Positions 1-64,000 of a stretch of 64,000 nt of DNA are shown in pieces. Origin of the DNA: Clostridia bacterium (GTDB taxonomy: Bacteria; Bacillota; Clostridia; JAAYHZ01); the NCBI GenBank assembly GCA_050950825.1, contig JBMNIH010000004.1, positions 1-64,000 on the forward strand, written 5' to 3'. Position 1 is the first letter of the stretch; every line of letters starts with the position of its first letter. The translations under genes were made by a program, and so were the position numbers. The notes beneath the pieces were generated by a model. It made no database searches, was not told the origin of the DNA, and was given only the letters and a program-made list of their open reading frames with translations.

Positions 1-139
1 TCAACGAATTTCCGGTATCAGAGTAGAACATATCTAGATTAATGGAAATAAAAATGAAGTAAAAGTTAGGAAGACGTTTTTACCGATCCGCGAAAATTGT
101 AAGTAGATATAGAATGTCGGAATTGAATTATTAATGCAA

Positions 140-201
140 TATCTCCATTCTCGGCAGAAGAGTACGGGATATCCTACTGCAAAGAGTATGGAGATTTTTT
201 T
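140..201 (+). terminator. Probable intrinsic terminator of an upstream gene
   Basis: Imperfect stem ATCTCCATTCTCGGCAG / CTGCAAAGAGTATGGAGAT followed by a T-run. Confidence 0.55.
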
Positions 202-214
202 ATTATTAAATCAT

Positions 215-2174
215 GATTCTACTGCAAAAAGATCATTCTTACGCTCGTAAAATTACACTAATGACATAATAAAATCCAATTTATGGTATTCAATTGCGAT
301 AAACGTCCCGAATTTGGGTATCAGCTACCTCGATTCGATATCAAATCGAGGTAGTTTTCATATGTTTTTTACCTTTTGCCTAATAAAAGGCACAATAATC
401 CCTTTTGTTTGTCAAGTTGTTACTTTTGCATATCCGCCTTGCAAAAATTTGATAACTCGTTTTATGTTCTGCGCCATTGATAAGAATCCGCATACAACGG
501 TTGATTTAATCAAACCGCGTACCTTCATATTATTCAGTCCTGTGCGTTTCAACGCCGAAACGGTTCCTTCGATTCCCGCTCTCTTACTAACGTTTTCCTT
601 CCTGCAAGTGGCTATTTCTTCTCGTTTCCTTGCGGTTTCCATTGCTTTTTCACTGATTCTCACCACACTGTTTTTGCTTTGTTGTTTGCTGTAGCATCTG
701 TTAAAATGCTCGCATTGCAGACAAACATCTGTTTCGAAGTATGCCACCAATTGTCCTTTCGCTCTAACCGATCGGAAAGGCATATGACCCGCAGGGCATT
801 TTTCAATCAGTCCCGTTTCTTCTTTTATTTCAAACTCACTCACCGAGATCTTGTCCGACGGCTTCCGTCCGCACATGTCCGTCAAATGAATTTGGACATC
901 ATTGGCTTCCGCGGCTTTGTAAACATCTTCCGAGTGAAAACCTCCGTCTATGTACATGTCGGTACATCCGGTGTTTTCTTTGACCTTTCGGATTCGCCCG
1001 CTTAATATTTCTTTGTCGCTTACAATGTTGGGCTTAACGGCGTAATCGGTAATCAATTGAACTTTGTTGTCTTTCGAGCAGGTTTCCGATACCTCAAGTA
1101 CATAGCCGCTTTGCCCTTTATTGCCTTTCTTTCGATAGGTGGCGTCCTCGTCATAGGCGGATTGAAGCGAATCGGACGAGATTTCTTTGCTCTTCTTCGG
1201 TACAAGGTTACCGTTTTTATCGGTCTCCGACTGTTCTTTGATGAACCGTTCCAGTATGCGAACTTCGTCCGATTCTTTCTTGTCGGGCAGTTCCTTCAAT
1301 ATCTTGAGAGCTTCCGCGCTCATAGACAAAAGCGTCGTAAGCCTGCTTTCCGTATCGACGGTTCTTACCTTATGCAGCATTTCGGTTTTGAAATCCTTTT
1401 CAAGAACCTTCCCCATTGATTCGGGTCTTTGTTCTTTCGGAATGGCTTTTACCCCTTTCTCCAATACGTCGTAAGCCAATGCCAATCGACCCGCTTTCTT
1501 GATATTGCTTACGAACATGGTCGTATCGGTTCTTTGTTCGTCGAGCGAGGTTCCCGTCAGTTTCGCAAAATTCCTCAGTAACTCTATGAATTGACCGAAT
1601 AAGAGGTTTTCGTCCTCGGGATGCTCCGTCAAATATTCATATACTCTTTCCCGAAAGTAATACAGCGTTCTTTCCGATATGTAAATCTCGCCAAGCGTTT
1701 TCCCTCCGACGGCATAAGTCGTTTGATAATCAAGATATAGGGAATCCAAAAGATCTTGATCATTCAGATCTTTCATATACTTGATATATTCCAAAGACAG
1801 CAATATATTCACAGGTGTATTCGGTCTGCCTGTCTTGCTGTACAATTTCGCAAAAGGTTCTTCGTTGATATGGCAAAATACATGTTCATAGAATACAGGT
1901 GCCCAAGATTTTTTAAATCTTTCGCGTGCTTTTTCATGCATCCAATCGAGACTTGAGAAAATCGGTTGTTGTTTATGTGAATCGTTTGCTCTGAACATAA
2001 AATATATCTCCGGAAAATTCAAAATATGGATTAACGAAACATATCTATTTTACCATAAAACCTGCCTCAAGTCTAGTATTTTCAAGTGTTTCGAGGCTTT
2101 TTAATAGCCTTTTATGAAATTTTCTAGGTACATAATATAATGTATAGATTTACTTGAGTTTTTGCAGTAGAATC
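215..2174 (-). mobile_element. Insertion sequence, IS1182/ISNCY-like
   Basis: Perfect 16-bp terminal IRs GATTCTACTGCAAAAA (215-230 and 2159-2174); 6-bp direct repeat AATCAT at 209-214 and 2175-2180; encloses one transposase. Confidence 0.9.
412..1998 (-). CDS. DDE transposase (DUF772 N-terminus, C-terminal DDE_Tnp_1_6-like)
   Basis: GRPNTPV motif, RTDTT, SAYDEDATYRKK, YIDGGF, CPAGH..C..C..C, RAGIEGTVSALKR; ATG at 1998 preferred over the track start 2022. Confidence 0.85.
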   Translation of the reverse strand: MFRANDSHKQQPIFSSLDWMHEKARERFKKSWAPVFYEHVFCHINEEPFAKLYSKTGRPNTPVNILLSLEYIKYMKDLNDQDLLDSLYLDYQTTYAVGGKTLGEIYISERTLYYFRERVYEYLTEHPEDENLLFGQFIELLRNFAKLTGTSLDEQRTDTTMFVSNIKKAGRLALAYDVLEKGVKAIPKEQRPESMGKVLEKDFKTEMLHKVRTVDTESRLTTLLSMSAEALKILKELPDKKESDEVRILERFIKEQSETDKNGNLVPKKSKEISSDSLQSAYDEDATYRKKGNKGQSGYVLEVSETCSKDNKVQLITDYAVKPNIVSDKEILSGRIRKVKENTGCTDMYIDGGFHSEDVYKAAEANDVQIHLTDMCGRKPSDKISVSEFEIKEETGLIEKCPAGHMPFRSVRAKGQLVAYFETDVCLQCEHFNRCYSKQQSKNSVVRISEKAMETARKREEIATCRKENVSKRAGIEGTVSALKRTGLNNMKVRGLIKSTVVCGFLSMAQNIKRVIKFLQGGYAKVTT

Positions 2175-2224
2175 AATCATTTGTTTAGTTACTAAAAATT
2201 TTTTTAGTAATTTTCATTTGTTTA

Positions 2225-2253
2225 TTGACATATTAATTACTAGTGAATATAAT
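2225..2253 (+). promoter_or_regulatory. Consensus sigmaA promoter of the padR operon
   Basis: TTGACA-17nt-TATAAT; inverted repeat AGTAGA..TCTACT just downstream (possible PadR operator). Confidence 0.8.
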
Positions 2254-2302
2254 TCAATAGTAGATAAGGTATTCTACTGATTATTAAAAAGCGAGGGATC
2301 CT

Positions 2303-2629
2303 GTGAATATTCAATACAAGAAAGGTGTACTGGAACTGTGTGTGTTATCTATCTTGAATAAACGAGATTGCTATGGATATGAGATATCCGAATACTTGTC
2401 CAAGTATATCGACATAGCCGACGGTACCGTTTACCCGATTTTAAGAAAGCTTCGAAGCGAAGGTTTGTTGACTACTTATATGCAAGAAGAAAGCGGCGGA
2501 CCTCCGCGTAAGTACTATAAAATTACAAAGCTTGGGCAAGAAGAATTTGCAAAAGAACGTACGGAATATCTGGATTTTGCGAAAAAGGTAGAAAAATTAT
2601 TGGAGGAGGATAATCATGACGAAAAATGA
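2303..2629 (+). CDS. PadR family transcriptional regulator
   Basis: KGVLELCVL..YGYEI..GTVYPIL.KL..GPPRKYY motifs. Confidence 0.92.
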   Translation: MNIQYKKGVLELCVLSILNKRDCYGYEISEYLSKYIDIADGTVYPILRKLRSEGLLTTYMQEESGGPPRKYYKITKLGQEEFAKERTEYLDFAKKVEKLLEEDNHDEK

Positions 2630-3350
2630 GTTTTTGACAAAGCTTGCCGTTGAACTGAAAAAGAACAACGTTGCCGATATTGACGATATCATAAATGAAT
2701 ACGAACAACATTTTGCTTTCAAAATGGCAGACGGATTCTCGGAGGAAGAAATAGCCGCGAAATTGGGGAAACCTTCCGTGTTGGCTGCACAATTTGTTGA
2801 AAGTACGGAGAAAGACAAAAAGAGCAGCGGTAAGAAAATTCCGACCGTTATCGGACTTTGCTTTGCCGACTTTTTTGCGGGTTCCTTTTTTCTATTATTG
2901 ATGGCTTGGGAGGTTATCATGGCTGCCTTTTCCCTAAGCAGCGCGGTGATTTCCATCTGCTTATTCGGTCAACTAAGTCCCGAATCCCTCATTCCGACCA
3001 TGCCCTATTTGTCGGCGGTAATTCTCGGAATATCTTTCGCTGCACTATCGATCTTAACTGCCGTAGGCTGCATCTATTTTGCAGCGCTCATTCGCCAGCT
3101 TATGCGTTCATACGGTCGATTCCACTATAACGCTTTGGCAGCTGCATCCGACAGAGCGGTGCTTCCTTCCTTAAGCATGTCTCCGCGGCTACCGGCAAAA
3201 ATGAACAGACGCCTTCGTAAGGTGGCATTGTTTACTTTGGTACAATTTTCCGCTTTTATGGTTCTCGGAATTATTGTCTCCATGATTCTATCAGGATCTT
3301 TGGAGTTCTGGCATGCATGGGGCTGGTTCGGTTACAATCCTATCAATTAA
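2616..3350 (+). CDS. DUF1700/HAAS-domain membrane protein
   Basis: MTKNEFL..L..EYEQHF...SEEEIAAKLG.P N-terminus plus TM helices; typical PadR partner. Confidence 0.8.
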   Translation: MTKNEFLTKLAVELKKNNVADIDDIINEYEQHFAFKMADGFSEEEIAAKLGKPSVLAAQFVESTEKDKKSSGKKIPTVIGLCFADFFAGSFFLLLMAWEVIMAAFSLSSAVISICLFGQLSPESLIPTMPYLSAVILGISFAALSILTAVGCIYFAALIRQLMRSYGRFHYNALAAASDRAVLPSLSMSPRLPAKMNRRLRKVALFTLVQFSAFMVLGIIVSMILSGSLEFWHAWGWFGYNPIN

Positions 3351-3365
3351 GTTGGAGGTGAAAAA

Positions 3366-4232
3366 GTGAATACCGTCGTCATTACCGGCGCATCGTCAGG
3401 TATCGGCTTGGAAACTGCAAAAATCTTAACACAAAATGGATTTCATGTAATCGGCGTATCTCGCAGCGAAGAAAATTGTAAACGAGCGAAAGAAAAGATC
3501 CTGTCGGAAAATCCGAATGCACAAATTACCTTTATGCAGGCGGATTTAATGCAGCAGCGAGAAGTGGTTAAAGTAGCCGAAAGTATCACTTTATATCTTA
3601 ACAATTCCGGTAACGGAGAACTCTATGCCCTTATCAATAACGCAGCATGCATACGAAGTTGGTATATGACAACCGAAGAAGGCTATGAACAGCAATTTGC
3701 ACTCAACCATTTGGCAGGCTTTTTATTGACGTATAAGCTTTTGCCGGCTTTGATAAAAGCAAAAGGTTGTGTAATCATGACGGGGAGCGGATCTCACAGA
3801 GGGATTAAAGTGCATTGGGACGATATTATGCTAAACCGAAGGTATAACCCGCTTATAGCCTATAAACAATCGAAGTTATGCAACCTTTTATTTGCCAAAG
3901 GATTAAACGATCGTTATGCCAAAGACGGTATCCGTGCTTATGTCGTAGATCCGGGTTTGGTGAATACCGATATTGGTAACAAGGGAACAGGTGGCCTTGT
4001 CAATTTCGTATGGTCTCTACGTAAAAAACACGGTGTATCGCCCGATGTACCTGCAAAAACCTATGCCTTCTTGTGTGAGCAAAAAGACCGGCAAAACGGA
4101 CTGTATTATTACCTTTGTAAAGAGATAAATTACAGTAAAGAAGTAACAAGCGAAAATGCAAACCGATTGTTTGAATTAAGCGAACGTCTTTGCGGGATCC
4201 GTTATGAAGGGAAGGAGATGGTAGCGGTATGA
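3366..4232 (+). CDS. SDR family oxidoreductase (retinol dehydrogenase-like)
   Basis: TGASSGIG, NNA, YKQSK catalytic motif, PGLVNT. Confidence 0.9.
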   Translation: MNTVVITGASSGIGLETAKILTQNGFHVIGVSRSEENCKRAKEKILSENPNAQITFMQADLMQQREVVKVAESITLYLNNSGNGELYALINNAACIRSWYMTTEEGYEQQFALNHLAGFLLTYKLLPALIKAKGCVIMTGSGSHRGIKVHWDDIMLNRRYNPLIAYKQSKLCNLLFAKGLNDRYAKDGIRAYVVDPGLVNTDIGNKGTGGLVNFVWSLRKKHGVSPDVPAKTYAFLCEQKDRQNGLYYYLCKEINYSKEVTSENANRLFELSERLCGIRYEGKEMVAV

Positions 4233-5020
4233 ACGTTATGATAACCGGAGCGGCAGGAGGTTTAGGTCGTGCACTGGCTAATGAATGCGGAAGGCGTGGA
4301 TATAACCTGTTTTTGACGGATGTAAATGAAGACGGTTTACTTTGTATAAAGCAGGGGCTGGAAAGGCAATTCAATGTTACGGTTGCAACCGCAGCTTGTG
4401 ACCTTACAAATGCAGAAAGCGTGGATCAAATGTTAGCCGTTATCGACAAACATCAAATACGTTTTGATATGCTTTTAAATGTAGCCGGTATGGATTATGA
4501 AGGTGGCTTTATGAGACGTGAAAGAGAAGAACTCGTAAGGATTGTTCTTTTGAACAATGCCGCCACCTTACGAATTACGCATGCTATCTTAAAGCGCAGA
4601 AGAGCAGGCAAGCCTTTTAATATTGTATTCGTATCCAGTCTGGCATCCATGTTTCCAATGCCATTAAAAGCAACCTATGCCGCTTCCAAACGTTTTCTGC
4701 TGGATTTAGCAATTTCATTATGTCAGGAACTAAAAAATGAGAATGTTCATGTACTGACGATATGTCCCGGAGGTATGGTAACGACTCAAAAGGCTATCCA
4801 AGGAATTGAAGCACAAGGCTTCTGGGGAACCGTAACTACAAATCCGTTGGAGTGTGTTGCTCGAAATGCGATTGATCGAGTCTTGGCAGGTAAAAGCATA
4901 TATGTTCCCGGAATACTCAACAGAATTCTTTTTTTCCTCGGTAAAATCATACCTCGCTCATGGATCGCAGCAGTCATCCATTGGCGATGGAGTGGGGTTA
5001 CGGGAGCTACCGAACATTGA
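4229..5020 (+). CDS. SDR family oxidoreductase
   Basis: TGAAGGLG, VSS, YAASK, CPG. Confidence 0.9.
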   Translation: MNVMITGAAGGLGRALANECGRRGYNLFLTDVNEDGLLCIKQGLERQFNVTVATAACDLTNAESVDQMLAVIDKHQIRFDMLLNVAGMDYEGGFMRREREELVRIVLLNNAATLRITHAILKRRRAGKPFNIVFVSSLASMFPMPLKATYAASKRFLLDLAISLCQELKNENVHVLTICPGGMVTTQKAIQGIEAQGFWGTVTTNPLECVARNAIDRVLAGKSIYVPGILNRILFFLGKIIPRSWIAAVIHWRWSGVTGATEH

Positions 5021-5141
5021 TTCTAAGGGATGTAGATATAATATAGGACATTGATAACAATGCTCTATGTTTTTATAATACTTCATTGACTAAGCTCGTG
5101 CAGCATAGATCATAGTGATCATTTCGTTTTTTGCTCTAAGG

Positions 5142-5993
5142 TTATAAATGTAGATTAATTTTGATTGGTTCTATCAATCCGTTTTGATAAACATAAATCA
5201 ATTTTTTTCTGTCAAATTTAGGTTCTGCCTTATGGATTATACGATGGTGATTAGGACAAATGATAAGCTGGTTTTCTGCATCGTTATTAAGGGATTCTAC
5301 AAACGGATTGATATGGTGAGATTCCACCACATGAACTCCATAATTTTCGCCTATATTTTCTCCGCAAATTTGGCATCGATAGCCATATAGAAGCTTTAAG
5401 CTTTCGCCTATGGCACGATTTAGCTTACGGATCTTAGCTATTTGATTTACGGTGGAAATAGTAGCAGTAGGATCCGTAATGTTGTAGTTGATTTTTGCTT
5501 CGTATTCATTCTCGTTCTCTTGTACAATTGCTTGCTTGAATATCCGGGTATCATCTTGTGTTATACATTCAAGAAGAAAGGTGTCCGGGTATTCCGTTGT
5601 ATAGATAGCCAAATATTCCTTTTGCCCTTCAGGGATTTTTGTGAAGATACGCCGGTTTGCGGACGGAAGATTCCTTTGTTCTAATATGTAGCTGTAGCTT
5701 GAAGTAAAAATAGTACGAAGTTTTTCCGCAATTTCGCTTTGCGGATTATATCGAATTTGCATGATGTCTGTTCGGGTCGGGTATTTTCTTTCATCGAATT
5801 TTTGATTTTTAAGTTCCGCTTTATAGGTTTTGCCTTCTAAAACCAAGTAAATATCTTTTGACTGACCTCTGGCTAAAAACGTTTTTATTGCATTATGAAA
5901 AACAACCTGTATTGTTACAGGAATCGTTAATCCTTGATGCAGTAAAGACCAATCTACTTCTTTTTTGTATACATAGCTATTATCGAATCGCAT
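5142..5993 (-). CDS. HNH endonuclease with uncharacterised N-terminal domain
   Basis: C-terminal CQICG..ESHHI..N....CPNHH; RBS GAGGGA upstream of ATG 5993. Confidence 0.8.
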   Translation of the reverse strand: MRFDNSYVYKKEVDWSLLHQGLTIPVTIQVVFHNAIKTFLARGQSKDIYLVLEGKTYKAELKNQKFDERKYPTRTDIMQIRYNPQSEIAEKLRTIFTSSYSYILEQRNLPSANRRIFTKIPEGQKEYLAIYTTEYPDTFLLECITQDDTRIFKQAIVQENENEYEAKINYNITDPTATISTVNQIAKIRKLNRAIGESLKLLYGYRCQICGENIGENYGVHVVESHHINPFVESLNNDAENQLIICPNHHRIIHKAEPKFDRKKLIYVYQNGLIEPIKINLHL

Positions 5994-6070
5994 TCTACCA
6001 TCCCTCACGAATATAGAATGACACTTTTTAGGTAACTTGGCAAGCGTTTTATATAAAATGAATGTGTTTT

Positions 6071-6710
6071 GTACATTGATTGTTTCCGAGAACAGTGAAA
6101 GCAAGATTTCAGAAGCCAAGTGACAAAATACATACGGCTTTATTCATTCATTCTTCAAATTACACCTTTTGAGGATGTTAAACTATATAAATTTTATATG
6201 TATTTAACAAATCTGCTTGGAAAAATAGCAAAGGAAAAAGTTTCTAATGTGTATCTTGCTGATGAAATTGCTTTAGAGTATGATACTACCAAGAAGACCT
6301 TTATAAGGAGTATATCACTGACTCCGGATGATGAAAATATAACACGCACAACTATAGGGTTTACAGGAACAGTGATAAAGGAAGAGTAGAAAAAATATCT
6401 GTCCTGCAATTATTGAGAGTCTTATTAAGCGATTTGGAATGAACTTTACGAAAGCTGACAGGTTATCGGTAGAGAGGATTAAAGAGGGTTTTTCCGCTGA
6501 AGGGATTTGGTTCAAAGGGCTAAGACAAATACCGTTGATAATTTTAAGCTTGCTTTTGGAAAAGTGTCTATTAATAAAGTAATTGACAGCATGGACAGGA
6601 ATCAAGTGTTTTTTACCCGTGTTTTAGAGAATGAGCCATTTAAAATACTCTTATGGAGTATACGTTGATAGAGTCTGATACTAAGTTAAACGGCTTAGCA
6701 AATGTTATAG
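6071..6710 (+). pseudogene. hsdR: C-terminal remnant of type I restriction subunit R
   Basis: Pieced translation FRSQVTKYIRLYSFILQITPFED...IIESLIKRFGMNFTKADRL...AKTNTVDNFKLAF...MDRNQVFF resembles HsdR C-termini; contains stops and frameshifts. Confidence 0.7.
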
Positions 6711-6721
6711 GAGGAATTTGA

Positions 6722-7624
6722 ATGGATAGATATGAACGGATGCTCGGAGGGCTTTTTGGAGTTGCTTGCGGTGATGCTCTGGGTGGAACGCTTGAGTTTA
6801 TGTCAAAGGATGAGATTAATAGGAAATACGGATATTTAAAAGAAATTATCGGTGGTGGTTGTTGGGACCTTAAACCCGGGGAAGTGACTGACGATACTAT
6901 GATGACTATTGCCGTTGCAGAAGGTATCTTGGATAACCCGGAGAATCCCATTGAAGATATTGGGAAGCACTTTATTGAATGGTATGACAGTAAACCCAAG
7001 GATATCGGGAACATTATCCGAATTGCGCTTAATGAATATAAACGAAGCAATGACCGGATGAAAGCGGCCTACTACGCCCATCAGGTAACAGGCGGTAGGA
7101 GTGCCGGCAATGGTTCGCTTATGAGGTGCTTACCTGTTGCGTTATATTATAATGATATTGATAAGATGCTGGAGATAACCGCTTCACAAAGCGCTCTTAC
7201 CCATTATGATCAAAAAGCAACGGATGCTTGTAGGTTTTATAATCTCTTAGTTTACCGGTATCTCAACGGTAAGCCTAAAGTGCCTTGTATAAGAGAGTAC
7301 ATAGAAAAGTATCCGGAATATAAGCAAATATTTCAGTTGTCAAAAGATCAACTGAAGCCGACGGGTTATGTGGTTGATACTTTAATATGTGTACTATGGT
7401 GTTTTATTAACACTTCTTCCTTTGAGGATGCTATATGTGAAGCGGGTAATCTTGGCGGAGATGCGGATACTATAGCCGCAATTACCGGCGGAATGGCCGG
7501 TGTGTACTATGGCTATGATGCTATCCCTGATAGGTGGAAGGAAAAGATCTTGGTAAAAGAGCAGTTAACTTCTATTGCAAAGAGGATGATAGAAAGGTTT
7601 CAGGATAATTCCGGTCGATTTTAG
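6722..7624 (+). CDS. ADP-ribosylglycohydrolase (DraG/ARH family)
   Basis: GDALG, TDDT, GNGSLMR, TH, GGDADT motifs. Confidence 0.93.
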   Translation: MDRYERMLGGLFGVACGDALGGTLEFMSKDEINRKYGYLKEIIGGGCWDLKPGEVTDDTMMTIAVAEGILDNPENPIEDIGKHFIEWYDSKPKDIGNIIRIALNEYKRSNDRMKAAYYAHQVTGGRSAGNGSLMRCLPVALYYNDIDKMLEITASQSALTHYDQKATDACRFYNLLVYRYLNGKPKVPCIREYIEKYPEYKQIFQLSKDQLKPTGYVVDTLICVLWCFINTSSFEDAICEAGNLGGDADTIAAITGGMAGVYYGYDAIPDRWKEKILVKEQLTSIAKRMIERFQDNSGRF

Positions 7625-7637
7625 GGAGATAAAGAGT

Positions 7638-8219
7638 ATGAATAGGTGCCAATGGTGTGGAAAAGTGACAAGCGGTTTCGGAATGGTAGTTTTAACCATA
7701 AAAGAAGGTGAGCCTTCTCAATCTCTATGTAGAGATTGCTACAACGAGTTTATGGCTAATATGCTTGGAATTGAGGATTTTGAAGATTTTGAAAAAGAGA
7801 TTACCTTTTTAGATTGCGCCGGTACAGAACATTTCTTTCAAATAGAAAAAATCATTAACCCAACGGATATTCTTTGGGAAGCGAAAGAGTTTATAAGCGA
7901 CAATCAAATAGGCTATTCTTTTGAAATACATCAAGATTTCGAAGAAGATCCAAATGATGCTCTGAAAAGACTTTATAAAAAGATAAAAAAAGGACTATCT
8001 AAAAAGTTTATAAAAAGAGAAGTAATTCAAGGAAAAGAACTTATCTCTATTAAAGATAATGTAGTAGAAGGATGCATCGAATGGGATGATAATTTTAAAG
8101 GTAGAGCACCCAAATTTATCATAGATGGACAGGAATATAGTCTGGAAGAATTCGGTAGGATATTAATGTCTTGCGAAGGCCTGAACTTTAGATTAGAAAT
8201 AATTGAGCCTACAGAGTAA
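7638..8219 (+). CDS. Conserved hypothetical protein with N-terminal CxxC..CxxC
   Basis: RBS AGGGAG; CQWC/CRDC; C-terminal IDGQEYSLEEFGR.L...EG. Confidence 0.75.
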   Translation: MNRCQWCGKVTSGFGMVVLTIKEGEPSQSLCRDCYNEFMANMLGIEDFEDFEKEITFLDCAGTEHFFQIEKIINPTDILWEAKEFISDNQIGYSFEIHQDFEEDPNDALKRLYKKIKKGLSKKFIKREVIQGKELISIKDNVVEGCIEWDDNFKGRAPKFIIDGQEYSLEEFGRILMSCEGLNFRLEIIEPTE

Positions 8220-8486
8220 ATTAATATTCATAACGTTAACAAAAAGATTGTGTCTATTGTATAACTCGTTTTTTCGAAAGTTTATCACCGCTGCCATTTC
8301 CGTTAGCAATATGTTTATTTCCGTATGCTCATTCATTGAACTCCGAGTCCCTCGTTCCGACTAATGCCGTATTTGTAGGTGTTAATTTTCGGGATATCTT
8401 TGTCGAGGTTATTGGTAATGAAGAAATTATGAAAATCAATTCTTAAGCTTATGTAACCGGGGGATCTTTATGATATCTCGAAATAT

Positions 8487-8552
8487 ATGTAAGGTTTACT
8501 TGATATTCTGTCTTTGATGTGCTACTTTTGTGATGTAAAGTTAACCTTACAT
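8487..8552 (+). promoter_or_regulatory. Promoter with two XRE operator-like palindromes
   Basis: ATGTAAGGTTTACTTGATAT and ATGTAAAGTTAACCTTACAT flank TTGATA-17-TACTTT. Confidence 0.55.
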
Positions 8553-8565
8553 TGGAGGAGGTTTA

Positions 8566-8775
8566 TTGTTGAAAAATAGAGTGAAAGAACTCCGAGAGCA
8601 ATACGGTTTAACCCAAGCTCAATTAGGTGAAAAAGTAAAAGTATCACGTCAAGCCATCAATGCAATCGAAAACGGTAAATATGATCCGTCAATATGGTTG
8701 GCATATGATTTGGCAAAGTTTTTTAACATATCGATAGAGGAGCTTTTTGATTTTGAGGGGAGTGAGAGAAAATGA
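8566..8775 (+). CDS. XRE family HTH regulator
   Basis: LTQAQL...VSRQAINAIENGKYDPS. Confidence 0.92.
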   Translation: MLKNRVKELREQYGLTQAQLGEKVKVSRQAINAIENGKYDPSIWLAYDLAKFFNISIEELFDFEGSERK

Positions 8776-9224
8776 AGCTTCTTAAGTATTCAATCGTAAA
8801 TGCAGCATTTATCGTCGTGATGTCTGCCGTATATTCCTTCCTTTTTATATTCACATCCAACCATATCGAGTTTCTGAGATTGCTTTCACATGCCGATACT
8901 TTGCAATCCGCCTTCTGGAATTGGTGGTCCGATTTCATAAGAGCCGGTAATATGAGATATATTGGATATATAATGATCATCTTGACGCTTGCAATTATGG
9001 TTTTTATGTTTATCAAGCCAAAGAAGAAATATGATGAATACCAAATAAGCATCATTTCTAGAAGTTTAATCATTGCCGGTATATTATCCGTTCTGATGAT
9101 ACCGGTAATCATGATACTGCTTCTGAGTGATCCGTCTTATGTTATCGAAACCATATTTTTATTTGCAGCTGTTCAATGGCTCGGTGTTTTATTATCCGAT
9201 ATGATTTATGTTATAAAGTATTAG
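8772..9224 (+). CDS. Membrane protein, 4 TM
   Basis: Hydrophobic helices with a DEYQ motif; overlaps the XRE stop codon. Confidence 0.75.
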   Translation: MKLLKYSIVNAAFIVVMSAVYSFLFIFTSNHIEFLRLLSHADTLQSAFWNWWSDFIRAGNMRYIGYIMIILTLAIMVFMFIKPKKKYDEYQISIISRSLIIAGILSVLMIPVIMILLLSDPSYVIETIFLFAAVQWLGVLLSDMIYVIKY

Positions 9225-9271
9225 AAGTCTGAAAGCCTCTATGAAATTATGATGAGATAGGAGATTAAACT

Positions 9272-10102
9272 TTGAATAAGGACTCTATGGTAAATAAACT
9301 GTTTTCGCTTTTACAAAAACCCGCCCTTTGGCAGAGAAGCACGGAGCCGTTTTGGGATGATGAGCATATATCAAAAGAAATGTTAAAGGCTCATCTTGAT
9401 CCGAATCGAGAAGCTGCAAGTCGTAAACACAGCTTTATTGATGTTTCGGTTAAGTGGCTTACAAGCATTATTCCTGCAGGGAGTAGGATACTCGACTTAG
9501 GCTGCGGTCCCGGACTATACACAAAACGATTATCCGATGCAGGATACGATGTCACCGGTATCGATTATTCCAAGCGGTCCATCGCATATGCGAAAGAACG
9601 GGATCCGAAGACAAGGTATATTTACCGCAATTATCTGGATATGGATTACACCAATGAATTCGATGCGATTACATTGATTTACTGTGACTACGGAGCATTG
9701 ATTCCCGATGAAAGAAAAATACTGCTTAATAAGGTGTACCAAGCACTTAAACCCGGTGGCTTATTTATCTTCGATGTCTTCACACAGAGAAAGCATAAAG
9801 GAAAAAGTGACAATACATCTTGGATGTTCTATGAAAACGGCGGTTTTTGGTGTGATAAGCCACATTTATGCCTGTCTGCCGAATACTATTATGAAAACAA
9901 TACCGTTCAAGTCCAAAAATATGTTGTCATTACGGAAGACGGTTTTCGCGAATACCTTATTTGGGATACCGGTTTTACAAAACAAACTTTGATCAATGAG
10001 GTCACGCCTTTCGGTTTCAAACTGCTAGGTGCATATAATGATGTTAGCGGCAGTCCGTATACGGAAGAAACGGATACGTTATGCTTTGTATTACAAAAAT
10101 AA
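9272..10102 (+). CDS. Class I SAM-dependent methyltransferase
   Basis: LDLGCGPG, GIDYS, LKPGG. Confidence 0.9.
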   Translation: MNKDSMVNKLFSLLQKPALWQRSTEPFWDDEHISKEMLKAHLDPNREAASRKHSFIDVSVKWLTSIIPAGSRILDLGCGPGLYTKRLSDAGYDVTGIDYSKRSIAYAKERDPKTRYIYRNYLDMDYTNEFDAITLIYCDYGALIPDERKILLNKVYQALKPGGLFIFDVFTQRKHKGKSDNTSWMFYENGGFWCDKPHLCLSAEYYYENNTVQVQKYVVITEDGFREYLIWDTGFTKQTLINEVTPFGFKLLGAYNDVSGSPYTEETDTLCFVLQK

Positions 10103-10164
10103 AATAGGCATTGAATCAGGCAAGTAATTTATTTTTAAATCGATGTGTGAGGGGGGTAATCCGA

Positions 10165-10693
10165 ATGGGCGTTATTAGATCGCATGATATTACCGTGATA
10201 AAGGAAATAGAAGATTCTACATTAAAATTGATTCCTATGACCGACGAGCATTTACCCTTGTTGTATAAATGGAATGAAAAAAACGAATGTCCTCTATTGG
10301 TGTGAAGGCGATGATGTGGATACATATAACGAGGAGGATGTAAGAGGTATTTACGGGGGTATATCCCAAACTGCATGTTTATTATTCTTTTTGATGACAT
10401 ACCCATAGGAGAATGCTTTATACAAGACATGAATATTCCCGTCTTGCTTGAGAAACACCCCGGTAAGAATGTAAAACGCATTGGATCTTGGGTTCAATCA
10501 ATGTAACTTCGACATTATTTATGCCGTAACGGAGGATTTTAATATAAGAGCGCAGAAATGCTTATTGATCAGCGGCTTTGTTTTGGATATGAGTATGGAA
10601 CATTATGAAACGTCTAAAGGAAAATACGAGTACTGCTATTGTATTGACAAGAAAGGTTTTTCCATGAAGCAGAAGGAGCAACGTCATGATTAA
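10165..10693 (+). pseudogene. GNAT (RimJ/RimL-like) acetyltransferase, frameshifted and internally deleted
   Basis: Pieces in different frames: PMTDEHLPLLYKWN / VLYWCEGDD / PIGECFIQ / FNIRAQKCL..SGF. Confidence 0.7.
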
Positions 10694-11231
10694 CATCGAT
10701 GATTTGTACATAGTGAATTATTGTCACCCGAATTGTGTACCGCTTCGGAATATTATGCGGTTGCCAAAGGATGAGGCTTATGCTTTGGCTCATGAAATGG
10801 CGGAGAAAAATAAAGAAACCACGGCGTTTTATCGATTCGCCGATTTTGAAAACTATTATCCTCTTCGATTGAAGACCGATAAAATACTCTACGATACCTT
10901 TATATCTTTGGGCGGTAAACCTCAAACGGAGCACCCTTTGTCTTTTGTTCTTCAAGGAAGCGAATATTTGGATCATTGGTTTGATTGCGGTTCGGTGACT
11001 CGTATCCCGTTAAAGAGCATTCCGTCCGAATTTATCAGTTTTACTTACGGCGACAGCGTGTCGACTCTTAAAAGAACCGGTAAAATTCACATGATAACAA
11101 AAGAAATGCTGGCCGAAGATCTAAAAGGCTATGAAGGCACAATCGATGATTACATGAAGGAAATCAAAGAAAAGTGCCATTATATCGAAGTCCAGCTATG
11201 GAATGACGATTATGCCGTTTTGAATAAATAA
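10686..11231 (+). CDS. Hypothetical protein
   Basis: RBS AAGGAG; 181-aa ORF with ISFTYGDS and YIEVQLW. Confidence 0.75.
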   Translation: MINIDDLYIVNYCHPNCVPLRNIMRLPKDEAYALAHEMAEKNKETTAFYRFADFENYYPLRLKTDKILYDTFISLGGKPQTEHPLSFVLQGSEYLDHWFDCGSVTRIPLKSIPSEFISFTYGDSVSTLKRTGKIHMITKEMLAEDLKGYEGTIDDYMKEIKEKCHYIEVQLWNDDYAVLNK

Positions 11232-11315
11232 GTAGTTTTTAGTTTATAAGCCAAGCTGTAAACAAATCGGATGAGACATATATTTTATGTTTTTTAGCTT
11301 TAGGAGGTTCGAGAT

Positions 11316-12317
11316 ATGGCAGAGAGCATATTCGAAGAAGGTGTTACTTTTGCAACGGATGAAGAGATTCCCGGTTGGATGGAGCTTGTTGAGATTGTAA
11401 AAGACGATTTCCCCGGATTGGAAAAGGAAAGCTATTTAAAAACCCTTAAAAAGAATATTGCTCGGAAAACCGCTCTTTGTTATAAGGTCAAAGGTCTTGT
11501 TGTAGGGATATTGCTTTTTTCTCCGAATCAAAATTGCTTGTCCTTTATTGCGGTACATCCCGATTACCGGTGCATGGGAATAGCAACAAAGTTAATTGAT
11601 AAAATGTTGGTGCTAATGCCTCCCTATAGAGAAATTTCAGTGACCACTTTTCGTGAAGGCGACGAAAAAGGGGCTGCTCCGAGAAAGCTGTATAAAAAAT
11701 TCGGTTTCGAAGAAGCGGAGCTTTTGACGGAGTTCGGCTATCCGGTTCAGAAATTTGTACTGAATCCGAATAACTTGGAATGCATTCTTGGAGTAAAGCG
11801 TACGGAAGTTAAGCTTGTACCGTATCGGGAAGTATACAAATTGTTATTTGCTTATGAAAGCAAGAAAATTTCAGATGCTCTCGGAGATAATGCCATCCGG
11901 ATATACCATGTCGGAAGCACGGCTATAGAAGGAGCCATTGCAAAACCTTTGCCGGACATTGCCGTCAGTGTAAAAGATTTAAGTGTAATCGATGTACATG
12001 CTATGGAGACATTAGGGTATGAATGCAAAGGGGAGTACGGTATTCCCGGACGATGCTATTTTGTCAAAAGAAAAGACGGCGATATTTCAACGCATCACGT
12101 TCATTGTTTTCCTGAGGGGCATGAGAATCTTGTTCGGCAATTGGTGTTTCGAGATTATCTGAATACCCATCCTAAGGCGGTTCAAGAATACAATCAATTA
12201 AAGCTGTCGTTATTTGAAAAATACCCTAATGAGCGGTACAAATACACCGAAGGCAAGAGCATTTTTGTCATGAATATCATTCAGCTAGCGCTAAAAGACG
12301 GTTTCGGTCCAGGTTAG
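11316..12317 (+). CDS. GNAT acetyltransferase fused to GrpB (UPF0157) nucleotidyltransferase-like domain
   Basis: AVHPDYRCMGIA..LYKKFGF, then HVGSTAI..AKPLPDI..FRDYL..Y..LK..YTEGK. Confidence 0.85.
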   Translation: MAESIFEEGVTFATDEEIPGWMELVEIVKDDFPGLEKESYLKTLKKNIARKTALCYKVKGLVVGILLFSPNQNCLSFIAVHPDYRCMGIATKLIDKMLVLMPPYREISVTTFREGDEKGAAPRKLYKKFGFEEAELLTEFGYPVQKFVLNPNNLECILGVKRTEVKLVPYREVYKLLFAYESKKISDALGDNAIRIYHVGSTAIEGAIAKPLPDIAVSVKDLSVIDVHAMETLGYECKGEYGIPGRCYFVKRKDGDISTHHVHCFPEGHENLVRQLVFRDYLNTHPKAVQEYNQLKLSLFEKYPNERYKYTEGKSIFVMNIIQLALKDGFGPG

Positions 12318-12446
12318 ATCTTAATTATTGTGCCGTTTCACACGATAAATATTATGACGATAGGAAATGTATATGTGAAAAAATCGAAAAAGTCTGTATT
12401 TGTATTTTAGTTCATTTATTTTTTTACAAATGATGGAGGTTAAGTT

Positions 12447-13175
12447 ATGGGCTTATTAATATTCTCAATAATTCTCGCAATCATTCTTCGGATCTACGGA
12501 CCTACGATAAAAGGGTATTTTGGTGAAAAGTCGGTTTCATTCTTTCTATCGCGGCTAGACCCCGGAAAGTATAAAGTAATTAACAATATTATGTTAAAAA
12601 TTGACGGCCGAACATCTCAGATCGATCATGTTGTCGTTTCGAATTACGGAATTTTTGTGATCGAAACAAAGAATTACAATGGATGGATTTTGGGAAACGA
12701 GTATGATGACTACTGGACCCAAGTCATCTATAAAAGGAAGGAAAAGCTCTTTAATCCCATAAAGCAAAATTACGGACATATCCAAGCTCTGAAGAACGTG
12801 CTTAGCGAGTATCAGGAACTAAATTATATTTCCATCATAACGTTTACTACGAAAGCCGACTTAAAAGTAAAAACCAAGACGAATGTTGTTTATACCGCCA
12901 ATTTGCTTAAGACGATTCGAAAATATGACAAAGAAACCGTATCCGATTCGGTAAAAGAGAAGGTATATAAAAAGCTGCTTTCTTTAAATATTGATGATAA
13001 AGAAGAACGAACGGAACATGTCCGTTCCATATACAAGAATATTAATGAGAAGAATAGAAAAATTACCGAAAACATTTGCCCAAGATGCGGCGGCACCTTA
13101 GTACGGAAAAACGGTAAATACGGATCCTTTACGGGATGCAGCAATTATCCGAAATGCAAGTTTACCGTAAAGTAA
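12447..13175 (+). CDS. NERD nuclease-domain protein with topoisomerase-type C4 Zn ribbon
   Basis: N-terminal TM, GE, QIDHVVVS.YGIFVIETKN, NP..QN..H, CPRCG..GKYG.F.GCSNYPKC. Confidence 0.9.
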   Translation: MGLLIFSIILAIILRIYGPTIKGYFGEKSVSFFLSRLDPGKYKVINNIMLKIDGRTSQIDHVVVSNYGIFVIETKNYNGWILGNEYDDYWTQVIYKRKEKLFNPIKQNYGHIQALKNVLSEYQELNYISIITFTTKADLKVKTKTNVVYTANLLKTIRKYDKETVSDSVKEKVYKKLLSLNIDDKEERTEHVRSIYKNINEKNRKITENICPRCGGTLVRKNGKYGSFTGCSNYPKCKFTVK

Positions 13176-13301
13176 AAGGATTGACGATAAAACAGAAAAT
13201 CATTCATTATTGATGAATTGCTATAAACTATAACAAAATAGTATAATTCATATAGGTGTGAAGGCTCGAATCAAGGATTATAGAAAAAAGAGGATTTATG
13301 T

Positions 13302-13943
13302 ATGGAGTATGTTTTCGTTTTAACCGAGTATGATGAAGCAACATTTAAACCACAGGTGAGTAAGGCATTAGAAAAAAGAACGGAATTGGTTTCAAGAAAA
13401 GAATACCCCAAAATGTGGAATTTTATTGATAAAATGAACTCGAAAGAAAAAGCTTCTGAAGAAGTACTGAAAAAGAGGCGAAGAAGATTTAACGTGTATG
13501 GAACACTCTTTATCATTGCAGGCCTTTTTCTATTCATTCCTTCGCTAATGAAACCAAAGGAAATGCTTCTGCCGTTGTTGGCAGGTGCATTTGCAGTCGT
13601 TTTAGGAATTTTCTATTTAAGGTCCGGAAAGAACACGAAAAAGGAAAAAGTAACTTCCTTTGATAAGGCCGCAATTCAGCTGTTTAATGAATATGAAAAA
13701 CTCTCTTCGGAGAAAGTTTCGGTGACCTTTACGGATGATAAAATCCAATTGGCAGGCAATGACCTGATTGATTACAGTGAGATCAATGAAATTTTCATCA
13801 CGAAGGATCTTTTCATCTTCATTTGGAATGATAGAATTACCGTTTTGCAAAAAAAGGATTTATCCTCATGCAATATAGAAGAGTTTATAAGCTTTATTAC
13901 ATCCAAATCTCGTGATTCTTTCGAGGTTGTGAGTATAAATTAA
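13302..13943 (+). CDS. YcxB-like membrane protein
   Basis: RBS AGAGGA; two TM helices plus a C-terminal beta-rich domain. Confidence 0.7.
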   Translation: MEYVFVLTEYDEATFKPQVSKALEKRTELVSRKEYPKMWNFIDKMNSKEKASEEVLKKRRRRFNVYGTLFIIAGLFLFIPSLMKPKEMLLPLLAGAFAVVLGIFYLRSGKNTKKEKVTSFDKAAIQLFNEYEKLSSEKVSVTFTDDKIQLAGNDLIDYSEINEIFITKDLFIFIWNDRITVLQKKDLSSCNIEEFISFITSKSRDSFEVVSIN

Positions 13944-14214
13944 AGGTAATACAGCGAAAAGCTCTTTGTCTTGATAGGATATAGGATCATACTGAACATG
14001 ATTGATAAATTTTAACTCGAAAGAAAAAGCTTTTTAAAAAGTGCCGAAAAGCGGAATGACCCGGAACTTTGAGGATTCCTTAATTCCCGTAAGTTAATGT
14101 CTGTTATTCTGCGTAACGGCTAAAGCCGGTGATGTGTACACCTTTGACACCCGTACCTTTAACCATGGGGGTCGTTATCCAAAAAGCACGGTGTATTAAA
14201 AAGCTTCTAATTAT

Positions 14215-14958
14215 TTACTCAATTTTATCTACGAAATAAGTATCGTTCTCTAGGATCGCTTTTTTACCTTTTTCAAGAGCGGCAACGGAATCAATGAGAT
14301 ATGCGGTTCCGTTTAGAACAGGACCTTGTTTCAGTTCATTCCCTGATAATATATTTTCCAGTCGGTCGTATCGTTGTTTATAGCCTGCAAAATTATGGGG
14401 AAAATATTCCTTTCGGTATGTACCGGTTGAATCCGAAATGGTATACGTTACCGGCTGTTTTCTTAAACAATAACCGGCATTAGCGACCTCTTCCACTCCG
14501 TGCATGAATGTATTAGGTCCTAAACCGCATGCAAGCATGAGGATTTTGCCGTTTACTTTCGGCAACAGGCGAAAGGGAGAATGCTCTCCTACCGGGGTAT
14601 TGTCTAAGATATGGGTAGAAGTCATGGAATATGCCATCTTACCGATTGCACACACGGAATGGGTTGGATGGATGCTTCTGTGCGTAGCATACTTTGTGCG
14701 AAAAACTTCAGGTAACGTTCCGATACATGACGGTGTTTGTCGATAATCAAATACCGAGTTGGGATCCAATTTATATGAAAGCGCGGGAACCAATAAAGTG
14801 CCTTGTTCACCGATCGTTTCAATTAAAGCTTCTATGATTTCACTTGCATCTATACCCGGAGCATTGAGTTTTCTGATAGAAGAATGAACCAGAACGACAT
14901 CGCCTTGCTCTATTCCTAGTGCTCTTAAATCCGTTATTAATCTTTCTTTATAGCTCAT
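14215..14958 (-). CDS. AAC(3) family N-acetyltransferase
   Basis: LVHSS, GTLLVP, RSIHPTHS, NTFMHGVEE. Confidence 0.9.
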   Translation of the reverse strand: MSYKERLITDLRALGIEQGDVVLVHSSIRKLNAPGIDASEIIEALIETIGEQGTLLVPALSYKLDPNSVFDYRQTPSCIGTLPEVFRTKYATHRSIHPTHSVCAIGKMAYSMTSTHILDNTPVGEHSPFRLLPKVNGKILMLACGLGPNTFMHGVEEVANAGYCLRKQPVTYTISDSTGTYRKEYFPHNFAGYKQRYDRLENILSGNELKQGPVLNGTAYLIDSVAALEKGKKAILENDTYFVDKIE

Positions 14959-15180
14959 TCCCAAATCTCCCTCAAGAATTACTTCTAGAATATATACTTT
15001 GCTACGAGTAATTTATAACAATAAGGTTAATTTTACAATAGATTCTGTAAAATAGCAGTCGGTGAACGAGAAAGCATAGCCGTTGATACCGTTGTCTTTG
15101 ACTCACCGCCGTATGAGCCGGGATAAGCAAAGGAGTAAAAGCTTAGCGGTGATCCTACACAAATAAATGACTACGCTTTA

Positions 15181-16038
15181 TTATCTATATTCAATTCCTT
15201 CAAGCTTTCCGTCGAAATATAAAAAATCGCCGTCATCGTAGCGCCGGACTCCTTGAAAGACCGTCGGATGGATATAGCCGTTCTCGTTCTTCTCGTAATC
15301 TTTACAAATTGCCAACCAAGGAACGTATTCGATGTTGCCGTTCGTGCCCATTTCCACGCGGTCATTCGTTTCGAAGGAAATCATTTCATACTTTTCATTG
15401 AATGTAAATATTCCTTCGGCTTTAACGCCGTTATACGATATGATTCCCTTTACATGGTAATCATCGATTTCTTCAAGCGTAATGTATCCTTGTAAAAGGG
15501 AAGTAGGGATAAACAAGCTTTCGGCAAGGTAGGTTACAAGGCACGCTTTGTCCATATCCGTACCCGTTTCATTAAACAATGTTATTGACTTTGCCAAGGT
15601 TCCTTTCATTCCGCCGACACCGTCGGTAAAGGAATCCAAGCCTTCAAAGGGAATTCCCATCATCCTGCTTTCTATTAAAGCATAACGGTCGGGAGCTTTT
15701 ACAAAGTCGTATTGGGTATAATCAATGACAAGCTTCTTTCCTTCCCGTCCTTGCATAAAATCCACATCATAAAAGGGGATTTTCATGTAGGACATCTTGG
15801 GTTTTCCGATATATCCGCAGTGTTCCATGTATTTTTGTACAGGTAAAGGTAAATGTGCAAAATCCTCTTTCGTGAATTTTTCGGAAGATAAATCCGGTTG
15901 CTTAGCGATGGCAGCGTTCACTTTATTATTAAAGCTTTGCTTCACAGGGGAATAGGGAATATTGAAATATACCAAGATGATGCCGATAAGAACTACAATT
16001 GCCAAAAGAATAACCATTTTCTTTCCTCGTTTCTTCAT
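15181..16038 (-). CDS. DUF6544-like exported/membrane-anchored protein
   Basis: N-terminal TM, LPLPVQKY, YLAE..FIP. Confidence 0.75.
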   Translation of the reverse strand: MKKRGKKMVILLAIVVLIGIILVYFNIPYSPVKQSFNNKVNAAIAKQPDLSSEKFTKEDFAHLPLPVQKYMEHCGYIGKPKMSYMKIPFYDVDFMQGREGKKLVIDYTQYDFVKAPDRYALIESRMMGIPFEGLDSFTDGVGGMKGTLAKSITLFNETGTDMDKACLVTYLAESLFIPTSLLQGYITLEEIDDYHVKGIISYNGVKAEGIFTFNEKYEMISFETNDRVEMGTNGNIEYVPWLAICKDYEKNENGYIHPTVFQGVRRYDDGDFLYFDGKLEGIEYR

Positions 16039-16044
16039 AAAAAT

Positions 16045-16533
16045 CTATTTCTCCATTTCCGAAATATTCTTCATTAAAATGCCGAAGCCTTCGGCGATTT
16101 TGTCGAGAGTATCGTTATCCATTCCCTCAAACAGTTTTGTAATAAAATCAATTTCAAGATCGCCGCGTTTCGCAAAATGATTTTTGCATTTTTCCGTTAA
16201 GGCTACTCGCAGTATTCTTGCGTCCGAGCTGTCCTTTTCAAAGGTGATAAATCCGTCTTTTTCAAGAATTGCCGCCATCTTCTTCACGTTCTGTCGGGAG
16301 GTACCGATAAGCTGTGCCAATTCGGTTATCGTCAATGCTTGCTTTTCGGACTTTACGATTACGGTTATGAAAAGCCACTGCTTTAACGTAATCTTGTCAT
16401 CCAACGCATCTCCTAAGGCTTGCAATCGGTTTGCCAGAACAAATAAGGTACCGAAAATATAGGCTTTCTTTTGTAGAGGATCCGCTTTGTGTAAATCAAT
16501 TTCAATAAGATTTTTTCGATCGTTGTTTTGCAT
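16045..16533 (-). CDS. MarR family regulator
   Basis: ITLKQW, GTSRQNVK..LEKDGF..D.R. Confidence 0.9.
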   Translation of the reverse strand: MQNNDRKNLIEIDLHKADPLQKKAYIFGTLFVLANRLQALGDALDDKITLKQWLFITVIVKSEKQALTITELAQLIGTSRQNVKKMAAILEKDGFITFEKDSSDARILRVALTEKCKNHFAKRGDLEIDFITKLFEGMDNDTLDKIAEGFGILMKNISEMEK

Positions 16534-16548
16534 CCTAATGCTCCTTCT

Positions 16549-16603
16549 TAATATACGTAACTAGTTACATTTCTAATATACGTAACTGGTTACGTATTGT
16601 CAA
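16549..16603 (-). promoter_or_regulatory. marR promoter with tandem operators
   Basis: Two copies of TAATATACGTAACT(A/G)GTTAC (16549, 16574); minus-strand TTGACA-17-TATATT brackets the second. Confidence 0.75.
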
Positions 16604-17132
16604 TGGTTCTGAAAAATATTTTTTCATTTTCTCGAATATCATCTGAGGTTTTCAAAGCAACAAATAATAATGATTTAATAACTTCGCTTAGGGGAGGGTA
16701 AGTATAAAAGCATTTTATTCTCAAGGAGAATTAGCCAAAGTTAAATTACCTTGAAGGCTCTTTTATCTATAGGAGAAGAATTGAATCCTATTGGCGGAGG
16801 AAGATTGTAAAATTGTTAGATATAAAATATTAAAGCCTTTGTGATAATGTACTACAGCGGGAGATGTTGTATCAGTTGGCTATAAAGCGGTATCGGTAAT
16901 AGAACCGCCACCATCCTATACCCTGCCGTTAACGATATACCAAAGGTCCAAAAAATCGATGTTAACGACCCGGTTTCCGCAAGAAAAATGGCTTGCGTAA
17001 TCATAAAGCCTCTTAATCTCGTGAAAGTTTCGGATTTGTTAACAAGCAATATCCGTGAATGGGCCGATTATATGAGCGAATTAATGGATTGACTGCTCAT
17101 ATATTGCAAGGATACTCGTTTCTCTCATTTTT

Positions 17133-18467
17133 TTATAGGTCTCGTGTGTATCTGCAAGCCGGAAAGTTGCTGCAGCCTATAAATTTCCCGCGCTTTCCGC
17201 TGCGTATACGCAATTGTCCTCCGCATTCCGGACAGGTATTCGGATCAAGTATACTTTTTTCTTTGGGGGCCGGCTCTTGCGGCTTTGGCTTTGCTGCCGG
17301 ATTGTTTTTTATGCATTCATAACAAGTTCCTATATTAACACGACCGGGTCCGCCGTACATGGCAAATTCGCTGTCTTTCGCAATTTTCCCGCAGAATTCG
17401 CACTTAATCCATCGATTCCCTTCGGAATCGATGACCGGTGTTTTCTGCTGTGTGATTGTCGATTCAATGCTTCGTTTGAATTCTTCATCTCGCTTTTTAA
17501 TTTTCGCTTGACTTTGTTCTTCTTCGAGTCTTTGCTTCTCCTCAAGAGCGGCTTTCCGTTTGGCGGCTTCTTCGGCTTGGCGTGCAAGCTCCGCTTCTTT
17601 CTGCTCTTGAAGCTTTATCATATGCTCAGCGCGTCGTTTTTCTTTTTCCATACGACGTTTTTTCTCGGCCTCAAGATCCCGGTTGAATTCTTTTTCTTTT
17701 TTATCCTTGATTTCATCAAGAGTTTTGCCGTCGAATACGACTTTGCCGTCATCATTAATGGAAAAATCCCTTAACGGACCGTATGCAAAAGAGACTTCCT
17801 GCCATAATCCGTCGATATCCTTCGCATAGAATACCGCTTTCATGACAGCCGTCTCATAAACGGCCTCCGTAACGGTTAACAGCAGACAATAACCCTGTAT
17901 ATCTTGGATTTTCATCAGCCCTTCCGGATACTGTCCGTTGCTGCCCCCGTTCATGATATCGACGATGTATAGAATACGAATGCCTTGGCTGTTGCTTTCC
18001 AATAGCTTTATTTTTTCATCGGCAATGTTTACGCGTTCATGGCTGTAAACCAAAGCGATCTTCTTTTCTCGGGAAAGAAACGTGAACTCGTATTTTCGAT
18101 TGATATCGTCCACATCTTGAATCGGAACACGGGACTCGAGATCGGTTGCCTTCAGCTTATCGTCCAACCAACACTTTAAAACGATTTTGGAGTCGATGGA
18201 TGTTTTTCCTTCGATGATCACTTTGCAATCTTGATTAAAGGCACCGTCCTTTAATCGGAAATGCTGTTCACGAAGATTTTTATCTCCTGCCACCAATATC
18301 AAATTGGATCCGCAGCCGCAGGGACAAAACAGTTCATTGTTTCGACTCTTTTCTCGAAGCTCTTTTAATTTCTCGGGAATATTAATTTGCTTGTTATCGA
18401 TAACGGTATAGATGGTCTCGATTCCGATATATTTTCCGTTACAAAGAGCAACCGTTCTCAATGCCAT
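17133..18467 (-). CDS. CoiA-like nuclease with coiled coil and C-terminal Zn ribbons
   Basis: FCPCGCG..L..G....HF N-terminus, K/E-rich coil, CEFC..CYEC, CPECGG..G..GKFIGCSNFPAC. Confidence 0.75.
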   Translation of the reverse strand: MALRTVALCNGKYIGIETIYTVIDNKQINIPEKLKELREKSRNNELFCPCGCGSNLILVAGDKNLREQHFRLKDGAFNQDCKVIIEGKTSIDSKIVLKCWLDDKLKATDLESRVPIQDVDDINRKYEFTFLSREKKIALVYSHERVNIADEKIKLLESNSQGIRILYIVDIMNGGSNGQYPEGLMKIQDIQGYCLLLTVTEAVYETAVMKAVFYAKDIDGLWQEVSFAYGPLRDFSINDDGKVVFDGKTLDEIKDKKEKEFNRDLEAEKKRRMEKEKRRAEHMIKLQEQKEAELARQAEEAAKRKAALEEKQRLEEEQSQAKIKKRDEEFKRSIESTITQQKTPVIDSEGNRWIKCEFCGKIAKDSEFAMYGGPGRVNIGTCYECIKNNPAAKPKPQEPAPKEKSILDPNTCPECGGQLRIRSGKRGKFIGCSNFPACRYTRDL

Positions 18468-18621
18468 ACGGCAATCACCGCTTTCATCGCATGCTTTGAC
18501 AGGATGTGTATAAGATACCTGTTATTATTAATTATATGAGTATCAAAATCCAATCGCAAGCAAAACTCCTGAATGCACGTAAGTGCTTTTTTTATTCTTT
18601 TTTCTTTTCATTCCGGTTTTA

Positions 18622-18683
18622 TTGACACCTGAAAAAGTTTTGTGATATGATTAGACCGACCGGTTTAGACCGGATGGTCTAAT
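18622..18683 (+). promoter_or_regulatory. Promoter and TetR operator
   Basis: TTGACA-18-TATGAT followed by overlapping palindromes TAGACCGACCGGTTTA / TAGACCGGATGGTCTA. Confidence 0.7.
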
Positions 18684-18716
18684 TCGGAATGATATTTTTC
18701 ATAGGAGGTCAAAGGT

Positions 18717-18842
18717 ATGGAATGGTGGGCATGGGTTTTAATCGGAATCGGTGTGGCGGTTATCGGGGCTCTTAAGCTTACGTTGTTTAACAAAATAATG
18801 AAGAACCAAAAGTCAAAAAGAAAGTTTGAGGATGAAGACTAA
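18717..18842 (+). CDS. 41-aa single-TM small protein (not in ORF track)
   Basis: RBS AGGAGG; MEWWAWVLIGIGVAVIGALKLTLFNKIMKNQKSKRKFEDED; first ORF after the promoter. Confidence 0.7.
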   Translation: MEWWAWVLIGIGVAVIGALKLTLFNKIMKNQKSKRKFEDED

Positions 18843-18889
18843 AACATTCTGTTATGGTTCGATTGGCTTGATGAAGAAAGGTGGTTTGA

Positions 18890-19519
18890 TTGATGAAAAA
18901 TTTTGATTACCGCTTACTCCTTGGGGAGAATAATCCGTTGCTGCGTTTTCCGAAGCTTCAGGAAGCGGCGATTAACGAATTCTCATTGAATAAGTTCGAA
19001 GATGCGTCGTTGAATGATATTCTAAAAAACGCCGATATGAGCAAGGGCAGCTTGTATCATCACTTTGGCGACAAGTTCGGCCTTTATTTGGCCGTGATGG
19101 ATATCATCGTAAGAAAGAAGCTTTCCTACTTTTATCCCGTTTTACGGGAAAAAACGAACGACAGCAATGATTTTTTCGGCTCCCTCAAGGACATCATGAA
19201 AGGAACCATGGATTTTATGCTGGAAGACAAACGGCTGCAGAGGCTTTTTGACCGAGTCATGGAAGAAAGCGTTGATTTTCGAAACCGATTGTATGAATTT
19301 TTTCCTTACGATTATTCTCGGCATTTCAGCGAAAATATTATCCGGGCAGTCGAATCCGGGCAGATTGACAGCCGCTATCCTCCCGATTTGGTTGCCAAGT
19401 ATATCGAAGTTTTGTTTTCCAATCTTCACAAAATGATTTCGAAAGGAGATCCGGACGAGTTGATCCATACGGTAAACCAAGTGATCGACATCATACAATA
19501 CGGGATTGCTAAAAAATAG
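18890..19519 (+). CDS. TetR/AcrR family regulator
   Basis: AAINEFS..ASLNDI..MSKGSLYHHFGDK. Confidence 0.9.
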   Translation: MMKNFDYRLLLGENNPLLRFPKLQEAAINEFSLNKFEDASLNDILKNADMSKGSLYHHFGDKFGLYLAVMDIIVRKKLSYFYPVLREKTNDSNDFFGSLKDIMKGTMDFMLEDKRLQRLFDRVMEESVDFRNRLYEFFPYDYSRHFSENIIRAVESGQIDSRYPPDLVAKYIEVLFSNLHKMISKGDPDELIHTVNQVIDIIQYGIAKK

Positions 19520-19548
19520 AGGATAACACATAAGGAAGGGGAAAAAAT

Positions 19549-20409
19549 ATGGGATTGGCTTTTCAAGTGGAAAACTTAAAATTCAAATACCCGTCATCCA
19601 AGGAAGATACCATAAAAGGAATCGGCTTTGATGTTCGGGAGGGGGAGATATTCGGGCTTTTGGGTCCTTCGGGAGCCGGAAAATCCACAACCCAGAAGAT
19701 ATTGATCAAGCTTTTAAAAGACTATACCGGAAGCATTCAATATTTCGGGAAAGACCTAAAGTCCATGGACAACTCGTTTTATGAGGAGATCGGTGTAGGC
19801 TTTGAAGTACCCGTGCATTTTTCCAAGCTCACCGCTATGGAAAACATGAAATATTTCTCGCAATTCTATAAAAAAACGGCGGATGTTCAAGCCTTGATGA
19901 AAAGGGTCGGTCTTTGGGAGTATCGCGATGTCAAAGTAGGAGAATATTCAAAGGGTATGAAGGTACGTCTGAATTTTGTTCGTGCCATGCTAAACGACCC
20001 GAGGGTTCTTTTTTTGGATGAAGTGACAAACGGGCTGGACCCGAAGAATGCCGGCATTATTAAAGAAATGATTGCCGAATACCGAGCGAAAGGGGGCACG
20101 GTATTCTTAACCACCCATTTGATGAACGATGTGGAACAGCTGTGTGATCGAGTAGCGTTTTGCGTGAACGGGAAACTGATCGAAATCTCTACCCCCAGAG
20201 ATTTGAAGCTAAAGTACGGCAAGCGTGAAGTCAAGGTGGAGTACAGGGAGAACGGGACCGTTTCAAGCGCCGTCTTTCCTTTGGACGGTATCGGGTTTAA
20301 CGAGGACTTTGTGAGTCTTTTGAAATCCGGAAAAGTGGAAACCATACACAGCGGAGAAACATCCTTGGAAGAAATATTCATCATCGTGACGGGAGTTGAA
20401 GTAAAATGA
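19549..20409 (+). CDS. ABC exporter ATP-binding protein
   Basis: GPSGAGKS, YSKGM, FLDE, TTH. Confidence 0.93.
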   Translation: MGLAFQVENLKFKYPSSKEDTIKGIGFDVREGEIFGLLGPSGAGKSTTQKILIKLLKDYTGSIQYFGKDLKSMDNSFYEEIGVGFEVPVHFSKLTAMENMKYFSQFYKKTADVQALMKRVGLWEYRDVKVGEYSKGMKVRLNFVRAMLNDPRVLFLDEVTNGLDPKNAGIIKEMIAEYRAKGGTVFLTTHLMNDVEQLCDRVAFCVNGKLIEISTPRDLKLKYGKREVKVEYRENGTVSSAVFPLDGIGFNEDFVSLLKSGKVETIHSGETSLEEIFIIVTGVEVK

Positions 20410-21125
20410 AAAATCTATCCAAGCTTATAGCCGGCGAAATGAAACGGCTCATACGATACAAAATACTTCCTGTCAGCCTTGTAACCGCCGTCCTTTGGAT
20501 TATCCTCTTTTTGTTTTTGTCCGAAAGTGAAGCCCGAGAAATCGCGCCTCTTCTTATACTCATCGATGTCGCCGCCATGTCCATCCTTCTTTTAGGAGCA
20601 TCCCATCACCTTGAAAAGCAAGAAGGCACCATACGAAGCATGCTGGTGATGCCGGTATCTTATGGTCAAATACTGGCGGCAAAGGCCGTATCCTCCTTGG
20701 TGCTTGCCGTTGAATCCGCCGTGGTTACGTCCGCCGCTCTTTTCTTTATACACGGCGTAACCTTTAATTATGCCGTCCTGCTTTTGTTCGTCGCCATTGC
20801 CGGAGCGGCCCATGCGGCAATCGGGTTTGTCCTATCTTTAAAAAGCAAAGACTTTACTTCCATGCTCGGTTTGCTGCTAGGATATATGTTCGTGTTTACC
20901 TTGCCTTCTTTTCTGTTTAATTTCGGCGTCATAGAAGAAAAGTACGAATGGTTCCTTATGATATCACCGTCCCATTCGGCAAGCCGGCTGATTATATCGG
21001 CTGTCACCGGTGAGTATAATGCGGCTTTGACGGCGGCCGGATGCTTGTATTTGGTTGTTTTGACTTTTCTTCTTTTTAAGTATGCCGTATTTCCCATGTT
21101 TAAAAACGATATGGCAAGGGGGTAA
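20406..21125 (+). CDS. ABC-2 type exporter permease
   Basis: 6 TM, LEKQEGTIRSMLVMP. Confidence 0.85.
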   Translation: MKNLSKLIAGEMKRLIRYKILPVSLVTAVLWIILFLFLSESEAREIAPLLILIDVAAMSILLLGASHHLEKQEGTIRSMLVMPVSYGQILAAKAVSSLVLAVESAVVTSAALFFIHGVTFNYAVLLLFVAIAGAAHAAIGFVLSLKSKDFTSMLGLLLGYMFVFTLPSFLFNFGVIEEKYEWFLMISPSHSASRLIISAVTGEYNAALTAAGCLYLVVLTFLLFKYAVFPMFKNDMARG

Positions 21126-21131
21126 TAGGAT

Positions 21132-21926
21132 ATGAAAAAATATTTGTCGTTATTAAAGTATGAATTAAAAACCGTCTTACGAGATCCCGTCAACCTCTTT
21201 ATGTGCCTGTTTCCCGTTATCGTGTTGATCCTTTCATGCTATGTGTTTCCGCTTATCATGGAATCCGTCGATCCGACAAAGGGCATGACGCTTCAAATCA
21301 CCATGCTTCTTTTGCTTGTCATTATACTTGCCTTCGGATCCTTTTTCCTTGCGGCTTTGGCTACTTTCCTTTTGCTGGAACAAAAGGACGAGAATACGCT
21401 TCATACCATTGCCGTTACCCCTTTGGGAACCTCCGGTTATTTGAAATTCAAAATGACCTATATCTATATCGTATCCGTTATCGGGATCATTGCCATCCTC
21501 CTTGGAACCAAGCTTATTGCCGGAGATAAATACGCGATAGGGGGAAAATCCCTATTCGATAACATCAATGCTTTCCATATCCTTTCCTTTGCCGTTATAA
21601 ACGGGTTGTTTACGCCGGCATTGGGGATGCTCCAGGCCGCCTTTGCAAAGAACAAGGTGGAAGGCTTCGCATTTATAAAAGGCACCGGTATTTTGGCCTT
21701 GATTCCCGCCTTGATGATTTTAGAAGCTTTTCAAGGAGGGCTTCAATACGTGTTGGGTATATTCCCGAACTTTTGGGCCATAAAGGGCATGGTCCTTGAG
21801 CTTATGCCTTATGAACACGGCGCCAATTTAAGCTTTCCCTTCTACCTTCTCATAGGAGGGGTGTACAATATCCTTTTGCTTGTATTGGCATACCGATATT
21901 TTGTAAAAAGAGCACAGTACGAATAA
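21132..21926 (+). CDS. ABC-2 type exporter permease
   Basis: 6 TM, EQKDENTL..IAVTP, AKNKVEG (fluoroquinolone-exporter-like pair). Confidence 0.85.
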   Translation: MKKYLSLLKYELKTVLRDPVNLFMCLFPVIVLILSCYVFPLIMESVDPTKGMTLQITMLLLLVIILAFGSFFLAALATFLLLEQKDENTLHTIAVTPLGTSGYLKFKMTYIYIVSVIGIIAILLGTKLIAGDKYAIGGKSLFDNINAFHILSFAVINGLFTPALGMLQAAFAKNKVEGFAFIKGTGILALIPALMILEAFQGGLQYVLGIFPNFWAIKGMVLELMPYEHGANLSFPFYLLIGGVYNILLLVLAYRYFVKRAQYE

Positions 21927-21945
21927 GCCCGTACCGAATTTATTC

Positions 21946-21982
21946 GGCCGTGATCCGATTCGGGTCGCGGCTTTTTTCTTTT
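21946..21982 (+). terminator. Intrinsic terminator
   Basis: GCCGTGATCCG-att-CGGGTCGCGGC plus T-run. Confidence 0.75.
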
Positions 21983-22083
21983 GATGCCGAAAAAGGTGAT
22001 TGCCAATCCATTGATTTTTAGATATAATAATTTATATACGAAACTATTTACAATAAAAACTTAAGGCTCGGGAGGCGGCAAAC

Positions 22084-22569
22084 ATGTATCGGCAAAAGGG
22101 ATTATTGTTGCTTTATTCTTGTTTCAATATGAGAAGGCAGTTGAATCGATTCATAAGCGGCGGCAATCTTTCGCAAGGGGAATACCTTGTTTTACGGAAT
22201 ATTCGGCTTTCGAATAAGGAATCGAAGGGAGACGGTCGGGAAGGAACCCTTAAGGCGGCGGATCTTTCGGACATGCTGGAATTGTCCCGTCCCTCCATTA
22301 CGAGAATACTTAACGCTTTGGAGAATCGAGGATACATTACCCGCAGCATCGATCCGAAGGACCGAAGGAGCATTCGCATGGAATTGACGGATGCAGGGAA
22401 CGAAGCTTTCGATTTGGCAAATAGGAGGATAGCGGATACCGCCGAAAGAATTGCAGAATCGTTAGGAGAAGACGATACGGATAAACTAACGGAGCTTTTG
22501 GATAAGCTGGCGGAGGTATATAAAAAGATGTTTGAAGAGAAAGAGGGGGAAAAGGGTGAGCGATCCTAA
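22084..22569 (+). CDS. MarR family regulator
   Basis: LSRPSITRILNALE.RGYI.R..D.KDRR. Confidence 0.88.
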   Translation: MYRQKGLLLLYSCFNMRRQLNRFISGGNLSQGEYLVLRNIRLSNKESKGDGREGTLKAADLSDMLELSRPSITRILNALENRGYITRSIDPKDRRSIRMELTDAGNEAFDLANRRIADTAERIAESLGEDDTDKLTELLDKLAEVYKKMFEEKEGEKGERS

Positions 22570-23470
22570 GAAAAAGAAGGTTTTAAACCGGATTTTCGTC
22601 ATCCTTGCGCTCGGCGCGATTGTATTCGTCATCGGGTATGCGGTAAGCGGTATGAAGAGCGGAGGGCTTCTTCGAAACCGATTCTCCTTCGATGAAAACA
22701 AGAATGTAAAAGTGTTAAATCGTCTGAACACCGATTGGGTCTTTCCGGACGAGTATTTTTTGGAAATTGTCGAGGTTGACGGAATCGCCATGGAATGGAT
22801 AAAGAAAAAGGACACGGAATCGGATAAGGTCATCTTACAGCTTCACGGCGGAGCCTATACACGTTCATTAAAGGATAACGGCACTACATATCGCCGCATG
22901 GCGGTGCAGTACGCCAAGATAAGCGGAGCTTCCGTATTAACCGTAGACTACCGAGTGGCGCCGAAGCACCCTTATCCTGCGGCGTTAGAGGACGCTCTAT
23001 TGGCTTATCGAAAGCTTTTGGATCTAGGATACCTGCCGGAGCATATCATTATTGCCGGAGATTCGGCAGGGGGAGGATTGGCTTTGGCAACCTGCCTCTA
23101 TTTAAAGGATCACGACTTGCCCATGCCCGCTGCCGTCATCACCATGTCGCCGTGGACAAACCTGAATTACCAACGCAGAAAGCCTGCATATGTAGGCGAT
23201 AACCGAGCCGACGACCCGTATATCTCGCCGTATTACGGCGAGTACGGCGGATTTCCTCCTATGCTTATGCAGGCAGGAGGAGATGAAATCCTTTTAAACG
23301 ATACTCTTCATGTCGCAAAAAAAGCCGAAGAAGCGGGCGTATCCGTTCAACAAACCGTTTACCCCGGCATGTTTCATGTGTTCCAAGCGCTGTTTCCAGA
23401 GCTTTCGGAGGCGAATACGGCATGGAATGAAGTGGAGGAGTTTATAACCTTCATCTTTTCGGATAAGTAA
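22556..23470 (+). CDS. Membrane-anchored alpha/beta hydrolase (HSL-like esterase)
   Basis: HGGAY, DYRVAP, GDSAGG, E..., HVF; GTG start after GAGGGGG. Confidence 0.9.
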   Translation: MSDPKKKKVLNRIFVILALGAIVFVIGYAVSGMKSGGLLRNRFSFDENKNVKVLNRLNTDWVFPDEYFLEIVEVDGIAMEWIKKKDTESDKVILQLHGGAYTRSLKDNGTTYRRMAVQYAKISGASVLTVDYRVAPKHPYPAALEDALLAYRKLLDLGYLPEHIIIAGDSAGGGLALATCLYLKDHDLPMPAAVITMSPWTNLNYQRRKPAYVGDNRADDPYISPYYGEYGGFPPMLMQAGGDEILLNDTLHVAKKAEEAGVSVQQTVYPGMFHVFQALFPELSEANTAWNEVEEFITFIFSDK

Positions 23471-23534
23471 TAGATCAATAATCCGTGAGAATAGATTTTT
23501 ACATAAACAGAAGAATATTTTCCCAAAATTTTAT

Positions 23535-23564
23535 TTGACAAAGTGCATGGCCATATGCTATGAT
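23535..23564 (+). promoter_or_regulatory. Promoter of trp unit 1
   Basis: TTGACA-18-TATGAT with extended TG. Confidence 0.7.
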
Positions 23565-23590
23565 CGACCGCAATTATATATCTCATCATC

Positions 23591-23856
23591 AAACCGTTGA
23601 ACAAGAGGAGTAAGAATAAGGACTTGCATCCAGAGAGCCGCCGGCGGTGGGAGTGCGGCTGCAAGATTATTCCGAATGGGCTTGTGAGGGAAGCCCGAAA
23701 TCGAAAGAGAGTAGGCGCTTACGGGGATCCTGCCCGTTATCAGGGGGATGCATATGATGGTATGCAACAAGGAGCGGGCGTTATCATGCGCCAATTTGGG
23801 TGGCACCACAGAAGTACGAGCTTTTGTCCCTATTTCGGGACAAAGGCTTTTTTTAT
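23591..23856 (+). ncRNA. T-box riboswitch (Trp), copy 1
   Basis: AGAGA and GGTGG stem I motifs, specifier GAA-TGG (23677-79), T-box AATTTGGGTGGCACC, terminator GCTTTTGTCCC/GGGACAAAGGC plus T-run. Confidence 0.95.
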
Positions 23857-23895
23857 ATCAATAAATCAACGTTTGAAAAGCGAGGTGACGACGAA

Positions 23896-25362
23896 ATGAA
23901 AGGAACCCCGAGTTACGGTGAAGCGGAGCAATTGGCAAAGGAGTACGACATCATACCGATTATGAAGGAAATCTATGCGGACATTACGACTCCCATTGCT
24001 CTTTTACGAAAAATTTTAGGGATTAGCAACAGGTGCTATCTTCTTGAGAGCGTCGAAGGGGGTGAGAAATGGGGCCGATATTCGTTCTTGGGCTTTGATC
24101 CTACCGCCCGTATTGTTTGTAAAGACGGCAAGGTAATCATTGAAGAACAAGAGCAAGAGAAAAAAACGGTATACTCTAAAAAACCTCTCGAAGTGTTAAG
24201 GGCTTATCTTTCGGAATATAGGGCACCGAAGATCGAAGGTTTGCCGCCTTTTGCCGGAGGATATGTAGGTTATTTTGCTTACGGCATGATCGGATATGCG
24301 GAGCCGGTTCTAAAGCTAAGAAGCGGTGAATTCAACGATTTTGACGTCATGCTTTTTGACAAAGTCATTGCCTACGACCACCTAAGGCAAAAGATCGGCA
24401 TCATTGTCAACATGAAAAGCGACCGGCCGGAAGAGAACTACAAAAAAGCGCTTTCCGATATAGATCAAATTGCGAGTATGGTGACGGAGCAAACCGTACT
24501 GCCTAAGGCGAAAATCAAAAGCAAACCTTTCTTTACTTGCAATTTATCAAAGGAAGAGTACAAAAGGATGGTGGAACGGGCAAAAGAATATATCAAACAG
24601 GGAGATATATTCCAAGCGGTTTTGTCCCGACGATTCGAAACGGAATATGCGGACAGTTTGCTGAATGCCTATCGAGTATTACGAACAACCAACCCGTCTC
24701 CTTACATGGTGTTTTTGCAAAATGAAGATCTCCAATTGATCGGCACGTCTCCGGAAACCCTGGTCAGGCTTCAAGACGGAGTTCTCTCCACTTTTCCCAT
24801 AGCAGGATCGAGACCTCGGGGCAAAAACCGGGAGGAAGACAAAGCGTTAGAAAGGGAGCTTCTTGAGGATGAGAAAGAATTGGCGGAACACAACATGCTG
24901 GTGGACCTTGCAAGAAATGATTTGGGCAAGATATCAAAATTTGCGAGCGTACGAGTTGTGAGCTACAAATCCATTCAACGTTATTCAAAGATCATGCACA
25001 TCGTTTCCGAAGTTGAAGGAATCATCAGGGAAGAAAAAGACGCCTTCGATGCCATCGAAGCTCTCTTGCCGGCAGGTACCTTGTCCGGAGCTCCGAAGAT
25101 TCGTGCATGCGAAATTATTGAAGAGCTTGAAAAAGAGCCGAGGGGAATATATGGGGGAGCTATCGGCTATATTGACTTCACCGGCAACATGGACATTTGC
25201 ATTGCCATACGTATGGCGGTAAAGAAGAAGGATAAGGTGTACGTTCAGGCCGGAGGAGGAATTGTGGCGGACAGTATTCCCGAAAAAGAATACGAAGAAT
25301 CGGGGCATAAAGCCAAGGCCGTCACGGAAGCGATACTTTCTGCAGGGGAGGTGAATGAGTAA
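23896..25362 (+). CDS. trpE: Anthranilate synthase component I
   Basis: LLES, GRYSF, GDIFQ, NPSPYM, SPE, AEHNMLVDLARND, PAGTLSGAPK; the track start at 23800 lies inside the T-box. Confidence 0.97.
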   Translation: MKGTPSYGEAEQLAKEYDIIPIMKEIYADITTPIALLRKILGISNRCYLLESVEGGEKWGRYSFLGFDPTARIVCKDGKVIIEEQEQEKKTVYSKKPLEVLRAYLSEYRAPKIEGLPPFAGGYVGYFAYGMIGYAEPVLKLRSGEFNDFDVMLFDKVIAYDHLRQKIGIIVNMKSDRPEENYKKALSDIDQIASMVTEQTVLPKAKIKSKPFFTCNLSKEEYKRMVERAKEYIKQGDIFQAVLSRRFETEYADSLLNAYRVLRTTNPSPYMVFLQNEDLQLIGTSPETLVRLQDGVLSTFPIAGSRPRGKNREEDKALERELLEDEKELAEHNMLVDLARNDLGKISKFASVRVVSYKSIQRYSKIMHIVSEVEGIIREEKDAFDAIEALLPAGTLSGAPKIRACEIIEELEKEPRGIYGGAIGYIDFTGNMDICIAIRMAVKKKDKVYVQAGGGIVADSIPEKEYEESGHKAKAVTEAILSAGEVNE

Positions 25363-25943
25363 TGATATTAATCATTGATAACTACGACAGCTTTACGTAC
25401 AATTTGGTACATCTTGCAGGAGCAATCCGTCCGGATATTCGCGTCATCCGAAACGATGAATGTACTTCCGAACAAGTGGAAGACATGTCTCCTTCCCATA
25501 TTATCTTGTCTCCCGGTCCGGGCTATCCGAAGAACGCCGGCATATGCGAAGAGGTCGTCGACCGGATGAAGGGTAAGGTTCCTATTCTCGGAATCTGCCT
25601 CGGTCATCAAGCCGTATGCGAGGTGTTCGGCGCATCCATTGTTCGAGGGAAGCGCCTTGTACACGGAAAACAAAGCAATATCCATATCGCCGGCGGAAGC
25701 CGTGTATTCAAAAGTCTTCCTCCTATTATTCAAGCGGCCCGATACCATTCTCTCGTTGCGGACCGTATGTCTCTTCCGGATGATCTTTTGGTTATCGCGG
25801 AAGATTTCGAAGGCGAAGTCATGGGCGTAAAGCACAGAGATTACGAAATATACGGCCTTCAATTTCATCCGGAATCCATTTTAACACCGAAAGGTGCCGT
25901 CATTATGGAAAATTTCTTAGGAATAGGAGGTGAAAGGTCATGA
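25362..25943 (+). CDS. trpG: Anthranilate synthase component II
   Basis: IDNYDSFTYNL, SPGPG, GICLGHQ, RYHSL, QFHPES. Confidence 0.96.
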   Translation: MILIIDNYDSFTYNLVHLAGAIRPDIRVIRNDECTSEQVEDMSPSHIILSPGPGYPKNAGICEEVVDRMKGKVPILGICLGHQAVCEVFGASIVRGKRLVHGKQSNIHIAGGSRVFKSLPPIIQAARYHSLVADRMSLPDDLLVIAEDFEGEVMGVKHRDYEIYGLQFHPESILTPKGAVIMENFLGIGGERS

Positions 25944-26953
25944 TCAAGGAAGCGATCCGTAAATTATTGAATCGTGAAGATTTGTCTTATGAAATGACCT
26001 TGTCGGTCATGGATGAAATTATGAGCGGCAATGCTTCGGACGCTCGAATCGCCTCCTTCATTACCGCATTGCGCATGAAAGGCGAGACCATTGATGAAAT
26101 CACCGCTTGTGCTTCCGTTATGAGAAAGTGCGGAACGAAGCTGAAAACGGAAGGAGATGTCCTGGATATCGTAGGAACCGGAGGAGACCAATCCTACACG
26201 TTTAATATATCTACCGTTTCTTCCTTTGTCCTATCGGCGGCAGGGGTGCCGGTGGCAAAGCACGGCAACCGAAGCGTTTCAAGCAAATGCGGAAGCGCCG
26301 ATGTATTGGAAGCCCTAGGGGTTAAAATCGATATTCCCGTTTCCAGAAGCGAAAAAATACTAAAAGAAATCGGTCTATGCTTTTTGTTTGCGCCTTACTA
26401 TCATCCGTCCATGAAATACGCGGCACCGGTTCGAAAAGAACTGGGAGTGCGCACCGTTTTTAATATTCTAGGACCGCTGGCAAACCCGGCCGGTGCAAGC
26501 TTGCAATTGCTGGGGGTTTACGATGAAAATCTTGTGGAGCCTCTTGCAAGAGTACTTGCGAACCTCGGGTTGAAAAAAGCCATGGTGGTGCACGGACACG
26601 ACGGTTTGGACGAAATCTCCTTAACCGCTACCACCGTTGTCTGCGAAGTCAACAACGGATATTTGAACAGCTTCTTTTTAGACCCTCGGCAATTGGGCTT
26701 TGATTACTGCAGCCCCGAAGATTTAATCGGGGGAGGACCGGAAGAGAATGCCGAGATTGCAAGAAGAATTCTCTTAGGTGAAAAAGGGCCGAAAAGAGAT
26801 ATCGTTCTTCTAAACTCCGCTCTTTGCCTTTACATGTACTACGACCGGATTACGATAAGGGAGTGCGTGAAGCTGGCGGAAAAGGCCATTGACAGCGGAA
26901 GAGCGTGGGACCGGCTTGAGGAATTTATAAAGCTTTCGAATTCGGAAGATTAA
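25940..26953 (+). CDS. trpD: Anthranilate phosphoribosyltransferase
   Basis: GTGGD..TFNIST, KHGNRSVSSKCGSAD, GLDE. Confidence 0.97.
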   Translation: MIKEAIRKLLNREDLSYEMTLSVMDEIMSGNASDARIASFITALRMKGETIDEITACASVMRKCGTKLKTEGDVLDIVGTGGDQSYTFNISTVSSFVLSAAGVPVAKHGNRSVSSKCGSADVLEALGVKIDIPVSRSEKILKEIGLCFLFAPYYHPSMKYAAPVRKELGVRTVFNILGPLANPAGASLQLLGVYDENLVEPLARVLANLGLKKAMVVHGHDGLDEISLTATTVVCEVNNGYLNSFFLDPRQLGFDYCSPEDLIGGGPEENAEIARRILLGEKGPKRDIVLLNSALCLYMYYDRITIRECVKLAEKAIDSGRAWDRLEEFIKLSNSED

Positions 26954-26969
26954 AAGGAAGGTGATATGT

Positions 26970-27794
26970 ATGATTCTTCAGACTTTGGCGGAAGCAGCGA
27001 AGAAACGGATCGTATCGGCGAAGAGGAACGTACCCGTTGAAGAATTGAAAGCTTCGGTTTATGAGAACGGGAAAGTGAAAAGGTTCACCAAGCGGGATGA
27101 TTTTGCTTTCGAGAAAGCATTGAAAAAGGAAGGGATATCCTTCATTTGCGAGGTGAAAAAAGCTTCTCCTTCCAAAGGTATCCTTGCACCGGATTTCCCT
27201 TACTTAAAAATAGCCGCGGAATACGAAGAAGCCGGTGCAAGTGCCGTTTCGGTGCTGACGGAGCCCGAGCATTTCAAAGGGCGGGATGCCTATTTAAAAG
27301 AAATCAGCGAAAGGGCCTTCATCCCTGTCCTTCGAAAAGACTTTATTATCGACGAATATCAAATCTACGAATCCAAGCTTTTGGGTGCGGATGCGGTTCT
27401 TCTTATCTGCGGGCTTTTGGATACCGAAACTTTAAAAAAGTATATCCGCATTTGTGACAATCTTAAGCTTTCCGCCCTTGTGGAAGCCCATACGAAGGAG
27501 GAAATCGAATCCGCTCTAAAAGCGGAAGCAAGAATCATCGGAGTAAATAACAGGAATCTTCGAACCTTTGAGGTTGATATCCGAAACTGTATTGCTCTAA
27601 GAAGCTTGATTCCAAAAGATATTCCGTACGTAGCCGAAAGCGGTATTCAAACGCGAGAGGATATTGCTCTTCTCGAAGAAGCGAAGGTGGATGCTGTTTT
27701 GATCGGAGAAGCGCTGATGAAAAGTGCGGACAAAAAGGCGATGCTTGCATACTTCAAAGGCGAAAAAGAAAAGCCTTATGTCGGAGGGAGTTAG
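26970..27794 (+). CDS. trpC: Indole-3-glycerol-phosphate synthase
   Basis: EVKKASPSKG, SVLTE, LRKDFI, GVNNRNL, AESGI. Confidence 0.97.
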   Translation: MILQTLAEAAKKRIVSAKRNVPVEELKASVYENGKVKRFTKRDDFAFEKALKKEGISFICEVKKASPSKGILAPDFPYLKIAAEYEEAGASAVSVLTEPEHFKGRDAYLKEISERAFIPVLRKDFIIDEYQIYESKLLGADAVLLICGLLDTETLKKYIRICDNLKLSALVEAHTKEEIESALKAEARIIGVNNRNLRTFEVDIRNCIALRSLIPKDIPYVAESGIQTREDIALLEEAKVDAVLIGEALMKSADKKAMLAYFKGEKEKPYVGGS

Positions 27795-27795
27795 G

Positions 27796-28407
27796 ATGGT
27801 TACGATTAAAATTTGCGGTTTAACGAGAGAACAGGATATTGATGCCGTCAATATCGCTCTTCCGGACTACATCGGATTTGTTTTTGCCGAGAGCCGGAGA
27901 AGAATTGACGAAGAAAAAGCAAAAACACTGAAGGCCTGCTTGGATCCTTCCGTCAAAGCGGTAGGAGTGTTTGTAAATGAGAAAATCAAGAACATAGTAA
28001 AGCTCTGCCGTGACGGTGTTATCGATCTTGTCCAGCTTCACGGCGATGAAAACCGGGAATACATAAACGAGTTGAAAAACGAGATTGCAAACAAAATTAT
28101 CAAGGCAATCAGGGTAAAGGATGCTTCCGATATCGAAAAAGGGATGGAGCTATCTTGCGATTACTTGTTGTTGGATGCTTATCATGAGGGATCATACGGA
28201 GGCACGGGGAAGACCTTCGACCGGTCGTTGATTCCCGTTATGGATAAACCGTTTTTCATTGCAGGAGGCATTCATTGCGGTAATATGGAACAGGCGGTCA
28301 AAGAGTGTCGCCCTTACGGTATTGACGTAAGCAGTTCGGTAGAGACGAACGGATATAAAGATCCGAAGAAGATCAAAGAAATTGTTGCAAAAGCAAGGGA
28401 ACTTTAA
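27796..28407 (+). CDS. trpF: Phosphoribosylanthranilate isomerase
   Basis: KICGL, VQLHG, GGTGKTFD, AGG, DVSS. Confidence 0.95.
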   Translation: MVTIKICGLTREQDIDAVNIALPDYIGFVFAESRRRIDEEKAKTLKACLDPSVKAVGVFVNEKIKNIVKLCRDGVIDLVQLHGDENREYINELKNEIANKIIKAIRVKDASDIEKGMELSCDYLLLDAYHEGSYGGTGKTFDRSLIPVMDKPFFIAGGIHCGNMEQAVKECRPYGIDVSSSVETNGYKDPKKIKEIVAKAREL

Positions 28408-28421
28408 AGGAGGATAACGAT

Positions 28422-28706
28422 ATGTCAGAAGGGGGATTCGGAATATACAACGGACAAATTTGGGAGAAAGAAGGAAGGTTCACTGATGTATTGGCGGCTT
28501 GTGTCGAAGGAGGAAGCAACATCGTTTGTCTTTTCTATGATTATATCGGCCGCGAGGTGGCAGGCCGCGGGATGGATACGGTTCAAAACGCGGCCACGGT
28601 AACCGACGGAAAAGCAGGTCTCTTCCGCGGTATAGACCTTTCGGGAAGAGGAGTTGAAGATGTTAGCGCCATCGCGCGCTATAGGAGGGTGGATATCTGT
28701 GAGTAG
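28422..28706 (+). pseudogene. trpB: Internally deleted mini-trpB, 94 aa, still one open frame
   Basis: Aligns to TrpB (30001) residues 1-12, 214-243, 252-279 and 371-394; RBS AAGGAGG retained. Confidence 0.9.
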
Positions 28707-29469
28707 ACTAAATCAAATATTTGCGAACGGGAAAGCTTTCATTCCCTTTATAACGGCAGGAGATCCTTCGTTGGAAACAACCGAAGAATTGGTCCTTCGG
28801 ATGGCGGAAGCCGGTGCCGATTTGATCGAGCTGGGTATACCTTTTTCCGATCCTACCGCTGAGGGGCCGGTGATTCAAAATGCAAACATCCGTGCTTTAG
28901 CCGGCGGGGTTACGGTCGATAAAATATTTAATATGGTAAAAAGCATACGAAAAACGTGCAGCGTCCCCGTTGCTTTTATGACGTATGCGAATCCGGTGTT
29001 CGCTTACGGTGCGGATAAATTCTTAAGAAAATGCAAGGATGTCCATGTTGATGCACTCATTGTACCCGATCTTCCCTTTGAAGAAAAAGAGGAATTTTTG
29101 CCTTATTGCTCAAAGTACGGAATTTGCTTGGTGTCCATGATTGCTCCCACATCCGGCAGCCGCATACGTAGAATTGCCGAAGAAGCGCAAGGCTTTGTTT
29201 ATTGCGTATCTTCTATCGGAACAACCGGTGTTCGTGCAGAGATCGGTACGGACGTAAAAGAAATGATCCGGCTTGTAAAAGAAACAAGAGATATTCCGTG
29301 TGCTGTAGGCTTTGGAATATCGACTCCCGAACAGGCGTCAAAAATCGCGGCGTTTTCCGACGGCATCATCACCGGCAGTGCCATTGTGAGTATTGTAGAG
29401 ACGTACGGTAAAGCCTGTATACCTTATGTTGCCGAGTTTGTGCGCATAATGAAAAAAGCGATTCAATAA
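28699..29469 (+). CDS. trpA: Tryptophan synthase alpha chain, intact motifs
   Basis: [34 protein letters not shown]; GTG start overlaps the mini-trpB stop. Confidence 0.95.
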   Translation: MSRLNQIFANGKAFIPFITAGDPSLETTEELVLRMAEAGADLIELGIPFSDPTAEGPVIQNANIRALAGGVTVDKIFNMVKSIRKTCSVPVAFMTYANPVFAYGADKFLRKCKDVHVDALIVPDLPFEEKEEFLPYCSKYGICLVSMIAPTSGSRIRRIAEEAQGFVYCVSSIGTTGVRAEIGTDVKEMIRLVKETRDIPCAVGFGISTPEQASKIAAFSDGIITGSAIVSIVETYGKACIPYVAEFVRIMKKAIQ

Positions 29470-29569
29470 ATGAGTATAAAGAACGGAAGAGGTTATAACC
29501 CCTACCTTTTTTCGAGGAAAGAACGGATGGAACCGGACAGCACAGGCAAAGGTTTTCCAAAAGTTCTCT

Positions 29570-29599
29570 TTGACAAAGAGTTCGGGGTTGTGCTATGAT
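29570..29599 (+). promoter_or_regulatory. Promoter of trp unit 2
   Basis: TTGACA-18-TATGAT, same layout as the unit 1 promoter. Confidence 0.7.
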
Positions 29600-29655
29600 G
29601 GACCGGTAAAAAAATTTGCTACCTGTAAATTTTCTTGCATGTTATTGAATGTATT

Positions 29656-29920
29656 AAACCGTTGATCAAGAAGAGTAAGAATAAGGACTTGCATCCAGAG
29701 AGCCGCCGGTGATGGGAATGCGGCTGCAAGCTTATTCCGAATGGGCTTGTGAGGGAGGCCCGAAATCGAAAGAGAGTAGGCGCTTACGGGGATCCTGCCC
29801 GTTATCCGAAGGAAGCATATGATTGTATGCAAAAACGAGTGGGCGAGCATTTCGCCAATTTGGGTGGTACCGCAGAAGTTACGAGCTTTTGTCCCTTAAA
29901 AAGGACAAAGGCTTTTTTTA
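29656..29920 (+). ncRNA. T-box riboswitch (Trp), copy 2
   Basis: Close paralogue of copy 1; specifier TGG 29742-44; AATTTGGGTGGTACCGC; terminator 29885-29919. Confidence 0.95.
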
Positions 29921-30000
29921 TATCCTTTTTATATAAATAAACGGATAACCGGATAAGGAAAAGAAAACGTGCAAAAGGGAATGTAAAGGAGGACGAAGAT

Positions 30001-31185
30001 ATGTCAAAGGGCAGATTCGGAATATACGGAGGCCAATATATTCCGGAGTTATTGATGAACGCGGTTATCGAGCTGGAAGAAGCCTACAACCGCTTAAAAA
30101 ACGATCCGAAATTTAATGAAGAACTGGATGATCTTCTGACCAATTATGCAGGTCGCCCTTCTCTTCTGTACTATGCGGAAAAAATGACGAAGGATTTGGG
30201 CGGAGCTAAAATCTATTTAAAAAGAGAGGATTTAAATCACACGGGCTCTCATAAAATCAACAACGTATTAGGGCAGGTGCTGCTTGCAAAATATATGGGG
30301 AAAACCCGTGTCATCGCCGAGACGGGAGCCGGACAGCACGGCGTTGCCACCGCAACGGCGGCGGCCCTTATGGGAATGGAATGCGAAATCTTTATGGGCA
30401 AGGAGGATACGGACCGCCAAGCCCTTAACGTATACCGTATGAAGCTGTTAGGTGCAAAGGTCCATGCGGTGACAAGCGGAACCCAAACATTGAAGGATGC
30501 GGTTAACGAAACGATGCGAGAATGGTGCAGACGCGTGGAGGACACCCATTATGTATTAGGCTCTGCCGTAGGTCCTCATCCTTTTCCCGTCCTCGTGCGT
30601 GATTTTCAAAGCGTTATCGGAAAAGAAGTCCGAAAGCAAATATTGGAGAAGGAAGGCAGGCTTCCCGATGCATTGGTGGCCTGCGTCGGAGGAGGCAGCA
30701 ATGCCATCGGTATTTTCCACGATTTTATTAACGAGCCGAACGTCCGCCTTATCGGCTGCGAAGCCGCAGGCCACGGTATCCACACGGATAAAAATGCGGC
30801 TACACTGACCATGGGGAAGGCGGGAATATTCCACGGCATGAAATCCTATTTCTGCCAAGACGAGTACGGGCAGATCGCACCGGTTTACTCCATTTCCGCA
30901 GGTCTGGACTACCCGGGGGTAGGGCCCGAGCATTCGTATCTATTCGATATCGGTAGAGCGGAATACGTTCCGGTAACGGACGATGAAGCCGTCGAAGCCT
31001 TTGAATATTTGTCCCGTACCGAAGGTATCATTCCGGCTATCGAAAGCGCTCATGCGGTGGCTTATGCAAGAAAATTGGCACCGGCTATGGGCAAGGATCA
31101 AATTATGGTTATTAATATATCCGGAAGAGGTGACAAGGACGTTGCTTCCATAGCACGCTACAGGGGGGTGGATATCTGTGAATAG
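30001..31185 (+). CDS. trpB: Tryptophan synthase beta chain
   Basis: [14 protein letters not shown] (PLP Lys85), [30 protein letters not shown]. Confidence 0.98.
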
Positions 31186-31954
31186 AATCAATCAAGTATT
31201 TGCGAACGGGAAAGCTTTCATTCCCTTTATAACCGCAGGGTATCCTTCGATTGAGACAACGGAGCATATGATCATCCGCATGGCGGAAAACGGTGCCGAT
31301 TTGATCGAACTGGGAATTCCTTTTTCCGATCCTACCGCCGAGGAGCAGGTAATCCAAGATGCCAACATACGCGCTTTGGCCGGCGGGGTTACGGTAGATA
31401 AAATATTCGATATGCTAAAAAGAGTGCGTAAGACCTGCAGCGTACCTATTGTTTTTATGACGTACGCGAATCCGGTCTTTGCTTACGATCCGGATAAATT
31501 CTTAAGCCGTTGCAAGGAAGTCCGGGTAGACGCCCTTTTTATACCGGACCTTCCCTTTGAAGAAAAAGAGGAGTTTTTGCCTTATTGCTCGAAGTACGAC
31601 ATTTTCTTAATATCCATGGTTGCGCCTTCTTCCAAGGACCGTATACATATGATTGCCGAAGGTGCACAAGGCTTTGTTTATTGCGTACCTTCCATGGAAG
31701 AGCTTTCAAAGGATAAGGAGCTTGTATGCGACGTGAAGGAAATGGTCCGTCTTGTAAAAGAAACGCAGGACATCCCTTGTGTCGTAGGTTTGGGGAATTC
31801 TTCTTTTGAGAAAGCGGCGGAAGCGGCGGCGTTTTCCGACGGGGTTATCGTAAGCGGCGATATGATGAACATCGTCGAAAGGTACGGAAAGGATTGCGTA
31901 CCCTATGCCGCAGAATATGTCGCGACAATGAAAAAGAAGATACAATCCGTATAG
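31178..31954 (+). CDS. trpA: TrpA paralogue with degenerate active-site loops
   Basis: Full-length and close to the first TrpA, but AEEQVIQ, PSMEELS, VGLGNS and SGD replace AEGPVIQ, SSIGTTG, VGFGIS and GSA. Confidence 0.88.
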
Positions 31955-31972
31955 CGATAAATCTTTATGACG

Positions 31973-31998
31973 AGGACAATCCGGACCGATTGTCCTTT
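31973..31998 (+). terminator. Probable terminator of trp unit 2
   Basis: AGGACAATC/GATTGTCCT stem plus short T-run. Confidence 0.55.
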
Positions 31999-32027
31999 GA
32001 ATTTTCTTGAACGGGAAGGAAGATTAT

Positions 32028-33761
32028 ATGAACTTAAGAGAATTCCTGCGGAAGGCGGATGAAATAATAGACGACATGGATGTAGAAGAACTGAAGTGTT
32101 GTTTGCATAATATGGCAAGAAGGACACCGGAAAAACAAAGAGAATCGTTTCTATTGTCGCTTGAGGACAGCTTTGTACAAGTTTATCAAAAGGGTAGTGG
32201 AGCAAAAAGAACGTATTGAAGATTATTGTCGGATGAGACGGTAGAAGAAAAACTGCAAGAGCTTTATGATGCTTTTGAGAAAATAAACGAAGCTGAATTA
32301 TATATTTCGGCGGAGAGCCATGAGGAGTATTCCTATGGACCATGGCATGACGATTGGATATGGGGTTATGACGACAAGGTCGGTATCGGCGGCATTATTG
32401 AGGATGCGGTCCGATTTGCTCGGGATTGTATGAATGATTGCAGGTATGAAGAAGCGGTAACGATTATCAACCGGGTTATGGAAGTATCCGTCACTGTCAT
32501 TGATGAAAACATGGGGGATTCATTCGAGTTAAGCCTTGAGCAAATGGTCGAGGAGAATTTGGTTTATATAAGCTTAAAAGAACTAGCATTGAACGTATTG
32601 TATTCGGAATACCGTTTGCAGCCTATGGATAAACGTCCGGAAATCCTCTATGAATACTTTCAATACCCCTATTTCAAAGATATACATATTGAAGATATTT
32701 TCTCTGTCGGCAGAGAAGAGCTGACCGATACCGATGCGTTTTTGCAATCTTGGATCGATTATCTTATGCTCCAAAACGGTGAACCTTCAACACGTTTATT
32801 GAAGGAAGCCGCTTTGTATTTGTACGGATCCGACGGCTTAGTGGAAATTGCAAGAAAATGCTATACAAAGCATCCTTCCACTTATTTGGATGCCTTATTG
32901 GAATATGAGAAAGAGCATGGTTTCGAAAAAATGATAAAGATCGGATAAGAAGCTTTGGATAAATTGGATTCCGGTCTTGCAATACGGGGAGACATCGCTA
33001 TTAAAACGGCGCAGGCTTCTTATTGTATGAATGATTATGATTTTATGAGGGAATGCAGGTATGAAGCCTTTTGTTCAAATCCGACCGTAGCAAACTATTT
33101 AAGGCTTTTTGTTGACAAGGAATCGATTGAAAAATACAAAGGTCTTGCCGAAAAAAGAATAGAAGATTTATCTGAACCGGAAAAAAGACACATAATGGAA
33201 TACTCGTATAACTATGAATTCGAATCCGATTATCATTACCTGCAATTTTTTTCGGGACATTTTGATAAGGTTGTGGACCGATGCAAAAATCAAAAAGCTT
33301 CGTTGGGATGGACCGGCACATTCATTCCTCACGGAATCGATTTAATGCTTTTGTATCTATATGCGGAGCCTCATCCGAAGAAAGCCGTCAAAAGAATCGC
33401 GGACCGGGTAACGAATAGAATCGGGTTTGATAAGGCGAAAAACCTTTTGTTTTTCAAAGAGAATTATATTTTCGAAAAAGACGTATCGGAGCAAGAAAAA
33501 GGTGAAATATTTTGGAATACTTTTTTAAAGTGGAAGGAGAATTATTGGATACCGGATCACACCTTGAAGGAATATGTCGATTGGTTAGAGGGTGTTATTG
33601 ACGGAAGAATTCATGGCATTGTAGGCGGTAAATACAGAAGAAAATATGAGGATACGGCGTTACTTGCAGCCGCTATCGGGGAAGTGAAAGAATCTTTAGG
33701 AGAGAAACTAGCGAAATGGGATCTTTTAAACAAATACATGAAAGAATACTCGTGCTATTAA
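32028..33761 (+). pseudogene. Large helical hypothetical protein broken by in-frame stops
   Basis: Three track ORFs share one frame, separated only by TGA (32217) and TAA (32946). Confidence 0.75.
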
Positions 33762-33792
33762 ATGATTATTTGCGGAAAAGAATAATGGGACT

Positions 33793-35772
33793 TCAATTGG
33801 TCTGATAGATTACCGGTCCGTTTTCAATGGACCGGTACAGCTTGTACCCGTTGTCCACCAAGAAATCTATAAGGCTCTCAATATCGGAGCTTTCCTCGTC
33901 GGTTATAAATTCTTGATAATCATCGGCAGCGGAGATGCCCAAAACCATATATCGGATTTCCGGCAAGTTCTCCGAAGAGCAAAGACGAGTAACGTCCGGG
34001 ATTTCTTGTTTTTTAACGGCAAATTTCTGAAAATTGTCGGCATCATATGCTCCCAGAACTACATACCGGCTTTCCAAAAGATGTTCTAGGGAACAGTAAT
34101 GCAAATCATACAGGATTTCTCGTTGGGAAAGATAGGCGGTGTAAAAAGTGCCGGCGGCTACAGGGGCTTCTTCCGGGATTTCGTCCAGTACATTACGGAT
34201 ATTCCGGTAATAATCGTAGTTTCGTAGGGCTTGTACAGGATAATACATGGCTTTCGGTACGACAAGAACGGCAAAACACATCCCGCAGACAACGGTCGCC
34301 GTAACCAAAGCAAAGCTGCGATGCCAATGGATTTTTAAGTCCGCTAAATTTACGACGGTAAGATAGATAAGAAAGGCAAACGGACCGAAAGTATACTGGA
34401 AAAAGATATCGTGCTGGTACGGATAGTCCGACATCAGGTTTATCAAGATATAGGGAATCAGCAAAAAGTATCGCTCATACCGCCGTGTCAAAAGAGGCAG
34501 CCCTAAAAGCGGCAAAAGTGTCAAGGCAATAAACCGCAGCTTGTCCTTATCTGTGCATTCATAAACGGCTTTCATGGGATTTAGGATTACCGACTTGATT
34601 ACGGCAATCAACGATGACGAGCCGTCGTACATGAAGTTATCGTATCGATACGTCATAATACCTTCTCCGTTTTTTACAAGATACTCCGTAACCGTGTAGA
34701 ACCATGCAAGGGAGATTGCGAGCATCGCTATACCGATAAAGAGGTTTTGAATTTCGGACTTTTGGAATCGGAGGACGGACTTGATGATGAGCCAAAGGGC
34801 AATCACGGCAACGTAGACCGCCCCATCTTCTTTTACCGTCAGCGTAAGAATCGATGCAAGGAAAGTTACCGTGATATTTTTCTTGTCGATGCCGTAAAAC
34901 AACCAAAGAAGCAACGGCGTAAGAAAACAGTTTTCGTGAATATCAAAGCTTGTACCGCCGGAGTACGAAGGATAAAGGAACAGTACCGTACAAATCAACA
35001 TCCTTTGTACGGGAGTTAGACCGTGATGTTTTCCAATCTTCCAAAGAGGGATAACCGCCGATGTAATGACCGCAGCTTGTAGCACTTGCAAGGTAGCGGG
35101 ATCGGGAACAAGGCGGTAGAAAGGAAGCATAACATAAAAGATCGGAGATACATGAACGGCAAAGTGAGACAGTATACCGTCGCGCTCCAACGTGGTCAAG
35201 GGCAGGCCGTATTGATTCATGTAGTAGAACATTTGAGAAAAGATACCGAAGTCATAGGTAGGGGTACAAAAGCAATAAAATCGCCCTACCGTCCATGCGC
35301 TGACAAACAGGAAAAATGCAATCGATAATCCTGCGGTGATTCCAAGATAAACTTTCCGTTCTTTCTTCGATCCCGGTTCCGTAACAGGATCTCGGTTATC
35401 GTGACCGAATATGCCGTATACCGTGAGCAATGAAAAAATTAAGATACAGGCGGTAAGAAACGCCCATGAAAAGGATGCCCGAAGTGCGAGAACGGACAGT
35501 AAGAAAAAGACGGCGACAATGCACCGACGCTCAAAGATAACGGTGCTTACAAATCGGGAAACACCAAAAAGAAAAATAAAGGCACTAAGAGTGATTATGA
35601 TTGTCCGATGGAAAGACATAAAAGCAAGGCCGATGGAATCGGACAAATCCCGCAGCGTACCGGGCAGAAGGAAATATTCCATCGTAACGGCAATTAACCA
35701 TGCAAGAATGATTCGACGAAAAATGCCGGGAATGTCCGGTTTTCTTTGGATGCATAATCTGTATTTTGTCAT
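33793..35772 (-). CDS. DUF2079 multi-TM protein (GT-C glycosyltransferase-like)
   Basis: DFGIFSQ, HFAVHVSPI, DIHE, KED, FQY motifs; many TM helices. Confidence 0.82.
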   Translation of the reverse strand: MTKYRLCIQRKPDIPGIFRRIILAWLIAVTMEYFLLPGTLRDLSDSIGLAFMSFHRTIIITLSAFIFLFGVSRFVSTVIFERRCIVAVFFLLSVLALRASFSWAFLTACILIFSLLTVYGIFGHDNRDPVTEPGSKKERKVYLGITAGLSIAFFLFVSAWTVGRFYCFCTPTYDFGIFSQMFYYMNQYGLPLTTLERDGILSHFAVHVSPIFYVMLPFYRLVPDPATLQVLQAAVITSAVIPLWKIGKHHGLTPVQRMLICTVLFLYPSYSGGTSFDIHENCFLTPLLLWLFYGIDKKNITVTFLASILTLTVKEDGAVYVAVIALWLIIKSVLRFQKSEIQNLFIGIAMLAISLAWFYTVTEYLVKNGEGIMTYRYDNFMYDGSSSLIAVIKSVILNPMKAVYECTDKDKLRFIALTLLPLLGLPLLTRRYERYFLLIPYILINLMSDYPYQHDIFFQYTFGPFAFLIYLTVVNLADLKIHWHRSFALVTATVVCGMCFAVLVVPKAMYYPVQALRNYDYYRNIRNVLDEIPEEAPVAAGTFYTAYLSQREILYDLHYCSLEHLLESRYVVLGAYDADNFQKFAVKKQEIPDVTRLCSSENLPEIRYMVLGISAADDYQEFITDEESSDIESLIDFLVDNGYKLYRSIENGPVIYQTN

Positions 35773-35799
35773 TTAAAACACCCCCTGTACCGCATGGCG

Positions 35800-37453
35800 T
35801 AGTGTCAAAAATTCTGAACGAATTTTGACCTAAACCATCTATTTCACTGGCTTTCACCAGTTATTCTTGTATCCCCCCTGAAAATTGGAAAATATCCAGA
35901 GTTTATTTATGTTTTTATTGTTATTTTATAGCAGCAGTAGTTGTTGTGGAGCTTGTGGTAAAGTTTATTGTGGCTTAGAATTGCTTGCTGAAGGTTGTGG
36001 GCAAAATTGTGGGTAAGGTGTGGGAAACCCTTCAGGGTTTTCCATGGTTTATCCATGATTTTGGTTATAGTCTTAAGTAGTGGTGTAAATTTCGTGGAGT
36101 ATGCTTGACAAGAGTAACCACGATATGATTTTTACTTTATTAGATTCAAACAAAAAAGATAAAGTAAAGGAGGTCATACCGTGGCTACTAAAAATAGAAT
36201 GTCACTTTTAGAGCAACTTAGCAAGTATGTTGTTGAAAAAGATAAGGATTTTTTAAAGGAAGCGCTTACGCTGTTAATCAATGCTCTGATGGATGCGGAA
36301 GTTACGTCGATGATCGGTGCGGAAAAGTATGAACGAAGTGAGAATCGGAACAATCATCGTAATGGATACCGACAAAGAGAATGGGATACTCGCCTTGGTA
36401 CGTTACAGTTAAGCATACCCAAATTGAGGCATGGAAGCTATTTCCCAAGTTTATTAGAGCCTCGGAAGATGTCAGAAAAAGCTTTATTAAATGTGGTGCA
36501 GGAAGCTTATGTGCACGGTGTCAGCACTAGAAAAGTAGATGAGTTGGTAGAATCTCTCGGAATTAAAGGGATGGATAAAAGCGAAGTTTCCGGGATCAGC
36601 AAGCAATTGGATGGCTTTGTCACCGAGTTCAAGAACCGCATACTCGAAGGAGAATACCCTTATCTTTGGCTTGATGCTACTTTTCCTAAGGTTCGTGAAG
36701 GTGGAAGAGTATGCAGTATGGCACTTGTAATAGCCGTAGGTGTAAATCAGTCCGGTGAACGAGAGATACTAGGTTTTGATGTCGGCATGAGTGAAGACGG
36801 AGCTTTTTGGGAAGAGTTTCTGAGAAAGCTTGTAGCAAGGGGACTTAAAGGGGTGAAGTTAGTTGTAAGTGATGCCCATGAGGGGTTAAAATCCGCCATA
36901 AAGAAGGTTTTAACCGGGAGCACATGGCAAAGATGCCGAGTACATTTTATGCGGAACGTATTAAGCCAAGTGCCGAAGAAGTGCCAAGGAATGGTCTCCT
37001 CAATCATACGCACCATTTTTGCACAAAATGATCAGGAATCCGCAAGGGAACAGCTAAGACATGTGGTAGATGAACTGAGGGGGCGTTTTCCGAAAGCAAT
37101 GGAAATCCTTGAAGCAGCCGAAGAGGATATATTGGCGTATATGGCCTTTCCCCGTGAGCATTGGATACAGATTCATTCTACGAATCCATTGGAACGGCTT
37201 AATCGTGAGATACGCCGTCGGACTGATGTTGTATGCATATTTCCTAATCGTGATGCCGTTATTCGCCTTGTAGGTACTATGCTTATGGAGCAGAACGATG
37301 AATGGCAGGTAGGGCGGCGATACTTCAGTTTAGAATCTATGGAAAAGCTTACACAGGCTAATGGGTTTTCATTAGCTCCGATTGCTATCTTACATAAATG
37401 AAACGAAGGGAAGATAAAGTAGAAATCATTTTACACCACTTGACAAGACACTA
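35800..37453 (+). mobile_element. IS256 family element
   Basis: Transposase; termini TAGTGTC (35800) and GACACTA (37453); right end TTTTACACCACTTGAC; left boundary uncertain, no TSD seen. Confidence 0.75.
36181..37401 (+). CDS. IS256 family transposase
   Basis: RNGYR, YVHGVSTRKV, LWLDA, SDAH.GL, WQRCRVHFMRN, STNPLERLNREIRRRT. Confidence 0.96.
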   Translation: MATKNRMSLLEQLSKYVVEKDKDFLKEALTLLINALMDAEVTSMIGAEKYERSENRNNHRNGYRQREWDTRLGTLQLSIPKLRHGSYFPSLLEPRKMSEKALLNVVQEAYVHGVSTRKVDELVESLGIKGMDKSEVSGISKQLDGFVTEFKNRILEGEYPYLWLDATFPKVREGGRVCSMALVIAVGVNQSGEREILGFDVGMSEDGAFWEEFLRKLVARGLKGVKLVVSDAHEGLKSAIKKVLTGSTWQRCRVHFMRNVLSQVPKKCQGMVSSIIRTIFAQNDQESAREQLRHVVDELRGRFPKAMEILEAAEEDILAYMAFPREHWIQIHSTNPLERLNREIRRRTDVVCIFPNRDAVIRLVGTMLMEQNDEWQVGRRYFSLESMEKLTQANGFSLAPIAILHK

Positions 37454-37763
37454 TCGATACTTATTTGATTACACGTATTTTGATAGAGCGAGTACAAGCC
37501 GATATAACTATATGAGTGTTTACAAGGAAAATAATAGTTTTTATATCAAGTTAAATTTACAGGTAAGATTTAAATAAAAAAATATGTTTTTTTTACTTTT
37601 ATTTTTAATATATCTGTCATAACCGGTTAAGTAGTTACTCCGTTTCTCAGCCAAAATCTTAGAAGTAAACAATTCTTAACGGAAAAGTCATTATAATGCT
37701 TCTTGGCGAATTCCCAATAAAAATCAATTTTTATATCAGAAGTTTTAGAAAGAGAATTTTATA

Positions 37764-37789
37764 TGTAACATTTGGCATTCTATCTCGTC
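37764..37789 (+). promoter_or_regulatory. Probable autoregulatory ECF promoter
   Basis: TGTAAC-16nt-CGTC upstream of the ECF gene. Confidence 0.6.
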
Positions 37790-37833
37790 TTTATATTTGT
37801 AAACACTCGGCCGAGGAAGAAGGTATTCTTTTT

Positions 37834-38367
37834 ATGACGGAGGTAGAAGAAAACAAAAAGGTGGAAGGTGTCATGACAATCGAAGAATTATGCCGTGAAT
37901 ATTGGGAGCCCCTTTACCGTTTTGTGTACTATAAAGTCCAAAATCGTGAAGAAGCGGAAGACATCACCCAAGAGACATTTGTTAAGGCAATTTCATACAT
38001 ACAAGAGAACAGAACGGAAGTCGAAAACATCATCGGGTTTGTAAAAACCGTTGCTTTAAATGTCTTGAGGGATCGATGGCGAAAATACAAGCGAAGAGGA
38101 AATACCGGCAATTTGGATGATATCAGCCAAGGCTATGCAGCCGTCAATGACTACAGCGAAAGCACGGTACAGAGGGACTTGATTCTTCATGCTTTATCAA
38201 AGCTGAATGAAAAACAAAAAAGCTGCATCGAGCTTCGTATACTACAAGGATATACGGTCCCGGAAACAGCCCAAATGATGGGTATAAGCGAAGGGAACGT
38301 AAGGGTCCTGCAATATCGAGCGCTTCAGCGGCTTTCAAAGATCCTAAAAAGCGATGATGTCGATTAA
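37834..38367 (+). CDS. ECF RNA polymerase sigma factor
   Basis: AEDITQETF, A.N...DRWR, ETAQMMGISEGNVRVLQYRAL; start could be 37873. Confidence 0.9.
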   Translation: MTEVEENKKVEGVMTIEELCREYWEPLYRFVYYKVQNREEAEDITQETFVKAISYIQENRTEVENIIGFVKTVALNVLRDRWRKYKRRGNTGNLDDISQGYAAVNDYSESTVQRDLILHALSKLNEKQKSCIELRILQGYTVPETAQMMGISEGNVRVLQYRALQRLSKILKSDDVD

Positions 38368-38381
38368 CGGAGGGATGTGCG

Positions 38382-40085
38382 ATGAATCGAAGGATTAATA
38401 AATTATCGAAATATATTGATACATTAAACGAAGAACGAAAACCGAAAGAACACGAAAACAAAAAGGAATCTCCTGAAATGGAGGAGCTTTTCGAAACGGT
38501 GCGGCAGGTCCGGAGTCTAAAAGACCCAAAGCTTCCGGAGGAAGACTATGCCGAAAAACTGACTACCGTCGTGAAGTCCGGACAATCGAAGAAGAAAACG
38601 AAAAGGACTTCAAAAAGAACCCGGTATGTCGGATTGGCTGCCGTTGCCGCCGTTTTGGTTTTCATCATTGTCCTCAATACGGTAGGACCGTTTGCTCGGC
38701 CGAATATCGTGCAAGCAATGGAACAAGCCTTTTTGCAAATCGGTGCTTACCATGGAATTGTGGAAGTGATAGAGACCAATGCGGAAGGAGAATCGGTCAC
38801 GCAAACCAAGGTGGAAGTGTGGGCGGACAAGGAAGGCCGATATTACGTTAAAGGCATAGAGGGCTGGCAAAAGGATTTGGTAACGGCAAACGACGGTGAA
38901 ACCAAATGGCAAATCCGTCATGATGACAAGGAAGTGAAGCTGTTTTCCGCATTTCCGGATCCCTACGGCTTTACTTTTGAAATAGGTCAAGAAATCGAGG
39001 ACGCAAAAAAAGCCGAAAAAGTTGAAATCCTCGGTGATGACGTTATCGCGGGAAGAAAGACTTACATTATGGAGGTCACACCTAAAGGGGGAGCTCCGTA
39101 TAAAATTTGGATTGACAAGGAAACCAAAATGCCGCTGCAAAAGCAATCGGCAATGGAATATGCTCTTCAATATACAAAACGATACACGGAAATTGAGTTT
39201 ATCGACAGCATCCCGAAGGAGCTTATGACTCTCCGTATACCGGAAGGGTATATAAAAACGGAAAACAATCCGGAATATATCGTAACCGGTTTTGAGGAAG
39301 CGAAAGAATTGGCAGGATTTGTTCCGAAAATTCCCAAGCAATTGCCGGAATCGTTTATTCAACGCAGCATCGCGGTTTTAATAAAAGACGGGATTGTAAA
39401 AATAAATTATGCTTCATCCGACAATACGGATAAGATTACCGTACTGCAGAAAGAAGCGGATGAAACGTTCAAACCCTCCTCCATGGCCATATTGGGTAAA
39501 GTAAACGGAAATGCAGCGGAAATCCAATCGCCGATTCAAAATACGGCGGGAATCCTTCAGGGGGGAGGAGTCTATGCAAGCACAACGGGAATCCGGTCCA
39601 TCCGCTGGCAGCAAGAAGGTATGGAATATGCCGTCTACGGAAATGTATCTCTCGATGTATTGGCACGATTTGTTGAAGCATTGTCCGACGGTCCGGTAGA
39701 GATTCCGAAGCCTGAAGAACCTTTGACACAGGAGCCGAACCCGGAAGAAGCCCAAGATGAACCCACGATAAAGGTTCCGGTAGATTTGGAAGTTGAAAAA
39801 GGCGACCAAAAGAATGTGGATGCGGGGCACTCGCCTTGGAAGTTGGACCCGGTGTTTGTAGCACAAGTTTTTGTAAGCTTGCAAATGTCTCCGGAGGGAA
39901 TACAAGGAGATTATCCGATTGACTACGAAGACTTTACCATGGTCAAAAACGACGGAGTAAAAGCGATAGTGGAAACGGACAACAGCGAATCTCCCGTAAA
40001 GAGAGTATACTTGGAACGCTTGGTTCGCCAAGATGAAACGGGAATATGGACCGTGGTCGGGTATGATCCGAAAGAGGATGCCTAA
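38382..40085 (+). CDS. Putative anti-sigma factor with extracellular LolA-like/DUF4367-like domains
   Basis: Short cytosolic N-terminus, one TM, KIWIDKET.MPL, C-terminal GHSPWKLDP. Confidence 0.7.
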   Translation: MNRRINKLSKYIDTLNEERKPKEHENKKESPEMEELFETVRQVRSLKDPKLPEEDYAEKLTTVVKSGQSKKKTKRTSKRTRYVGLAAVAAVLVFIIVLNTVGPFARPNIVQAMEQAFLQIGAYHGIVEVIETNAEGESVTQTKVEVWADKEGRYYVKGIEGWQKDLVTANDGETKWQIRHDDKEVKLFSAFPDPYGFTFEIGQEIEDAKKAEKVEILGDDVIAGRKTYIMEVTPKGGAPYKIWIDKETKMPLQKQSAMEYALQYTKRYTEIEFIDSIPKELMTLRIPEGYIKTENNPEYIVTGFEEAKELAGFVPKIPKQLPESFIQRSIAVLIKDGIVKINYASSDNTDKITVLQKEADETFKPSSMAILGKVNGNAAEIQSPIQNTAGILQGGGVYASTTGIRSIRWQQEGMEYAVYGNVSLDVLARFVEALSDGPVEIPKPEEPLTQEPNPEEAQDEPTIKVPVDLEVEKGDQKNVDAGHSPWKLDPVFVAQVFVSLQMSPEGIQGDYPIDYEDFTMVKNDGVKAIVETDNSESPVKRVYLERLVRQDETGIWTVVGYDPKEDA

Positions 40086-40174
40086 GTCAAGAGCAATGCG
40101 AAACCGAACACCAAGGTTTTAGAGTATTATACTTGCTTCCCTCAAGTGTTTTGATTGATAGGGACGGTTCTCAA

Positions 40175-40222
40175 TTATGCCCGGCAGATGATTCCCGTTG
40201 GGTGATTCTGCCGGGCATAAAA
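40175..40222. terminator. 14-bp inverted repeat after the ECF operon
   Basis: TTATGCCCGGCAGA / TCTGCCGGGCATAA. Confidence 0.6.
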
Positions 40223-40444
40223 ATGCGCTTCTCTCAGGTATATCCGCATTTATATTAATTCACGACCTGCGATTCCGAAATCAATTTGACAGTTCGATTT
40301 TCAGGTGTGATCTGTGATAGCAATTCATCTTATATGAAATTACGGTACCTTGTTTTGCTTTACGAAACCGGGCCGGTAATATATAATTTTTTTATGTACC
40401 GCTTATCTTTCACAGGAAATAAAGATTGAGACGGGGTAGAGGAT

Positions 40445-40925
40445 ATGAAAAGGAAGAATAAACGAATTAGTTTCCTTTTAGCCGTTATTATGGCATTGAT
40501 TTTAATGCTGCCTCTCTTAGTATTTTCAATAAACGGAGATTGTGAAGAAATAACCGTAGAAGAGGCTATGAAAGCGCTTAAAGTAAAAAAATACGCTTTA
40601 TGCCATAGTAACAGATGTTTATTATACCTTCCAAGGGGCGGATGATTTTGTATCGCTGCTTCGTATGGACGCATGGAAAAAAGTGAACTCTTCTTCAAAA
40701 GAAAGCCCTTCCATTTCCATACATTTATTCGAGCAGTACAATATCTACTTATATTACGACGGAATGGCTTCGATCTACTATGGCTATGCCGGCCTTTTGG
40801 AAAACAAGGAAGCCTTTTATTCCGTCCCGGAAGGTACGGCCGAAACCGTTCAAGAATATGTTGCCCGATACGGTACGGTTACCAAACACGGAGTGAATTC
40901 TTCGACATTTGCAAAAGAAGGTTAA
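40445..40925 (+). pseudogene. Exported hypothetical protein, frameshifted
   Basis: Signal/TM ORF at 40445 joins the frame of the 40665 ORF near the A-run at ~40585-40591. Confidence 0.6.
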
Positions 40926-40943
40926 TCTAGCGAGGTTTTAAAC

Positions 40944-41825
40944 ATGGAGATTGTTAAGAGAAGATACCGCCTGCTTTCGGATTTTTCACAGGTTCACGGG
41001 TTTTTAGCGGATATTTACACCTTAGATACTTTAAACAGCTATTTATTACCGCCGTTTTTCGAATACGCCCATACGCATCCGTTCTTCAACCATAAGCTTA
41101 CCCATCGGTTCGGAGTATGGGAGGAAAAGGGCAAAATTATCGGCATTGCGTGCTATGAAATGGATATCGGGGAAAGCTTTCTTGTGACGGATAAGGAACA
41201 TACCTTTCTGTTACCCGAAATGCTTGATCATGCGGAAGAAGAATTGTCGGTTCTTAAAAACGGCAAGCACACCCTTTCCGTGTGGGTAACCGATAAAGAA
41301 ACCGTAAAGATCGATCTGTTGACTCGAAGGGGATATAAAAAGGTGCATAGCGAGCCGATACGCATTTTCTCCTACGATAAGCCTTTTCCTGACGTGAAGC
41401 TTCCCGAAGGCTTTACCGCTATTTCTTTGGATGATGAAAATGATTATAAAAAGATTAACGACTGCTTATGGAAGGGATTTGACCACGGGGACGAGCCGGA
41501 CGACGATATCGACAGTCGGATCCTTATGCAAAGCGGACCTCATTTCCGAAAGGACTTGACAACCGTTATCAAAGCTCCGAACGGAGAATACGCTTGTTTT
41601 GCAGGAATGTGGTTTGATGAAAAAAACAACTACGCTTATCTTGAGCCTTTGGCAACGGTGCCAAAATACCGCCGCCTCGGTCTTGCAGTGTATGCTCTTT
41701 GCGAGGGAATGAAGAAAACAAAAGCCCTCGGCGCAGCCTATTGCTTCGGCGGTGTTCATCCGTTTTATACGGCCATCGGCTTTGAGACCATCGCGAATAG
41801 GGAGATATGGAAAAAGGAACGTTAG
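40944..41825 (+). CDS. GNAT acetyltransferase (two-domain)
   Basis: YLEPLATVPKYRRLGLA..Y.AIGF. Confidence 0.88.
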   Translation: MEIVKRRYRLLSDFSQVHGFLADIYTLDTLNSYLLPPFFEYAHTHPFFNHKLTHRFGVWEEKGKIIGIACYEMDIGESFLVTDKEHTFLLPEMLDHAEEELSVLKNGKHTLSVWVTDKETVKIDLLTRRGYKKVHSEPIRIFSYDKPFPDVKLPEGFTAISLDDENDYKKINDCLWKGFDHGDEPDDDIDSRILMQSGPHFRKDLTTVIKAPNGEYACFAGMWFDEKNNYAYLEPLATVPKYRRLGLAVYALCEGMKKTKALGAAYCFGGVHPFYTAIGFETIANREIWKKER

Positions 41826-41841
41826 ATATACACAAATTAAA

Positions 41842-42888
41842 CTATCCTTTAATCTTCGCCGAAAAGGATATCGGGATTGCTTCGATATCCTTACTTTTGC
41901 CGAATATTTCTTTCAGCATATCGATTTGGTCTTGAGAAAAGTCGTAATCTTTTTCTTTTAAGTATCGCTCCATTTCTCCGGGATCTTTAAGAAAGGTGAG
42001 TGCGAGTCGGTAGTTTCCTTTCTCCAAATCGAGATATGTACTGAAGGTGCACCATTCACAGATATTTTGATATATTTTAATTCCCTTGCTGTCATAGACT
42101 TGAATATCCGTAAGCATGCCTTCGGCATCCAGCCTTACGTTCAGGTTATAGGATTTGCTTTTCTCCACATCGAATGCCATTTCCCATTCCTTTTTATTTT
42201 CCCGGATATTCATCGTAAAGGATGTTTCGAACACGATTTTAGGAAAAAGCAATATCGAAGCGAAAAACACGGCGATACCCAAAAAGAGGACAAGAAATAC
42301 AAGAGCTACGGCTTGCCGTTTCGAAAACCTTGTTTTTTCGACTTTCGAAATGGATTTTAAGTATTCTTTGATTTTCAAAAGCATTCCCTTCTTAAGTGCC
42401 GCGAAGACTATGAGGAGTATGACTAAAAGGGCAATAAAGGATACGAAAAGGGGATGAAGCTTTGAAACATCTAAAAAGCGGGTTACGTCGTCTCCGGCGG
42501 GAGGTGCGGTAAACAAGGATATTACGGGTATTGCAACCCAAGCGATTAGCGATCCGATGATGGAGACGGTAAAGACCGCGTATAGGTAATGATAAACAGT
42601 GCTTTTTATGTTTCGGTTGTAGAATAAAAGAGCAACAGCCAAAACCATTACGGGAAGCAATGCGCCGCCTAAATGAAAAAGAGATTCTCCGAAAGGCGTA
42701 AAGCTTGCTCCCGATGTTCCGACATGAGCATTGAACCCCAATACGAAACGGTCAATTTTCCCGCCGTACATCATGGCAACAAGCGCATGGCCGCCTTCGT
42801 GCAGCAAGGTGTATAAATAGACAAACGATAAAAATATAAAAAGTACAAAAACCGTTATAACCAAGATTCTTTTAGAATTCGTGTTCAT
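41842..42888 (-). CDS. M50 family membrane metallopeptidase with C-terminal soluble domain
   Basis: LLHEGGH within a TM, GG, downstream GDD. Confidence 0.8.
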   Translation of the reverse strand: MNTNSKRILVITVFVLFIFLSFVYLYTLLHEGGHALVAMMYGGKIDRFVLGFNAHVGTSGASFTPFGESLFHLGGALLPVMVLAVALLFYNRNIKSTVYHYLYAVFTVSIIGSLIAWVAIPVISLFTAPPAGDDVTRFLDVSKLHPLFVSFIALLVILLIVFAALKKGMLLKIKEYLKSISKVEKTRFSKRQAVALVFLVLFLGIAVFFASILLFPKIVFETSFTMNIRENKKEWEMAFDVEKSKSYNLNVRLDAEGMLTDIQVYDSKGIKIYQNICEWCTFSTYLDLEKGNYRLALTFLKDPGEMERYLKEKDYDFSQDQIDMLKEIFGKSKDIEAIPISFSAKIKG

Positions 42889-43157
42889 ACAAGCTTCCTT
42901 CGTTTTTTATACCGAACCATTATATCATTATTTAAAAAAATAAAGAACCGATTCATCAATCAAAAATTTACCTAAATACTTGAAAAACAGTTTTTACTTA
43001 AAACTTTTGCATTTAAATGCTAAACTATAGGAGGATATTGCCTCAATCGGTTCATCTTCACAAAGGACCGGTTATTCATCATTTGCATTCTGAGTAGGCG
43101 TAAAGGGATTTTTGTAGACATCCAAAAAATCATGGATGACGTTGAAAGAAGGATGTA

Positions 43158-44274
43158 ATGGGTACATTATTTAATTTTCTTTGGAATAAAGGGAAAAATT
43201 ATTCAGAGCTTGCATCTCGTAACCGGAAGGCTATTGCCGAGTATAACGAAAGACTGCTGTCGGCTATAACGTTGATAGGGGGATTTTTATTGCTGCTCCC
43301 CGCTTTCACTTTATATTTCAGCAACGTTGAAAAAGACATATTGGTGTATTTGATCATTTCTTTTTTTACTCTTTACGCTATGCGTTTTTTCACGGATGTC
43401 TTTCGTGAAAAAGTATTCTCTTATCATGCTATATATTTGTTTTTCTCTTCTTTTTATCCTTACCATTTATCTCAGCGTCGTTATCTCTCCCCACATGCGA
43501 GCGACGGCTTTGCCGGGAGCTTTTTGTATTACGCCCCTTGCCTTCATTGACCGACCGATACGAGTCAATCTGTTTGTTATCTTCCGGTTTATCGTTCATA
43601 CCGTCCTTGCTTTTCTTCTGAAGCCTCTATATGTTCTTGACGATACTGTCAACGGCATATGCTTTACCACGCCGGGCTGCTATATCGGAAACATCATGAT
43701 ATGGGTTCGGCTTGAGGGTTACGAGGCGCAACGGCTATTGACCATTGAAAAAGAAACGGATGTTGTAACCGGCCTTTACAACCGCCGTAAGCTGTTTGAA
43801 ACCTTAGCGGATTTGGAAAAGAAAAACGGTTCCGCGGAGAAACCGTCCGGTGTCCTCATGATCGATATTGATCGTTTCAAAAGCTATAACGACAGCTTCG
43901 GCCATGCCGAAGGTGACAAATGCCTAAGCTATTTGGGCGAAGTATTTCGAACCTTTGCACGGGATTTTCATGTTGATTTTTATCGCTACGGCGGAGAAGA
44001 GTTCGTCGCTTTCATATACGGATGCAGCGAAGAGAAATTGCCTAAAATTGCGGAGAAGCTTCGATTGGCCGTACAGAACGCGGATATTTGCGGTCATTCG
44101 ATTACCGTCAGCATCGGCGCTACATACTGCGGCAACGAGCAGGTTCGAAATTATGAGCATATTATCGATCGAGCGGATCGAGCCGTTTATGCCGCAAAAG
44201 GGGCAGGGCGAAACCGGGTGTGCCAAGAGAAAACAAACGAGATATTCGAGCAAAAAGATCCTTCTTTCTCTTAG
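43158..44274 (+). pseudogene. Membrane GGDEF diguanylate cyclase, frameshifted near 43390
   Basis: D.VTGLYNRR, DIDRFK.YND.FGH..GD, RYGGEEF; TM region split across two frames. Confidence 0.8.
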
Positions 44275-44286
44275 GAAAAGAAGGGT

Positions 44287-45120
44287 TTATGCATAACATC
44301 GATACCAAAGCTCGGCGGCTCCTAATCTTGCCACCACGCCTTTTCGGATTCCTTCTTCCTCGTACTTGCCGACGATGGATCCTTCCAAAATGCCGTTTGC
44401 AAGGTCCAAGTAATCTTTGACGATTCCTTTGTCGATAAGTCCTCCGTCGTGACCGATGGCAAGGTGATCGAACTCGTCCTTTCGAGCCCATATTTTTTCG
44501 ATACTGTCTCTGTAATTTGCAAGGTCTTTTTCCGTACCCTCCGGCTTGTCAATGATAATGATTCCCCTATTCACCGTATCTCCGCTAAAGAGTATGCGGC
44601 CGCTCTTGTCCAAATAGCATACGGACCCAAGGGAGTGTCCGGGTGTATGTATGGCTTCGAGAATGCGTCCTCCTAAATCCCAAGTATCGCCGTCTTTTAA
44701 GGGTATATAGCGAAAGAAAGGATGTTTTTGGTCCGATACCATGGCCTTTAACATTTCGGCATGGCCTTCTCCCGGAAATCGAACCGGAACACGGGTTTCT
44801 ATGTACCATTTAATCATTTCCGCTTTGTAATAATGTTCCCGGGCAATCGCTTCGTCGGCGGGGTGCATATGGCATCTGTCCAATGAAAACATACCGCCGC
44901 AGTGATCCAAATGCCCGTGGGTAAGAAAGACTTCGATCGGAAAATCCGTAATCTCTCTAACTTCATCAAGAACATTCCCGATACCGCATCCGGTATCGAT
45001 CAGTGCCGCCTTGCTATCGCCTGCAATAAGGAAATAATTGTCCAAATAATAGTCGCTGATAAGCCAAGTACGATCTTTCAATAGGGTGACTTCTTTTTTT
45101 ACGGTTTTATTATCTTTCAT
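44287..45120 (-). CDS. MBL-fold metallo-hydrolase
   Basis: THGHLDH, TPGHS, SGD, GH. Confidence 0.9.
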   Translation of the reverse strand: MKDNKTVKKEVTLLKDRTWLISDYYLDNYFLIAGDSKAALIDTGCGIGNVLDEVREITDFPIEVFLTHGHLDHCGGMFSLDRCHMHPADEAIAREHYYKAEMIKWYIETRVPVRFPGEGHAEMLKAMVSDQKHPFFRYIPLKDGDTWDLGGRILEAIHTPGHSLGSVCYLDKSGRILFSGDTVNRGIIIIDKPEGTEKDLANYRDSIEKIWARKDEFDHLAIGHDGGLIDKGIVKDYLDLANGILEGSIVGKYEEEGIRKGVVARLGAAELWYRCYA

Positions 45121-45143
45121 TTTCTTAACCTTTCTTTGAAACG

Positions 45144-45190
45144 GATCCGCCGGTCATTGAGTACAAGGGGTTCTTTAAGACCGGCGGATC
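45144..45190. repeat. Intercistronic 12-bp inverted repeat
   Basis: GATCCGCCGGTC / GACCGGCGGATC between the MFS and MBL genes. Confidence 0.6.
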
Positions 45191-45210
45191 AGGTAGTAAT
45201 GAGTTATGAG

Positions 45211-46644
45211 TTATTTGTCAAAGCTTTCTTCCAATTTTTCGCTTTGCTTGTTTACATACGCACTGATTTCTTTCATCTTCTCATCGTTCATATTGTAGAT
45301 GACGAAGAAGCAAATGAAGATGAGTATGCATCCTATAGTAGGAAGAATGCCTGCCATTGTTTTAATGTTGTTGGCAACGTTTGCGGCCTGCATGGAGCCT
45401 AAGCTTGCATCGTATCCTACCGCATCGAGCAGTACCGCGATCAAGGAGGTGCTCAAGCTGGATATGAAGAATACGAGGAATGTGATGGTTGCATATACGG
45501 TACCGTCGTTTCGGGCTCCCGACAAATAGGCTTGGTAGTCAACGGCATCGGCTATTAAGGACCATACCAACAGGCTGAAGAATCCGGTAAAGAAGGAGGC
45601 TACCAATTGAATGATGATCCATGCACCGGCTGAAACCGGGAATATGGCCAGTACGGCATAGAGGATTGCCGCTATAACAAAGGGGACGGTGATCATCTTT
45701 TTCTTGCCGAAGAGCTTCACCAAGGGTTTTAAGCAAATCATGGCCAAAACCATGGGAACCAAGGTACCCAGACCGATAGCTGCCAATTTTCCGGTATCTT
45801 GGAAATAGGTCATGAATACGTATTGGTTTGTTAGACCTGTTGTTTGCAAGAAGAATTTAGCGACTATGTAAGCGACCACAACGGCGATCATGGGTCTGTT
45901 CTTTGCAAAGGTCTTTATCACTTTCAGGTAATCGATCTTTTCTTTTTCTTCCGCATTTTCTTTGGATATGGACACTACGATTCTTTCTCGGCAGAGCTTA
46001 TGGGTCACGGCTAAACATATAACGGTAAATACCGAAAGAATTAATGCCAAGTGAATAAACCTTCCCGCCACGGGGTTGTTCATGGCGTCAAAAAGGATTA
46101 AAGGAGCAATGGTGGTGGTGATAATGTTGGCGCCTAAGGAGCCTACGCTACGGGCATTGGAAAGCTCCGTTCTTTCCATTTGGTTGGATGTCATGGAATT
46201 GACCATGGCGCCGTAGGGAACGTTGATAAAGGTTCCGACAACACCCCAAATGAAGTATATTCCTACACAGTAGACGATCTTGAACCAATAAGGTGTCGCG
46301 CTGATGTTGGCGAACAGTATAATGGTGGAGATGGCATAGGGTATGGCAAACCACCATATGAAGGGCTTGAACTTTCCGTGCTTGGATCCCGGCCTTAAGT
46401 CCACTACACGCCCGATGAAAGTATCGTTTAGGGCATCCAATGCCTTGCAGATAAAGATGATGATAGAGAAATGGATGGCTTCAATTCCAATAATATTGAC
46501 GCAGAATAACATTAAGTAGGTGTTTACAAGTACTTGTAAACTGTTAAATCCAAGGTCTCCTAAAAAGTATCCGACCTTATCCTTGATACCGAAGGATTCG
46601 GCATTTCGAACGCTATTCACATATGCCGCTTCTGAACTTTTCAT
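45211..46644 (-). CDS. GPH-family (MelB-like) sugar:cation symporter
   Basis: GYFLGDLG, DALND..IG..VD, GKFKPF, NVPYGAM, ER..L, D.VDY. Confidence 0.9.
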   Translation of the reverse strand: MKSSEAAYVNSVRNAESFGIKDKVGYFLGDLGFNSLQVLVNTYLMLFCVNIIGIEAIHFSIIIFICKALDALNDTFIGRVVDLRPGSKHGKFKPFIWWFAIPYAISTIILFANISATPYWFKIVYCVGIYFIWGVVGTFINVPYGAMVNSMTSNQMERTELSNARSVGSLGANIITTTIAPLILFDAMNNPVAGRFIHLALILSVFTVICLAVTHKLCRERIVVSISKENAEEKEKIDYLKVIKTFAKNRPMIAVVVAYIVAKFFLQTTGLTNQYVFMTYFQDTGKLAAIGLGTLVPMVLAMICLKPLVKLFGKKKMITVPFVIAAILYAVLAIFPVSAGAWIIIQLVASFFTGFFSLLVWSLIADAVDYQAYLSGARNDGTVYATITFLVFFISSLSTSLIAVLLDAVGYDASLGSMQAANVANNIKTMAGILPTIGCILIFICFFVIYNMNDEKMKEISAYVNKQSEKLEESFDK

Positions 46645-47036
46645 TTTTTTACTCCTCGTATTATTTATTGTTTTTAGTAAGACAAGCTTTCTTGCTTTGT
46701 CGTTCCCGTAAGGATTCCGCTTGATTTGAAATGTTCATCGGATCTGCCGCCGGTGCGTAAGGTAAAATGCAACTATAGGAGGATCATTTGATGCAATCAT
46801 CGTTCATGCTCCTTAAAAAGGAGGCGCAGCCGTAACCGGTTTGCTATTTTCTCCGCTGTTGTGCTGCGCCGTATTTCAAATTGGTTTCGGTTGACGCTTT
46901 ACATGTCCGATCCGGTTAAACATAGGGGGATGAGGGTGGCACGCACTTACGGCAGTATCCGTATGAAATATTTAATGTTCACTCCGGGCTTCGGAGAATA
47001 GGGGCTTTTAAAACATGATTGTTATTGGTTTTCAAG

Positions 47037-48110
47037 TTAATATGAATCGGCTAAGAATTGGGCATTGCTTTCGAGTATGATCTTAGGAGTAATGTTGTAC
47101 CGCTTTTTAACTTCATCGCCTTTTAGTACGTGGTTAAACAATATCTTTAACGATTCATAACCGATTCGAAACGGATTTTTGTAGATAAGGGCATCGATAA
47201 CTCCGCATTGAAGCATTTTTATGTTTTCATCAAAGACTTCGCTTCCGATTACCGTTATTTTCTCTTGCAAATTCAGCTCATAAACGGCTTTTGCCACGGG
47301 AACGGTGTTTCGTGCCGATGTACAATAAATGCCGACGATACTTTTGTCCTTTTCCAATCGGTCCTTCATATAGTCGTAAAGGAGGTTGTCTTTGTATGAG
47401 ATTTGAATTCTCTCCGTTATCAAATCGCTTCGTTTTCTTTGGATCGTTTCTTCAAAACCGCCGCTGTTTTCATCGATACTAAGACCCGGTTCCTGAACCG
47501 TAATATCGTTGTCCGCGATTAGGACCTTGCCCGTTTTGTGCACCCATTTGCTCATTAGCTCACCGGATAATTTGCCGGAAAGCTCATCGTTAGGCTTTAC
47601 GCAAGTGAGTCTTTCTACATCCGACAAATCCTTGTCTAGCAGCACCATGGGAATGCCTCTTCCCGTAAAACGGTTTAAAAGGTTTATAATGGATCGGGAA
47701 CGTATCGGATAGATCAGCATGCCGTCTACCTTTATATTCCGATCGTTAAAAATGTTCTCCAGCAGGGAGGACAACGCCTCGGTGTTGTAATCATAGAAGT
47801 ATTCGGTAAAAGTGATGTTGAATCGGCTGATTTCTTCTTTGTATTGAAGATAACCGTTGTAAATCGATTCGGCGAAGTACTTCCAGGTTTCGTCTCTTTT
47901 TGGGAAAACAAACAGGATATTCGTTGCCTTTTTACTCAAAGAGGAGGCCGCGTAATTGACGGTATAGCCTAATTCCTTTGATATATCCAAAATGCGTTGA
48001 CGCAGCTCGTCTCCCACACCTTCTTTGTTATTCAACACCCTGTACACCGTTGTAACCGATGTACCTGCCCGCTGCGCTATGTCTTTTAAAGTAGCGTTCT
48101 TTTCTTCCAT
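47037..48110 (-). CDS. LacI family regulator
   Basis: TLKDIAQRAGTSVTTVYRVLN plus sugar-binding domain. Confidence 0.92.
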   Translation of the reverse strand: MEEKNATLKDIAQRAGTSVTTVYRVLNNKEGVGDELRQRILDISKELGYTVNYAASSLSKKATNILFVFPKRDETWKYFAESIYNGYLQYKEEISRFNITFTEYFYDYNTEALSSLLENIFNDRNIKVDGMLIYPIRSRSIINLLNRFTGRGIPMVLLDKDLSDVERLTCVKPNDELSGKLSGELMSKWVHKTGKVLIADNDITVQEPGLSIDENSGGFEETIQRKRSDLITERIQISYKDNLLYDYMKDRLEKDKSIVGIYCTSARNTVPVAKAVYELNLQEKITVIGSEVFDENIKMLQCGVIDALIYKNPFRIGYESLKILFNHVLKGDEVKKRYNITPKIILESNAQFLADSY

Positions 48111-48129
48111 TCCACAACCCGTCCTTTCC

Positions 48130-48165
48130 GAAAATGTTTTCGTAAAGGTTTAAGTAAACGTTTAC
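48130..48165. promoter_or_regulatory. Three abutting LacI-type operator 12-mers
   Basis: GAAAATGTTTTC / GTAAAGGTTTAA / GTAAACGTTTAC directly upstream of lacI. Confidence 0.6.
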
Positions 48166-48304
48166 GTAACAAGTAGAAATATTATTTTCGCGATTGTCAA
48201 CACGAAATAATAAAAAAATGAAATTTTTTTAAGACAACAAGCGGAAATACGAAAGGTCTTTGATCTTATCTGTACTTACCTTATGCCGGAGAGTCGGGTG
48301 ATAA

Positions 48305-48913
48305 TTACCTCCTCAATTTTTGCATAATGAGATCTATGATATATTTTCCGTCCTCAGGGTTTTTGGTGTGTAAAAAATTGTTTATTGCATTAACGTCTCC
48401 GCTATAAAACTTACCATATATATTGATCCGATTTTTAATAATCTCGTCAAAAGCACTATCGTTTTCTCGTAAACTATTTATTGTTTCTCTCATAATCTGT
48501 TCATTTCGGTATCGATCCGTAATTCCGCTGTCCTTAACTTGAGCTAAAAGATATTCGTCCATAAATTCACCCCAAAGGCTAAAGTCATGAGCAAGCTTCG
48601 GTTCGATGAACGGATTTTCAAACTTTAACGACATTTGCGAAACGATTTCTTTAACTTCTTCCATTCGCATCGTAAAATTATCAACAATATTTCCTCTGTT
48701 TGAAGGAGGATAAGGATAGAAGACGGATATTTCCCGATATTGATCTCAAGGAATGGGTTCTATAATTTGCGATGGGGTTGATGAGGTGATTGATTCAAAA
48801 ATCGAATCGGTTTCCTTTTGTTTGTCCTTGTTCAATGATGAACAGATGCATATGATAACAATATCAACACGGTTAACAGTACACAACATATCCGAATCAT
48901 TCTTTTCAATACG
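48305..48913 (-). pseudogene. Disrupted exported hypothetical protein
   Basis: Track ORF 48305-48670 extends upstream through an in-frame TGA towards a signal-peptide-like segment in another frame. Confidence 0.4.
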
Positions 48914-49305
48914 AACACTCCGCTTTCTTTTTCATTTATCGCTTTCGTCAGCGTTGTTATTCTATATATTGTCAATCCGAGAAACCTTATCTATTATATT
49001 ATAATTTCATCATAAAGATCCGGTTAATAAAAACGAGCGGATTGAAAAAAAGAAAAAGCTATAGTGAATTATTATAGATTTTCTGTACCTATCCTAAACG
49101 CATATTTTCCGGTATACTTTATCCTATACCGTCTTAGTCTTTCCTTTCCGCCTGTATAAAAAATCTTCTCCGATATATTTATACAGGAAAACACGATTAA
49201 GGCGGTTTTTTTATTATGTTACGATCGGTAAAGTTCATGATATATTTAATTTATCGGCAGCATCCGGTCCGAGAATAGGGTATTTTAATAGGGGAGAGAG
49301 TTGCC

Positions 49306-50067
49306 ATGAGTATGCTTGATGAAAAAATTGCGAAATCCTTGACCGCCGAGTCCGTGGAGTTGATTCCATACATTCCGTATTTGCTCCAAGATTTATGGGA
49401 GTTAGGTTCCTCGCCGAAGGATATGTTGGGATTAGTAAAAAAGAATATAGCTGTAACAAAAGAAACGAAGGTCCTTGATTTGGCCTGCGGCAAAGGTGCG
49501 GTAAGCGTATATATCGCCAAGGAGCTTGGTTGCAAAGTAAAAGGAATCGACATTATCCCCGAGTTTATCGATTTTGCCGTATCGAAGGCAAAGGAATTCG
49601 GCGTCAATCGCCTATGCGATTTTATCGTTCAAGACATTAACGAGTCGGTAAAGAAGGAAAAGGATTACGATATCGTCATATACGGAGCCGTCGGAAATGT
49701 TTTGGGAGATTGGTATGAAACCATAAGCCTTCTTAAAAATACGGTAAAAGAAGGCGGCTTTATCATCATAGACGATGCCTACGGTAAGAATGAAGCCGAT
49801 GATAAATATCTTTCCAAAGATAAGTGGCTTCGATTGTTGGCGGATGGGGGAGTTGTGCTTATTGACGAGATCCTTTCTACCGATGACGAATTGGCCGGTA
49901 TAAACGACATGCAGATGGAGAGCATCGAGAAAAGAGCGAATGAACTAAAAAAGAAATTCCCTGAAAAAGCTTGGCTGTTTGATAGCTATATAAAAAGCCG
50001 GCAAGCGGAATGCGATGAGATCGAGGAGGACTTGATGCCGGTTACCATGCTGCTTCAGGTACGGTAG
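49306..50067 (+). CDS. Class I SAM-dependent methyltransferase
   Basis: VLDLACGKG, GIDI. Confidence 0.88.
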   Translation: MSMLDEKIAKSLTAESVELIPYIPYLLQDLWELGSSPKDMLGLVKKNIAVTKETKVLDLACGKGAVSVYIAKELGCKVKGIDIIPEFIDFAVSKAKEFGVNRLCDFIVQDINESVKKEKDYDIVIYGAVGNVLGDWYETISLLKNTVKEGGFIIIDDAYGKNEADDKYLSKDKWLRLLADGGVVLIDEILSTDDELAGINDMQMESIEKRANELKKKFPEKAWLFDSYIKSRQAECDEIEEDLMPVTMLLQVR

Positions 50068-50161
50068 CGAGGCTAAAGAAGGCAGGCTTTTCGAAACCGG
50101 ATACCTTTGAGTATAATGGGTTTAGCGTAAAAGAGGAGAGACTTTTTGAAAGGCTTAATGT

Positions 50162-50860
50162 ATGGATAAAGATTACCAAGAGTTAAAGGCGTGGCTGGAA
50201 AGTACAAATGATCAGCCGCTTGAAACCATGGCGGGTTTTTTTGAGGCTCGTATTGACACCTATGAAGAACACATGTCGCGTTGGAAAGAGCATTACAGGT
50301 GGATGGCGGATTTGCTGCCGGAATCTTTGGAAAGTCTTTTGGACATCGGATGCGGAACCGGCCTTGAGCTGGATTTCATCTATTCCCGCTTTCCGAATGT
50401 AAAAGTCACGGGTGTGGACTTGTCCAAAGAGATGCTGCAAAGGCTCTATGAAAAGCACAAGGACAAGCATCCGGTCCTTGTCTGCGAAGATTATTTTTCC
50501 TGCGATCTTGGAAAAGAGCGTTTTGATGCCGTCGTTGCTTTTGAAACGCTGCATCATTTTAAGGCCGAAAAGAAGGAAAAGCTGTTTCGGAAAATCTACG
50601 ATAGTTTAAAGCCGGGCGGCATTTTTTTGGAATGCGACTATATTGCCGTCTCCCAAGCAATCGAAGACCTGGCGTTTTCCGAATGCAGAAGGCGCCGTAT
50701 CAGGGACGGAATCGAAGAGGATGCTTTTGTTCACTTCGACACTCCGTTAACCTTGGAGCACGAATTGGATGCTATCCGAAAAGGAGGATTTAAAACCGTG
50801 GAGCTTGTCGGGTTTTTACCCGGTGATCATCATACGGCAATGATAAAAGCGATAAAATAG
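50162..50860 (+). CDS. Class I SAM-dependent methyltransferase
   Basis: LLDIGCGTG, GVDLS, LHH, LKPGG. Confidence 0.9.
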   Translation: MDKDYQELKAWLESTNDQPLETMAGFFEARIDTYEEHMSRWKEHYRWMADLLPESLESLLDIGCGTGLELDFIYSRFPNVKVTGVDLSKEMLQRLYEKHKDKHPVLVCEDYFSCDLGKERFDAVVAFETLHHFKAEKKEKLFRKIYDSLKPGGIFLECDYIAVSQAIEDLAFSECRRRRIRDGIEEDAFVHFDTPLTLEHELDAIRKGGFKTVELVGFLPGDHHTAMIKAIK

Positions 50861-50864
50861 GGAA

Positions 50865-51809
50865 ATGGGAATGATTAGTCGTCCGTTGAAAGAGACCATT
50901 CAAGATATGCTTCAAGTATCCGAGTTTGATATCGAAGAAATTCGAGAAGGATTTTCCAAGCAGGTTTATCGGATCAAGACAAAAAAGGACCGATATATCC
51001 TCTATATTTGGCGCCGCCCTTTGGAAAACAAGCTGACGGAAAATCAAACAAAGGGAGCCAAGTATCTGTTTCCTGACGGGTTTAAATATTTCATTCATAA
51101 CACAAAGCTTCTTACGGATATGGGTATTCGCGTACCTGCCATCATTTTTTCCGGTCACCGGGATGAAGAAGATTTTGATTATGCGCTTGTGGAGTGCTTT
51201 GAAGGCCAAAGCTACATGGAATATATGAATAAGGGCGGGGATATTCGCACCGTAGCGGATAAGGTAGAGGTTGTCATGGAAAAAATGGCGTCTTTCAAAA
51301 GGTCCTTCTACGGACCGCCTATGGTTAATATACCTTTTCCCGTTCCTCCGGTGCAGTTGGTTTTTGATTTTTACGCCGAAGAGCTTCGCATTGCGGCAGC
51401 AATCGATTCCGAGATATCTTTTCTGAAGTCCGACCTGATGTATTTAATGGAACGTAAAAAGAATGAAGTTACAGACATGGATAAGGAGGAATATCCCTTG
51501 ATACACGGGGAACTGACGCCGCCTCATGTCTATATTCTCGAAAACGGTGAGATCGGGCTTATCGATATCGAAGGAATCAAATACTTTGATATCGAATACG
51601 ACCGGGCGGTTATACACCTTGCGTACGGCGATGCCATACCCGTACCGAAATATATATGCAAAGAAAAGCTCGAGTTTTATACGTTATGTTTAAAAATCGG
51701 ACACCTTTCCGTTGCCGCGGATTATCTAGCGCATGTGGACAAGAATCACCCTTGGTTTCAAAATGTCCGTGAAAGCTGCTTAAACGAGCTTGCATTAAAG
51801 GTACGATAG
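50865..51809 (+). CDS. Aminoglycoside phosphotransferase/choline kinase-like protein
   Basis: EGFSKQVY, LIHGELTPPHV, LIDIEG (variant Brenner motif). Confidence 0.8.
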   Translation: MGMISRPLKETIQDMLQVSEFDIEEIREGFSKQVYRIKTKKDRYILYIWRRPLENKLTENQTKGAKYLFPDGFKYFIHNTKLLTDMGIRVPAIIFSGHRDEEDFDYALVECFEGQSYMEYMNKGGDIRTVADKVEVVMEKMASFKRSFYGPPMVNIPFPVPPVQLVFDFYAEELRIAAAIDSEISFLKSDLMYLMERKKNEVTDMDKEEYPLIHGELTPPHVYILENGEIGLIDIEGIKYFDIEYDRAVIHLAYGDAIPVPKYICKEKLEFYTLCLKIGHLSVAADYLAHVDKNHPWFQNVRESCLNELALKVR

Positions 51810-51818
51810 ACGGAGGAA

Positions 51819-52430
51819 GTGAATATGAATATCGAGATTAAAAAATTGTCACCCGAGCTTACGGAAGATTATGTGCGCTTTTTTGATGTGACACCCCATT
51901 CCGAAAAACCGGATGCCGATGAATACAAATGCTATTGCGTATGGTGGTGCAGTGAAGACCATGATGTAAAAAATATCGATTATTTGTTATCGAAAGAAAA
52001 AAGAAGAAATTATGCAATACAAAAAATAAAGGAGAATAAAATACAAGGTTACCTTGCATATCACGAAGGCAAGGTTGTAGGATGGTGCAATGCCAATGCG
52101 AAGGCGGATTGCCTACAATGCTACTGCTGGCGGCGATTTATGAATAGCGTATCTACCGAAGAGCTTGCCATGGGTATCCGTGTAAAATCCGTATTCTGCT
52201 TTTTGATTGCCCCGGAGTATCGAAGAAAAGGAATCACAAAGCTATTATTGGACCGTGTCTGTCAAGATGCGGTAAAAGACGGCTTCGATTATATCGAGGC
52301 TTATCCTCAAAAAGAGTTTATTAATGAAGCCAAGGATTTTACGGGCCCTGTCCAATTGTTTATGAAAAACGGTTTCACCGTACACGGGGAAACGGAAGAC
52401 AAATACGTTATGAGAAAATCGTTAAAATGA
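51819..52430 (+). CDS. GNAT acetyltransferase
   Basis: CYCVWW, VGWC, CFLIAPEYRRKGI, EAYP. Confidence 0.88.
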   Translation: MNMNIEIKKLSPELTEDYVRFFDVTPHSEKPDADEYKCYCVWWCSEDHDVKNIDYLLSKEKRRNYAIQKIKENKIQGYLAYHEGKVVGWCNANAKADCLQCYCWRRFMNSVSTEELAMGIRVKSVFCFLIAPEYRRKGITKLLLDRVCQDAVKDGFDYIEAYPQKEFINEAKDFTGPVQLFMKNGFTVHGETEDKYVMRKSLK

Positions 52431-52503
52431 AAGGCTTTTTACGGCATTACGAGAACAGGCTGCAAAAATATGAGACGGATTTTACAAGGATAATCGGATC
52501 GAA

Positions 52504-53124
52504 TTAACGATCGTGCAGCAAAGCTTCAATTTGCTTCTTCGTTTTTTTATCGAGTATATCGCCGAATAGAGCGTTGGAAATAAAGGTTTCCGTTTCTTTC
52601 GTCCTATGCTCTTGCCGGATAATCAACAATACATTCAAAATGTCGGTCAGTATGGATTTTCGCATGGTTTCTTTAACCGCCGTGATGTCGTAGGAAATGA
52701 GCTTTGATGATATTTTTTCACAGAGGCTCGGTTTAACGGCTGCAATTTTTCCTAACGATTGAATACATTGACGCACGGTGATGGGCTTCGGATCGTAAAG
52801 ACATGCCATGAAATCATCAATGACATTTTCCATTTTGTTTTTCATATCCCATTTTACGTTTTCCGCAATCAACATAAGCCCTATGCTTCGTTGATAGGAA
52901 TTTTCGCTTTTTAATTTTTCATGAAAAAGCTCCCAAAAAGGATAAACATCATCGTACAAAGCCGATCGGCTCTGCAAAAGAAGAAATGCTTGGTAGCGAA
53001 TTTGATCATCCTTTAATGACAACCGGTCTACAAGCCGGGTAATATCGTCTTTCGTAAGTTCTTTACAAGCCTCGTGCAAATAGCTTTTCGGAATGGACAT
53101 GATACTTTCGATATCATTCAACAT
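52504..53124 (-). CDS. HEAT/ARM-repeat-like hypothetical protein
   Basis: Helical repeats NSYQRSIG and D.KPITVRQCIQ; RBS GGAGG. Confidence 0.7.
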   Translation of the reverse strand: MLNDIESIMSIPKSYLHEACKELTKDDITRLVDRLSLKDDQIRYQAFLLLQSRSALYDDVYPFWELFHEKLKSENSYQRSIGLMLIAENVKWDMKNKMENVIDDFMACLYDPKPITVRQCIQSLGKIAAVKPSLCEKISSKLISYDITAVKETMRKSILTDILNVLLIIRQEHRTKETETFISNALFGDILDKKTKKQIEALLHDR

Positions 53125-53297
53125 CAATTTATCCTCCGGATTAATATAATCATAGAATGACACTTTTAAAGTATTTTGGCAAGTAGAAGATCTTTATGAT
53201 CTTTTAGCTTTATGGTAATAATTGCAGATAAACTGTATAATAATATTGTCTTTCATATCTTTTATCGGAGGAACAATATTTTAGAGTAGAATTTGTT

Positions 53298-53981
53298 ATG
53301 GATAAAACGGATACGATCAAATCAACGTCAAAATTATCGATTACCTATCTTGTCATAGCCGTCTGCTGTACATTTGTTACCGTATTCGGTTTGCAGCTTT
53401 TTAATCGCCATTTGTTAATGTCCTATTCTTTGCCGATGCGTATGATTCTTATGATTATCACCCGATGGCTTTTAATTCTCGGACCGGGGATATTAATGGT
53501 TGTAAATAAAGAAAAGCTCGGCGATATCGGCTTTCAAAAAGATAAAATTCTAAAACAAATCGGCGTCGGTATATACCTAGCCTTTGCCATGTCCCTTGTT
53601 TTAACCGTTCTGCCGATTCTACTTGGGTTTAAGGATATGACGGGAAGTACAACATATACAAAGGCGTGGCAATTTACTTATCAATTCGTATATGACATCA
53701 TCGGAGTTGCGTTGACGGAAGAATTTATTTTTCGCGGTTACATATTTAAGAAATTGTTGGAGATAAGAAATTCGCGAAGATTTGCCATCCTCATATCGTC
53801 TCTTTTATTCGGACTGTTTCACATATTTAACGGCAATCTTATTCAAGTTTTCATGACCGCTTTTCTCGGTTTCCTGTTCTGCATGCTTCGAGAAAAAATC
53901 AAAGGCTGTACCTTGCTTTCGTTGATAATCGCCCACGGCATATACGATGCCTTGATAGTATTATGGGTTTCCATTTTATGA
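53298..53981 (+). CDS. CPBP (CAAX/Abi) intramembrane metalloprotease
   Basis: EEFIFRG, FGLFH, H..YD. Confidence 0.9.
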   Translation: MDKTDTIKSTSKLSITYLVIAVCCTFVTVFGLQLFNRHLLMSYSLPMRMILMIITRWLLILGPGILMVVNKEKLGDIGFQKDKILKQIGVGIYLAFAMSLVLTVLPILLGFKDMTGSTTYTKAWQFTYQFVYDIIGVALTEEFIFRGYIFKKLLEIRNSRRFAILISSLLFGLFHIFNGNLIQVFMTAFLGFLFCMLREKIKGCTLLSLIIAHGIYDALIVLWVSIL

Positions 53982-54045
53982 TGTTTAGGAGTATCAATCT
54001 GTGATAAAATTTCGGTGAAGTAAAAAATCAAGGAATCATAATAAA

Positions 54046-54462
54046 ATGGATTGGAAGACAATATACGAAGAAATAGCTAAAAGACACGATTACATCAAGC
54101 CCAACCCTCCGGCTACGGAGGAACGGATTCGAAAAGCGGAAAAGACATTAGGCTGTAAGCTGCCCCGTGACTTAAAAGAGCTTTTGCTTTTTATGAACGG
54201 GGATAATTGGTTTCTATTTTCAACGGAGCAAATGATCGAGGTCAATTTATCCGCTCGAGAGCAGGATTGCTTTATGCCTTTGGATTGCTTTTTGTTTTTT
54301 GCAGGCAACGGCTGCGGCGATTATTACGGTTTTCCGATTACAAAGCAAGACGGTGTGCGCGAAGATCTTGTATATCTTTGGGACCATGAATATGACAATC
54401 GCATATGGAAAGCCGACGGCTTGAAAGATGCCATAGAGAAGTACTACAACGACGAGATATAA
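54046..54462 (+). CDS. SMI1/KNR4 (SUKH) family protein
   Basis: PATEE.I..AE..LG.KLP.DL...NG, GNGCGDYY, WDHE. Confidence 0.88.
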   Translation: MDWKTIYEEIAKRHDYIKPNPPATEERIRKAEKTLGCKLPRDLKELLLFMNGDNWFLFSTEQMIEVNLSAREQDCFMPLDCFLFFAGNGCGDYYGFPITKQDGVREDLVYLWDHEYDNRIWKADGLKDAIEKYYNDEI

Positions 54463-54717
54463 ACGAAGGATTTATCTGCGGAGTCTGAATCGAGCTGAGA
54501 TTTTTGTTTATATGCAGATGTTACGGACCCTTTTTACGGTCGAACAAACTTTTTTTGGAATCTTTTTTTCTCCAAGTACTTGATTCATTACTATAGTCTT
54601 ATGATATGACGAAGTTATTATTCTTACTTATAAACCACATTAGTATAACTGCTTTGTTTATTATGTTGTATAATGCTATATTATTGGCATTAAGTTAATG
54701 CAAGGAGGAAAAAATGC

Positions 54718-55860
54718 ATGGATTGGAGTAATCTTGTACCGTTTATACTGGCGGTCGTGGCTGTAATCATTAACGGCGTACCTCAGCTGCTTTATGCTCA
54801 GGCTCGAGGCTTTGCTTTAAAGCCTGCCGGTTTCGCCTTTTTAATCGGAGGGATTGGGAACCTGCTTACCGGTTCGGTAACACCGATTTCCGCTCAAGCG
54901 GAAACCATTACCGTAGCCAGCGTTAAGAAGAATGTTAGAGATAATGTAAGTTCGATTCTTCTTGCCGCGGTGTTAATGATTGTTATTGCCGGTTTCGGTG
55001 GGGTCAATAAAATCTCGGATTTTGCAGGTGTAGCGATCGTATCCGGTATGATGAGCGGTGTAGGTCTGATTTTAGCCGGTGTTTCGTTGGACATGTTCAA
55101 TCAGGAAAGACGCGTTACGCTCGTTTCGATTGTTGCGGCGATTGCGACCTATGCCATTTTCTTTAACAACCCCAACAAGGTCGTTTGGACGATCTTTATC
55201 TCGGTTGTCGTGTCTACCGCCGACTTTTTGTTTTTGCAAAAACGCAGAGTCGATGTATCCGCTTCCGTTGAAGAAGGACGGGAATTTCTGGAGATGAGCA
55301 GCGAATGGCGTTTTTGGAAAAAAGAGTACTGGAGCGACTTTAAAATTATCAAACCGAGAATCAATGCAACGGTTATTTTAGGCGCTTTAAGCTTGGTTAT
55401 GCTCAACATCGGTGCCAACATTTCTTTTGGCGGTATTACCGCAAGCATCGCCGGTACCACACAAAACTTTGACTATCTTTCCGCCATCAATTCTTTGGCC
55501 GATTTCCCCAGCGCTTTGTTTGGAGGCCCGCCCATTGAAGCGATCATATCCGGAACTGCCGGTGCTCCGTGGCCTGTTGCCTGCGGTATCGTCTTCATGT
55601 TTGCCATGGGTATTTTGATTTTATTAGGAGTAATCGGACGGTTAGGTAAATATTTGCCCAGCCAAAGCATCGCCGGTTTCTTGCTTGTAATCGGTTTTGC
55701 TCTCACCTTTGCTCCGAATCTGAGCGCAGTAGCAAACTCCGACAACCCCATGAGCGGTTACATTGCCCTTGGCGTAACGGCTTGGTCTAAAAACCCCTTC
55801 ATTGGCATGGTGGTCGGTATTTTGGTTCGCTATTTCGGTATGTACGTCGGTCTGGTATAA
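54718..55860 (+). CDS. NCS2/AzgA-like nucleobase permease (divergent)
   Basis: Multi-TM, LFGGPPIE, co-transcribed with a PRTase. Confidence 0.65.
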   Translation: MDWSNLVPFILAVVAVIINGVPQLLYAQARGFALKPAGFAFLIGGIGNLLTGSVTPISAQAETITVASVKKNVRDNVSSILLAAVLMIVIAGFGGVNKISDFAGVAIVSGMMSGVGLILAGVSLDMFNQERRVTLVSIVAAIATYAIFFNNPNKVVWTIFISVVVSTADFLFLQKRRVDVSASVEEGREFLEMSSEWRFWKKEYWSDFKIIKPRINATVILGALSLVMLNIGANISFGGITASIAGTTQNFDYLSAINSLADFPSALFGGPPIEAIISGTAGAPWPVACGIVFMFAMGILILLGVIGRLGKYLPSQSIAGFLLVIGFALTFAPNLSAVANSDNPMSGYIALGVTAWSKNPFIGMVVGILVRYFGMYVGLV

Positions 55861-55900
55861 TAGGAAGCATGCAATGAATCTTAAGGAAGGAATGAAAAAT

Positions 55901-56485
55901 ATGCAAAATTCAAAATGGCCTTCTGTCTGGAAGGTACACATAGACGATGAACTTGTAATCGATTTGCCTTTGGTGGAGATAGGCAACGGTTTTTATATTT
56001 ATTCCTTTGATATGACCGGTGAGACAAAATGGAACAGGCATGCTGCAAAGGCGTTAACCAAAAAGCTGGCGGATTATGAGTACGACGGCTTTGTTACGGT
56101 ACAAACCAAATCCTCGGGTCTTTGCCAAGAGCTGGCTCGCGATATGGATTCTTATCTTGAACTGCGCAAATCCCGTAAATCCTTTATGAAGGATCCCAAG
56201 CATGTGGTATACGAATCCATCACAACCCAAGGGAAGCAAGAGCTGTGGGTCGGCAAAGAAAAATACGAACGGTTCCAAGGCAAAAAGCTTTGCTTCGTCG
56301 ATGACGTGGTGTCAACCGGTGGTACCGTGGATGCGGCCATGAGCATGGCAAAAGAAATCGGTTTTGAAATCTCCGTGATTGCATGTGTATTGACAGAAGG
56401 GGAGGAACGTACTCATTACAAGGGGATTCCTCTGATTTCACTGGGCAACATTCCTTTACCCGGTGTGATCGCGGATAACGAATAA
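55901..56485 (+). CDS. Type I phosphoribosyltransferase (Apt/Xpt-like)
   Basis: LRKSRK, ESITT, FVDDVVSTGGT. Confidence 0.85.
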   Translation: MQNSKWPSVWKVHIDDELVIDLPLVEIGNGFYIYSFDMTGETKWNRHAAKALTKKLADYEYDGFVTVQTKSSGLCQELARDMDSYLELRKSRKSFMKDPKHVVYESITTQGKQELWVGKEKYERFQGKKLCFVDDVVSTGGTVDAAMSMAKEIGFEISVIACVLTEGEERTHYKGIPLISLGNIPLPGVIADNE

Positions 56486-56528
56486 GTCTATGAATAAGCG
56501 AGGTATGCTTTAAATAGAGAAGTTTCTA

Positions 56529-56576
56529 GAAAAAGCCGGAAAAAAATGATGATGTTCATTCTTTTCCGGCTTTTTC
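56529..56576. terminator. Bidirectional terminator
   Basis: GAAAAAGCCGGAAAA / TTTTCCGGCTTTTTC between convergent genes. Confidence 0.8.
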
Positions 56577-56599
56577 GTTGCTTTTCAATCAAAGAAACA

Positions 56600-58471
56600 T
56601 TAATCCTCCGCATGAAGCTCCGTCAACTCGCACTTCATGCTTTCGTACGTGTTCAATTTGATTCCGTATTTATCCAAGTCCACCCCGCTTATTTTTTCTC
56701 CGTTCAGCACATAGGTCTTGCCGGGATCCGTAACCGGATACAATACCGTATATTCTTGAGTCGAATACCGGATGAAGGTGAGAATTTTCAGCACCGATAA
56801 ATCGGAATCGGCGAATTGAAAGGAAGTTATCGTATCGGTGTCCGATAGGATTCGACATTCCGCATTCATGTAAAACGCTCTTTCGTTCTTGTATCGAGCG
56901 ATATGATTTTTCAATAATTCTAGAGCGGCAGGGGAGAGCTTTGTCAGATCGCAGCTGATTCCCAAAGGACTTGCGCTCAAAAAACCGGTCAGCCACGAGG
57001 GTCTTACGCTGCCGATACGGTCCCATACGGCATCGTGGGTTGTCAGAATTTTTTCGGTTGTACCGCCTCCGTAATGGGGAGTGAAATCCGTAAGGGAACG
57101 TATAACCGCCCATTTTTCGATCCATTGAGGGGGCATCCTCAGCAGGGTATCTCGGAAAATGCGTATTCCTTCGTACGCACATTGGTTATCGGAAAGCCAG
57201 AAGCTGTCAAAAAGAAGCCCGTTGGCAAGCTCCATTCGCATACCGCCGGAGGCACAATTCGTAAGATAAAGATCGGGGTGACGTTTTTTCAGTTCACGGA
57301 TAAATTCGATATAGCCTTTATAATACCCGATAAATGCTTGAGAATCGGTATCGTCAAAAATATTCGCGTTAAAATCGAACTTGATGTAATCAATGGAATA
57401 GCGCCGGATCCTGTCGTCAAGAAGGTCCAATATATAGTTCGTTGCCTTCGGATTGGCGAAATTCACGAAGTATTGGCCGCGGTAGGGGATATAGTAATCG
57501 GGGTGAAGCTTTACCGATTCGGAATCCGCTACGGCTCTTTCGATCTCAAACCAAAGCCCGAACTTCATGCCCATTTCGTGGACCTTTTCGGAGAATTCCT
57601 TCATGCGCCCTGCAAAGGCTCCGTTTTGGTTTTCTTTCCAATCTCCGACGCATGCCCACCATCTTCCTACCTCTCCGTACCAGCCTGCATCCACAATGAA
57701 ATATTCGACGCCGATCTGCGATGCTAAAATCGCCTGTTCAAGGAGAGTATCGTATGTAAATCGGTCAAACGTTGCGAGCCACGTGTTGTATAGAACCGGC
57801 AAGGAACGTCTCGGATATCGCTTGTTCATATATCGATGCAGCTTGTAGCAATCAAGATCCGTCTTATTACGGAATTCATAATAGATGATTTTTGAATATT
57901 CCAAGCTTTCTGCCGGGACAAGCTTTAAAGCAAACGATTTTGCATGAGGTCCCATGACGATTTCCACTTGGCATTTTCCGCCGCCCAAGTCAACCCGCTG
58001 CACGCTCATCATCCATGAATACGTCGCCGGAAGGTGGAATACGATTCCGCGATTGCTTTGGCGATTCCAAACGGCCATCACGGGTGCCGCGCCTACCGCC
58101 GTCCGGACGCTGTCGACCCTTGAATAGACACCCGTTACCAGCGGCTGCCACCCTCCCGCGCTTTCCTTTTGCCAAAGGTTGTACTGTGTATAAATCTCGT
58201 AATCGCCGTCGGGAAGCACGAACTTCGATTTGATCGAGGTCAGCGTAACGAGAGAATCCGACTTGTTGGTGACCGTATCGCGACGAAGGTATACCCCGTT
58301 TTCGTCTGCATCGATTTCGGCCGTCATAACAACGGAATCGGTTCGATAAGTATAATGGATTCCGTCGGCTTTAAACTCTTCTTGACCCGGTATAAAATCG
58401 CCTGCCGTCTCGAATAAATCGGAAGGACCCTGAATTTTAAATACCGGAAGCTGCCTTTTCATATCTATCAC
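56600..58471 (-). CDS. GH36 alpha-galactosidase
   Basis: YNTW, FIVDAGW, GDW, FGLWFE.E, YIKFDFN, CASGG.R, W.SD. Confidence 0.9.
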   Translation of the reverse strand: MIDMKRQLPVFKIQGPSDLFETAGDFIPGQEEFKADGIHYTYRTDSVVMTAEIDADENGVYLRRDTVTNKSDSLVTLTSIKSKFVLPDGDYEIYTQYNLWQKESAGGWQPLVTGVYSRVDSVRTAVGAAPVMAVWNRQSNRGIVFHLPATYSWMMSVQRVDLGGGKCQVEIVMGPHAKSFALKLVPAESLEYSKIIYYEFRNKTDLDCYKLHRYMNKRYPRRSLPVLYNTWLATFDRFTYDTLLEQAILASQIGVEYFIVDAGWYGEVGRWWACVGDWKENQNGAFAGRMKEFSEKVHEMGMKFGLWFEIERAVADSESVKLHPDYYIPYRGQYFVNFANPKATNYILDLLDDRIRRYSIDYIKFDFNANIFDDTDSQAFIGYYKGYIEFIRELKKRHPDLYLTNCASGGMRMELANGLLFDSFWLSDNQCAYEGIRIFRDTLLRMPPQWIEKWAVIRSLTDFTPHYGGGTTEKILTTHDAVWDRIGSVRPSWLTGFLSASPLGISCDLTKLSPAALELLKNHIARYKNERAFYMNAECRILSDTDTITSFQFADSDLSVLKILTFIRYSTQEYTVLYPVTDPGKTYVLNGEKISGVDLDKYGIKLNTYESMKCELTELHAED

Positions 58472-58683
58472 CCGCCTTTAATAAATTCGTTAAAAATTGC
58501 TATTTTTAGTAACCGTGCTCGCTTTGATTATAACAAAGAGTGTATCAATCGTAAATAATACCGTTTATTCATGGCCTTACGATTGGCTTGCGAAATTGCT
58601 TGACTGTAAAGCGAATCGTTCATACAATGAAGACCGACAAAGGTACGTAGGATCTTAAGAAAGTCATGAAACGAGGACGGAGG

Positions 58684-59586
58684 ATGGATTTTTCAATTTT
58701 AAAGAATTGCACTTTATGCCCGAGGGAATGCCGGACAGACAGAACGGCGGGAAAATTAGGGTATTGCAGGGCTTCCGATCAATTAAAGGTGGCAAGGGCG
58801 GCACTTCATATGTGGGAGGAGCCTTGCATATCCGGTGAAGAAGGCTCCGGTACGGTATTTTTCACAGGCTGCGCTTTGGGTTGTGTGTATTGCCAAAACC
58901 GCCAAATATCGAAGGGCTCGGCAGGAAAGGTCATTACGATCGAAAGGCTTGCGGATATTTTCTTGGAGCTACAAAAAATGGGCGCGAACAATATCAATCT
59001 GGTCACTCCGAGTCACTATGTCCTTCATATTATTGAAGCCTTGGATATTTCGAAAAGAAAAGGACTTACGCTGCCCGTCGTATACAATTGCAGCGGATAC
59101 GAGAAAACGGAAACCCTCAAGCTTCTTGAAGGATATGTGGATATTTACTTGCCCGATTTCAAATACATGTCGGAGGAGCCGGCTATAAAGTATTCGAATT
59201 GCAAAAACTATTTTCCGATAGCGGCAAAGGCCGTCGAGGAAATGGTCCGACAGGTAAGCGAAACACAATTCGATGACCGAGGCATCATGCAAAAAGGGGT
59301 CATCGTAAGGCATTTGACGCTGCCGGGATATCTTGAGGACTCCAAAAGGATTGTAAAATACCTGTACGAGACCTACAAGGACCGAATATTCTTAAGCATC
59401 ATGAACCAATATACCCCGATCGTAAAGAACACCCCGTACCCCGAGCTTAATCGAAGGATAACCGAAGAAGAATACGAGGAGCTTATCGATTATGCCATCG
59501 ATATCGGCGTTGAGAACGGGTTTATCCAAGAAGGGGAAACGGCTTCGGAAAGCTTTATCCCGGATTTTAACGGAGAAGGCGTATAA
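58684..59586 (+). CDS. Radical SAM protein (PflX/COG1313-like)
   Basis: CTLCPREC, EEPCISG..GSGTVFF.GC.L.CVYCQN, DIYLPDFKY. Confidence 0.9.
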   Translation: MDFSILKNCTLCPRECRTDRTAGKLGYCRASDQLKVARAALHMWEEPCISGEEGSGTVFFTGCALGCVYCQNRQISKGSAGKVITIERLADIFLELQKMGANNINLVTPSHYVLHIIEALDISKRKGLTLPVVYNCSGYEKTETLKLLEGYVDIYLPDFKYMSEEPAIKYSNCKNYFPIAAKAVEEMVRQVSETQFDDRGIMQKGVIVRHLTLPGYLEDSKRIVKYLYETYKDRIFLSIMNQYTPIVKNTPYPELNRRITEEEYEELIDYAIDIGVENGFIQEGETASESFIPDFNGEGV

Positions 59587-59610
59587 GCAAAAAGATTTTT
59601 TGTATTTGCC

Positions 59611-59838
59611 TTATTCCTTAAATTCATAGCCTTTTGCCGCAAATGCTTCTTTGATCTTTTCCATGGGTATATTTTTCATGGCGGCACCCTTAGGGATCGT
59701 CATAAAACGCCCTGCGGTTTTCATCATGGCGGGGTTGGTAATGTTCTCAAACCCCAAGTCTCTCATGATATCAACAACCTCGGGATATTCTTTGCATATT
59801 TCAGAAACGCTTTTGGACAAATCGATGGCTTTGCTCAC
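59611..59838 (-). CDS. DUF1858 domain protein
   Basis: YPEV..IM..LGF..I.NP.M..TAGR.MT. Confidence 0.85.
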   Translation of the reverse strand: MSKAIDLSKSVSEICKEYPEVVDIMRDLGFENITNPAMMKTAGRFMTIPKGAAMKNIPMEKIKEAFAAKGYEFKE

Positions 59839-59920
59839 GGTACCGACCTCCTTTAAAGACGTTCTTTTCTTAAATTATACCAAATCCGGATTGGCCTCGT
59901 AAACCATGCTCCGTATCCCG

Positions 59921-61192
59921 TTAAATCGTCGCTTGGAATATAAACAGGCCGTCTTTTACGGTAAACCGGCAAATACCGCCGTATTTTTCCACGATACAAG
60001 CCATACTTTTCGTGCCGTAGCCGTGACCTTCCTCCTTGGATACGGGAAGCCCTTGGTCGAATACGGGCTCGATCTTGTAGCTGTTTTGGATATCCATACA
60101 AAGCTTGTTATTTTTCGAATACAAGCGAAGATTGATAAGCCGTCTGTCGCTTTCGGCAAAGAGGCTGCATGCATTGATGGCGTTTTCCAATGCATTGGAC
60201 AAAAGCGAGCAAAGCTCCGTCTCGCTAAAAGGCAAGGCTTCGGGAAGCTTGGCATCGATCGAAAGCCGGATATCCGATTGCTTGGCCTTCGCTGCAAAAG
60301 AAGACAGAATCAGATTCACCGTTTCGTTTTCGCAATAGCGAGTCGGCGTGATGGCATCCAAGTCGGCTTGGGCAACCTTTAAGTATTCTTTGATTTCTTC
60401 GATTCGACCTTTTGATGCCAAGCCCTGCAAAAGCGCCAAATGGTGGCGCATATCGTGGCGGTAGGCCGCCGCGTTCTGCTGCATTTGCTTTAAAGATTCA
60501 AACTCCGTCCGAGCTTGTCGAAAACGGGTGTCCAGCATATCCTTTTCTCTTTGGATAGCGGCTTTTCTTTTCATTTCCTCGTAGTAGAGCAGGGCGAAGA
60601 TAAGATAGAAGGATGCCGAAACAAAGGGCATAAATTGAATGGCTACCCGCGATCCCGTGTATAGAAAATCGGTATAAACACCGGAGATGTATTCGAAAAT
60701 ATAATATAAAACAGGCATGGCCCCAAGGAGCAGGCAGGTTTTCTCGGAACGCTCGATTAAGGGACGAAACGATTCAAATACGTATTTGTATAGATAATAA
60801 TAAATGATAAAAGCCGCAATGATGTATGTAATGTGATTCGCGGTAACGCTTTGAGTAAGAGCGTTTGCCACGCTGCCGACCCAGCGGGGAAGCTGGCTGC
60901 AAAGATAAGAAACGGCGATGCACGTTACGGAAAACACCCAAGAACGCTTCATGTAAAAAACGATAAAGAAAACAAGAGGGATGTGAGACAATACGGGATA
61001 AAGCTTTAAAACGTTGTCAAAGCCGAACAGCAGCAAAGCGATGAGTTGTAAAATAAACAAAGCGTTGGTCATAATCCCTATGGCCAAAATGTTTTTCTTC
61101 GTACGCTCCAAGCCTGCAAAACTCACGGCTACGGTTGTTCCGAACAATAGGACAAACCAATAGCGGCAAAACTCGATAATATTGGCAAACAT
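59921..61192 (-). CDS. GHKL (AgrC-like) sensor histidine kinase
   Basis: Multi-TM, YRHDMRHH, NALENA..A, GHGYG.KS. Confidence 0.9.
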   Translation of the reverse strand: MFANIIEFCRYWFVLLFGTTVAVSFAGLERTKKNILAIGIMTNALFILQLIALLLFGFDNVLKLYPVLSHIPLVFFIVFYMKRSWVFSVTCIAVSYLCSQLPRWVGSVANALTQSVTANHITYIIAAFIIYYYLYKYVFESFRPLIERSEKTCLLLGAMPVLYYIFEYISGVYTDFLYTGSRVAIQFMPFVSASFYLIFALLYYEEMKRKAAIQREKDMLDTRFRQARTEFESLKQMQQNAAAYRHDMRHHLALLQGLASKGRIEEIKEYLKVAQADLDAITPTRYCENETVNLILSSFAAKAKQSDIRLSIDAKLPEALPFSETELCSLLSNALENAINACSLFAESDRRLINLRLYSKNNKLCMDIQNSYKIEPVFDQGLPVSKEEGHGYGTKSMACIVEKYGGICRFTVKDGLFIFQATI

Positions 61193-61235
61193 GAAATCAT
61201 CCTTTCTTGGCGGATGGCCAAAGAAAACCCTTTCT

Positions 61236-61959
61236 TTATTCCTCTTCCATTTGATAAGCCAAATACCGGTGCTTAATTTCTTTCCCTTTGCCTTGGGCAA
61301 CGGGGACCGACCCGCCGGTTTGAAGCGTCACCCTATGATCATCAATGGTATCCACATACTGCATATTGACGATAGGAACGGTGGGTTTTTACGAAATGTC
61401 CGAACTTCATCAAAAGGTCACAAACGGGAGAAAAAGGCTCCGTACATTCGATGACCTTCCCGGAAAGCAAATGGTATAATACTTTTCTTCCGGTGACCTC
61501 GGCAAATACCAAACCGGAAACCAAGATTCTTTGAATTCCGTCGCTGCTCTTGACGACAATGGCATCCTCGTCATTTTTCACCTTTACCTGTTCCAGCATT
61601 TCGTCAAAGGTAATGAAAAATTTCTCCTTGGATATCGGCTTTAATATGTAGTTAAAAGCTTTTACCGAATAGCTTTCCAATGCAAATTCGACGGATGACG
61701 TAAAAAACATGATCGGCGCCGTCTTGTCAAAGGAACGAATCTCCTTTGCGACATCCATGCCCGTAAAGCCCGGCATCAGAATATCCAAGCAATAGATATC
61801 GAACCGTTTGCCTTTTTCCAATGCGGACACCAATTCAAAACCATTTGTGAAGACGGCGTATTCACAGCCCAGATGTCTTTCCGCCCGATACAGGTTTAAG
61901 AGCCGCACCATGGCGGACAGGTCTTCAATATTGTCGTCACAAACCGCGATTTGCAGCAT
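61236..61959 (-). pseudogene. LytTR response regulator with a frameshift at ~61372
   Basis: AVCDD, LDI.M, YILKP; HRSY continues as VNMQYV...AYQMEEE* in another frame (probable loss of 2 nt from TATATC). Confidence 0.85.
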
Positions 61960-62026
61960 TTTCTTTCCTCCGTTTTAACAATATACGGTTAATTCAGTTT
62001 AACACGAATGACCGGGTCTGAAAATA

Positions 62027-62060
62027 TGTTTCATGTCAAAAAAAACGTTTTTCATACAAG
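62027..62060 (+). promoter_or_regulatory. Candidate LytTR binding direct repeats
   Basis: TTTCAT at 62029 and 62050 (21-nt period), upstream of a TATAAC -10-like box. Confidence 0.45.
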
Positions 62061-62493
62061 AAAATTAACAAACACCCCAAAATTCTATATAACTCTCGAA
62101 GGGAAAGACCGTCTCTTTCCTTTAACACAAAGAACATATGAAGCGTAAAAACGATTGTTATCCGGTGTGATGCTTACGAAACTTATTGATTTACAGCCTG
62201 AGAAGATAAGGAGGAAAACGAATTAAAAACCTTAACTTCCGATATCGTGAACAATCCGAAGCTTTGTTTGGGATATCATGCTTCGAAACAATGAAAAAAC
62301 CGAATGATCATTCGAAAGATTGACTTTTCGGATTTCGATACGGACGATGCGAAGTTAATCCTTTCGGCTACCGAGGGAGAAGACTTTAGGGCATATATAA
62401 ATGAATAACTATGATTCGAACCCTGCTGTTCTATATGACAGGTCGGCGAAGCCTTTTGCCGACCTGTCGGAAACTTTTGGAGGTAATAAAAAC

Positions 62494-63009
62494 ATGCTGC
62501 CTACGATCATTGCCATAACCGCTATAGTTGCACTCATTGTCGTTTGGGGTATTTCCGTGCAGCGCAGACTGATCCGTCTTGATGAGAATATTGCAAGCGC
62601 CATGAACCAAATCGGAGTACAGATGTCGAGCCGATTTGATGCCCTTACGGCTCTTTTGGCTTTAACAAACGGCTATGCGGAGCGAGAAATCGAGGCTCTT
62701 TTGAAAACAATTAAGGCCAAAAGAAAATTGATAACGGCAAAATCGACACCGAATGACGTGCTTAGCCAAGAAAAACTGATAACCGAGTCCTTAGATCGGC
62801 TTGCCGAGGTTGCAAAGCGGCATCCCGAGCTAAAAGCAAACCCGAGCTATATCAAAATGCTGGATGCGGTAGAAGCCTTTTCAAATATGGTGCGCACCAG
62901 CTGCCTGATATACAACGAAAGCGTATCAAATCTGAATCGTGAAATCCGGATGTTCCCGAATTCCGCCATTGCAGGCCCCTTAGGATTAAAACCGAGGGAA
63001 TATTTCTAA
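62494..63009 (+). CDS. LemA family protein
   Basis: N-terminal TM, QIGVQ.SSR.D, PELKAN, YN..V..LN..IRMFP; RBS GGAGG. Confidence 0.85.
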   Translation: MLPTIIAITAIVALIVVWGISVQRRLIRLDENIASAMNQIGVQMSSRFDALTALLALTNGYAEREIEALLKTIKAKRKLITAKSTPNDVLSQEKLITESLDRLAEVAKRHPELKANPSYIKMLDAVEAFSNMVRTSCLIYNESVSNLNREIRMFPNSAIAGPLGLKPREYF

Positions 63010-63096
63010 AAACGGATTCCACCTGCTTCGTTTTACGACCGAAGCAGTGAATATATAAACGGACTTGTGTCCTTTAAAAACTATACGGAGGGATTT

Positions 63097-64000
63097 ATGA
63101 AAAGACGATTGCTATGCTTACTGTTAGCTGTCGTTATGCTGGTGGCGTCACTACCTCTCAATGTAGTTGCGGCAAGCATTTACCAAGCACAGTCTAACAG
63201 CCGGCAGACGGAACAACTTCCCTTTAACGATGTGAAAAAGGGAGCCTGGTATTACGATGCAGTGGAGTATGCATACAGGCATAACCTTTTCAACGGAACG
63301 GGAATAAGAACCTTTGCGCCTCTTGGAACCATAACAAGGGCCATGTTTGTAACCGTTTTAGGCAGAATGGTAGGGGTAGACATATCCAAGTATCAAAACA
63401 AATCGACATTCTCGGATGTAGATAACGACGCTTATTATGCCCCCTATGTAGCGTGGGCCGTAGAAAACGGAATTACAACCGGAACAGGCAACGGATTGTT
63501 TTCTCCCGATGAACCGGTAAACCGCGAACAGATGGCGGTTTTTATGGTTCGCCTTTTTGAAGCGTTGGGAATTTCCTTGTCTGAAACGGATGAAACCGAT
63601 TTGCCGAAGGATTTTGACAGCATTTCGGATTATGCCAAGGAAGCGGTCTTAAAGCTGTGGAATGGCGGGATGTTCCAAGGAGACAGCAAGGGTAGATTTA
63701 ATCCGAAGAATAACGCCACACGAGCGGAATGCGCGTCATTCCTTATGCGAATCGACGAGTTGTTGGTTCAAATCGGTTACAAAAAATACGTAACGGAAGA
63801 AAAGCAGGAAGAAAAACCCGTAGTAATTATCGGCGGTGGCGGCACGAATCCCGGACAGGAACCCGGCGAGGAGGGCCCGGAGAAGAAACCTATACCGTTA
63901 CCTTCAAGGACGGCAGCCGTGTCGTAGACACCCTTACCGCCGTGAAGGACCAACCCTTAGGTACCGTTCCCGGGGCGGATAAAACCGCAAAGCAAAACGC
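63097..64000 (+). pseudogene. Secreted SLH-domain surface protein, frameshift at ~63874, continues past the window edge
   Basis: Signal peptide, three SLH repeats (TRA, NREQ, TRAE), then YTVTFKDG (B-repeat-like) open in another frame. Confidence 0.75.

Follow-up and report, generated by a model that had tools for sequence, protein, structure and literature searches.

Why does a stretch of 64,000 nucleotides from a Clostridia genome (positions 1..64000, hereafter the window) contain so few CTGG and CCAG words and so many CCGG words? The original prediction was that CTGG/CCAG is driven to CCGG throughout the window by a CCGG-specific methylase and Vsr-like repair, and that conserved codons are overwritten in the process. 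We find that this digester bacterium and its family have nearly lost CTGG/CCAG in favour of CCGG, and that proteins carry a footprint of this loss.

Word counts in the window and the genome

The window contains 306 CCGG and 97 CTGG+CCAG words (61+36). Dinucleotide-preserving shuffles of the window give 276.5 +/- 14.3 CTGG/CCAG, and none of 100 shuffles came down to 97. In the called genes of the window the synonymous form NCT|GGN (CTGG) is absent, with 41.6 occurrences expected. These counts, together with the codon-level test described below, bear out the predicted window-wide skew. At the genome scale, CCGG has 21108 sites and is the top of the 256 words, at 2.6x its zero-order expectation; CTGG/CCAG reaches 0.39x under the zero-order model and 0.65 under the maximal-order Markov model, the third lowest word. 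Deviation from the Markov expectation, on which the original prediction relied for both words, thus holds for CTGG/CCAG but not for CCGG, which reaches only 0.85. Outside called genes, no 4-mer has a lower Markov ratio than CTGG/CCAG (0.62), and CCGG is at 3.26x zero-order.

Codon-level skew

The decisive signal becomes visible once the amino acid sequence and the codon usage are held fixed. With amino acid pairs and codon usage fixed in this way, 738 frame-specific 4-mers were ranked. In the genome that contains the window (G000), CTGG in the frame NCT|GGN is observed 101 times vs 2635 expected, a ratio of 0.038 and the lowest of all 738. The ratios for CCA|G, NCC|AGN, C|CAG and C|TGG are 0.21, 0.37, 0.51 and 0.53, respectively, and Leu CTG|G is nearly retained (0.84). 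The coding strand is depleted in both complementary words, CTGG and CCAG.

The lost codons reappear in a single place. The deficit at NCT|GG in G000 (-2534) is balanced by a gain at NCC|GG (+2677), and the same is seen in the two other genomes of the family, the genus mate G001 (-610 vs +752) and G002 (-1136 vs +1032). In all three, NCA|GG and NCG|GG are unchanged (0.88-1.22), so that C alone absorbs the deficit. Within CTGG/CCAG, the skew is directional, with T going to C and A to G. The NCT|GG ratio is 0.02-0.07 whether the word is preceded by C, G, A or T, and the depletion is thus wider than CCWGG. In G000, T|GG after A, G or T is likewise avoided (0.17-0.23), which a strict CTGG rule leaves unaccounted for. 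As a separate observation, only 3% of Pro codons in G000 are CCA, and there is a broader T|GG to C|GG shift.

One gene of the window illustrates the pattern:

30001..31185, forward strand: trpB, with 8 CCGG, 3 CTGG (all Leu CTG followed by G) and 0 CCAG.

These numbers agree exactly with the earlier hand count, and Gln after C is encoded by CAA in 4/4 cases.

Amino acid footprint

Arg residues encoded as C|CGG are aligned to Trp in relatives in 13/323 cases. Where A, G or T precedes CGG the count is 2/721 (p=1.1e-5), and over every Arg codon other than C|CGG it is 13/8156 (p=1.9e-12), so that Trp partners are enriched 15-26 times at C|CGG. Gln partners are also in excess, 38/323 for C|CGG vs 44/721 for CGG with A, G or T before it (p=0.0026). 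Arg is kept as Arg in relatives in only 136/323 C|CGG positions vs 478/721. The predicted changes of Trp and Gln to Arg at CCGG hence stand as classes genome-wide; the predicted class of Leu to Pro changes shows no genome-wide excess. In one three-genome column the ancestral residue is W, and G001 has C|CGG.

The individual sites of the original prediction fared unequally, though CCGG is indeed present at all 11 (11/11). Two of the genes concerned are the following:

27724..28407, forward strand: trpF (PRAI); the codon CGG at 28222-28224 follows C (CCGG 28221-28224) and gives FDR.
15181..16038, reverse strand: DUF6544/DUF6920 protein; Arg265 is encoded within CCGG 15244-15247.

The change of FDW to FDR in TrpF is supported, as relatives have W in 9/11 and H in 2/11 sequences, and the same letters are found at this site in independent contigs of the metagenome runs X9 and X14. 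A second example comes from elsewhere in the genome: GlgC residue R159 corresponds to W in 109/120 homologues, and G000 has the sole R. Judged from these alignments, TrpF and GlgC are clear cases of Trp to Arg change. A change of W to R at 15244 is plausible, since the orthologue in G001 has Trp, but another relative (G026) has Lys. The same change at 7054 is not supported (W in 0/7 homologues), and for the gene with site 51602 no relative was found among the 31 genomes searched. At 61266, the proposed Q to R is wrong, as the letters read ACC|GGT (Thr-Gly). For the Leu to Pro sites, an internal repeat has Leu where the copy at 33960 has Pro, a weak point in favour of the claim; sites 43513 and 43672 are in a GGDEF protein, outside its Pfam domain.

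The remaining prominent case was a transposase:

36181..37401, forward strand: IS256-family transposase, one of seven near-identical copies; TCC GGG (CCGG 36590-36593) encodes Gly138.

It was proposed that a conserved VSRI had become VSGI. Residue 138 is G in six genome copies and R in one (C4:454532-455749). One of four metagenome runs (X9) has only the Arg form, with A at 36592 in all copies (AGG; CCAG). However, Arg at this position is not conserved, because three paralogous IS256-type families of the genome have A, D or E, and no direction of change follows. The region left of the element, said to retain CTGG/CCAG, has three such words at 35847-35899 but none in 35922-36180.

CCGG:CCWG ratio and gene arrival

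The original prediction further suggested that the CCGG:CCWG ratio could date gene acquisition. Genes rich in CTGG/CCAG are concentrated in IS copies and in islands whose G+C is atypical, and the ratio therefore flags some likely recent arrivals. On the other hand, it does not differ between genes for which the relatives sampled have an orthologue (0.272) and the rest (0.279), so such a clock is coarse at best. The gene singled out as retaining the depleted words was

4229..5020, forward strand: SDR gene, with 6 CTGG/CCAG and 4 CCGG, the richest gene of the window.

The count is as claimed, but the enrichment is weak (p=0.03 uncorrected) and not significant after correction.

Spread across genomes

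The skew is common to the whole family, that is, to both other genomes. The f2 values of CTGG and CCGG are 0.12 and 1.95 in G001 and 0.04 and 2.05 in G002, and the controls CTGA, CTGC and CTGT have 0.81-1.25 in this comparison. In G013 and G014, which belong to other families and have both an HpaII-type methylase and vsr, CTGG f2 is 0.12 and 0.18. Three genomes with no full-length close methylase homologue have a weak or inverse skew (CTGG f2 1.50 in G021, 0.56 in G019 and 0.42 in G026). In this sample of only eight genomes, related to one another, all five with a strong skew have the methylase (5/5), and three of them have vsr (3/5). Flanks of the 80 best public methylase loci are, when pooled, only mildly skewed (CTGG f2 0.60, CCGG f2 1.31), so that a cassette of vsr, methylase and endonuclease alone is insufficient for the skew.

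At 69-75% protein identity, synonymous sites would be saturated. The skew must then be kept up lineage by lineage, and a loss of Vsr in the ancestor of the genus would not fit. Small samples of recent variation show no excess of such changes, with one CCGG/CCAG difference among 40 listed SNPs (four runs, 20 kb) and one CTGG to CCGG change among 47 singleton differences (five repeat families).

Methylase, vsr and endonuclease genes

The sole PF00145 gene of the genome is outside the window (G000:C10:25427-26398). It has a full-length methylase domain (PF00145 positions 1-323 of 324, 329.5 bits; TIGR00675, 335 bits), and its residues 1-334, including the target-recognition part, are 72-79% identical to the homologues at the 80 best public loci. 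Within 4 kb, these loci have an R.HpaII-like gene in 72 cases, vsr in 63, both in 58 and neither in 3. Some methylase homologues are fused to, or continue into, PF09561 (77% identity) or PF03852. The assignment to CCGG is well supported by the 72/80 closest loci with an R.HpaII-like gene and the 63/80 with vsr. Hence the gene very probably encodes a HpaII-type (CCGG) C5-methylase, in line with the original prediction. Its orthologues in G001 and G002 have 81% and 61% identity, respectively. Since the neighbourhood is different in each of the three genomes, the methylase may have been acquired more than once.

The predicted vsr gene was not found. Profile searches gave no match to PF03852 in G000 (97.1% complete) or in G001, tblastn of G000 with the Vsr proteins of G002, G013 and G014 reached no better E than 0.094, and that in unrelated genes, and no DUF559 or MTES_1575 genes were found in G000. 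A fragment of the endonuclease is present next to the right side of the IS256 copy:

37452..37571, forward strand: HpaII-type restriction endonuclease relic, the last 40 of 359 profile positions (320-359), 45.5 bits with a cut-off of 25.

This 40-codon relic is unique in the genome, which contains no intact gene of the R.HpaII family. Among the best matches listed, it is 52-60% identical to the C-termini of R.HpaII-like genes, and it has 69 tblastn hits among 81 loci. The relic and the methylase are on separate contigs, and the methylase is solitary.

Possible explanations

We consider it fairly probable that the skew results from a long-standing very-short-patch-like repair bias, T:G to C:G, with HpaII (CCGG) specificity in this uncultured Clostridia family. 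T:G mismatches in the C-T-G-G / C-C-G-G context, whatever their origin, would be resolved to C:G. CTGG/CCAG would steadily be turned into CCGG and reversion would be suppressed, with near-complete conversion at free (synonymous and non-coding) positions. Constrained positions such as Leu CTG|G would resist, and after C the pressure could fix some changes of Trp (TGG) and Gln (CAG) to Arg (CGG), including conserved sites in TrpF and GlgC. The agent of the bias would be a T:G-specific nuclease. That no vsr was found in G000 could reflect a recent loss together with the endonuclease in an IS256-associated deletion, a location in the unassembled 3%, or the action of another enzyme.

A more far-reaching version is possible but doubtful. 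A T:G-to-C:G activity independent of canonical Vsr, such as a nuclease or glycosylase of an unrecognised kind, might hold CTGG/CCAG near zero in genomes that have only a solitary HpaII-type methylase. It would be a tetranucleotide-specific bacterial analogue of biased gene conversion that burdens Trp and Gln codons to a measurable degree, also those for residues in the catalytic domains of core enzymes.

The methylase could instead be a bystander of a context-specific mutation or repair bias independent of both Vsr and methylation, due, for instance, to a quirk of the polymerase or of mismatch repair, or to a thymine-DNA glycosylase from a different family. The strong skew of G000 and G001, neither with a detected vsr, is consistent with this, as are the scarcity of the Pro codon CCA in G000 and its broader shift from T|GG to C|GG. 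Nevertheless, we regard it as unlikely, given the presence of the methylase in every strongly skewed genome of the sample, and of vsr in three of them, and given that the favoured word is exactly the site of the methylase.

That selection, for example by restriction or defence targeting, purges CTGG/CCAG and codons default to the tolerated CCGG with no conversion pump seems improbable. In its favour, few words have a lower Markov ratio than CTGG/CCAG, the most depleted 5-mer is CCWGG (0.53), the usual look of restriction avoidance, and G000 has no detected vsr. Yet a purge at equilibrium would be expected to distribute the lost codons among C, A and G by usage, and in three genomes only C gains; the depletion also extends beyond CCWGG. 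Furthermore, a purge of C|TGG needs no more than a synonymous substitution in the codon before it, which does not agree with conserved Trp becoming Arg in TrpF and GlgC or with the excess of Trp partners at C|CGG. Bare non-palindromic CCAG is not known to be recognised by any enzyme, which also counts against a purge.

A translational codon-pair preference, with ribosomes avoiding NCT-GGN and CCA-GNN pairs, would agree with the strongest single effect being at a codon junction and with the avoidance of T|GG after any base in G000. It is very improbable, as the reverse-complement word is depleted in all three frames, the ranking is the same outside called genes, and the amino acid footprint would not be expected. 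The chance of an assembly or basecalling artefact at a modified motif, raised in the original prediction, is negligible and we reject it: the seven IS copies inside contigs suggest long reads and copies of an rRNA-operon-sized (5.3 kb) repeat differ by many small gaps, but independent metagenome contigs of four runs from four other studies agree at the covered sites 28221, 33960 and 43513 (43672: one run), the single discrepancy between runs (36592) is clean variation between populations, and the skew recurs in the fragmented assemblies of G001 and G002 (310 and 350 contigs).

Comparison with known systems

Very-short-patch repair by Dcm/Vsr reportedly leaves a footprint on the oligonucleotide counts of E. 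coli. There too, T:G-to-C:G repair tied to the site of a C5-methylase makes the methylated word commoner and the neighbouring word with T rarer. In contrast to E. coli, where the site is CCWGG, the site here is CCGG (HpaII type), the depletion at free sites is ~25-fold, the footprint of Trp and Gln to Arg changes is measurable, and vsr was not found in G000. HpaII-type cassettes with vsr, M.HpaII-like and R.HpaII-like genes are also comparable, by the methylase identity to the 80 public loci, 58 with both partners; a full vsr-methylase-endonuclease row is present in G013. G000 differs from them in its solitary methylase, the endonuclease relic on another contig and the undetected vsr.

GC-biased gene conversion in eukaryotes is a repair bias that mimics directional selection and is able to fix protein changes that do mild harm. 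The present bias would resemble it in being selection-like and altering proteins; gene conversion, however, acts via recombination heteroduplexes without a four-base context, and here one tetranucleotide only is concerned. If the repair enzyme of a mobile methylase cassette does rewrite words 25-fold and turn Trp into Arg, repair bias also shapes bacterial protein evolution, beside mutation and selection. Restriction-modification history would then be strongly imprinted on the codon-pair and k-mer signatures that serve in binning, in host prediction and in the detection of horizontal transfer, and DNA that has newly arrived in such lineages may be recognisable by its ratio of CTGG/CCAG to CCGG. 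A genome that retains the skew without vsr suggests either an undiscovered repair activity or a very recent, datable loss.

In Caulobacter, the solitary cytosine methylase ScmA, which methylates the first C of the 8-mer YGCCGGCR, is functionally tied to the Vsr-like VsrA acting on T:G (PMC12907096). That system shares with G000 a solitary C5-methylase and a CCGG-containing motif; it differs in having a Vsr-like gene, and the available part of that paper reports no genome-wide word skew. In Helicobacter genomes with CCGG restriction-modification systems, CCGG is over-represented, and the authors state that they lack a biological explanation (Rusinov et al. 2015, PMC4687349). As here, CCGG is in excess despite a CCGG system in the genome; the two cases differ in organism and in how strong the effect is, and the available part of that paper reports neither CTGG/CCAG depletion nor codon-level analysis. 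If the proposed repair bias is correct, the Helicobacter excess gets a testable explanation.

Loss of CTGG/CCAG and gain of CCGG

The window contains 306 CCGG, 61 CTGG and 36 CCAG words; the 97 CTGG/CCAG words compare with 276.5 +/- 14.3 in dinucleotide-preserving shuffles. CCGG is present at all 11 coordinates where the original prediction had proposed W>R, L>P, Q>R or R>G changes, and its by-eye count in trpB was exact on recount. The window is C4:1-64000 of the source genome (G000; 3.55 Mb, 11 contigs, 43.8% G+C). In the whole genome, CCGG occurs at 21108 sites, 2.6 times the zero-order expectation and the top of all 256 words. Owing to the abundance of CCG and CGG themselves, its maximal-order Markov ratio is nevertheless 0.85. 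CTGG/CCAG stands at 0.39 of the zero-order and 0.65 of the Markov expectation, the third lowest after CTAG and CGCG. The proposed Markov check is thus ambiguous, with CTGG/CCAG low and CCGG not above expectation. Since these ratios understate the effect, they were dropped as a measure and replaced by a null with amino-acid pairs and codon usage fixed.

Other words are scarce in this genome too: CTAG, extremely rare at 0.084 of zero-order (1130 sites); GGCC and CGCG, also low; and CCWGG, with the strongest depletion of any pentamer (Markov ratio 0.53, 1063 sites). CCWGG avoidance was rejected as the cause of the skew, as CCTGG constitutes just 13% of CTGG and the four classes of NCT before GG are depleted alike.

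Under the null, each amino acid picks its codons independently of its neighbors, and the expected count of each 4-mer is obtained per codon frame; it was applied to 2660 genes called from open reading frames (a hyphen denotes the codon boundary). CTGG at NCT-GGN was observed 101 times versus 2635 expected (0.038), a ratio more extreme than that of any other of the 738 frame-specific words. The ratios for CCA-G, NCC-AGN, C-CAG and C-TGG are 0.21, 0.37, 0.51 and 0.53, respectively, and that for Leu CTG-G, where conversion would give Pro, is 0.84. CCGG in the three codon frames has ratios of 1.28, 1.43 and 1.12. The deficit of NCT-GG (-2534) is matched by the gain of NCC-GG (+2677), and NCA-GG (0.91) and NCG-GG (1.02) remain near 1, so the exchange is specifically between T and C. 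Selection purging CTGG/CCAG is not the best fit to this balance: a purge should share the loss proportionally among C, A and G and let C-TGG escape by silent changes, neither of which is seen.

On the coding strand, CTGG and its complement CCAG are both depleted. Outside called genes (527 kb), no 4-mer has a lower Markov ratio than CTGG/CCAG (0.62), and CCGG is at 3.26 times zero-order. The skew is a property of DNA and not of translation; codon-pair bias is contradicted both by the strand symmetry and by the non-genic DNA. A strict CTGG rule leaves uncovered the avoidance of T-GG after A, G or T (0.17-0.23) and the low usage of CCA, only 3% of Pro codons. Any T-ending codon is avoided approximately 5-fold before Gly GGN in this genome, a shift from T-GG to C-GG that is wider than in its genus mate (G001) and a further family member (G002).

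Independent sequencing runs and relatives

Contigs of four independent metagenome sequencing runs from four other studies (X5, X9, X14 and X20) were aligned on window positions 28100-48099. At 28221 in TrpF, the assembly is matched by X9, which shows no differences over 28100-28747, and by X14, which has three over 28117-29702, all of them elsewhere. The assembly is likewise matched at 33960 by X5, X9 and X20, at 43513 by X5 and X20, and at 43672 by X5, the other runs differing there in ways not itemized. At 36592 in IS256, X9 has A at full depth (66.6 of 66.6), yielding CCAG and an AGG Arg codon; X5, X14 and X20 have G. The same skew is carried by the fragmented assemblies of G001 and G002. 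The alternative reading of the skew as an assembly or basecalling artefact is contradicted by these two genomes and by the run contigs, whose sequencing platforms are not on record. Words sampled from a 9.9 kb stretch were recovered to at least 84% in each of 20 runs, which come from 17 metagenome studies of bioreactors, digesters and sludge.

The genome collection includes one genus mate and one more family member; the remaining 28 of the relatives searched come from different families within the class. At the protein level, the nearest named relatives are uncultured Clostridiales and, for GlgC, Herbinix and Lachnospiraceae at about 70%. In one codon frame of the 4-mer ratios (f2), CTGG is at 0.12 in G001 (669 kb sampled; CCA-G 0.24, CCGG f2 1.95) and at 0.04 in G002 (900 kb sampled; CCA-G 0.08, CCGG f2 2.05, C-CGG 2.26), versus 0.81-1.25 for the control words CTGA, CTGC and CTGT. 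The skew is a family trait.

Several structural features were observed. The trp region (window 23588-31954) contains two T-box leaders (23588-23834 and 29653-29899), two trpA-like genes (28654-29469 and 31178-31954) and a short repeat of the trpB start (28395-28457); run X9 has structural variants there, with joints 28214/28840 and 29924/28100. Copies of a 5.3 kb, rRNA-operon-sized repeat (C2:71482-76809, C10:127664-132987, C7:81016-86323 and C1:55415-60666) differ by 1-13 gap openings plus substitutions, a pattern that may reflect long-read consensus errors in repeats.

Methylase, vsr and an endonuclease relic

The following features were found in the source genome:

C10:25427-26398, C5-methylase of 335 aa, the sole one in the genome
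C10:23927-25200 (locus L032 1-1266), region preceding the methylase, with a putative GNAT acetyltransferase-like ORF and a putative DUF1848-like ORF
window 37452-37571, HpaII-family restriction endonuclease relic, C-terminal, 40 codons, abutting the right end of an IS256 copy

The original prediction called for a CCGG-specific C5-methylase and a vsr gene. The nearest Protein Data Bank match of the methylase catalytic half is M.HhaI, which is uninformative on specificity. Public homologs at 72-80% identity come from very diverse taxa; several are fused with, or continue into, RE_HpaII (PF09561), and one is joined in this way to Vsr. In the 80 best methylase loci of species genomes, an R.HpaII-like gene lies within 4 kb in 72, vsr in 63, both in 58 and neither in 3. 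By its kinship with methylases beside R.HpaII-like genes, the single enzyme found here is predicted to be the expected HpaII-type CCGG methylase. Its orthologs have 81% identity in G001, 61% in G002 and 47% in two genomes from other families, G013 and G014. The methylase neighbors differ among G000, G001 and G002, so the gene may have moved or been acquired more than once, and no partner gene emerged from the comparison.

The row of vsr, methylase and R.HpaII-like genes is complete on one contig of G013, and vsr lies elsewhere in G014 and G002. No vsr was found in G001. The expected vsr is missing from the source genome as well: neither vsr, DUF559 nor MTES_1575 was found, and tblastn with three Vsr proteins gave no credible match. 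A weak match on contig C6 was rejected, as it falls in transporter and signal-peptidase genes.

The relic, unique in the genome, covers the C-terminal 40 positions of the 359-position HpaII endonuclease family profile (45.5 bits versus a cut-off of 25) and is 52-60% identical, in the best matches listed, to the C-termini of R.HpaII-like genes beside methylase homologs. The lineage therefore once had the endonuclease, most of which was lost in an event associated with IS256. The methylase and vsr, which usually lie next to the endonuclease, may have been lost in the same event. No other endonuclease or vsr remnants were found in the 64-kb window, and an exact 29-base search of JGI metagenome contigs gave no match to the relic. 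The present methylase is solitary and located on another contig.

Among the other families, CTGG f2 is 0.12 in G013 and 0.18 in G014 (CCGG f2 1.89 and 1.77), and small samples of 51-80 kb gave 1.50 in G021 (CCGG f2 0.12), 0.56 in G019 and 0.42 in G026. Thus CTGG f2 is at most 0.18 in all five sampled genomes with the HpaII-type methylase and at least 0.42 in the three without a full-length close homolog, these genomes being related to one another. Flanks pooled from the 80 best cassette loci have CTGG f2 and CCGG f2 of only 0.60 and 1.31, so possession of the cassette alone, often recent, is not enough.

Footprint on proteins

At the DNA level, G001 and G002 share only a few stretches of 65-80% identity with 20 kb of the window; polarization of the nucleotide spectrum was therefore replaced by protein-guided codon columns. 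Reciprocal-best ortholog pairs numbered 261 with G001 (median identity 75%) and 361 with G002 (69%), and columns with no nearby gaps and local identity of at least 0.6 were retained.

Trp is the partner of Arg C-CGG in 13 of 323 columns, all different sites, versus 2 of 721 for CGG after A, G or T (p=1.1e-5) and 13 of 8156 for all other Arg codons (p=1.9e-12). The predicted Gln excess was also observed (38/323 versus 44/721, p=0.0026), and Arg is kept in just 136 of 323 columns versus 478 of 721. With the relatives as the focus, the Trp signal was seen again (5/171 versus 1/408, p=0.0098). The predicted overwriting of Leu by Pro has no genome-wide excess in ortholog columns (15/1569 versus 11/1411). 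Replacement of Ser or Arg (AGN) by Gly after CC shows no excess in G000 and a mild one in the relatives.

The direction of change needs polarizing, because deamination of methylated CCGG would turn Arg to Trp in the same context. Trp is the older state in all three polarized cases, which bears out the predicted Trp-to-Arg overwriting: GlgC R159 (W in 109 of 120 homologs, G000 being the only R), the TrpF site at 28221 (W in 9 of 11 relatives, in line with the W>R change originally proposed), and a three-genome column with W in G000 and G002 and C-CGG in G001. Extrapolated to the 2059 C-CGG codons, the 4% with a Trp partner suggest roughly 80 Trp-to-Arg changes, set against about 10,000 Trp codons. 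The mark on proteins is real but modest; selection retains most Trp and nearly all Leu.

In the portions of G001 and G002 that were sampled, the window genes originally singled out lack ortholog columns, and a search of 31 relatives gave usable homologs for only two of three proteins. W>R at 15244 is plausible, with W in G001 and K in G026; at 7054 it is not supported, with W in none of seven homologs. The gene with position 51602 has no relative among the 31 genomes. The Q>R change at 61266 was a misreading of ACC-GGT, Thr-Gly. L>P at 33960 is weak, drawing on an internal repeat, and positions 43513 and 43672 fall outside any Pfam domain. The IS256 variation at 36590 is real, with Gly in six G000 copies, Arg in one, and Arg only in run X9; three paralogous IS families of G000 have A, D or E there, so the Arg is not a conserved family residue. 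The Arg (CCAG) copy is C4:454532-455749, and the Gly (CCGG) copies include window 36181-37401; the seven copies differ at just one amino-acid position besides this.

The word ratio as a possible date of arrival

An excess of CTGG/CCAG (p<1e-4) was found in 12 of 2046 testable genes. These CTGG/CCAG-rich and CCGG-poor genes form clusters at C7:211-226 kb, C3:13-28 kb and C1:96-108 kb, and a further one lies at C8:167-168 kb. Several are low in G+C (32-36%), and IS copies follow just behind (p ~3e-4). The clusters fit candidate islands of unconverted recent arrivals, in line with the suggestion that the ratio dates gene acquisition. Against it, the ratio is equal in genes with and without orthologs in the sampled relatives (0.272 versus 0.279). 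With 6 CTGG/CCAG to 4 CCGG (p=0.03), the SDR gene of the window loses significance once corrected.

Mechanism and comparison with known systems

The best fit to the skew is resolution of T:G to C:G, in which mismatches in the CTGG/CCGG context would be repaired in a very-short-patch-like manner. Such resolution would account for the direction and strand symmetry of the skew, for its match to the methylase site and its persistence across the family, and for the Trp/Gln-to-Arg footprint. At 69-75% protein identity, synonymous sites are probably saturated; the skew would then be upheld separately in G000 and G001, both without a vsr found. This could be explained by recent independent vsr losses, by vsr in unassembled DNA, or by another T:G-specific activity. 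Bearing on recent loss, the G000 relic is fresh-looking and lies beside a recently active IS. Samples of recent mutations were small (40 listed of 71 SNPs, and 47 singleton differences in five repeat families, the IS256 family missed). The original observation is real, partly as described; of its interpretation, the parts on the methylase and the direction largely hold, and the part on Vsr is unproven.

For Dcm/Vsr of E. coli, the imprint of very-short-patch repair on word counts is a classical finding. The full texts searched contained no account of CTGG/CCAG being lost while CCGG is gained, nor of what this does to codons. CCGG over-representation is reported for Helicobacter genomes that have CCGG systems, and its authors state that they lack an explanation (PMC4687349). 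In Caulobacter, a solitary methylase of a CCGG-containing 8-mer is tied to a Vsr-like nuclease (PMC12907096).
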